From positions 45,818,001 to 45,882,000 of the forward strand of contig OY740791.1 in assembly GCA_963514005.1 (NCBI GenBank): a stretch of DNA of 64,000 nt. Direction: 5' to 3'. The notes beneath the pieces are model-generated. The model was not told where the DNA came from. It was given only the letters and a program-made list of their open reading frames with translations, and did no database searches. Shown here piece by piece: positions 1 through 64,000 of the stretch; within the stretch, counting starts at the first letter, position 1; each line of letters opens with the position of its first letter. The position numbers were made by a program, and so were the translations under genes. The stretch is from Raja brachyura. Lineage: Eukaryota.

Positions 1-15
1 TGACTTCTACTGGAA

Positions 16-2469
16 ATGAGATATAAATTATATTGGTTGATAAAATGCCAATTGATGTTCTGTGCGTTTGCCCCGTGGAATTTTGTGTCTGGGCAAATTC
101 GTTATTCTGTTCCTGAAGAACTGCAACATGGAGCCTTTGTTGGGAAAATCGCTGTCGATTTAGGTTTAGATGTAAAGCTGCTGGCGGCTCGCAGTTTCCG
201 GGTAGCGCCCAGTCCAAGGAAGCAATATTTCGACGTAAATTTGACAAGTGGTGTTTTATTTGTGAAGGAAATAATCGACAGAGAACTGCTTTGTGGGTCG
301 AAACCCGACTGCCGTTTACCCTTGGATGTTGTGCTTGAAAATCCCTTGAGCCTGTACCAAGTGGAAGTGGAGATTATCGATGTAAATGACAATGCCCCCA
401 GTTTCCCTAAAAGCCAGTTTCGCCTTGAAATTACGGAATTTACAGCACCGGGGATGCGATTTCCTCTTGAACCCGCACACGATCCCGATATTGGCACGAA
501 CTCTTTGCAAACCTACCAGCTCCAACCAAATGAACATTTTACACTCGACCTACAAATGGGCAGCGGGAAGGACAAGTGGCCGGTACTGGTGCTAGAGAAG
601 TCTTTGGACCGAGAAATAACGTCAGTACATCGTTTAATGTTAACAGCTAAGGACGGCGGTTTGCCTTCGAGATCTGCAACCGTTCAGATTATAATCACAG
701 TGAATGATCTTAATGACAACGCGCCTGCTTTCTCACAGTCGCATTACAAAGTCAGTCTGTTGGAGTCTGCACCGGCAGGGACCCTAATCCTTACGTTGAA
801 CGCCACTGACCCGGACGATGGCCTCAATGGAGAGATAGTGTATTCTTTCGGCAGCCATGTTTCCGCTGTTGCCCGCAGACTTGTTGATGTGAATTCCAAA
901 ACTGGTGAAATCAGACTCAAAGGGATTTTGGATTATGAGAAAAGCAATGTCTTTGAGGTTAGCATGCAGGCGATGGATAAGGGTTCCGGCGCTATCCCTG
1001 CGTATTGTCACGTATTGGTCGAAATTGTCGATGTGAACGATAACGCGCCGGAGATTACGTTACGGTCTTTATCAAAGACAGTGTCGGAAGATGCTCCACT
1101 TGGGACTGTAGTGGCACTGTTCAGTGCAGAAGACCACGATTCGGGACAGAATGGCGAGGTGCATTGCCAAGTTTCAAATCAACTCCCCTTTAAGCTGGAT
1201 TCATCTGTCAAGAACTATTACAGAATTATTGTAAAACATCCACTGGACCGGGAGAATGTCGCCAAGTACGATATCACTATAATATGCACGGATGCGGGCC
1301 ACCCTTCTCTTACCTCGCAGAAAACGATCCGGGTAGAGGTTTCAGATGTCAATGACAACTCGCCAAGGTTTTCTCGACCGGTGTACACGGCAAATGTTCA
1401 GGAAAACAATGTTATTGGGGCTTCTATATTTTCTGTGACGGCCTTCGATCCAGATGTAGAAGAAAATGCCCGACTGAACTTCTCTATCCTGGAGTCAGAG
1501 ATTCAGAATTCTTCAATAACCTCTTATGTCTCAATTAATCCCGAGAGTGGTGTCATATATGCTCGGGGTACGTTTGACTATGAACAATTGAAAGGCTTTC
1601 AGATACAGGTTCAAGTGCATGACTCTGGTGCACTCACGAGTAATGCTTCAGTGAATGTTATTATCCTTGATCAGAATGACAATGCTCCAGTGATTTTACA
1701 TCCTTCACCAGAATATGGTTCAACAGCGATAGAAACAATATCCAGATTTGCAGAACCAGGATACTTGGTTGTCAAAGTTTCAGCCACTGATGCAGATTCT
1801 GGTCAGAATGCTCATCTCTCTTATCAGATTTTTCAGGCTACTCATCACAATCTTTTCACCGTTTCCGCAGACACGGGTGAGGTTTGGACTATACGTCCAA
1901 TTTTGAACAAGGATGCGTCTCAACAAAGGTTGGTGGTTGTGGTAAAAGATAATGGAATTCCATCACTATCTGCCACTGTGACTATAGTATTATCTGTGAT
2001 TGGGACTGACATTGAAACGTTCCCCAGTGTCAACAGTTCGTCTTTAGATCCAAGTTTCGTCCCCGAACTGAGCTTTTCATTGGTTGTCGCGTTGGGAATA
2101 ATATCTGTCATTTTCCTCATTATTTTAGTCATCCTCGCTGTTAAAGTTCACAAGAACAGGAATGGTATGGTATACCACGACTGTCCCCTAGGTAATTGTT
2201 GCTGCCTTGAATCAAGGAATTCTCCTAATGGGATCCAGAAAGCCAGTAGAAGTCTTCAGATACCACCAAACTATGTTGAGGTATTTGGGGGCGATCCCCT
2301 TTCCCAAAGTTTCCGCTACGAGTCTTGTTCTACGTTACAGTCAACCAACAGAGATTTCATCGTCCCCAAAATGTGCAGACCCCCAAAAGACAAGAACATT
2401 CTGCTGAACGAATCTATGGGAAGAGAAAATATTGCAGTGGCGAATTCAGTAAAATACAATGTTTCAGAG
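16..2469 (+). CDS. Clustered protocadherin variable exon 1 (signal peptide, EC1-EC6, TM, variable cytoplasmic domain); 818 codons, predicted to splice to downstream constant exons
   Basis: ORF 16..2481: GQIRYSVPEE mature N-terminus, EC1 C-X5-C, DRE/DYE and DxNDNxP cadherin motifs, TM LVVALGIISVIFLIILVILAV. Phase-0 donor GAG|GTGAGA with GT at 2470; the ORF stops shortly into the intron. Confidence 0.96.
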
Positions 2470-2781
2470 GTGAGACAATAGTAAATCGAGTAGGAAACTT
2501 TTGCGAGTTTTGTTTCAAAGTACACGTGATTTGGTAAAACCAAGCTATTAACACATGCAGGAAAAAATGAGCTTAAATCAAAAATGTTGTTTGCTGTCCT
2601 AATTCTATTTCAAGTCTATGTTTTTTTCCCTCGTAGTGATCCTGTGACGGATTATATCTAATTTTAAAATATTAACAAATCGTTTTTAATCAGTGTTCTC
2701 GAAGTCATTTTGAGGGGCTTGTTACTTTTTTTTCTTTCTAATACACGTATTTCTCGTTCAATTGGTAATACGTTCGTTTCT

Positions 2782-2901
2782 GAAGCCCAAGCAGACCTTT
2801 AAGCCGAGGTGAGAATTACAATTCTTCCAATCTAATGCAATGCCCTCTGCGCTCACGATGTGGTCTCCTCTTCCGCGAGGAATACACGCGTAGATTGAGT
2901 G
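2782..2901 (+). mobile_element. Degenerate Penelope-like element fragment (GIY-YIG region)
   Basis: Broken frames give PKQTF, SSNL, SRCGLL and RRL, resembling the Penelope GIY-YIG stretch (PKQTFQVRQRFTCTSSNLVYCIRCSRCGLLYIGETKRRL). Recognised by eye only. Confidence 0.4.
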
Positions 2902-2904
2902 CAT

Positions 2905-3032
2905 AATTGATTAGTAAGGGTGTCAGATTTTATGAGTAAAAGGCATGAGAATGGGGTTAGGAGGGAGAGATAGATCAGCCATGGTTAAATGGCGGAGTAG
3001 ACTTGATGGGCCGAAAGGCCTAATTCTCTTAC
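2905..3032 (+). mobile_element. CR1-type LINE 3' end fragment
   Basis: GATAGATCAGCCATG...AATGGCGGAGTAGACTTGATGGGCCGAAAGGCCTAATTCT resembles the reverse complement of the CR1 3' ends at 3190 and 42825. Confidence 0.7.
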
Positions 3033-3165
3033 GGCAATTCTGCCCTGCGCTTCCTTGGAGTCCCTGGGCGTACATTCGCTGTTCGTTTGAAATCTGCACT
3101 CCACTCCTACTTTGAAGCGACCTCTAAACTCTTCCAATGCAACTTGGCATACAGTTGAGACCCAG

Positions 3166-3763
3166 CATAGAAACATAGAAACATAGAAAATGGGTGCAGG
3201 ATTAGGTCATTCGGCCCTTCGAGCCTGCACCGCCATTCAATATGATCATGGCTGATCATCCAACTCAGTATCCTGTACCTGACATTTCTCCATACCCCCT
3301 GATCTCTTTAGCCACAAGGGCCATATCTAACTCACTCTTAAATATAGCAAATGAACTGGCCTCAACTACTTTCTGTTGAAGAGAATTCCACAGATTCACC
3401 ACTCTCTGTGTGAAAAAAAAATTATCATCTCGGTCCTAAAATACTTCCCCCTTATCCTTAAACTGTGACCCCTTGCTCTGGACTTCCCCAACATTGGGAA
3501 CAATCTTCTTGCATCTAGCCTGTCCAACCCCTTAAAAATTTTGTAAGTTTCTATAAGATCCCCCCTCAATCTTCCAAATTCCAGCGAGTACAAGCCGAGT
3601 CTATCCAGTCTTTCATCATATGAAAGTCCTGCCATCCCAGGAATCAGTCTGGTGAACGTTCTCTGTACCCCCTCTATGGCAAGAATGTATTTCCTCAGAT
3701 TAGGAGACCAAAACTGTATGCAATACTCCAGGTGTGGTCTCACCAAGGTCCTGTACAACTGCT
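3166..3763 (-). mobile_element. 5'-truncated CR1 LINE (ORF2 C-terminus, 3' UTR and octamer tail)
   Basis: ORF 3396..3821(-) reads LYRTLVRPHLEYCIQFWSP...LGLYSLE...RLRGDLIETYKI, typical of CR1 ORF2. (CATAGAAA)n tail at 3166-3189. Confidence 0.92.
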
Positions 3764-4505
3764 TCTCAGCTCCCATCCAGGCACGTCCCAGCCCTCGGGA
3801 TTTCAACAAGGAATATTTCATACAGCTATCTGTTCCTTTTCATATTAAAACTGACCTATTTTAATATGTGGAGATCTACCTGTAACAACTATTTGATACG
3901 TCTAGCTCCACATATGCTGATTAATTTGCTGAGTATTTCTGTCTGACACTTGTTTCAGGTGTATTCTGCACGCCACCATTCCAGCCTTACCCTCCACAAC
4001 CCCCCCCCCCCCCCCCCCCCCCACCCTCTAACTACGTGCATTTATTTGCCTCAGATTATACTTCTCCATACGTCACTTTGGAGGCAGCGCAAACATTTAA
4101 ACTACTTACATGTCCTTTGCTCCCACATACCCATCACATGTCCCAACACTCCCAAAAGATAAAAACGGCTATCCATGCCGAGTGCGCCCAAGATTCTCCG
4201 GACTCTCTTTTACATGGTTTAAAACTCGTTCTGAGCAAACGTACACAGCAAAAGTACATTGGCATGTGTTATTGCACGATTTGGGGAGTTTTGTACATTC
4301 GAGGATATTGTCTTTTAGAACAGATGGTGCTTGGAGAATTGTATCTTCTCTGGAAGTAGAGCGTTTGCATTATTTCGAGAAAAAACAGAGAAGACTTCTA
4401 TGGTGAATATACTCAGAAGTATTTTCAGAATTGAATTAAAAAATAAAATATTAAATGTCTCCAAACTACAATCGTTTTGGGGAACTGGCTGTGCACTGAT
4501 TGGCT

Positions 4506-4555
4506 GCAATATAACAATATGCCTGTTATAGCAATATAACTATATGCCTGTTATA
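4506..4555. repeat. Tandem duplication, 2 x 25 bp
   Basis: GCAATATAAC(A/T)ATATGCCTGTTATA occurs twice in tandem. Confidence 0.9.
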
Positions 4556-5929
4556 GTAGTAATACAGATCTTTATCGGAAATTGCAATGGGATGTTCCAC
4601 TGGAGTGTCAAAATGCAAGGACATTTTGACAGGAGTGGCTTTGAGTTACGTTGAATTGCGTGGAGTTGTCTCCATCCTAAGCGTGCATATGCTCATTTGG
4701 GAAGTTCTGTAAATAAACATATAAGATCAGAACAGTTGCCTTTGGCAAAATTCACTTCCAGTCTACTATCAATGTAACACTTAAGTATGCGGAAAAAACC
4801 TTACTTTGAGATTATGCCAAATTGAGAAACGATTTTATTTCACCCTTATTGAGCAATGGGTGTCCGAACGTTTTTTAAATGTTGCCAATCGATAATTTCT
4901 TAATTGCATGTTGTACTGAGGTGCTCTCCGGTCCCGCCAGCATCAAATGATAACTGCACACTTACCTTAATGTATCGGAGTGAGTTCAAGAGTTTAGACT
5001 GGGTTAATATCAAAGGACAATGGTATATTCAAGCTTGATGATGCGACAAGTGATGTGGTGTTTTCAATGCGCTGTTGCTGTTATATTTTAGGAATCAGAA
5101 AGTGAGACTTAGGAAAATTCTCTGAAGAAATACCAGCGATTGATAATAGTACGTTCCATAGCATATTGCATGAATATCAAACGTAGTTTGTGTTATGTGA
5201 AATAATCTGTAATCTTAGATCTGGAGAATATTGAACTTTCAGGGAGTTATTGGTGTTACCCATCCAGCCAAACAGACAGTTTTCTACCGAAGCTCTGATT
5301 ACCTCCTTCTTAGTTGCGGGACGTATATGGAAACGCATGCGATGTGTAGTCGCAGCAAAAGTATGCATGTAGCCAGTCCAAAATGTTTCTGACTGTGAAG
5401 GAGACATAGAGTAATACGGCATAGTGTTTTTTTTGTGATGTTATTTCCTTATGTACATGCATTTCTTGGTTGATCATATTTGAGTGAGATTATAAAGAAT
5501 AATCCGTGCGATAACCAGTGCGTTCTGTGGTGGTCTGGACGAACATTTAGGGCATTTTAGATACTGGTGATTAACTTCAAAGCCTTGCCACCAATGATGT
5601 TGAGCATTCCATCTATTGTTGCAGTTGCATATCGAGGCATTTGGAAAATATCCGAATCAAAGTACTGCTTAGAATTTCTAAGTGGCAGAAGACTAGGGAA
5701 CCTCATGATCACCTGGCAACACAATGACTGGTATCCTGTCTTAACCAAATCATCTATGTAGCTAATTTCCAATATATGGTGAAACCATATCAATAGGATA
5801 TGAATTCAATAATGGCAGTGTGATGTAATTTGAATAGCAGTAGTTATCATACATTTAACTGGGAATAGCTGATATCTACCAATTGTCTATTGCGTGAAGC
5901 GCTACCTCAACGCGTCATCATTGTCTGTG

Positions 5930-6012
5930 AACTGGCTTAGACGGGGCACCTTGATCGGCATGGACGAGTTGGGTTGAAGGCTATGCTTCTGCACTGTATG
6001 ACTCTAGGACTT
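5930..6012 (+). mobile_element. Old CR1-like 3' end remnant, copied with the duplication unit (also near 12295/13066, 19635, 24835, 30205)
   Basis: TTAGACGGGGCACCTTGATCGGCATGGACGAGTTGGGTTGAAGG...CTGTATGACTCTA. Confidence 0.6.
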
Positions 6013-6329
6013 TGTCCATATGGTTACAAACCGCTTCAGTATCCAATCAATATTGATACTAATCGAAATTGCGTGGGCATCAGCAAACCTTCCCGCATGT
6101 AACATTGTATTTGGAGTTTAACAGGTGTCTTACTTTGGAAAATCTATAGCGTTCTGATGAATTACTGCCGTGGTGCTGTGAATTTAGAACCAGGATTTTT
6201 CACTATTAACACTTATCCTGTTTTGTATCTTGGATGCAGATGTTTTAGGCAAGGCAGTGTTCTATCCATCTCTAATTGCCCTTGAAAAGGTGTTGCTGAG
6301 ACGCCTTAGTGAACCAGTGCAGTCCTTCT

Positions 6330-7370
6330 AGGTATGTTCTAGGACAGAATTACCTTCAGCGGCGCTGCAGTTCTGCCACTCCCCGTGTGCGCGACTGGCG
6401 CCTTTCAGATGGGGGCGGGTTTAAAATGCCGTTTTTCTCCAGATAATTCAAATCGATCCATCTCAGGGGATTTCGTTGCTAAAGAGAAATCGCTCCGACA
6501 TTTGTTTTCTGAAGCTATTTTTAAACTGCGCTGGATCATTTATTAGCGAGAGTGAATTAAAAATCGTCTTCTAAAGTCGTGAACGCCGACAACGGGACGG
6601 ATTTTGCGCAGGGGATAAAAGAAGATACACCGTTTATTTTTACATAAAAACGTGGTTCATGGGAAGCCTTTAATCAAATTTGCATGTTGCGAAAAGGAGA
6701 CAAAAAATATATACGAACCGGCAGTATTTTTCCTGCCGACTGGGGGTTAATTTAACCGCAAACCGCAACGTTCCAATCCACCGCGTTCCACAAAAACCCA
6801 CTTGCAAGTTGATTTAAATGGCCATTAATTTAGGGGAATTAACACAAAATTCCTTCCATTTGGCCTATAAATTCTTGAAAATGAGATTTAAAAATCATGT
6901 TAAATTGTGAATTATTGTGTGAATGTTATTTGGACACAGGCAATTTAAAAATATTTATCTTTTCTTAAGAAATGGATAGATGTTTAGATCTACTAATTGA
7001 ATTTTGTAATTAGCTACAATTAGGTAACTCACTAATTATATGCTTTAATTTCAGGTCATCCAAGTAAGATTGTTTCATATTTGTTTCAGAATGCTTCCAT
7101 CTATAATAACTGACAATGTCATTGAGTTCTCTTAATTTTTAAGAAAGTTATGGGCTTTTGACTGTCCTCGATCACAGCTTTTGAGTTACGTCAATGGAAA
7201 GGCAATGAGGAACAAGATGCTAATTTCCGAGTATGAAAATGGCCATAACTGTTTTAATACTGAAGATATGAAAGTGAATTAGGTGTCAAATTAAACTTCT
7301 TTTTATGCTTTATCTGATGGGATATATTGCAGACTTGATTTTTTAAATCTCAACATTTTGTAACATTGCT
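6330..7370. mobile_element. Non-autonomous TIR DNA transposon (about 1.04 kb) with target-site duplication
   Basis: Direct repeat AGTCCTTCT at 6321-6329 and 7371-7379. Imperfect TIRs AGGTATGTT..ACAGAAT versus the reverse complement of ATTTTGTAACATTGCT. Paralogous spacers show the empty site (CAGTGCAGTCCTTGTGCTGATGG near 30586). Confidence 0.8.
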
Positions 7371-7879
7371 AGTCCTTCTGCTGACGGCTGGGTATGGATT
7401 TCCAAGATTGGTATTAAGGATCAGCGAGGTGGTAGAATTAATAGGTGGTTGGTCGCTGGTCAAATTTAAACGTTTAGCAAACATGAAACCAGATACCTGG
7501 GGAAATATTTGCTTTTGAACTTGGGCAGTTGCAAAGTATAAATTACTTCTATGGCTTGTTCAGGGGCATTGCTTGCAGATTTCATCTCATATCAGGACTT
7601 GGAGATTTTAACTGCAGACACGATAGCAGTTACATGGTTTACATTTTAAGCAAAGGCAGCTACGTTTGGTTTTTCTTTCGAAAGTCGACAGAGTCTTACG
7701 TGCAGCCTTTAAAATATTTTTTAAAAGCTATTAATGAAATAAAAGTTACTCTGTTATTTATTGCAGCCATCAACCAACGTAAAAACAATATTTCAGAAAC
7801 GAAAGTACTGTTCACAGGTTTGTTTGACAAAGATGAATAAAGATGACATTCGCTTCAGTGAATCTTTTTTGTAAGATTT

Positions 7880-8080
7880 GAAGACACAGATGATTGCAAA
7901 TGGTGGAGTCTGGAGCAACAAACTGTCTGTTGTTTGAACTCAGCGGGCCGAGCAGCATCTCTTTATGGATCTCTTTTTGGATATATGTTTTAAAGATACA
8001 GAAGACTGGAGATGCTGTAATATGGAACAACAAACTACCTGTTGATTGAACTCAGTGGGTCGTGGGTCAAAACCCTGCAT
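7880..8080. mobile_element. Degenerate short Penelope-derived element (two partial copies), duplicated at about 13965, 20520, 25625 and 31075
   Basis: Core GAACTCAGCGGG.CGAGCAGCATCT is shared with the better-preserved copies at 30034, 54440, 57880 and 62370. Confidence 0.6.
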
Positions 8081-8399
8081 CAATTATTTTTTCTTGTTCT
8101 ATTCTAAGGAACGAAGACAACCTTCTATCAGTAATAATTAAGAAGTGGCCGCGAATGTAAAACCATAATGAAGGATACACAAAATTAGATTCTCAGCAAG
8201 ATTAGTTAATTTTTTTCTTCTGATCACATTCATGACTCATTTTTTTCCATATTTCATATTTAAGATATTCAATGTATTGTATGAGTATTCAGTTCTGGGG
8301 GATACTTTCCACAGTGAGTGAGAGCATACAAAATGCTAAAAGCAATTTCAATTGCGCAGCAATACATATAACATGTCTGCGCCAAATTAAGCAGTTCCT

Positions 8400-8497
8400 G
8401 CTTTAAGAAATGAGCTGAATTGTAATTGGTCGGATATGCCTGCTACATTATCCACCAATCAGGAGGTCGGAGGCGACTGGTGATCTGCACAGCGCTT
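8400..8497 (+). promoter_or_regulatory. Promoter module of variable exon 2
   Basis: GCTTTAAGAAA 8400, ATTGG 8425, CCAATCAG 8455, GGTGATCT 8479; 343 bp upstream of the ATG. Confidence 0.8.
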
Positions 8498-8742
8498 TAC
8501 AATACCCAGCCGCCATCGCGACCGATCAGACGCCGTGAACACTGGATAGGCAGCAGCTCCGGACGGTTTCTGCTCGATTCATTTCGAACTTGATATAAAA
8601 TCAGAACGGTTAAATGAAAACATTGGAACAATTCGGAAAGGAGGTAGAGATATTTTCTGCGCTGTATTTGTTTCATTCAAATCAAATCGCTGTTGAAAGG
8701 CATTGTCTCGGGTTGAAACCATTGGAATGATTTCTACTGGAA

Positions 8743-11190
8743 ATGAGAGATAATATATATTGGCTGCTGAAATACCAACTATTGTGCTGCTTTTTCTGCC
8801 CCTGGAACTTTATTGCTGGGCAGATTCGATATTCCGTTCCCGAGGAATTGCAACTGGGTGCCTTTGTTGGGAATATCGCAATTGATTTGAGGTTAGACTT
8901 AAAGCAGCTCCCGGCTCGCAGTTTGCGGGTGGCGCCCAGCCCAAGGAAGCGGTATATTGACGTAAATTTAGCAAAAGGGATTTTATTCGTGATTGAAAGA
9001 ATCGACAGAGAGCAGCTTTGCGGGCCGAGAACCGAATGCATTTTACCCTTGAACGTCGTGCTTGAAAATCCCCACACTCTTCACCAGGTGGAAGTGGAGA
9101 TACTCGATGTAAATGACAACGCTCCCAGTTTTCCAAAAAGACAGATCCGCCTTGAAATCTTAGAGAATATGGCACCGGGAGCGCGATTCCCCCTCGAGCC
9201 CGCTCACGATCCGGACATTGGGACGAACTCCGTGCAGACTTATCAGCTCCTTCCTAATGAGTATTTCATTCTTGATGTACAAGAACGTGGCAGGATAGGA
9301 AATTTACCAATGTTAGTGCTGCAGAGGACACTGGATAGAGAAACGACATCGACCCATGAGGTAACGCTGCTTGCTGAAGACGGCGGGCTCCCTGTAAGAT
9401 CGGGAGAGGTTCAGGTAACTATCAGAGTGAAGGATGTGAACGACAATCTCCCTGTTTTCTCACAAGCGGTTTACAGTGTCACTATGGTGGAATCGGCTCC
9501 AGCGGGAAGTCTGATTATTAAGTTAAACGCTACTGATATCGACGATGGACCTAATGGAGAGATAACATATACTCTCAGCAGCCATAACACTGCTGACGTT
9601 CGTGAATTAGTTGCCATGAATTCTGAAACTGGTGAAATCAGACTAAAAGGACATTTGGACTTTGAACAAAGTAAAACATTTGTGATTAATGTACAAGCAA
9701 TCGACAACGGTCCTTATGCAATACCTCAACACTGTGATATATTGCTTAATGTTATCGATGTGAATGACAATGCCCCTGAAGTGTCATTGACATTTATGTC
9801 CAGTTCAGTGGCAGAAAATTCACCAAACGGAACCATTGTCGCTCTTCTCAGAGCAGAAGATAAGGATTCTGGACAGAACGGGCAAGTACAATGTCAAATT
9901 CCGAATAACTTACCCTTTAAGATGGAATCCTCCATGAAGAATAATTGGAAACTACTTGTACAACACGGGCTGGATCGTGAAATTACCTCCAGGTATGATA
10001 TCAGTGTGACATGTACGGATGCAGGGGAGCCACCCCTCACATCCAAGAATAATATCCGTGTAGATGTTTCAGATGTAAATGATAACGCACCGAGGTTTAC
10101 GCAGGCTGCATACACGGCAAATGTCATGGAAAACAACGTTATTGGGGATTCCATATTCTCCCTCACAGCCAATGATCGAGACACGAGACAAAACGCCAGA
10201 TTAAACTTTACTATCCTGAATTCAGTCGTGGCCTCATATGTCTCCATTAACGCACAAAGTGGTGTCATTTGTGCTCAGAAATCGTTTGACTACGAACAAT
10301 TGAAAAATTTCCAAATCCATGTACTAGTGCGGGATTCTGGAGTCCCACCGCTCTCCAGTAACGTTACAGTAGACGTTGTTATCCTCGATCAGAACGATAA
10401 CGCTCCAGTGATCGTGAATCCTTTGCCCGAATATGGGTCAACTGTACTTGAGACAATATCCAGGTTTGCAGAACCTGGATACCTAGTTGCCAAGGTATCC
10501 GCTACTGACGCCGACTCCGGACAGAATGCCCGTCTGACTTACCACGTATTTCAGGCCACCCACCGTAATCTTTTTACTATTTCAGAGGACACAGGGGAAA
10601 TTTGGACTATCCGTGGCATTGAGACAAAGGATGCGTCTAAACAATGGCTGGTGATTGTTGTAAAAGATAATGGAATCCCATCACTTTCAGCCACAGTAAC
10701 TATTGTACTGTCTGTGAAAGGAAGCGACATGATTTCCAGTGCCACCAGTCTATCTAAAGATCACGTCTTCTCTCCAGATTTGAACCTTTCCTTGGTCATA
10801 GCCTTAGGGACGACGTCTATCATTTTCCTCGTGATTTTAATTATCCTTGCTGTTAAGGTTCATAAAAACAGAAACTATGTAGGACACCAATATAATTCTC
10901 TGAACGTCTGCTGCTGTTTGGAATCAAGGAGTTCTGTGAATGGGATTCAAAAGGCCAGCAGAAGTCTTCAGATAGCACCGAACTACGTTGAGGTATTCGG
11001 GGGAGATCCGCTTTCGCAGAGTTTCCGTTACGAGTCTTGTTCAACATTGCAGTCCGTGAAGAGAGATTTCAGGACCCCTCAAACTTGTGGGCTATCTACA
11101 GCAATGAAATATATCGAGAAAAACCCTATTGGGAAAGATAACCCAGGAATGAAAAGATCTGAAAAGTCAAACTGCCGTGTGAATAACGAG
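8743..11190 (+). CDS. Clustered protocadherin variable exon 2; 816 codons
   Basis: ORF 8743..11226 with six cadherin repeats and a TM; donor GAG|GTGAGT, GT at 11191, phase 0. Confidence 0.96.
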
Positions 11191-24727: not shown

Positions 24728-26134
24728 CATAATTAGAGTAGAAGTTGTCATATCTGTTGCTATGGATAGCTGATATCTAACAAATTTAATTATTAATGAA
24801 GTGCCATTTCAACGCATCACTATTGTCTGGGATCTGGCTTTGATGGGGTACTTTGGTCGTTATGGGTTTCTGTTGTGCATGAATCTATGACCCTATGACT
24901 TATGCCATACGGGTACAGACTGCTTCCTTACCCAAGGAATATTGACACTAATCAATATCCTTTGGCAATCAGAAAACTTTCCCCTATGTAGCATTGTAAC
25001 CTATGAACCATCTGTCGTACCCTTCATCGTATCTTGGATGCAAGTGTTTGATACAAGGCCAATGATTTATCCTTCCCTGATTTCACTTAAAATAGTGCTA
25101 TTCAGACGCCATCGTGGATCAATGCAGTCCTTATGCTGGTGGCTCTCCCGTAAGGAATTCCAATACCAACAATTAATATCAGCGAGGGTATGGCAATATA
25201 TACTTAATAGTCTAAGTTCAATATTTAGTAGATATGAAACCAGAAACTGATAAAGTGCCTGAGAAAATATTGTTTTTCAATTAGTACAACTTATAGTTAG
25301 ATCCGGAGCATTGCCTGTAGATTTAATATAATATCAGAACTTGAATGAGATTTTAACCGTAGACACGATAGCAAATACATTGTTTATATTTTACCCAAAG
25401 ACAGCCGTTGAAAGTTTTAACTATACTTGGAGTACTTGCGTCCCACCTTTAACATATGAAAGCTATAGCACTATTGTCAAAATGTAAGTTACTCTGCTAT
25501 TTATTGAAGCCACCAGACAATATAACAATAATATTTCAGCAATGAAGGTACTGTTGACGTGTTTGTTTGAAACTGACCAACAAAGGGAATATGCATTTCG
25601 GGGAATCTTTGGTTATATGTTTAGAAGACACAGAAGAATGCGGGTGCCACAAACCGAAAGGACAAACTATCTGCCGGTTGAACTCAGCGGGTCGAGCAGC
25701 ACCTGTTGAGGTAGCAGGGGGGGGGGGGGGGAGTGGGGGGGGGGGGGAGTGGGGGGGGGGGGGGGTGGAGTGGGAATGTTGACGCTTCAGGTAGAAACCT
25801 TACATCAGGTATTTTTGGTTCGATTCAAAGGCAGAATGAAAGCCTTTTGTCGCTGCATATTGACAGATCGCAACGATTGTAAAGACACGATGAAAGATAC
25901 ACGAAAGCAAGCAAATAAGATTCACAGCAAGTTGAGTTAAGTTCTTTCTACAGACCACGTTCCAGAAATCATGTTTCCATATTTTATCTTTGGGATATTC
26001 ACTGTATTGCAGCTAATGAAAATTCGGTTTTGGTGGGAAATTTCCAGAGTAAGTAAGAACACCCAAAATGCTAAAAGCAATGTCAATTACGCAACAATAA
26101 ATGTAACAAGTCTACGCCAGGTTAAGCAGTTCCT

Positions 26135-26232
26135 GCTTTAAGAAAGGAGCTGAATTGTAATTGGTCGGATATGACTGCTACATTATCCACCAATCAGGAG
26201 GTCGGAGGCGACTGGTGATCTGCACAGCCCCT
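26135..26232 (+). promoter_or_regulatory. Promoter module of variable exon 5
   Basis: GCTTTAAGAAA 26135, ATTGG 26160, CCAAT 26190, then GGTGATCT. Confidence 0.8.
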
Positions 26233-26477
26233 TACAATACCCAGCCGCCATCGCGTCCGATCAGACGCCGTGAACACTGGATAGGCAGCAGCTCCGGACG
26301 GTTTCTGTTTGATTCATTTCGAACTGGATACAACATCAGAACGATTAAATGAAAACATTGGAACAATTCGGAAAGGAGGTACAAACATTATCTGCGTCGT
26401 ATTTGTCTCATTTAAATCAAATCGCTGAGGAAAGGTGTTGGCTCGGGTTCAAACCATTGGAATGATTTCTACTGGAA

Positions 26478-28925
26478 ATGAGAGATAATATATATTGGCT
26501 GTTCAAATACCGACTATTGTGCTGCTTTTTCTGCTCCTGGGACCTTGTTTCTGGGCAGATTCGATATTCGATTCCCGAGGAATTACAACTGGGTGCCTTT
26601 GTTGGGAATATCGCAATTGATTTGGGGTTAGATTTAAAGCAGCTCCCGGCTCGCAGTTTGCGGGTGGCACCAGGACTGGAGAAGCGGTATGTTGACCTAA
26701 ATTTAGCAAAAGGTGTTTTATTTGTGAATGAGAGAATCGACAGAGAGCAGCTTTGCGGGCCGAGCATCGATTGCATTTTACCCCTGAACGTCGTGCTTGA
26801 AAATCCCCTCAGTCTTCACCAGGTGGAAGTGGAGATTCTCGATGTAAATGACAACGCACCCAGTTTTCCCAAAAGCCAGATACGTCTTGAAATCTCAGAG
26901 AATATGGCACCGGGAGCGCGATTCCCCCTCGAGCCCGCTCACGATCCGGACATTGGGACGAACTCCTTGCAGGCGTATCAGCTCATTCCCAATGATTATT
27001 TCATTCTTGATGTACAAGAACGTGCTAGGATAGGAGACTTACCCGTGTTAGTGCTGCAGCGGGCCCTGGATAGAGAAACCATATCGATCCATAAATTAAC
27101 GGTGCTTGCTGAAGACGGCGGAGTCCCTCTAAGATCAGGTATGGTTCAGGTAACTGTTAGAGTGAAGGACGCGAACGACAATCCCCCTGTTTTCTCACAA
27201 GCAGTTTATAGTGTCAGTCTGCTGGAATCGACTCCCACAGGAAGTCTGATTATTAAGTTAAATGCCACTGATTTGGACGATGGCCCTAATGGTAAGATAA
27301 CATATTCCTTCAGCAGCCATAATTCTGCTGACGTTCGCGAATTAGTTGCCGTGAATTCTCAATCTGGTGAAATCAGACTGAAAGGATATTTGGACTTTGA
27401 ACAAAGCAAAACCTTTGTGATTAATATGGAAGCAACCGATCATGGTTCTCCTTCAATGTCTCAACATTGTGATGTGTTGGTGGATGTTATCGATGTTAAT
27501 GACAATGCACCTGATGTGTCATTGACATCCATGTCCAGTGCAGTGGCTGAAAATGCTCCGATCGGAACCATTGTCGCCCTTCTCAGCGCAAAAGATAAGG
27601 ATTCTGGACAGAACGGACAAGTAAAATGTCAAATTCCGAATAAAGCCGCATTTAAGCTGGAAACATCAGTGAGGAATAGTTGGAAACTGCTTGTACAACA
27701 CGGGCTGGATCGTGAAACTATCCCCAGGTATGACATCGTTGTGACATGCACGGATGCAGGGGACCCACCGCTCACAACCAAGAAAAATATCCATGTAGAT
27801 GTTTCTGATGTAAATGATAACGCACCGAGATTTACGCAGGCTGCATACACGGCAAATGTCATGGAAAATAACGTTATTGGGGATTCCATATTCTCCCTCA
27901 CGGCCGACGATCCAGACACGGGACAAAACGCCCGATTAAACTTTACAATCTTTAATTCAGTTGTGGCCTCGTATGTCTCCATTGACTCACAAAATGGTGT
28001 CATATTTGCTCAGAAATCATTTGACTACGAACAATTGAAAAACTTCCAGATCCATGTATTGGTGCGGGATTCTGGAGACCCACCACTGTCCAGTGACGTT
28101 ACAGTGAACGTTGTTATCCTCGATCAGAACGATAACGCTCCAGTGATCGTGAATCCTTTGCCAGAGCATGGGAAAACTGTAATGGAGACAATATCGAGGT
28201 TTGCAGAGCCTGGGTACCTAGTTGCCAAGGTATCCGCTACTGACCACGACTCCGGTCAGAATGCCCGTCTGACTTATCATGTTTTTCAGGCCACCCACCG
28301 TAATCTTTTTACTATTTCAGAGGACACAGGGGAAATTTGGACCATCCGTGGCATTGAGACAAAGGATCCACCTGAACAAAGGCTGGTGATTGTTGTAAAA
28401 GATAATGGAATCCCGTCACTTTCAGCCACAGTTACCATTGTTCTATCTGTGAAAGGAGGCGACACGATATCCAGTGCCACCAGTCTTGCTAAAGATCACG
28501 TCTTCGCTCCAGATTTTAACCTTTCCTTGGTCATAGCTTTAGGAACGACATCTACCATTTGCCTCGTGATTTTAATTATCCTGGCTGTTAAGGTTTATAA
28601 AAACAGAAATGGCGTGGAACGTCAATATGGTTCCCTGAACGTCTGCTGTTGTTTGGAGTCAAGGAGTTCTCTGAATGGGATTCAAAATGCCAGCAGAAGC
28701 CTTCAAATACCACCGAACTACGTTGAGGTATTCGGAGGGGATCCGCTTTCTCAGAGTTACCGTTATGAGTCTTGTTCAACGTTGCAATCTGCGAAGAGAG
28801 ATTTAAGGACTACTCAAACGTACGGGCTATCTACAGCAATGGATTATATCCCGGAAAAAACGATTGGCAAAGAGAACCCAGGAATGTTAAGTTCTGAAAA
28901 CTCCAATTGCCTTGTGAATAACGAG
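26478..28925 (+). CDS. Clustered protocadherin variable exon 5; 816 codons
   Basis: ORF 26478..28949; donor GAG|GTGAGT, GT at 28926. Confidence 0.96.
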
Positions 28926-30033
28926 GTGAGTTATTTCAACGAAACATAAATAATTGGGTTGTAAACTCTGGCCATTGCAACTTCATTACACGTTGTGCCG
29001 TGGTGGAGGGGGGGGGGGGGGGGGGGGTCTATGGTCGACTGGTAAGAGTACGTTTAGCTTAACTGATTGGTGTGAGGTCAAGGGATTTGACTTGGTTAAT
29101 ATCAAGGGGCAATGGTGTGTTGAAGACTGAAGACATGACGGGAATATGTAGTGCTGTCAATGCCCTGCCGCTGTTGTTCTTTCACAATGAGAAAATGAGA
29201 CATTGGAAATACTTCTGAAATATCAGCGATTTATGGCAGTGTGGTCTATGGCAGACTACATTAATATCTAAAGTACTCTTTGTTAAGGTAATTATTCTGT
29301 AAACATTTTTCTGGAGAGTATTTTACTTTCTGAGATTTTTTGTCACCTGTCGAGGCAAATAGATGGTATTCCACGGTGGTTTGGATTACCGCCATCTTAG
29401 TCGTAGAGAGCCTGTGTAGTGTCCCTAAAGTCCAAAGAAACACGCATGTAGTCTGCAGTCGCAACCAAAGTATGTATGTGGTCAGTCAAAAATGTTTGTG
29501 CTAAACAGGAGACATAAATAAATAATGCAACATGTTTTTTCTTTGTGATTTGCTTATGCACTTACATTTCTGGGTTGGACATTTTTCGTTGAGATTCTGA
29601 GGAAGCATCAGTGGGATATCCAGTGCATTCTGTGGAGGTCAGAATGAAATTTGAAGGCATTTTATTCACCGATAATCAAGTTGAAAGCTTGACCATGGCT
29701 AATGTTGAGCATACCACATGTTGTTGGATTTATATATCCAGGCATTTGTAAAATAACCAAATCAAAATATTGCTTGCCAATTTCCAAGTGGTGGAAAAGC
29801 AGGGATGCTTATCGTCGCTCAAACCACCATGACTGATGCCCTGTCAAGTCTAGAAAAACAAATGTAGATAATTTAGCAGTTTCCAACATCCGGTGAAACC
29901 ATGTTGTGCGATGTGAATTTAATAATGGCAGGAAGACATCATTAGAGTTGAAGTTGGCCTATCTGTTACCAGGGATAGCTCTTTTCTACCAATTTTCATT
30001 GTGCCATCTCAACGCATCACCATTGTCTGGGAT

Positions 30034-30189
30034 GTAGACACAAAATGCTGGAGTAACTCAGCGGGACAGGCAGCATCTCTGGAGAGAAGGAATGTGTGAC
30101 GTTTCGGGTCGAAAACCATCTTCAGACTGATTTATTTCAACATTATGTGTCTACCTTCGATTTAATCCAGCATCCGAAGTTATTTCCTG
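30034..30189. mobile_element. Short Penelope-derived element with a hammerhead-like core on the minus strand
   Basis: GTAGACACAAAATGCTGGAGTAACTCAGCGGGACAGGCAGCATCTCTGGAG...GACGTTTCGGGTCG...CTTCAG. Imperfect 16-bp flanking duplication at 30018-30033 / 30190-30205. Absent from paralogous spacers. Confidence 0.75.
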
Positions 30190-31521
30190 CACTATTGGCT
30201 GTGATCTGGCTTAGATGGGGCACCTTATCATTATGGGCTTCTGTACTGCAGGAATATTTGACCCTGTTACTTATTCCATATGGGTACGGTTGGTCTTCGT
30301 CTAAGGAATCAAGGATTCAATACCATATGGAATCAGTAAGCTTTCCCCAATGTAACATTGGATTTGCATTTAACAGGTGTCTTCTCCATGTATTTAGCAT
30401 GTATGGCGGGACCCAAACTGAGTTCCTATGAATTACTGCACTGAAGCCATGATTTTAGAATCAGCAGTTTTCAACCATCTGTCTTACCCTTTTTCCTATC
30501 TTGGATGCATGTGTTTTATGCAAGACCAATGTATTGTCCATTCCTAATCCCCTTGAAATAGTGCTGTTCAGACCCCTTCGTGAACCAGTGCAGTCCTTGT
30601 GCTGATGGCTCTCCTGTAAGGAATTCCAATACCAACAATTAGTAACAGCGAGCAAGTGGTAATATATAATTACTAGTCCAAGTTCAACATTTAGAAGATA
30701 TGAAAAACAGAAAATGTAAAAGTAGTTGAGAAAAAATTGTTTTTCAATGAGTACAACTTCGATCCTGAGCACTCTGTAGATTTAATATAATATCCGAACT
30801 AGAAGGAGATTTTAACCGTAGACACGGTAGCAAATACATGGTTTACATTTTAACCAAAGACGTCCACGTTGAAAGTTTAACTTTAGAAAGAGTTCTTGCG
30901 TGCTTCCCTTAAAATATGAAAAACGAATGTACTATTGTTAATATATAAGTTACTCTGCTATTTATTGAACCCACCAGACAACATAAAAAGAACGTTGCAC
31001 ATATGGCGGGTTTGTTTGAAACTGACCAACAAATAGGATATACATTTCGGTGAATCTTTGGTTATACGTTTTGAATACGCAGAAGACTGCGGGCGCTAGA
31101 AACCGAAACAACAAACGATCTGCTGGATGAACTCAGCGGATCGTGCAGCACCTGTTGAGGGAGGGGGGGGGGGGGGGGGGGGTGGGGTTGGAATGTCGAC
31201 GGTTCAGGTCGGAAACATGTATCAGCTGTTTTTTGTTCTATTCAAAGGCAGATTGACGGCGTTTTGTCACTATTGACATATCGCCACGACTGTAAAGGCA
31301 CGATGGGGTTACACGAAATTAGATTCGCCGCAAGTTGAGTTCATTTCTTGCTTCTGCTCACATTCCTAAAATCATAAGTTTCCATATTTCATCTTTAAGG
31401 TATTCATTTTATTGCAGTTCATGAGTATTCGGTTTTGGTGGTAACTAAGAGCATCCAAAATGCTAAAAGCAACTTCAATTGCGCAGCAATAAATGTATCT
31501 GCGCCAAATTAAGCACTTCTT

Positions 31522-31619
31522 GCTTTAAGAAATGAGCTGAATTGTAATTGGTCGGATATGACTGCTACGTTATCCACCAATCAGGAGGTCGGAGGCGACT
31601 GGTGATCTGCACAGCCCCT
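31522..31619 (+). promoter_or_regulatory. Promoter module of variable exon 6
   Basis: GCTTTAAGAAA 31522, ATTGG 31547, CCAAT 31577, then GGTGATCT. Confidence 0.8.
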
Positions 31620-31864
31620 TACAATACCCAGCCGCCATCGCGTCCGATCAGACGCCGTGAACACTGGATAGGCAGCAGCTCCGGACGGTTTCTGTTTGAC
31701 TCATTTCGAACTAGATACAACATCAGAACGATTAAATGAAAACATTGGAACAATTCGCAAAGGAGGTAGAGACATTTTCTGCGTCGTGTTTGTCTCATTT
31801 AAATCAAATCGCTGTCGAGAGGTATTGTCCAGGATTCAAACCATTCGAATGATTTCTACTGGAA

Positions 31865-34312
31865 ATGAGAGATAATATATATTGGCTGCTCAAATACCGA
31901 CTATTTTGCTGCTTTTTCTGCCGCTGGGACCTTGTTTCTGGGCAGATTCGATATTCGGTACCAGAGGAATTGCAAGTGGGTGCCTTTGTTGGGAATATCG
32001 CAATTGATTTGGGATTGGATTTAAAGGAGCTCTCGGCTCGCAGAACACGAGTGGCGCCCAGCCCGAGGAAGCGGTATGTTGACGTAAATTTGCAGAATGG
32101 GGCTTTATTTGTGAATGAAAGAATCGACAGGGAGCTGTTTTGCGGGCCGAGCATAGAATGCATTTTACCCTTGAATATCGTACTTGAAAATCCCCTCGGT
32201 CTTCACCAGGTGGAAGTGGAGATACTCGATGTAAATGACAACGCTCCCAGTTTCCCCAAAAGCCAGATCCGTCTTGAAATCTCAGAGAATATGGCACCGG
32301 GAGCGCGATTCCGCCTCGAGGCCGCTCACGATCCGGACATTGGGACGAACTCCTTGCAGACTTACCAGCTCCTCCCCAATGAGTATTTTATTCTTGATGT
32401 ACAAGAACGTGTTAGGGTAGGAATTACACCGGTGTTAGTGCTGCAGAGGGCTCTGGACAGAGAAACGACATCGACCCATGACATAACGGTGCTTGCTGAA
32501 GACGGCGGTGTCCCTGTAAGATCGGGTACGGTCCAGGTAACCGTCAGAGTAAAGGACGCGAACGACAATCCTCCCGTTTTCCCGCAAGCGGTTTATAGTG
32601 TCAGTATGGTGGAATCGGCTCGCATAGGAAATCTGATTATTAAGTTAAACGCCACCGATTTGGACGATGGCCCTAATGGAGAGATAACATATTCCCTCAC
32701 CAATCATAACTCTGCTGACGTTCGTGAATTAGTTGGCGTGAATTCGAAAACTGGTGAAATCAGGCTGAAAGGACATTTGGACTTTGAACAAAGCAAAACC
32801 TTTGTGATTAATATAGAAGCAACCGATCATGGTTCTCCTTCAATGTCTCAACACTGTGATGTGTTGGTGGACGTTATCGATGTGAATGACAATGCCCCTG
32901 AATTGTCATTGACATCTATGTCCAGTGCCGTTGCAGAAAATGCTCCAATCGGAACAATTGTCGCCCTTCTCAGCGTAGAAGATAAAGATTCTGGACAAAG
33001 CGGGCAAGTACAATGTCAAATTCCAAGTCAACTACCCTTTCAGCTGGAATCATCTGTGAAGAATAATTGGAAACTCCTTATACAACAAGGACTGGACCGA
33101 GAAACGAACTCGGGGTATGACATCACTGTGACATGCGCGGATGCAGGGGACCCACCGCTCACATCTCAGAAAGATATCCGTGTCGATGTTTCTGATGTAA
33201 ATGATAACGCACCGAAGTTTACGCAGGCTGCATACACGGCAAATGTCATGGAGAATAACGTTATTGGGTATTCCATATTCGCCCTCACTGCCTATGATCT
33301 AGACAGGGGACAGAACGCCCGACTAAACTTTACAATCCTGAATTCAGTCGTGGCCTCATATGTCTCCATTGACTCACAAAATGGTGTCATTTTTGCTCAA
33401 AAATCATTTGACTACGAACAATTGAAACATTTCCAAATCCATGTAATGGTGCTGGATTGTGGAGTCCCAACGCTCTCCAGTAACGTTACAGTAGACGTTG
33501 TTATCCTCGATCAAAACGATAACGCCCCAGTGATCGTGAATCCTTTGCCCGAGCATGGGTCAACTGTAATGGAGACAATATCCAGGTTTGCAGAGCCAGG
33601 ATACCTAGTTGCCAAGGTATCCGCTATTGATGCCGACTCCGGTCAGAATGCCCGTCTGATTTATCATGTTTTTCACGCCACCCACCATAATCTTTTTACT
33701 ATTTCAGAGGACACGGGGGAAATTTGGACCATCCGTGGTATTGAGACCAAGGATGCATCGAAACAAAGGCTGGTGATTGTTGTAAATGATAATGGAATCC
33801 CATCGCTTTCAGCCACAGTGACCATTGTACTATTTATGGAAGGAAGCGACACGATATCCAGTGCCACCAGTCTTTCTAAAGATCACGTGTTCTCTCCAGA
33901 TATGAACCTTTCCTTGGTCATAGCGTTAGGGACAACATCTATAATTTTCCTCGTGATTTTAATTATCCTTGCTCTTATGGTTCATAAAAATAGAAATGGT
34001 GTAGTACGCCATTACAGTTCTCTGAACGTCTGCTGCTGTTTAGAATCAAGGAGTTCTCTGAATGGGGTACAAAAGGCCAGCAAAAGCCTTCACTTACCAC
34101 CAAACTACGTTGAGGTATTCGGAGGTGATCCGCTTTCTCAGAGTTACCGTTACGAGTCTTGTTCAACGTTGCAGTCTGCCAAGAGAGATTTAAGGACCCC
34201 TCAGACATGTGGCCTATCTACAGCAATGGGGTATGTCCAGAAAAACCCTATTGGAAAGGAGGACCCAGGAATGATAAGTTCTGAAAACTCCAACTTTCGT
34301 GTGAATAACGAG
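31865..34312 (+). CDS. Clustered protocadherin variable exon 6; 816 codons
   Basis: ORF 31865..34567; donor GAG|GTGAGT, GT at 34313. The last 84 aa of the ORF are intronic. Confidence 0.96.
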
Positions 34313-35409
34313 GTGAGTTTGTTCAAAAAGAAACATAATTGGGCTGGGAACTGGGCCAAATACATTTATTTGGACTTAATTAATATCTATGTCATAAATG
34401 ATTTCCAGATGCCAGGTATTGTACGTGAAATATGCAGTGTCTTTATGATTATGTGTAACGCTACTGCATTGCTACAACAGGTGTACCAAGTGTCAACGAA
34501 GTGCAAATTATTCACTTCCGATTTTCTAGCCCAATTTAAGTTCATTGAAATGCTCAGTACGTGTTAATATTGGCCCACGATTTTTACAAATTTCGTTTTA
34601 CCTATCTTTAGAGAAACTACGAACATGCTTGTTGTGAATATATATATCCTCGGCTGATTACACCGCCTCGTAATTGAAATCCAAAGATAAATGTAGATGT
34701 TGGGAAGTTGAAATGTAAAAAAACAATTGAATATACTGGAAACACAACAGTATATGTGAAGTGAGAAACAAGAGTCCACGTTTCTTGTGGATTACCTTAA
34801 ATCAGCACTCGGTGAAATGTAATCAATGTGAAAATTTACATTTTGTTTTTTCCCCATCGGTGCTGCTGGACCTGAAGAGTATTTCCTTATTGTTTACTTT
34901 CCCATTTCACGTCGCCCTGTACCGTTAAGCTTCAAGCGAGTTGCAGGAGATGTGATCTTAGATGAGTTTAGCATTTAATAGTTATTAATATATAATTTTG
35001 AGGATTTGAAGAAATATCCGAAATAAATAGTAATTAAGAACTGGTGAACTGATTCCATTCTTCTGCGGAAGAAAATTCTCCCCAGTTTGGAGAGAACATA
35101 TGTTGGGGGTAGTAGTCCATTCCACGAATGCATACAGTATATTGCTCAAATTTTATGTTACCTAGACGATGTAGTTATTTTAATCGAATCAGGCAAGGTG
35201 TTTATTTCCTGTGAACAAATGCATTAAAAAAAAGAAATGTGTCTATTGACAAGAAAAAAGACAAATGTTAGTTCCAAGACCTAAACGAAAAGTTTATATG
35301 CAAGTAGATCTTTATCACCTGGATTTCTGTATCAATTTGTATACTTTAAAAGCTTACATGACAAAAAAATTCTGATTGAAGTAAGTAACGGTGTTTTTAA
35401 TTAGGAGAC

Positions 35410-35625
35410 AGAGCGGATAGACGGATTGAACCCTTTGCCAGGATAGAGGATAGAGGGCATCGCTTTCTCCTGAGAAGGGAAAAGTTTAAAGGAGATGTGA
35501 GGGGCGAGTTTTTTCTTTACACGGGGAGTAGTGGGTGCCAGCGCTCAGCCAGGAGTGGTGGTGGAGGCAGTTACGATTGTGATTTTAAAAGGCTTTTGGA
35601 TAGGACTGTTTCTATGCTGTACCTT
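35410..35625 (+). mobile_element. Degenerate CR1 3' fragment
   Basis: AGAGGGCAT..CTTT...GGGAAAAGTTTAAAGGAGATGTGAGGGGCGAGTTTTTT..ACAC...GTAGTGGGTGCC, the pattern of a CR1 ORF2 end. Confidence 0.65.
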
Positions 35626-36552
35626 TTTGTAGAACACCGCTGACTATGATCTATGTTCACATCTGTCCATTGCACAATGATGTTCTAGCTTTAGGAGAAA
35701 AAACAAAATGGTCACAAGGAAACAATCACCAGGATATTGTAATGCTTTCCATTCTATTGCATCGGCATGTCAGCTGGAAAGACAATTCAGTGTTAATGTT
35801 CAAAGCAAATATACTGACAGTAAGGTGGATATTTAGGGTACGAGTATATCTGTGAATTGTTGCAAATGGTAGAAGACAGTACATATTCTGGGAAAGCATT
35901 ATAAAGAAAAGCCTGAATCACGAATATAATGATTTTTTGAGAGATGTAACTACATTAGAATAAAGTGATGGGTTGTATTTACATAGATATTTTCCGTGGA
36001 TTTTTGACAACAATCCACTTTGGTAATTAATTGTGGTGGTAATTAATGCTATCTCGATGAAACGACAATTGGCTTAGTGTAGCGGGATACTGGTTGCTGC
36101 TAATTATCCCCTGTGGAAACTTTCAACGATATATCCGTGAGTCTTAAGCAATAATTCCTCGCGGTATGGTGTTACTTTACGTGGCCATAAAATCTTATGG
36201 GGATGTGTAGAGAGTATATAAGTACTTTCCACCTGTAAGATGCCTAGATTCCACATATGAAATGTGGAAAATGTATATTTATAACTCATAATAACAGACA
36301 CATAATTATATTTCATCCAGAAGTACAATGATTTCCCATGGCTTAGATTTTTAAAAAAGCTTTAGTGGAAGTGTTCATACCATGGTAGCCTGACAGCAAT
36401 AGACCAATATAAAATGACTAACCTCACAAATTCATAATTAATGTGTATTTGTATCGTCCAAGATGGTACAGCTAAAAGAAGTTGGACAAACCTGGACTCT
36501 TTTCTTTAAAACGCCAGAGACTGAAAGGAGAACTAATATTAAAAAAAAATAA

Positions 36553-37738
36553 ATTACTGCTGGGCCCCGTTCCCCCAACACAATATTCCACCACTCACCC
36601 GTTCCCCCAACGCAACCCGTTTTCCCAACACAATATTCCACCACTCACCCATAACCCACAAACTGCGCAGGCGCGGCTTATTTCCCCTCATCCCCCAACA
36701 CTCCCTCCCCCTCCTCTTTACACGCCCTCTTCTCTCCCCTCTGCTCATCCCCTCCACCCCTCCCTCACCTCTTCCTCCCTCTTCTTTCCCCTATCCTCAG
36801 TCACTCCCTCCATAACCCCTCTCCCCTCCCTACCCCCCTTGATGTCATTGTGAGGTGGAAACTGCTGTTTTGTTTTTTTATGTAAATGAGATACCATTGT
36901 GATATCATTGTGGGGTGGAGCACTGCTGACGGGCAGTTTATGTAAACGAGATCCCATTGTCACGTCATAGCTGCTAACTGCCACTGCAACTTCAAATCAT
37001 TTTTCTCAAATTGGATTTTGCAAAGTTGAAAATGTGAATAAATTGTAAAATACAGAATACTGTCAATCTGAACAAAAGTTGATGCCACACCCCACAGGAC
37101 AATGTGAGTAAGGTGTCACAAAAATGTAGCGCTATCGTGTACCATTACTCACAGACAGACACAAATGAAAACAGACAGACTCACAAACAAACAAGATGAG
37201 TGTTTTAGTAATATATACAAGGCCAAGTGGGACCCGTTGGGTCCCTGTCACACGGTAGGCCTTGTCCCCAAACACAATATTCCACCACTCACCCACAGCC
37301 CCCACGGTAGACCTGGTTCCACAAGGCAACCCGTTCTCCAAGGCAATATTCTACCACTCACCCGTTTTCCCAACGGGAGGCCTGGTCCACCAACGCAACC
37401 CGTTTCCCAAGGCAATACTCTTTCTCTCTCTCTCCTTGTCTGTATCTCGGGAGTGGTGGTGGAGAAGGCTGAGTGGGTGGGGGGGGGGGGGGGGGTACGG
37501 GGGAAGGCGGTGTGGGGGCTGGCCGGTGGGGGGTGGGGAACCTTCAAAACCTTCATAACTTTTGTAATATTTCACCAATCAGAACAAAACTTATTTGACT
37601 TGCAGCAGATGAGAATGGTGAGTAAGGTGGCCAAAAATCATAACGCTATGGGGGATCGTTTGGCGCACGTTTAATTACAACGCAGACAGGAAGTGGCCAA
37701 GATGAGAGTTTTAGTGATATCAGTGATAGATAGATAGA
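36553..37738 (-). mobile_element. Two tandem or nested non-autonomous Helitrons, same family as 18280-19596
   Basis: Shared subrepeat CGCAACCCGTT..CCAAC.CAATATTCCACCACTCACCC. Perfect hairpin GGGACCC-GTT-GGGTCCC at 37229-37245 after CAAG (mutated CTAG). CAAGATGAG.GTTTTAGT termini near 37192 and 37700. Confidence 0.75.
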
Positions 37739-37975
37739 NNNNNNNNNNNNNNNNNNNNNNNNNNNNNNNNNNNNNNNNNNNNNNNNNNNNNNNNNNNNNN
37801 NNNNNNNNNNNNNNNNNNNNNNNNNNNNNNNNNNNNNNNNNNNNNNNNNNNNNNNNNNNNNNNNNNNNNNNNNNNNNNNNNNNNNNNNNNNNNNNNNNNN
37901 NNNNNNNNNNNNNNNNNNNNNNNNNNNNNNNNNNNNNNNNNNNNNNNNNNNNNNNNNNNNNNNNNNNNNNNNNNN
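37739..37975. other. Assembly gap (237 N)
   Basis: Run of N preceded by (GATA)n. Confidence 1.
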
Positions 37976-38769
37976 GTCAGTCAGGAACTTTTTCCCAGGG
38001 CAAAAATGTAAAAGACGAGGGGGGAGGGGGGGGGGGGGGTCGAGGGGGGGGGGGCGCACAGCTTTAATTTCAGAGGGTGAAAGATTGAGGGAGAGATGCG
38101 GGGTATTTTTCCTTACAGAGGGTAGTGATTGGCTGGGACGCGCTGCCAGGAGGTGTTCGCGTAGGCAGACGCGATAATGGTGTTTAAAGGTCTTTTAGAT
38201 AGTTTAGCTGAGTTTATTGTCACGTGTACCGAGATACCGCGGAAAACTTCTGAATATGTTTGGAATGGGGCGGGATATGTATTAAGTGTAGGCAGTTGTG
38301 ATTAGTCTATCTTGGCATTCTGTTCGGCACAGACATTGTGGGTCACGGGCCAGTTCCCGTGTTGTATTTTTCTATGTTCTATGTTTAAAAGTATGAGAAA
38401 TTATACTGATAATTTTACATTAATTTCATTGCCACTTCTGGAACTCTGTAGACCCAACGGTAAGTGCATGCTAGCTTTAAAAGCATCACATTCTCCACAA
38501 TCAAGGAAGATTACGAATTTCAGTGATTAGTGTTTATTGCAGAGGGAATTGAGGTTTGTTTTGCTTTCTTCAGCGAATTTATCCACCAACCATTTGTTTT
38601 TTGGAAGAGATGGAATGCTGTAATGACAATAGTGGCATTTAGTTTAATTAATCTTTACTGAACGAGGGGCTCTAATTTGTGCCTGGAAATATATGAATCA
38701 GCAGCAAATAAATTGTACACACAAGAAACTGCTTGTGTCTACAATACTATTTATTAAATCCTTCTTTAC

Positions 38770-38845
38770 AAAAAGAGACACGGAATGTTGGAGTCCCTCA
38801 GCGGGTCAAGCAGCATCTCTGGAGAACCTGGATAGGTGATGTCAA
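38770..38845. mobile_element. Short Penelope-derived element, partial
   Basis: TGTTGGAGT..CTCAGCGGGTCAAGCAGCATCTCTGGAGAAC.TGGATAGGTGA. Confidence 0.7.
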
Positions 38846-39237
38846 CGGTACTTCATTGTCACCTGCACCGAGCTATAGTGAAATTCATTTCATTTTTGTA
38901 TACTGTTCAGTACATGTATCACTATACATAAGTACTTAGATACATCTTAGATAAGCACCTCAGATACAGTACAAGTGAATAGTAATCGTACACTGAGACA
39001 GTATATAGACATCGGGAATCTCCTTCAGACTCGTATGATATATGAGTCAAGAATGGAATTGTATTACGGCACCGAATACGTCAAGTTGGTGATTCCGTTC
39101 ATTGGTAGTATGTATTTATTTTGATCAAGTTTCGAATAATTATATTAAAAAAGAAGAATATGGAAGTAAATCTTTAATATTAATTTAAACTGTGCAACAA
39201 TAAATACAATAATTTTGTGCTGATTTGGGACATCACG

Positions 39238-39334
39238 GCTTTAAGAAACGATGTGCACGGGGATTTGCTGAATATCAATGCGCCCGTATTCACCAATCAG
39301 AAGTCAGGTTGGGCTTGGTGATCCGGACAGCCCT
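39238..39334 (+). promoter_or_regulatory. Promoter module of variable exon 7
   Basis: GCTTTAAGAAA 39238, ATTTG 39263 (degenerate), CCAATCAG 39293, GGTGATCC 39317; 350 bp upstream of the ATG. Confidence 0.78.
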
Positions 39335-39587
39335 CGACATTACCCACCCACTCTTACGTGAGATCAGAAGCACTGAAGAATTGAATGGCGAGCAGCTCGC
39401 AGAATTTCTGCGATAATCCACTGGTAACTATGAACAAAATTAGAAGATGGACATGAAATGATCCGTGTGATTTATGGTACAGCTGAAGTGTGGAACATCG
39501 CGGTTTAAATGCATAAGAAATCCAAATAAAGAGACCATTAATGTTGGCGTCACGAACTGAAAGACATTGGAATGATTTACACTGGAA

Positions 39588-42041
39588 ATGAGGTACAAAA
39601 TATATTGGCTGCTAAAATGTCGATTGCTCTGCTGCCTCTTCTCTTCATGGGGTATGGTTTCGGGGACGATTCGTTATTCGATTCCTGAGGAGCTGCAACT
39701 GGGAGCCTTTGTTGGGAACCTCGCAGACGATTTGGGTTTAGATATAAATCAGCTATCGACACGAGGTTCCCGCATCGTGGCCGGTTCCAAAAAAATATAT
39801 ATGGACATCAATTTGGACAATGGAATTCTCTTTGTGAAGAAAAAAATCGACAGAGAACAGCTATGTAAGTCGAGTATCTTTTGTGTGTTATCCTTCGACG
39901 TTTTGTTCGAAAATCCGCTGAAATTGTACACGGTTTCAGTGGAGATTCTCGATGTAAATGATAACGCTCCTATTTTTCCAGAGAGCCAAATCGGCCTTGA
40001 AATCCCGGAGCTGGCTGCACCGGGAGCCCGTTTCCTCCTCGAGTCTGCGCAGGATGCCGATGTTGGAACCAACTCCTTGCAAACTTACAAGCTCCAGCCA
40101 AACGAATATTTCTTTCTCGATGTGCAGACGCGCAGTGGGAGTGAAATGTTACCAGTATTGGTGTTGCAGAGGCCCTTGGACAGGGAAAAACAATCCATCC
40201 ACAAATTGGTCTTGGTAGCAGAAGACGGCGGTGTTCCTTTAAGATCGGGCACCGTTCAGGTTACTATAACAGTGAATGATGCAAACGATAACGTGCCTAT
40301 TTTTTCTCAGTCGGTATATAGAGTCAGCCTGCTTGAGTCCGCACCCAAGGGAACGCTTATTGTCAAATTAAACGCCACTGATCCGGACGATGGACCTAAC
40401 GGGGAGATAATGTACTCTTTCACCAGCCATAATTCAGCCAGAGTACGTAAACTTTTTGCTGTTAATTCCAAAAATGGTGAAATTAGACTGAAAGGGAATT
40501 TGGATTACGAGGAAAGTAGCACAGTTCAGATGAACGTACAAGCAATTGATATGGGTTTAAACGCAATGGCTGTGCGTTGTGATGTGTTACTGGACATTAT
40601 TGATGCCAATGATAACGTGCCCGAGGTGACGCTCACATCTCAGTCAAGCAAGGTTTTGGAAGATGCCCCTAATGGGACGGTAGTGGTATTGTTCAGTGTA
40701 GAAGACAAGGACTCGGCCCAAAATGGACAAGTGCAATGCCAAATTTCAAACAATCTGCCCTTTCGATTAGATTCGACTCTGAGGAATTATTACGAGCTCC
40801 AAATTGATCAGCCGTTGGATCGTGAGAATACGTCTAGCTATGATATGACTATAACATGCACGGATTCAGGGATCCCTCCTCTCTCATCCGAGTCAACGGT
40901 TCGTGTAGAGGTTACAGATGTAAATGACAACGCGCCACGATTTTTGCATCCCTCGTACACAGCAAACGTCGTGGAGAATAACGTTATTGGTGCTTCTATA
41001 TTACGTTTGAATGCCATCGATCCAGACGCAGGACACAATGCCCGATTGAAATTTTATTTTCTGGAGCCCGCGCTTCAAGGCACACAAGCATCGTCTTATG
41101 TATCGATTAACTCAACGAGTGGAGTCATATTCGCCGAAAGATCATTTGACTACGAACAATTGAAACACTTCCGCGTCCAGGTTCAGGTGCAGGATTGTGG
41201 AGTCCCACCGCTCACCAGTAACGTTGCAGTGGATGTTGTTATCCTCGATCAGAATGATAACGCCCCAGTCATCGTGAGTCCTTTGCCGGAATATGGGTCA
41301 ACAGTAATGGAGACAATTTCCAGATTTGCCGAACCGGGATATCTTGTGCTCAAGTTATCAGCTATAGATGCTGACAATGGTCAAAATGCCCTTCTCTCTT
41401 TCCAAATTTATCAGGCTACCCATCACGACCTTTTTACTATTTCGCCAGAGACTGGCGAAATTTGGACTACCCGACGAATCATGAGCAGGGATGCTTCGAT
41501 TCAAAGACTGGTGATTGTGGTAAAAGATAGCGGAAATCCTCCTCTTTCAGCCTCTGTGACGATATTATTGACGGTAGCAGGCGGTCACAGTCAAACATTC
41601 TCCAGTATTAACAGTGTTACTGAAAATACCGGGTTCACTTTGGATCTGAGTTTTTCCTTGGTCATAATCTTAGGAATAACATCCAGCGTTTTATTTGTTA
41701 TTTTAGTCATACTCGGATTTATTGTTCATAGAAACAGACAAGGATTGGGAGGGCAGCGCTGTTCCCTGTGCGTTTGTTGTTGTTTTGGACCAGGGGCATC
41801 TCTGAATGGAATTCAAAAGGCCAGTAGAAGCCTTCAGATCCCTCCTAATTACGTAGAGGTATTCGGGGGCGATCCACTTTCTCAACGATTTCGATACGAA
41901 TCGTGCTCAACGTTGCAATCGACGAATGCCAAAGCTTACGGGCAACCTGCAGACAAGCATTATGTCCAGACAGAGTTTTTCAGGAAAGGCAAACCTGAAA
42001 AGGGGAATTTGGACAATTGCAGCAGCACTGTAAACAACGAG
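39588..42041 (+). CDS. Clustered protocadherin variable exon 7; 818 codons
   Basis: ORF 39588..42068; donor GAG|GTGAGA, GT at 42042. Confidence 0.96.
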
Positions 42042-42654
42042 GTGAGACCTTTCTTTAAAAAAAAGTAGATGTATTTATTCATTTAATGTTGCCATATTGG
42101 AGAATGGTTGGACTGAAGTCACACCTTCGGGCTTATCTTTTAATGTAATCCTCATTTAGGTTTCTGAGCATCGCTGTTTCTTTGTTTTAAACCAGTCTGT
42201 GGCATTGCCCACACACAACGATACTTTGTTCACTCTCTCTGAATCTTGACAATTATATTCACTAAAAATCTGCAAATATAGTGTTGTTAAGCCTACTCAA
42301 TAACGAAATCGATAGATTATCTGTTTACAGCAGAAATTTAAATCATGTGTGCATCGAGGAAAGGTCCAAAGATGAGATATGTTATGATCAATTATGATGC
42401 AGGCTCCATACCTTTCATGGAGGACTTCAATTATGATATTCGATGCCGATAACACCGTGTCCCCTAAGATATTATCAAAGCCTAAACACCACGTGGTTTC
42501 ATGGATACACTGAAAATGTACTTGAGCATATTAAGTATCTGCATGCAATAGGTAGACTTCAATGTCGTGTGTACTTACACTTGACTAGGACAAGAAAAAC
42601 AAAATCATAGCATGTATATCACCAGACATTTATAACATGTTTCGTATGTTTTTT

Positions 42655-45600
42655 GAGCTTAGTTTATTGTCACGTGTACAGGGGAAGAGTGAAAAACTTG
42701 TGTTACCTGCTAACCATTTAGCGGAAGAAACAGTGCACAATTACAATCGAGATGTACAGATAGAGGATAAAGGGAATAACGTGAATAACGTTTAGTGCAA
42801 GATAAAGTGCAATAATAGACCATAGGTGCCGGAGTAGGCCATTCGGCCCTTTGAGCCAGCACCACCATTCACTGTGACCATGGCTGATCATCCACATTCA
42901 GTACTTCGTTCCTGCCGTCTCACCGTATCCCCATGACTGCGCAATCTTTAAGAGCTCTATCTAACTGTCTCTTGAAAGGATCCAGAGAATTGGCCTCCAC
43001 TGCCTTCTGAGGCAGATAATTCCACAAATTCACAACTCTGGGTAAAACAGTTTTTCCTCATCTCCGTTCTAAATCGCCTCTCCCTTATTCTTAAACTGTG
43101 GCCCCTGGTTCTGGACTCCCCAACATCGGGAACATGTTTCCTGCCTCTAGCGTGTCAAATCCCTTAATAATCCTATATGTTTCAATAATATCCCCTCCAA
43201 ATTCCAGAGTATACATGCCCAGCCGTTCCATTCTATCAAAATATGAAAGCCCACCATCCTGGGAATTAACCTTGTGCACTCCCTCAATAGCAAGAATGTC
43301 CTTCCACAAATTTGGACATTAAAACTGCACACAATACTCCAGGTGTGCTCACTTGGGCCCTGCACAGCTCCAGGAGGACCGCTTTGCTCCTATACTCAAC
43401 TCCTCTTGTTATGAAGGCCAACATGGCATTAGCTGCCTGCTGTACCTGCATGCATACTTTCAGTCAGTGATGAACAAGGACCCCCAGATCTCTTTGCACT
43501 TCCCTTTTTCCCAACTGGACACCATTCAGATAATAATCTGCCTTCCTGTTTTTGCCACCAAAGTGGATAACCTCACATTTATCCACATTAAACTGCAGCT
43601 GCCATGAATCCACCCACTCACCCAACCTGTCCAAGTCACCCTGCATCCTCATAGCATCCTTCCCACAGTTCACACTGCCACCCAGCTTTGTCTCATCAGC
43701 AACTTTGCTGATGTTACTTTGAATCCCTTAACCTAAATCATTTATGTATATTGTAAATAGCTGCGGTCCCAGCACCGAGCCTTGCAGTACCCCACTAGTC
43801 ACTGCCTGCCATTATGAAAGAAACATGATAATCCCCACTCTTTGTTTCCTGTCTGCTAACCAATTTTCCATCCATGTCAGCACCCTACCCCAAATCCATG
43901 TACTCTAATTTTGCCCACTAATCTCCTATGTGGTACGTTATCAAATGCTTTCTGAAAGTGCAGGTACCTCCACTGGCTCACCCTTGTCCATTTTCCTAGT
44001 TACATCCTCAAAAAATTCCAGAAGATTAGTCAAGCATGATTTCCCCTTTGCAAATCCATGCTGACTCGGACAGATCCAGTTTCTGCTTTCCAAATGTGCC
44101 GCTATTTCATCGTTTATAATTGACTCCAGCATCTTCCCCACCACCGAAGTCAGGCTAACTGGTCTATAATTCCCTGTTTTCTCTCTCCCGCCTTTCTTAG
44201 AAAGTGGGAAAACATTAGCTACCCTCCAATCCACAGGAACTAATCCCGAATCTATAGACCATTGGAAAATGCGTCCACGATACCTAGAGCCACTTCCTTA
44301 AGTAGCCTTGGATGCAGACCATCAGGCCCTGTAGATTTATCAGCCGTCCGTCCCTTCAGTCAACCCAACACAATTTCCTGCCTAATGTGAATTTCCTTCA
44401 GTTCATCCATTACCCTAGATCCTCTGGCCACTAGCCCATCAGGGAAATTGTTTGTGTCTTCCTTAGTGAAGATGGATCTAAAGTACATGTTCAAGTTGCC
44501 TGCCATTTCTATATTCCCTGTAATAAATTCACCCGTTTCAGTCTCCAAGAGTCCAACTTTGGTCTTAACTATTTTTTTCCTCTTCACATACGTAAAGAAG
44601 CTGTTACTATCCTTCTTTATATTCTTGGCTAGCTTTCCTTCGTACCCCATCGTTTCTCCCCGTATTGCCTCTGGTTATCTTCTATTGCTCTTTCAAAGTT
44701 ACCCAATCCTCTGGCTTCCCGCTCGTCTTTGCTATGTTTTACTTCTCTTTTATGTTTATACTGTTCTTGACTTCCTTTGTCAGCCACGACCGCCCCTTAC
44801 TCCCCTTGGAATATTTGGAATTAACTGATCCTGCACCTTCTGTATTATTCCCAGAAATACCTGCCGTTGTTGTTCCACTGTCATCCCTGCCAGGGTATCG
44901 TTCCAGTCAATTTGGCCAGCATCCCCCTCATGGCTGCACAGTCCCATTTTTTGTATTTGTAACACTGACACTTCCGAAATTTCCCTTCTCCCTCACAAAT
45001 TGTAGATTAAAACTTATCATTATGGTCACTAGCTTTACCTCGAGTCCCCATATCAAATCCGGTTCATTACACAACACTAAATCCAGAATTCCCTTCTCCC
45101 TGGTTGACTCCAGTACAAGTTGCTGTAAGAATCCATCACGGAAGTACTCCACAACCTCCATTTCTTGGGGCCCAATACCAACCTTATTTTCCCAGTCTAC
45201 CTGCATGTTGAAAGTTCCCATAACAACCATAGCATTGCCTTTGCGACATGCCAATTTTAACTTTTGATTCAACTTGTACCCTATATGCAGGCTACTGTTT
45301 GGGGGCCTGGAGATTACGCCCATTAGGGTCTTTTTACCCTAACAAAATTATCAGTTCTATTCACAGCGACTCTACATCTGCTGATTCTATGTCACCCCTC
45401 GCAAGGGACTGGATTACATTCCTCACCAACAGAGCTACCCCACCTGCCTGCCTTTTCAATACGACATATACCCTTGAATATTCCGTTCCCAGCTCCGATC
45501 CTCTTGCAGCCATGTCTCTGTAATTCCCACAACATCATACTTGCTAATTTCTAACAGAGTCTCAAGCTCATCCACTTTATTTCGTATACTTTGTGCATTC

Positions 45601-47150
45601 ATATATAATACGTTTAATCAATTTCTCCCCTCACACTTCACATTGATTCCTATTTAACTTGGCCTTACTCTCCTATCCCTTCCCGAGCTTTCTGCCCCGT
45701 TAATTCTGGTGTATTTCTTAACTTTTCATATATTCTCTTTCCCTTTAACCCCATCCTTATATCTCCAGTCGTCTCCCACCACTATTTAGTTTAAACCCGC
45801 CCATGTTGCAGTGGCAAAAGTGCCTAACAGAATGCTGATCACCCTCCTGTTAAGGTGCAACCTGTCCTTTTTGTACAATTTACTTTTCCCCCAAACAGAT
45901 CCCAGTGGTCTAACAAAGCAAATCCCTGCCACCCGCACCAGGTCATCAGCCACGCATTCAGATCCTCTGTTCATTCACTCACCAGCACGAAGAACTGGAA
46001 GCAAATCGGATATAACCACCCAGGAGGCCCTGCTTTTCAGCCTTCTTCCGAGTTCTCTGATGTCACGCTGCAGAATGTCGTTCCTCTTCCTCTCGACATC
46101 ATTTGTGCCGAGATGCTCTACCACTTCCCTTCACCCTTGAGAATGCTCTGCAATCGGTCCGTGACGTCCTGTATCCTGGCACCAGCGAGGCAACACACCA
46201 GCCTTGACTCCCACCTGTTGCCGCAGAAACCCCTGGCTGTACCTCTCACGATGGAGTCCCCGACTACCATGGCTCCGTCTGACCTCCGTCTCTTCGGGTT
46301 TGCCCCAGCGTCACCTTTTGACTCGAATTCCTGTCCCTCGCACATAATGGCAGTGTCTTCTGTCCCGACAGCTTCCAAGAGGGCGAACCTGTTTTCAAGA
46401 GGTATATCCTCCGGGATTTCCTGTACTCCAAGCTTCCTTCCCTTCCCCATCGTCACCCACCTGCTCTCTTCGGGTTTTTTCGGTGTAACGATCTCGCTGT
46501 AGGTCCAGTCTAGGAAACTCCCGTTTTCCCGGATGATCCTGAGGTTATCAAGTTGCTTCTCCAATGCCTCAACACGGTCCTTCAGGAGCAGAACCTGGAC
46601 ACACTTTCCACAGTTGTAGCAGCCAGAGGCACCATCAGTGTCGGTGACCTCCCACATCCTGCAAGCCTCACACTGAATCAGCTTACCCGTCATATCTTCA
46701 CCACGTCCAATCCTCTCCAACGGCTCCTATCCTCACCCGCCTCGCCAAAGACTCGCACTTCCCTCGACAAGGCACTTCCCCCGACAAGGCACTTCCCCAA
46801 CTGGTCGCTCCCCTAGTGCAAACTTTCTTATAATGGCTGATTGATTGCCTAATTCGCCAATTTACAAATTTGCAAATTAAATTCCGCAGCCAATTCCTGC
46901 TTAATTAAATTCCTGCTCTCCTTCACCTACTACCGACCTCTCAGCCAATCCTCACCCTTTCCCTCTGATTCACCGACTTCCAGCCAATACTAGCTCTCGC
47001 TGCTTCTGGCTGCTCCTTCTCTCCTACCATCACGGTAAAAATGTCAGATGATGCCCGAAAATGTCCGATGAAAGATAGTCCACGGGTCTCCAATGAGGTA
47101 CATGGTAGCTGAGGACTGCTCTTTAGTTGTTGGTAGGGTGGTTTAGTTGC
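42655..47150 (-). mobile_element. Rex/Babar-like LINE 3' remnant (about 42655-42810 and 47060-47150), split by the CR1 insertion
   Basis: AGTTTATTGTCACGTGTAC terminus (also seen near 38211). The sequence AACGTTTAGTGCAAGATAAAGT appears to resume as CCGAT.AAAGATAGTCC after the CR1. The family assignment is from memory of such elements. Confidence 0.5.
42810..47030 (-). mobile_element. Near full-length, inactivated CR1 LINE (5' UTR, ORF1 zinc finger + SGNH esterase, ORF2 APE endonuclease + reverse transcriptase, 3' UTR)
   Basis: 46118..46720: CEAC...CGKC and VVGDSIVRG..CCLAGARIQDV. 45786: DRLHLN. 44928: GVISRPPNS..VVMGTFN..ILDLVL. 43941: DWRVANVFPL.KKG..GNYRPVSLTS..QHGF.KGKSCLTNLLEFFE. The RT FADD motif reads VADE near 43690-43710. 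Many stops and frameshifts. Confidence 0.95.
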
Positions 47151-47424
47151 GAAATATTGGAATGAGACATAGGATAGTAAATCAGATTACCTAACAACTG
47201 AACATGACGTCGTTTAAATTTTGGGGGCTATTTCCGGATACGGACAAGTGTTCTCCCCTATTATAAATCAAAAAAGTGAAATTGAGATATTTTGGGTTGT
47301 AGCATTCTGTTGCATTCAGTCAGCGACTGCTCTACTTGAAATCAAACATTGAGTGGTATTTTGAGCGATATTTTGAAGGTTTGTCAATTTAAATTAAAAT
47401 GTGTAATGTAGTGTATTGTATTGT

Positions 47425-47625
47425 TGAGCACATAAATAGACCCTTTGGCCCAACTCTTCCAAGGTAAATGCAGTAAACTAATCTAATTTGCCCGCGTTGG
47501 CCCAGATCCCTCTAAACTGTTCCTATACATTTATCCGATGTATTGTTCCAATGTATTATAAATGCTATTATAGGACCTGCCTCAACCGACTCCCCCGGCA
47601 ACTCGTTCTGTATACCCACCTCAAT
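47425..47625 (-). mobile_element. Old CR1 3' end fragment
   Basis: AGACCCTTTGGCCCAACT...TTTGCCCGCGTTGGCCCA.ATCCCTCTAAAC...ACCTGCCTCAACC..CTCC..GGCA.CTCGTTC. Confidence 0.55.
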
Positions 47626-47879
47626 TGAATCTTGAGCAATCATTGCTGACTGATTCAGCTCTTATGGAAAGACTTATAGAAAGATTGTCATTGATAAAGC
47701 AGCTGAAGATGGTTAGGCTCAAGATACTGCCTCGAGGAACTTCTTCAGTGATGACCTGGGGCAGGGATCATTGACGCCAACAACCACAACCACCCTTTCA
47801 ACTTCTGAGTGCAAATGTGGCCTTTCACGTTTCCGTTGTATCTCCCCCCTTCTCATGTAAATAACAATGTTTCATTATT

Positions 47880-48180
47880 CAACGTCACCCACTCCTTCTT
47901 TCCAGAGATGCTGCCTGTTCAGCTGAGTTACTCCAGTATTTTGTGTCTATCTTCGATTTAAACCAGCATCTGCAGTTCTTTCCTGCACAATAATGTTTCA
48001 TTGTTCATTTTTGCGTCAGATATTTGCATCGCACTTACATCAGTTGTTTTCACGTGACACACGCAACGTACGCGCGCGAAGACAGAGACAAAATGTTGGA
48101 GCAACTGAGCAGGCCTGGCCGCATCTCTGGAGAAAATGAGTAGATTAAGTTTTGGGTCGAGACCTTTCTTCAGTATGTAC
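47880..48180. mobile_element. Two short Penelope-derived elements in opposite orientation
   Basis: AACGTCACC..TCCAGAGATGCTGCCTG..GCTGAGTTACTCCAG at 47881-47990, and the complementary-sense copy at 48083-48175. Confidence 0.75.
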
Positions 48181-48589
48181 TCTAACTCGTATTGTCCCTT
48201 CCGCCCAAGGTCCATTTAGTCTTTTTTGTTTGTTTATATCGGTCACAAATCTCCCAAATGCCCAGCACACTCTGTTCTCAAAGTCATTCTGTAATTAAAT
48301 CATAAGAACTTGCCTCTGTTGGCAAGAATACAATAAAACTATAGTGTTGCTATTCGTCAAGTTTAATTAAATAATGTGTACAGATATATCAAGAAAACAT
48401 AGGAATGCGTATGACATATTAAGTATGTGCATATTGTACAAGTGGGAAATATTACTATATATATTTCACTTTATAACATTCAACCTGGAATAAATTGGCA
48501 ATTAATATTTCATATTTAAGAGGGTAAATATTTTTAGCTGCTCAGTTGTAAATGTTAATTTTAACTGCATGATCCGAGAAAACAGTGCT

Positions 48590-48686
48590 GCTTTAAGAAA
48601 TGACCATGGCAGAGATTGGTCGAATTTGAGGGATTCCGTTTGCCAATCAGGAGCTGCGATGTGACTGGAGATCTGGACTGCCCCCT
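48590..48686 (+). promoter_or_regulatory. Promoter module of variable exon 8
   Basis: GCTTTAAGAAA 48590, ATTGG 48615, CCAATCAG 48643, GGAGATCT 48667; 347 bp upstream of the ATG. Confidence 0.8.
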
Positions 48687-48936
48687 TCCCTCCTCATCCA
48701 CCATCACAGACATACATACAGTGTGAATCTGAATGGCGGACTGCGAAATGTTTCCTTGGTTCATTCGGCTACCAGGGAGTTTCGGAGAAAGAAGGTTTGT
48801 CGGACTCGAACGGCCCATTCTCTTATGTCTTTCAGCGCCTGTTCATCAAGAAAATTATATATCAAGAACTTAATTTTCAGGACTGAAAGAGCGGCGCCGC
48901 AATGCGCTGAAGCAACTGGAATGCTTTGTGCCGGCG

Positions 48937-51396
48937 ATGGGATATTATCGAGTATTATGGATGTTAAACTGGCAACTGTTCTATTGCGTTGTTTTCGACT
49001 GGGTTGTGGCTTCTGGACAGATTCGCTATTCGATCCCTGAAGAACTCCAACTCGGCGCCTTTGTTGGAAATATTGCAGACGATCTGGGGCTACGTACAAA
49101 GGAGCTCACGGCTCGCAATTTTCAGATTGTGCCCGGTTCCCGGAAACAGTATTTGGAGGTAAATTTAGACAATGGAATTATGTTTGTTAAACAAAGAATC
49201 GACAGGGAACAGTTGTGTGGAGCAAGCCTAACATGCACATTGTCTTTGGAAGCTGTAGTCGAAAATCCTCTGACCGTGTATCGCATTGAAGTGGAGATTC
49301 AGGACGTAAATGATAATACTCCCACTTTCCCGAACAGCCAGATACGCCTTAAAATTTCAGAGCATGCAGCGCCGGGAGCGCGCTTTCCCTTGGAGGGTGC
49401 ACGGGACTCGGACGTTGGAACAAATTCCTTGCAGACCTACCAGCTGACTGCCAACGAATATTTCACATTAGACATTGACTCACGCGGTGGGGACCGCAAG
49501 TTTGCAGTGCTAGTGCTGGATCGATCTTTGGATAGAGAAAAGCAAGCGACATACAAGTTGGAACTGCTCGCCAAAGACGGGGGGGTCCCTGCTAAGACGG
49601 GCATTGCTGAGATAATAATTGTAGTGCAGGACGAAAACGACAATGCACCTGGTTTTCCAAACTCCGTTTACAGAGTTAGTATCCTAGAAAATGTGCCCAA
49701 AGGAACGCTGGTTATCAAATTAAACGCCACGGATTTAGATTATGGCTCCAATGGCGACATATTGTACTCGTTCAGCAGTCAATCGTCTGTTAGAGCCCGT
49801 GAATCGTTTTATGTGGATTCCAGAACGGGGGAAATCAGAGTCAAGGGAAATCTGGACTATGAGGAGGAAAGTATATTTGAGATTAACATACAGGCACTGG
49901 ACCAGGGTATTAATCCAAGTGCCGGATACTGTCACGTCGTGGTTAACATTATAGATGTCAATGACAACGCCCCTGAGGTGAAGTTAACCTCTTTGTTCAG
50001 CCCAGTCCGCGAGGACTCACCACCCGGGACCGTTGTGGCTTTGATTGGTGCATCGGACGCTGACTCTGGAGATAATGGGCAGGTAGATTGTGAAATCGCA
50101 GCGAGACTGCCTTTCACGTTGGATTCGTCTCTGAGAAATTATTACAGGCTACTTACACATCGGCGGCTGGACAGAGAAAATACCTCTAGATATGACATTC
50201 CTATTATGTGCAGTGATTCTGGCTCTCCTCCCCTCGTCTCCAGGAAAACCATTGCAGTGGAAGTTTCGGATATAAATGACAATCCGCCGCATTTTACGCA
50301 GTCTACCTACACGGCTTACGTGATGGAGAATAACGTCATTGGGGCACCAATCATCACAGTCATGGCTGTTGATGTAGATTTGAGTCAGAACTCCCAATTA
50401 TATTACTCTGTTCTGGAGAGCCAAGCGCTGGGCGAGTCTGCGTCCACTTACGTCAGGGTCAATCCCAAAAACGGCGACATATTTGCTCAGAGAACGTTCG
50501 ACTACGAGCAACTGAAAAACTTCCAGATCCAAGTCCAGGCCATGGATTCTGGGGAGCCGCCACACACTGCCACCACATTCGTGGATGTAGTTATCCTTGA
50601 CCAGAATGATAACGCTCCGGTGATCGTGCATCCTGACACAGAGTACGGTTCAACAGCGTCGGAGACAATATCCCGCTCTGCAGACCCAGGCTACCTGGTC
50701 ACCAAGATTACAGCCACTGATGCTGACTCGGGTCAGAATGCACGACTCTCCTACCAGATTCTCCAGTCGACTGACCTGGGACTTTTCACTATCTCCCCCG
50801 ATACAGGAGAAATCTGGACAATCCGCAGCTTCGCAAGAAAAGATGCAAACAAGCAAAGGCTGATTGTTGTTGTGAACGATAATGGGACCCCAACACTCTC
50901 TGCCACGATGACCCTCGTCTTGTCGGTGGCAGAAGACAACACAGAAATTCTTTCTCGTGTCAACAACTTAACTGAAGATGCTGGCGAGATAAGCTTTTAC
51001 TTAGTTATAGCTTTAGGCATCATCTCTTCCACTTTCTTACTCATTTTGATTGGCCTTGCTATCACAGTGTACAAAAACAGACACGGATTTGGGGGATATA
51101 CGTGTTCCCTGGATACATGCTGTTGCTTTTCAACGAGGTCCTCACTGAATAACTTCCAAAAGGGCAGGAGAAATATTCAGATACCGCCGAATTATGTCGA
51201 AGTATTTGGAGGCGATCCTCTTTCTCAACGGTACCGCTACGGAACCTGTTCCACTTCCACTTCCAGCAAAGGAGATTTTTTGCACTCCAACGGGTGCAGT
51301 TCGTCTACCGCCAGGAATTATGGCAGGGGCGAAATTGTGTGCAATAATGAACAGTCACAGTCATCGCATTCTAACAATTATAGCAACATTGGTGAG
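48937..51396 (+). CDS. Clustered protocadherin variable exon 8; 820 codons
   Basis: The track starts at GTG 48928; the aligned ATG is at 48937 (MGYYRVLW). Donor GAG|GTGAGG, GT at 51397. Confidence 0.95.
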
Positions 51397-51499
51397 GTGA
51401 GGCGCTCGTAGCGTAATTGTACTAGTCAACAAATATGCGTTGAAAAATACTTATGAGTGAGCTGGATTTCTAAACAAATATGCTTGTTAGATTGTGCGT

Positions 51500-51705
51500 A
51501 AAACAGTGCTGGAGTAACATAGTGGACCACATAGCATCTTTGGAGAACATGGATAAGCAACGTTTCGGATAGGGCCCTTCTGCAGACTGTGCCAATCCGA
51601 AATGCCGCTTATCCATGCCCTCCAGAGATGCTGTCTGACCTGTTAAGTTGCCCCAGCACTTTGTATTTTACTCGGGTTTCGAGCACCTATAGTTCCTTGT
51701 GTCTG
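51500..51705. mobile_element. Palindromic short Penelope-derived element
   Basis: AGTGCTGGAGTAAC...AGCATCT.TGGAG..CATGGATAAGC, mirrored by GCTTATCCATG..CTCCAGAGATGCT...CCAGCACT. Confidence 0.7.
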
Positions 51706-52534
51706 TGCTTATTGTTTCACGTTATCCTCTTTTATGATCAACTTGCACAGGGCAGACATCATACGTTGCCTGACACGTTTAAGATTGATTCACCATAAAC
51801 AATTTGTGAAACAATTGCGGTTCATTTTGCAACTTCACCTGCTTTTGCAATTAAATAAGTTCGCATAATTGTGGGTTGTGGGTGACACCAGTTCGGTCCG
51901 CATGTAAGGTAAAACCTCATTGCTATATGATAGAGTGCAGAAGTTCAGCTATCGGTTAGACTTGAACTTACTGTCAGGTACATTGTTCATCTGGATTGAG
52001 CTGATGTATTAGCAAATGCTTTTTAGCTATGATTAGTTTCGATTCCCTTTGGTAACGATGCGGTGTCATCAAATCACGAGCACGGAAACGTGTTCCATGT
52101 TCTCATACTCACGTGATCCAAATGGACGATTGCGGTAGATCGTTGTGTAACTTGAGGTGTGAAAACGGGCTGTATCTTCGTGTGGAGATGAACAAGCAGT
52201 TGACCATGTATAATGCACTGAAGCAGGCAAATATAGGGCGAATATCATCCTTATTTGTCATCAACATGTATGCTGATATCGATTTTAAGATAACAGCTTC
52301 AGAGCAGGCGACGTAATAAGAATATTCGGTTACTCCTACATGCCCCACCTTTCAACAAGATCATGACTATTCATTTTTCTCAGGGATAATTAAACGCACC
52401 AGTTTTGTATCCCTTAATTCAATTAAAAAGAAAAGATAATAATCTGCGAGTTAAAGGGATATTTAAATTCTATCTGGGAGAACATAGCCAATTGCAAGTC
52501 TTTGATAGGAAGTGTATGTATGCCTTTATTGATA

Positions 52535-53575
52535 TTAGATTATGAGTGTCTTGTACCGAGATACAATTAAAAGCTGTGTTGGTGTGCTGTGCGATCATAT
52601 CATACTACATATGACTGCAATCACGCCATGCACGTATAGTAGGTCAGCTTGGGAGATCGGAACTACTGTCCTGACACATGGCAGGCCCGCTGAGTAGTCT
52701 GAAACGACGGGAAATAAACTCAGTTCCTGGATCTGATAGTGTGAGTTTTCTAGCTTCTGGACCTTCTGCATGGCGGGAGAAGGGAGAAGAAGGAATGTCC
52801 CGAGAATAAATGGCCATTCATTATGTTGGCTGCTTTCCCGAGGCAGCGTGAAATATAGATGCAGTTGATATTGGGCAGGTTGATTTTTGAACCCTGAGCT
52901 ACATCCATTATCCTTTGCAATCTATTGCAGTCTTGTGCAGAACTGTTGCTCTACCAAGTAGCGAGACAGGCCAATAGAATGTTTTTTTTTATAGTGCATC
53001 TGTAAAAATTGCTTACAATCATTGGAGACATGCCAAATTTCTGGGAAAATAGAGGTGTTCGTGTGCTTTCTTGGACTTAGCTTCAATGTGGTTGGTCCAG
53101 GATAGATTGCTGCTGATATTTATGGTGAGGATCCATGTGCTTTCGACCATCTCCATTTGGGCAGCATTTGTGCTAACTTGGCCATGATCATTAACTAATT
53201 TCTTCAAGACAATACTATCTCCTTCATGTTGCTCAAATTGAGGGAGAGGTTGTTTACTTGAAACAAGGTTACCAAGCCCTCTATCTTCTTCCTGTACTCC
53301 GTCTAATCATTGTTCCAGATCCGACCCACTATGATGGTGTCAAGAGAAAACCTGTAAATGGATTTAGAGCACAATTTGGCTGTACAGTAGTTAATGTATA
53401 GGGTGTGGGGTAAGGGGCTGTGAACATATAATTGCGCGGCCCCGCTATTGAACATTATAGTGGAGGATGATTTGTTACCCGTCCCCGCTGATTGGGCCAA
53501 AGGTTTAGGAAATCGATGATCCATTGGCAGAGGGAGGAACTGACTCATAGATCCAGGCCATTGGAAATGAGTTTG
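52535..53575 (-). mobile_element. Degenerate Rex1/Babar-type LINE 3' fragment (RT)
   Basis: 53303..53548(-) SSSTIMFNSGAAQLYVHSPL...SIYRFSLDTIIVGRI, matching the GAPQGCVLSPLL...KFADDT pattern. 53019..53207(-) LSWTNHI...KKAHEHLYF. Confidence 0.8.
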
Positions 53576-54439
53576 GTTCCCATTAGAGGGAGATTATAAT
53601 GGATGTTAAAAATGAATTTGAAAGCAAAGATCTATACAATTAACATTACTTATGGAAATGAAATGTATCATCGATATCAAAGTCCCGTAAGAACATAATA
53701 ACTGAATAAACAGATTATCAGTAAATGTTTATCTGGTCAAATGCCAAAAGGATGATAAGGTCTTCAGAATTAGTGAAGAAAACAACGCAGATGCAAAGGC
53801 GTTGTTTGAGAACTACCTTATTTGACAATTAAAATAAATACATGAATACGTTCAACATCCACTTTCTCTTGGGACAATCGTGTGTGTGTTTCAACTATTC
53901 TCACGCCAGGCATAACCAACTCTCTTTATAATAGATCAATATCTGGAGGAGAGTTGTTTACGCATCGAATTATTTTGATATATGTAGGTTAGCTAAATGA
54001 AGGCTGGATGACGTTTCTGTAATTATATTTACGTATATTACGTAACTTGGAGTTATCCCTTGGACAATGGGAAAGACAAGAGGGAAAGACTAATTAACCA
54101 TCTCAATCTAAAAAGGTCTTATCTGCAATGAGCAGAATCTATTTCTGCATTTCTATGACATCTGCAATCCGTGAACCCACGCTGCATCAGTAGATCTTTT
54201 AAGCTTGGGCAATTCTACTGGAGTGTAATACAGGCCATTCCAAGACACGGATATTGCCTCGTTCTTTAAGCCCAATGTAGATTCCAACCCAGGATCTAAA
54301 TGTTAAAGCAAGCATTTCGTCCAGATATGGTCAGAATTGCTTGGTTCCAGTGAGATCATGCACGACGAACGATATTTTATTTAAATCCGCCTCACGACAT
54401 CCAAAATGTATTGCATTAGACTTACAGACAAAATGTATC

Positions 54440-54632
54440 AACGCAGAACTGCAGACGCTAGTTTCTACCAAAGATAGCCAAAATATGCTGAAGTAACTCA
54501 GCTGGTCGGGCAGCATCTCTGGAGAAAAGGCGTGGGTGACGTTTCGGGTCGGGACCCAAAACGTCACTCATTCTTTTTCTCCAGAAATGCTGCCTGACCC
54601 GCTGGGTTACTCCAACACTTTGTATCTACCTT
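54440..54632. mobile_element. Palindromic short Penelope-derived element
   Basis: AGTAACTCAGC.GGTC.GGCAGCATCTCTGGAGAAAA..GTGACGTTT.GGGTC, mirrored by GACCC.AAACGTCAC..TTTTCTCCAGA.ATGCTGCC.GACC.GCTG.GTTACT. Confidence 0.8.
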
Positions 54633-54835
54633 TGGATTACCAAGGGCCTGGATTCAAAACATATAGTGGAGTTGAACATTCTTCTCTTAATGCGTTTTCA
54701 GAATATACAAAGTTTCGATATTTAAAGATTCACAGATAAATGAAAGTAACCAAACCATTCAAAGTTAAGGACCATTTATTTCTTTTGATTGTACAATATT
54801 AAATGTATGCAGCGTCGCTTTAACAGGACAACACA

Positions 54836-54923
54836 GCTTTAAGAAACGAACATTGTTCTGATTGGTGCGCCGCAAACAACCAATCAGCACCTACTGTGTG
54901 ACTGGAGATCTTGACTGCCCCCT
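54836..54923 (+). promoter_or_regulatory. Promoter module of variable exon 9
   Basis: GCTTTAAGAAA 54836, ATTGG 54861, CCAATCAG 54880, GGAGATCT 54904; 364 bp upstream of the ATG. Confidence 0.8.
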
Positions 54924-55199
54924 TTTCCCTCGCACCATCACATACGAACAAGGAACAATGTAAATTGGACAGCGAGGCGTCTTGATTTGCGGCAGTTTCC
55001 GCGGGTCCTTCTATTCCGGATTTTTACCACAAACTGGAAGGTCTGATCAAACAATCGAGGCCATTTACTGAAAGGAAACATTTTCTTCAGCGAGAAAGCC
55101 TTTTCTTCTGAAGGTATACATATTATTTTTAGTCACAGTGGGACAAAAACCGAAAGGCACCGTATCGCACGGAAGCCATTGGAATGTTTAACACCGGCG

Positions 55200-57665
55200 A
55201 TGAGATGTTATAACCTATTTTGTTGCTTAAAATGGGAACTGTTGTATTACATGTTTATCGCCTGGGAGATAATTTTCGCAGAGATTCATTACTCGATTCC
55301 TGAAGAATTACAACGTGGCGCCGTTATTGGGAACATCGCGGCCGATTTAGAGTTGGATGTTAAACAGCTCGCAGCTCGTAATTTTCGTTTGGTTTCAGGT
55401 CCAAAAAAGCGGTATTTGGAAGTAAATTTAAACAATGGGATTTTGTCTGTGAAGGAGAGGATTGATAGGGAAGAACTGTGTGGCGCAAGCCTTACTTGCG
55501 TTCTGTCTTTGGAGGCCGTGCTTGAAAATCCTCTCAGTCTGTACCAAATCGAAGTGGACATTGTGGATATTAACGACAACTCTCCCAGTTTTCCAAAAAG
55601 CCAATTCCGCCTTGAAATCTCTGAGAATATTGCGCCGGGAGCGCGATTCATTCTCGACGCCGCTCACGATCTAGATATTGGAACTAACTCTGTTCAAACT
55701 TACCAACTCGTTACAAATGAGTACTTTGCATTAAATGTTGAATATGGAATCGCAGATTTGAAATTACCAGTTTTAGTGCTGGAAGAGCCCTTAGACAGGG
55801 AAAAGCATTCGACCCACAAATTACTGCTCTTAGCCAAAGATGGCGGAGTCCCCGAAAGGACAGGCTCCGCCCAAATTAATGTCGTGGTAGAAGATGCCAA
55901 TGATAATGCGCCGGTGTTCTCTCGGTCGATTTACAAAGTCAATTTGTGGGAAAATGCGACAAAAGGGGCATTGGTACTTCAAGTAAATGCTACTGATTTG
56001 GATGATGGCCCCAATGGAGAGATTGTGTACACTTTAAGTACTCATACCTCTGCCAGCGTCCGTGAGATTTTTAGTGTGGATTCTCGTACTGGTGAAGTAG
56101 AACTTAATGCTAATTTAGATTACGAAGAAAATAATGCTTTTGATATTATTATTCAAGCAAAGGATAAGGGATCTAACGCCATCCTGGTGTACAGTCATAT
56201 TTTGCTAAATGTTTTAGATGTAAACGACAACGCGCCTGAGATAAGCTTGACATCTTTATCGAGCCCAGTTGCAGAGGATTCGTTACCTGGAACAGTGGTA
56301 GCTCTCATAAGTGCGTCTGACAGAGATTCCGGCAGAAATGGGCAACTCCGGTGCCAAGTTGAAAATGAAGTGCCTTTCACACTCGATTCATCGTCCAAGA
56401 AGCACTTCAAACTACTCACCCAGCAACCTCTAGATCGCGAATCCGCCTCCACACACAACGTAATAATCAGCTGTAGAGATGAAGGCAGTCCGCCTCTCGC
56501 CTCCAACAAAAGCATCCTAATTGAAGTGTCGGACAGGAACGACAACGCACCACAATTCTCGCAACCTTTCTTCACAGCCTACGTGACGGAGAATAGTAAT
56601 ATTGATGCCTCGATATTCTCAGTGATGGCTTTTGATCCAGACAAAGGTGAAAATGCTCGGCTGTCGTACGACATTCTGGACAGTTGGGTACAAGCTCAAT
56701 CGGTACACAATTATGTTTATATTAAAGCAGAGACTGGTGTAATATATTCCTACATATCTTTTGACTATGAAAAGTTAAAAAACTTTCAGATCCGTGTTCA
56801 GGCACATGACAATGGAGTCCCACAACTCTCCAGCAATGTCTCCGTAGATGTTATAATTCTTGACCAGAATGATAACGCCCCGGTGATCGTTCATCCATTA
56901 ATCGAGTATGGGCAACCTGCCACAGAGGCTGTATCCCGTTTTGCGGAAGCAGGCTATCCAGTGACCAAAGTTATGGCTACAGATGCTGACTCTGGTCCAA
57001 ACGCTCGCCTATGCTATCGGATCCTCCAAGCTACAGACATGGGACTATTTACTATTGCTGACGAGACGGGAGAAATATGGACAACCCGTGCTGTTACAAA
57101 GACAGATGCTACCAAGCAAAGGCTGGTGATCGAAGTCAACGACAACGGGATACCACCTCTTTCAACTTCGATAAGTATAATCTTGTCATTGATCGATGAC
57201 GAGGGATCACTAATGTCCGACAGGAACAGCATGTTGGAAAGGCCCAAACCTCCTTCTGTTACCAGCTTCTACTTGGTCATTTCATTGGGAATAATTACGA
57301 CTATTTTTCTGGTAATTTTAATTATTCTAGCTGTTAAAGTTCACAACGGCAGAAATGCCTTTGAGTACCATGGCTGTGTTCTGGGCCCGTGTGGTTGCTT
57401 CGGGTCAAGACATCCCCGCAACGGAATCCAGAAAGCCAGTCGCAACCTACGCATTCCTCCCAATTACGTTGAGGTATTTGGGGGAGACCCGCTATCACAG
57501 AGTTACCGCTATGAAACTTGTTCCATGGCACGTTCAACAAAGGGAAACCTTTTGTTCCCCAACACCTGCAGTTCATCAAATGGAAACGACAAAACCATCG
57601 GTGAAGTTATTGCAAAGGGAGGAACCGTGTTGTTCAGTAATTGTGAGAATAATGTTCATTCTGAG
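55200..57665 (+). CDS. Clustered protocadherin variable exon 9; 822 codons
   Basis: The track starts at TTG 55179; the aligned ATG is at 55200 (MRCYNLF). Donor GAG|GTGAGA, GT at 57666. Confidence 0.95.
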
Positions 57666-57877
57666 GTGAGAACGCCTGTTTGGTAGGAAAAGTCGGCGTT
57701 AACTGGCATTAAGTTGGCATCAGGAAGATATGATTTCACTGTGTATGTTGTGCATATGACCCGACACTGATCGGATCACAAGTGTAGTATCCAACCACTA
57801 GTTTACGTTTAACTAATTGCTATTGCCATCATTTTATTCTGTAGTATTAAAACATAAAGTGGATCACACAAGAATAT

Positions 57878-58115
57878 AACAAGGAACTGCAGATGCTGGT
57901 TTATTCCAAGTATAGATACAAAATGCTGGAGGAACTCAACGGGTTAGGCAGCATCTCTGGAGAAAAATGAATTTTGGGCCGAGATATGTCTGAAGAAGGG
58001 TCCCGACCCGAAACTCAAGACAACTGAAGTCTAGAGTACGGTCCCGACCCCACGCGTCACATATCCATGTTCTCCAAAGACACTACCGAAGCCATTGAAT
58101 TACTCCAATATTTTG
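57878..58115. mobile_element. Short Penelope-derived element with a hammerhead-like core
   Basis: ACAAGGAACTGCAGATGCTGG...AAAATGCTGGAG.AACTCA..GGCAGCATCTCTGGAG; CTGAAGAAGGGTCCCGACCCGAAAC at 57990-58014. Confidence 0.78.
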
Positions 58116-58976
58116 CTACTATGTGAATCATATAGCTGTTTCAGGGGCGTGGTAACGTTTATTACCGAAATTTTTTGTAATCACGAATTGACAGAATAGG
58201 TTCGGCACATAAATAGGTCCTCCTGCCCATTATTTCGGTATGATAGCAAAAGACCTAGCCAGGTCATTCATGCCTTACAATAGTTCATATATTGCCTTGC
58301 AGTTAAGGTTATTGAAAAAAATACTCAGGCACATTTTAAATATATTGAGGGGATTTTGACACCAAAAATGAACTAACTGTACCTGCCACAACCCAATCAT
58401 GAAAAAAAATCAAAATATATATTTCAATATTTCTACTAATTGCCTTCAATCTATTCCCGTTGGTTCCACAGTCGTCTGTAGATAAAATGATAATTAATCC
58501 CACGGTTATGGTGTTCAATTCTTCGTGTCATTAGTCCTTTCAGAGTGTGCAACCTCTTGTGTGGGACACCATCGTCGTTGCAAAAGCTAGTTTCAACCTG
58601 ATGGACTACATTCTGAGGTTATCCATGCACTCCTACCTGAAAAAATGCCAATTCATTTAAAACATTTTTCACATTTAGTCATCCGAAATTCACACAGTGT
58701 ACCATTTCCAATTTTATTCTGTGGTCATATTCAAGTTTTTTAACCGTATTAAATGTTAACTCTAGAAAATGACAAGTAAGCTTACTTTTGGTGATTTATT
58801 CAGTGCAGTAGAACATCTGGCCACAATCAAATTAGAGAGCAACTAGGTGTCAATCCACTTTAGAAGTTAACATCGTTTAAGGAATACAAAAATAATGAAA
58901 GAAAATAGTAATTAGATTTTATATCGGACTGCCTTAAATATCAGTTACTTGCGCCAAACTTTAGAAATGCAGTCCA

Positions 58977-59072
58977 GCTTTAAGAAATGTGGAGTGCAGA
59001 GATAGGTTGAAGTTAAGTCGGCCTTTTCCACCAATGAGAGGCTGTTATGTGCCCGGAGATCCTTGCTGCCCT
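58977..59072 (+). promoter_or_regulatory. Promoter module of variable exon 10
   Basis: GCTTTAAGAAA 58977, ATAGG 59002 (degenerate), CCAAT 59031, GGAGATCC 59055; 368 bp upstream of the ATG. Confidence 0.78.
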
Positions 59073-59344
59073 ACCCTCCCCTTCCGCCATTATATCCGTC
59101 TGGATACCGTGTAACATGGATAGAGCTGTGCTTGCTTACGTTCGGTTCTTTACATTCATCTACTGGCGAAATCATAAGAAATAAGAAGGTTTGTCAGAAA
59201 TTGTTACGCAGATTTTTTAAACAGCGGCTATATTTTTTTTTTGTGCATTTCAGTGAAAATGGAATAACGATTCACTCTTTTTAGCTGGAATTGTTCAACG
59301 TCGCCGCGTTGTTCTCAAATCATTTGAAATGCTTTGTTCTGGAA

Positions 59345-61774
59345 ATGGAATTTTATAAACGATATTGGCTATTGAAATGGCAACTTTTTTACTGTATTAT
59401 CCCTTTCTGGCAAATTATTTCTGGACAGATACGTTATACGATTCCTGAAGAATTGAATGCCGGAGCTTTTGTTGGAAATATCGCAGAGGATCTGGGTTTG
59501 GATATAAAAGATCTCTCGGCTCGCGGCTTTCAAATTGTGCCTGGACCTAGCAAGGAGTATATAGACGTAAATTTAGATACTGGTGTTTTGTTTGTGAAGG
59601 AAAAGATGGACAGAGAACAGTTGTGTGGGCAGAATCGTGTTTGCACATTCTATATGGAGGCAGTGATTGAAAATCCTCTGAATGTGTACCATTTCCAAGT
59701 GGACATTTTGGATGTAAATGACAATGCGCCGAGATTTCCCGAGAGCCAGTTCAATTTGGATATATCGGAGCTGGCTGCTCCGGGTACGCGCTTCGCCCTG
59801 GAGCGCGCAGACGACCCAGACGTTGGCACCAACTCGGTACAAAGCTACCGGCTGGTAGACAACGGCTATTTCTCCCTCGACGTGGAAACGTTGGGCGGCG
59901 ACGGAAAGTTACCGGTTTTAGTCTTGGAAAGACCGCTGGACAGAGAAAAGGAAAGCACGCACAGGTTGGTGTTGATATCGAAAGACGGAGGGATTCCTGA
60001 GCGATCTGGAACTGCTGAAATACTGATCGGCGTGGAGGATGCCAACGACAACGCGCCTGTTTTCTCCCAGCCCATCTATAGGGTCAGTTTGCCAGAGAAT
60101 GCACCCATAGGTATATTGGTGATACAATTAGATGCCTCTGATTTGGATGTTGGTCTGAATGGGCAGATAATATATTCGTTCGGCAGTCATACTTCGAATC
60201 CAATTCGGGAACATTTTGGGCTGGATTCGAATAGTGGCGAAATCAGAGTTAAGAACACTTTGGATTACGAGAAAAATAGTATTTTTGAAATTAATGTTCA
60301 AGCAAAAGATAATGGGCCATACGCTACCGTGGTGTACTGTCACGTTTTGGTCAATATCGTTGATGTGAATGACAACGCTCCTATTGTAACGGTGACATCT
60401 TTATTCAGTCCTGTCGGGGAAGACGCGCTACCGGGGACTGTAGTGGCTCTGATCAGTTCCACAGACAAGGATTCGGCTGAAAACGGGCGCGTGGATTGCG
60501 AAATCCCAAATGACCTTCCTTTTAAACTGGATTCGTCCTTAAATAACTATTATAGACTAGTTACTCGGGAAACGCTGGATCGTGAGCGTGTATCATCTTA
60601 CAATGTAACAGTTGTGTGTGGCGACGCCGGGAATCCTCCGCTAACATCGAACAAAACGGTCCTGGTTGAAGTCTCCGATATAAACGACCATCCGCCTCAA
60701 TTCACACAGCCTGTGTATACAGCTTACGTGATGGAGAATAATGTAATTGGTGCGTCAATATTCACTGTGACAGCTTTGGATCAAGATCTAAATAGGAACG
60801 CCCATCTGTCCTACTTTATTTTGGAGACTCAGATACAGGGCATGTCAATATCCACATACGTCTCCATCAACAGTGGGGTCATATTTTCGCAGAGGAGTTT
60901 CGACTACGAACACCTCAAAGGCTTTCAGGTCCAGGTTCAGGCGCGGGACTCTGGGATCCCACCACTTTCTGGCAACGCCTCAGTGGATGTGATGATATTG
61001 GATCAGAATGACAACGCTCCGGTGATCGTGCATCCGTTACCCGAATTCGGTTCCACCGTGTTAGAGACGATATCCCGGCACGCAGAACCGGGCTACCTGG
61101 TCGCCAAAGTTTCGGCTACAGACGGTGACACTGGTCAAAATGCTCGCCTTTCCTACCAGATCTGTCAAGCTACAGATGCCGGCCTCTTCACCATTTCACC
61201 GGACACTGGAGAAATCTGGACAATACGCAGTATTAGGAAGAATGACGCCGCCAAGCAAAGGTTGGTCATCTGCGTCAAGGATGACGGATCACCGCCTCTT
61301 ACAGCCACTGTGGCAATCGTCTTGTCTTTAGTTGGAAATGATAGACAAATGCTTTCAGATGTGAATAATTTGTCTGAGGGTGCCGGGTTTGCTTCTGGCA
61401 CCAGCTTTTACCTTGTAATAACTTTAGGGATCACATCATCCGTTTTTCTATTGATATTGATTATCCTCGCCATTAAGGTCCATAGAAACTCTTCCCTTGG
61501 CGCATGTGGTTGTTTTACAGCAAGAAACTCATTGCACAGAGCCAACAGAAGCCTTCAGATACCACCAAACTATGTTGAGGTATTTGGAGGTGATCCTCTT
61601 TCGCAGGGCTTCCGCTATGATTCATGCTCAAGTTCACATTCTGTAAAGAGGGATGTCAGGTTGTCCAACGGTGGATCTACGCGTAAGAATTACGCTCCTG
61701 GTGGCATTTTGGGAAATGACGATACTTTGCAAAACCTCAATTCAGCACAGTACATGAATACTCTAAATAACGAG
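59345..61774 (+). CDS. Clustered protocadherin variable exon 10; 810 codons
   Basis: The track starts at TTG 59291; the aligned ATG is at 59345 (MEFYKRYW). Donor GAG|GTGAGG, GT at 61775. Confidence 0.95.
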
Positions 61775-62369
61775 GTGAGGTTGCTATTTGATGGCGAAAA
61801 AAACACCTCATGGGTTTCAATTGGATATACAAATGATTACTGAAAATGCGTAATCCCGGACATTGTATTTTGGGAATATCTAAGAATCAGTCATATCAGT
61901 GTCCATTGTGATTTGAGTTTCCAATCGCTATTTCTGGACCTATTCCTTTGTTAATCAGGCATTTGCCTTTTGGTGCGTTTATATTGACTTAACATTTCGT
62001 TTCATTTGGTAGCTAGGAAAAATATTGCCATTGAGAACGTATGGATTAAGTAATTTCACACGACAGTCCTAAATATATATTATCAACTACACTTTGGTGG
62101 TAGAAAACCACTAACTAATGATCACATTGGATAAAGGGTCTGGACGTGTAACGGAACTCAGTTCCATGGTTCTGATATCATGCGTTTTAGCATTTAATTG
62201 TTTTTTTCCATTGAGACTTTGTGATATAATATGCTTTATTTTCCAAGGGAAATAACTCGTCAGCAGTCAACGTGTTATAAAATCATGAATTAAGCATATG
62301 AGTTTACCATAATATGTGTAGCTGATTTGTTTTGAAATAGGCACAAAATCATATGCAACAAGCTTTGCA

Positions 62370-62580
62370 GATACAAAGAACTGCAGATGCTATTATACAC
62401 AAAAGGACACAGAGTGCTGGAGTAACTCAGCGGGTCAGCAGCTTCTCTGAGGAACATGGATAGGTGACTTTTTCCATCGGGACCCTTTAGATTGGAAGAA
62501 GGGACCCGAGCCGAAACGTCAGCTGTCCATGTTTTCCAGAGAGTTTCTCCAGCACTTTGTGTATTTTTGGACCAAGCATT
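62370..62580. mobile_element. Palindromic short Penelope-derived element
   Basis: AGAACTGCAGATGCT...GACACAGAGTGCTGGAGTAACTCAGCGGGTCAG...GAAGAAGGGACCCGAGCCGAAACGTCA...CTCCAGCACTTTGTGT. Confidence 0.78.
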
Positions 62581-62849
62581 GAATCGTCCATAATCGCATA
62601 AAAGTGTTTCTTAAAAAAAAAAAAAGTATATTTAGAGATAGCATTGTCTGATTTGTTTTGAGAGCACGAAAAACAAATCTTATCACTATATTTCGGTGAC
62701 AATAACAAACCTATATTTAAAGCTGCTGACTCTTTGAAAATCCACCAAAAGTAAGCAAGGCAAAGGAAATCAAATCAATGCGGGAAATGGTGTAAGAAAT
62801 TTACATTGTACACTGACAAAATATTACAGAGATAAACAGGGACATTCCA

Positions 62850-62938
62850 GCTTTAAGAAATGTCCTGGGTGGTGATTGGTTGAACGTCAGTTCACCAATC
62901 AGAAGCTGCAATGTATCTGGTGATCTTGACTGCTCCCT
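62850..62938 (+). promoter_or_regulatory. Promoter module of variable exon 11
   Basis: GCTTTAAGAAA 62850, ATTGG 62875, CCAATCAG 62895, GGTGATCT 62919; 356 bp upstream of the ATG. Confidence 0.8.
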
Positions 62939-63205
62939 TCCCTCCCAGCCACCATTACGTATGATCAGAAACAATGTAAAACTCCGCATAGCGAGCTGCG
63001 TAGCGCTGGAATGGGTTCTGAATTCGAAAGCATTGGATATTTTAATTGAAGTGAGAAGGTTCGAACACAATCTTAATAACCTTTGAAAAAAAAACAGGTA
63101 TTTTGTGCGGCATTGCCTCTTTTATCTTTAAAACTGGCATTAATTCCAGAGAAAAACGGTGAATGGCGTGTCGCGCTGAAGTAATTGCAATGCGTTGTAA
63201 AGGAG

Positions 63206-64000
63206 ATGGGATATTTTAAAATATGTTGGCCGCTGAAATGGTCACTTTTTTACTACGTATTATCACCCTGGGTTCTGGTTTCGGGGCAGATTCGCTATTC
63301 AATGCCTGAAGAACTGCAAATGGGTGCCTTTGTTGGAAATATCGCCGACGATTTGGATTTAGACGTGAAAGAGCTGGCTGCCCGCAGTTTTCGGATTGTG
63401 TCTAGTCCCAGGAAGCAGTATCTGGATGTAAATTTGGACAATGGAATTCTTTATGTGAAGGGAGAAATTGACAGGGAGCAGCTCTGCGGGTCGAACCCCG
63501 TGTGCACATTGTTCTTGGAGGCCGTGATTGAAAATCCGTTGACGGCGTATCATTTTCAAGTCGAGATTCTGGATGTAAATGACAACGCCCCCCGTTTCCC
63601 CCATACCCAATTCCGCCTGGAAATCTCCGAGATTGTGGCGCAAGGTTCACGTTTTGCCCTCGAGTCGGCACAGGACCCAGATGTCGGAAGCAACTCAGTT
63701 CAGACGTACCAGTTGGACGATAACGAGTATTTCATCATAGATATTCAGTCACGCCGTGGAGATGGCAAGTTGCCGGTGTTAGTGTTACAAAGGCAACTGG
63801 ACAGGGAGAAACAAACGAGCCACAAGTTAGTCCTGATTGCCAAGGACGGAGGCATCCCACAAAAATCTGGGACGGCTCAGATAACTGTCATAGTGCAGGA
63901 TGCGAACGACAATGCGCCGGTGTTCCAGCAATCGGAATACAGGACGAGTCTGCGGGAAAACACACCCCGGGGAACCCTGGTAATCAAACTCAATGCTACT
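63206..64000 (+). CDS. Clustered protocadherin variable exon 11, 5' part (runs off the window; missing from the supplied ORF track)
   Basis: Manual translation from ATG 63206: MGYFKICWPLKWSLFYYVLSPWVLVSGQIRYSMPEELQMGAFVGNIADDL...DREQLCGSNPVC...DVNDNAPRF...AKDGGIP...DANDNAPVF; no stop seen before the window end. Confidence 0.95.
   Translation, partial: MGYFKICWPLKWSLFYYVLSPWVLVSGQIRYSMPEELQMGAFVGNIADDLDLDVKELAARSFRIVSSPRKQYLDVNLDNGILYVKGEIDREQLCGSNPVCTLFLEAVIENPLTAYHFQVEILDVNDNAPRFPHTQFRLEISEIVAQGSRFALESAQDPDVGSNSVQTYQLDDNEYFIIDIQSRRGDGKLPVLVLQRQLDREKQTSHKLVLIAKDGGIPQKSGTAQITVIVQDANDNAPVFQQSEYRTSLRENTPRGTLVIKLNAT

Follow-up and report, generated by a model that had tools for sequence, protein, structure and literature searches.

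An out-of-frame ATG at position -16 of protocadherin start codons in a putative nu-type clade of the skate Raja brachyura

In one clade of clustered protocadherin genes of Raja brachyura, 18 of the 20 variable exons carry an out-of-frame ATG exactly 16 nt upstream of the start codon, and its slow substitution indicates that this triplet is under purifying selection within the clade. We give an even chance to its being an old overlapping upstream AUG (uAUG) that lowers translation of these genes. Protocadherin recognition depends on the amount of each isoform at the surface. To our knowledge, clustered protocadherins have been studied almost wholly through promoter choice. A uAUG selected across a whole family would, if real, mean translation-level tuning in these genes, and a throttle of this kind would form a control layer below promoter choice. 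The reach of the finding is limited to one subfamily, and overlapping upstream ORFs (uORFs) as such are well known; the 20 natural variants, including two losses, are suited to a simple reporter test.

Distribution of the upstream ATG

The stretch of 64,000 nt analyzed here (the window) holds eleven protocadherin ORFs of variable exons, and direct reading places an ATG 16 nt before the main ATG in all 11 of them (Table 1). Ten of these pairs had been listed in the original prediction, with correct coordinates and a spacing of 16 nt throughout. For exon 1 (L001), an A had been predicted just before the window; this base was read and is an A, so that exon 1 has the uATG too. The uORF peptides were likewise as claimed (8 to 9 aa, with 38 aa in exon 7 and 39 aa in exon 8), all ten uORFs that were checked overlap the main start, and the uATG is preceded by G at position -3 in 9 of the 10 checked pairs. 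The leader of exon 7 contains six more ATGs within -150; in exon 9, the uATG is the sole ATG from -241 to the start.

Table 1. Upstream ORFs of the window exons and example features of exon 9
Feature	Positions	Strand	Main ATG	Remarks
Exon 1 uORF	1..26	+	16	8 aa; A one base before the window
Exon 2 uATG/uORF	8727..8753	+	8743	8 aa
Exon 3 uORF	14753..14779	+	14769	8 aa
Exon 4 uORF	21283..21309	+	21299	8 aa
Exon 5 uORF	26462..26488	+	26478	8 aa
Exon 6 uORF	31849..31875	+	31865	8 aa; uATG with C at -3
Exon 7 uORF	39572..39688	+	39588	38 aa
Exon 8 uORF	48921..49040	+	48937	39 aa
Exon 9 uORF	55184..55213	+	55200	9 aa
Exon 10 uORF	59329..59358	+	59345	9 aa
Exon 11 uORF	63190..63219	+	63206	9 aa
Exon 9 variable-exon ORF (example)	55200..57686	+	55200	828 aa to first stop
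Exon 9 promoter-like module (example)	54835..54945	+		GCTTTAAG, ATTGG, CCAATCAG, GATC..GCCCC, CCATC
Exon 9 block -27..-1 (example)	55173..55199	+		gap-free, slow; holds the uATG

The uATG had been expected in every variable exon of the cluster. This cluster-wide reading was dropped because, among the 52 exons of the cluster outside this clade whose start could be assigned, a single one (L029) has an ATG at -16; the uATG is a trait of a subfamily. A tblastn search of twelve further 9- to 10-kb stretches of the cluster revealed no more intact exons. The 20 skate genes, which include those of the window, most probably represent nu-type protocadherins, as they group with the elephant-shark nu protocadherins: five named members of that subcluster (Yu et al. 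2008, via PMC2764143), C. milii nu8, nu9, nu13, nu15, and nu17, nest among them (FastTree support 0.999). The nu subfamily is described in part of PMC2764143 as having no orthologs in bony vertebrates. The two genes that have lost the uATG, L009 and L010, are both intact. In 17 of the 18 carriers, the uORF stop lies 3' of the main start; the uORF of L004 is 4 aa long and ends before it.

Near the start codons of the other subfamilies, ATGs are depleted (9 observed versus 21 expected), and the portions of PMC4890304 drawn on here report depletion of ATGs near vertebrate start codons. The nu leaders contain 57 extra ATGs in the region from -230 to -30, unevenly spread. The main ATG has G at -3 in all 20 nu genes, versus A at -3 with G at +4 in 29 of 46 genes of the other subfamilies, and the start context of the clade is predicted to be the weaker one.

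Constraint on the leader end

Within the clade, the -16 ATG changes at 0.109x the rate of fourfold-degenerate (4D) sites (tree length about 10), and none of 400,000 neutral-rate simulations kept it in 18 or more of the 20 genes. Pure neutral descent was therefore dropped. The entire block from -27 to -1 is gap-free in all 20 clade members and slow overall (0.38x), and within this leader end the ATG evolves more slowly than any other triplet. It also changes more slowly than the remainder of -27..-1 (0.44x; likelihood ratio test [LRT], p 0.004) and the remainder of -21..-10 (0.36x; p 0.026). Its lead over the direct 5' neighbors is not significant (p 0.07 against -19..-17 and 0.12 against -20..-17). 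After shuffling of the columns, some triplet was equally slow in 36% of cases and the named triplet in 1.9%, and the out-of-sample retention in 8 of 10 genes had a probability of 0.07 to 0.16 under block-level rates. On these rates, the excess constraint of the ATG over the surrounding block appears modest.

Traces of the same triplet are apparent in other cartilaginous fishes. Among 22 distinct read-through leaders from shark, ray, and chimaera gene models, 6 of which came from a profile that itself contained the leader, 18 have Cys (16) or Trp (2) at codon -15..-13, and 4 lack both at the exact position. The preceding residue is only Glu, Lys, Gln, or Gly, all with codons able to end in A; these protein-level leaders, which cover the in-frame-open cases only, read the same with A or G at -16. 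In the skate clade, the same codon is an in-frame TGA in 12 of the 20 genes. Cys, Trp, and stop correspond to exactly the TG- codons, which matches a persistent ATG at -16. Back-translation of two chimaera leaders suggests a one-base shift compatible with an out-of-frame ATG at -17. When the L004 leader was searched by itself against proteins, one match was obtained, without the extension, and a scan of metagenomes for shark host DNA found none.

The in-frame reading of these leaders is recognizably alike from skate to chimaera, and YTG is found at -21 in 17 of the 20 skate genes, as would be expected if a start at a near-cognate CTG or TTG there lengthened the signal peptide in frame by seven residues and the ATG were a by-product of Glu-Cys codons. 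However, this extension, offered as an alternative in the original prediction, would be interrupted in 12 of 20 genes by the TGA at -15. Residue -6 varies (Glu, Lys, Gln, Gly), whereas its wobble base is A in 18 of 20, Cys is replaced by Trp or stop and Leu by Ser or Pro, and the two chimaera leaders look frameshifted, all of which makes such an extension highly improbable. Frameshifting into the main frame was dropped, as no shared slippery site was seen by eye, and so was selenocysteine insertion at the in-frame TGA, which precedes the signal-peptide Met.

The constraint on the block as a whole would also fit a site at -27..-10 for a factor that binds DNA or RNA, with the ATG incidental in the core of the site and translation from it a tolerated side effect. 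Conservation of A at -27, T at -20, and T at -11, each in 19 of 20 genes, goes beyond what a start codon by itself would account for, and in L009 and L010 several block positions were lost together. The ancestral sequence is TGGAATGY, which we take to be a TEAD-type site, and TGGAATG is intact in 11 of 20 genes. Such a TEAD-like core had been proposed, but GGAATG, intact in the same number of genes, is broken in 7 of the 18 ATG-keeping ones (positions -19 to -17 altered in 7 of 18) and often in other species too (residue -6 is not Glu in 9 of 18). Moreover, the distance is fixed to the start codon and not to the promoter, whose motifs vary by about 40 nt, which points to translation. RNAalifold detected no pairs and no shared fold in the -30..+30 regions of the 20 sequences, an Rfam search gave no matches, and a search for NRSEs gave one match at 3 mismatches versus 1.47 expected. 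We regard a binding site as a serious but fairly unlikely explanation.

Alternatively, a general slowing near the start, caused by initiation context or by local gene conversion among the paralogs, might carry along a nearly neutral ancestral ATG. Third positions of the signal peptide (0.58x) and, within the first 60 codons, the 4D sites (0.65x; 11 sites) are slow as well, and so is the -27..-1 region of a control clade without the uATG (0.54x, with one triplet at 0.15x). The nu leaders put up with their other ATGs, and overlapping uORFs are characterized in part of PMC3486843 as being for the most part slightly harmful and tolerated where populations are small. Yet the probability of keeping 18 or more of 20 is 3e-5 at 0.58x, 7e-4 at 0.44x, and 4e-3 even at 0.35x, a slightly harmful ATG would be expected to decay faster than its neighbors and is found to change more slowly, and the TG- persists in the chimaera and shark lineages, too. 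Identity at third positions stays at much the same level along the exon (0.45 to 0.56), so conversion is probably limited. Such passive retention thus seems improbable.

Likely transcript and predicted translational effect

A promoter-like module is conserved at about -370 to -250 in the 20 clade members, and its position suggests that transcription likely starts far 5' of the uATG. The leader would then be about 240 nt long and include the uAUG, placing it in the mRNA. A donor-like site is present near -100. The leader and start of exon 9 are spanned gap-free by contigs X1 (-241..+443), X5 (-246..+266), and X2 (-114..+443), and the start of exon 10 is also spanned by a contig; the runs are presumed to be RNA, which is a guess, and X1 is flagged as probably DNA. 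Three contigs have nearly coinciding beginnings when aligned (-241 and -246 in exon 9, -239 in exon 10), with thin cover between exons. Since contigs cannot show starts and X1 has 21 unfitted letters there, these places are not counted as a mapped transcription start. The contig-difference rows listed include no difference at -16..-14, for contigs that cover neither exon 8 nor exon 11.

The uAUG would divert some scanning ribosomes and so lower the output of nu protein: ribosomes starting at it would terminate within a few codons downstream of the real start and no longer be available to the main frame, with a possible contribution of nonsense-mediated decay (NMD). The uAUG and the main AUG, both with G at -3, would compete, so that repression should be partial and constitutive. 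Together with the weaker main context, the uAUG may set the nu level lower rather than equalize the isoforms. Of the leaky-scanning throttle proposed originally, a selected uAUG holds up as the best single reading, with the slowest triplet retained while neighbors, peptide, and stop change, but for the subfamily only; the suggestion that it equalizes dosage is unsupported, given the uneven distribution of the 57 other ATGs. The uORF peptide is not conserved across the clade (4 to 52 aa, with diverging sequences), and neither is the stop position. It is conceivable, although we lean against it, that a decoy AUG at a fixed short distance is a nu translational throttle predating the chimaera/shark split that sets the surface stoichiometry of nu versus the other subfamilies.

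ATF4 and GCN4 are controlled by delayed reinitiation. Some nu leaders resemble these in having a short uORF at about -130 ahead of the overlapping one; unlike in ATF4 and GCN4, the frame and length of these upstream uORFs are variable. Reinitiation of this type was dropped, because a spacing of 16 nt is too short for a ribosome to pass over the uAUG and become competent to initiate again by the time it reaches the main AUG.

The proposed uAUG decoy also resembles proximal AUG competition in yeast, where, according to the parts of PMC9743702 consulted, an out-of-frame uATG within 30 nt represses by distance and context, partly through NMD, and uATGs at -30..-3 cut output, less so when close. 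That case, however, comes from synthetic yeast libraries without a natural conserved family. For protocadherins, the control described in the sections of PMC2926608 used here is transcriptional (CGCT element, NRSEs), and a leader uAUG is not mentioned there. Animal overlapping uORFs (oORFs, VuORFs), as portrayed in portions of PMC3486843 and PMC4890304, have in common with the skate uORFs an out-of-frame AUG 5' of the coding sequence (CDS), a stop inside the CDS, a nonconserved peptide, and expected repression, and a minority of them are conserved. In contrast to these, the skate uAUG has kept its position in 18 of 20 paralogs that diverged long ago and, it appears, among cartilaginous fishes more broadly, and it lies near the main start, a region in which ATGs are usually scarce.

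Distribution of the -16 ATG in the protocadherin cluster

The window contains 11 tandem protocadherin variable exons, all on the + strand, whose closest protein matches are skate proteins with 95% and 94% identity, pointing to a skate or a near relative as the source. A search of the same genome returned at least 77 matches, 73 of them on the contig that carries the window. We examined every match outside the window with its flanks, together with twelve intervening stretches. Start codons could be assigned for 72 exons of the cluster, while one match lacked a usable Met. The window exons are members of a clade of 20 genes (tree support, 0.994) located at the 3' end, and five elephant-shark proteins named as nu fall within it (support, 0.999). 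PMC2764143 describes the nu subfamily as having no ortholog in bony vertebrates.

All ten reported pairs of upstream and main ATGs, with their spacings and upstream open reading frame (uORF) peptides, were recovered, and the base preceding the window is the A expected for the upstream ATG (uATG) of exon 1. However, the original prediction of a cluster-wide feature was wrong: the ATG at -16 is present in 18 of the 20 clade genes versus 1 of the 52 other exons, and “subfamily-wide” is the correct description. It has been lost from the nu exons L009 and L010, both intact genes, and in exon L004 the uORF terminates 5' of the main start.

Some other exons carry upstream ATGs of their own. L016, L017, and L018, three deeply diverged paralogs, have in common an ATG at -25 that is out of frame and overlapping; it shares the frame of the -16 ATG and has a similar context (AATG). 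Three close paralogs (L057 to L059) have an ATG of this out-of-frame overlapping kind at -10. The leader end (-15 to -1) of L015, an exon outside the clade, looks like the nu block minus 6 nt with CTG replacing ATG, which may hint at the origin of the element. By eye, the uATG context (-21 to -14) is similar to that of the main start (-6 to +3) with one base fewer, which suggests that the nu uATG arose when the start region underwent a short tandem duplication. Broken or truncated variable exons (L028, L036, L038, L042, L051, L057, L060, and L079) all belong to upstream subfamilies, with none among the 20 nu genes.

Constraint on the start-proximal leader

The tree of the 20 nu genes has a length of 9.4 to 9.9 substitutions per site at fourfold-degenerate sites. 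Neutral change at that rate would leave the ATG in a mean of 2.4 genes, and none of 400,000 simulations reached 18. The ATG changes at 0.109 times the fourfold-degenerate rate, within a gap-free block from -27 to -1 that is itself slow (0.38 to 0.44 times), in contrast to positions -81 to -28 (0.9 to 1.06 times). It is slower than the remainder of the block (P = 0.004) and than -21 to -10 (P = 0.026), with only P = 0.07 and 0.12 against -19 to -17 and -20 to -17, respectively; column shuffles gave 0.019 for the ATG triplet itself and 0.36 for any triplet. The ten clade genes outside the reported pairs keep the ATG in 8 cases (probability of 0.07 to 0.16 under block-level rates). The start region is also slowed (0.54 times) in a control clade of 23 genes with no common uATG, and third positions of the nu signal peptide change at 0.58 times the fourfold-degenerate rate. 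The -16 ATG is under constraint beyond descent; constraint specific to the ATG is probable but falls short of proof. Hitchhiking of the ATG in a slow start region partly fits these controls but leaves its level of retention unexplained, and we consider it quite improbable. A protein-binding element in the leader block would account for three further conserved bases (-27, -20, and -11), yet the position is fixed relative to the start codon and not the promoter, no common RNA fold was found among the nu leaders, and the TEAD-like core that had been suggested is disrupted in 7 of the 18 ATG-keeping genes, making this explanation unlikely, if less so than hitchhiking. Initiation of an extension at an in-frame CTG or TTG, a start also proposed at the outset, fails on a TGA in 12 of the 20 genes and is very hard to credit.

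Further evidence comes from 22 distinct nu-type leaders of other cartilaginous fishes (7 from a leader-blind search, 6 from a leader-containing profile, and 9 from cluster look-ups), taken from gene models whose main frame stays open across the leader. Duplicates were removed, as were three models from chimaera that splice into the signal peptide and have no Met. Codon -15 to -13 is Cys (16 leaders) or Trp (2 leaders) in 18 of the 22, A and G at -16 being indistinguishable in protein models, and the preceding residue is solely E, K, Q, or G. According to back-translation, one of the four exceptions is apparently spliced at this codon, two from chimaera are consistent with an ATG displaced by one base to -17, and the last has the Cys one codon nearer the start. 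Since all TG- codon classes are represented (Cys and Trp in other species, TGA in the skate), this conservation marks a constraint on nucleotides and not on the peptide. The element is likely older than the chimaera-elasmobranch split, which dates to about 420 My. The -16 ATG is a genuine, old feature of the leader, under selection, in one protocadherin subfamily of cartilaginous fishes.

A putative overlapping uAUG

The most likely reading of the -16 ATG is a putative overlapping uAUG. The uORFs span 4 to 52 aa with no peptide in common, so only their start would seem to matter. Around the uATG, position -3 is G in 16 of 18 genes and +4 is G in none. Around the nu main ATG, -3 is always G (20 of 20) and +4 is A in 15 genes, whereas 29 of 46 nonclade exons have A-3/G+4. 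In yeast, out-of-frame uATGs within 30 nt of the start are repressive, less so if closer, and trigger NMD (PMC9743702). Vertebrate leaders are depleted of ATGs near starts (PMC4890304), and the other subfamilies of this cluster follow suit (9 ATGs observed versus 21 expected in -30 to -1). The nu uAUG would constitutively take part of the ribosomes, and this partial loss would reduce the output of the nu genes collectively. Equalization of isoform dosage, part of the original prediction, is unsupported: besides the one at -16, the nu leaders contain 57 ATGs, against 82 expected, and their distribution is uneven. Among the papers listed by literature searches, none was on a protocadherin uORF, judged by title and abstract; Yu et al. 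2008 or its supplement may show these leaders.

Leader architecture and bridging contigs

All 20 nu genes have in common a promoter-like module ~250 to 370 nt upstream, which we take to resemble CCAAT, CTCF, and YY1 sites. At exon 9, contigs extend gap-free across the leader and start from -241 (run X1), -246 (X5), and -114 (X2). At exon 10, contigs span the start from -239 (X2, with a single inserted base) and from -83 (X1). The sequencing runs are guessed to be RNA, but no record identifies them as such, so the contigs are compatible with an mRNA that includes the -16 ATG and do not prove it.

A splice-donor-like AG/GTA (TG/GTA in exon 7) lies at -86 to -120 in 17 of the 20 nu leaders, and many of these also have an AG near -58. 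It may mark a small 5'UTR intron, be a U1 site, or be a donor by which the coding exon is skipped; its use would leave the -16 ATG in place. Strong G/GTAAG donor-like sites occur near -65 in L033, L035, L037, L053, L054, and L056, exons of another subfamily. A second ATG near -130 is common to exons 2 to 6 and several related genes, and in four of these genes it starts an in-frame uORF of 38 aa, with a TGA that overlaps the -16 ATG. Thousands of contigs in every run aligned to a high-copy repeat just 3' of exon 9.

Additional leader and intergenic features, in window coordinates
Feature	Location	Position
Second ATG (-129)	Exons 2 to 6	8614, 14640, 21170, 26349, 31736
Donor-like site (examples)	nu leaders	8644, 14670, 63098	
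High-copy repeat	3' of exon 9	~57880-58070
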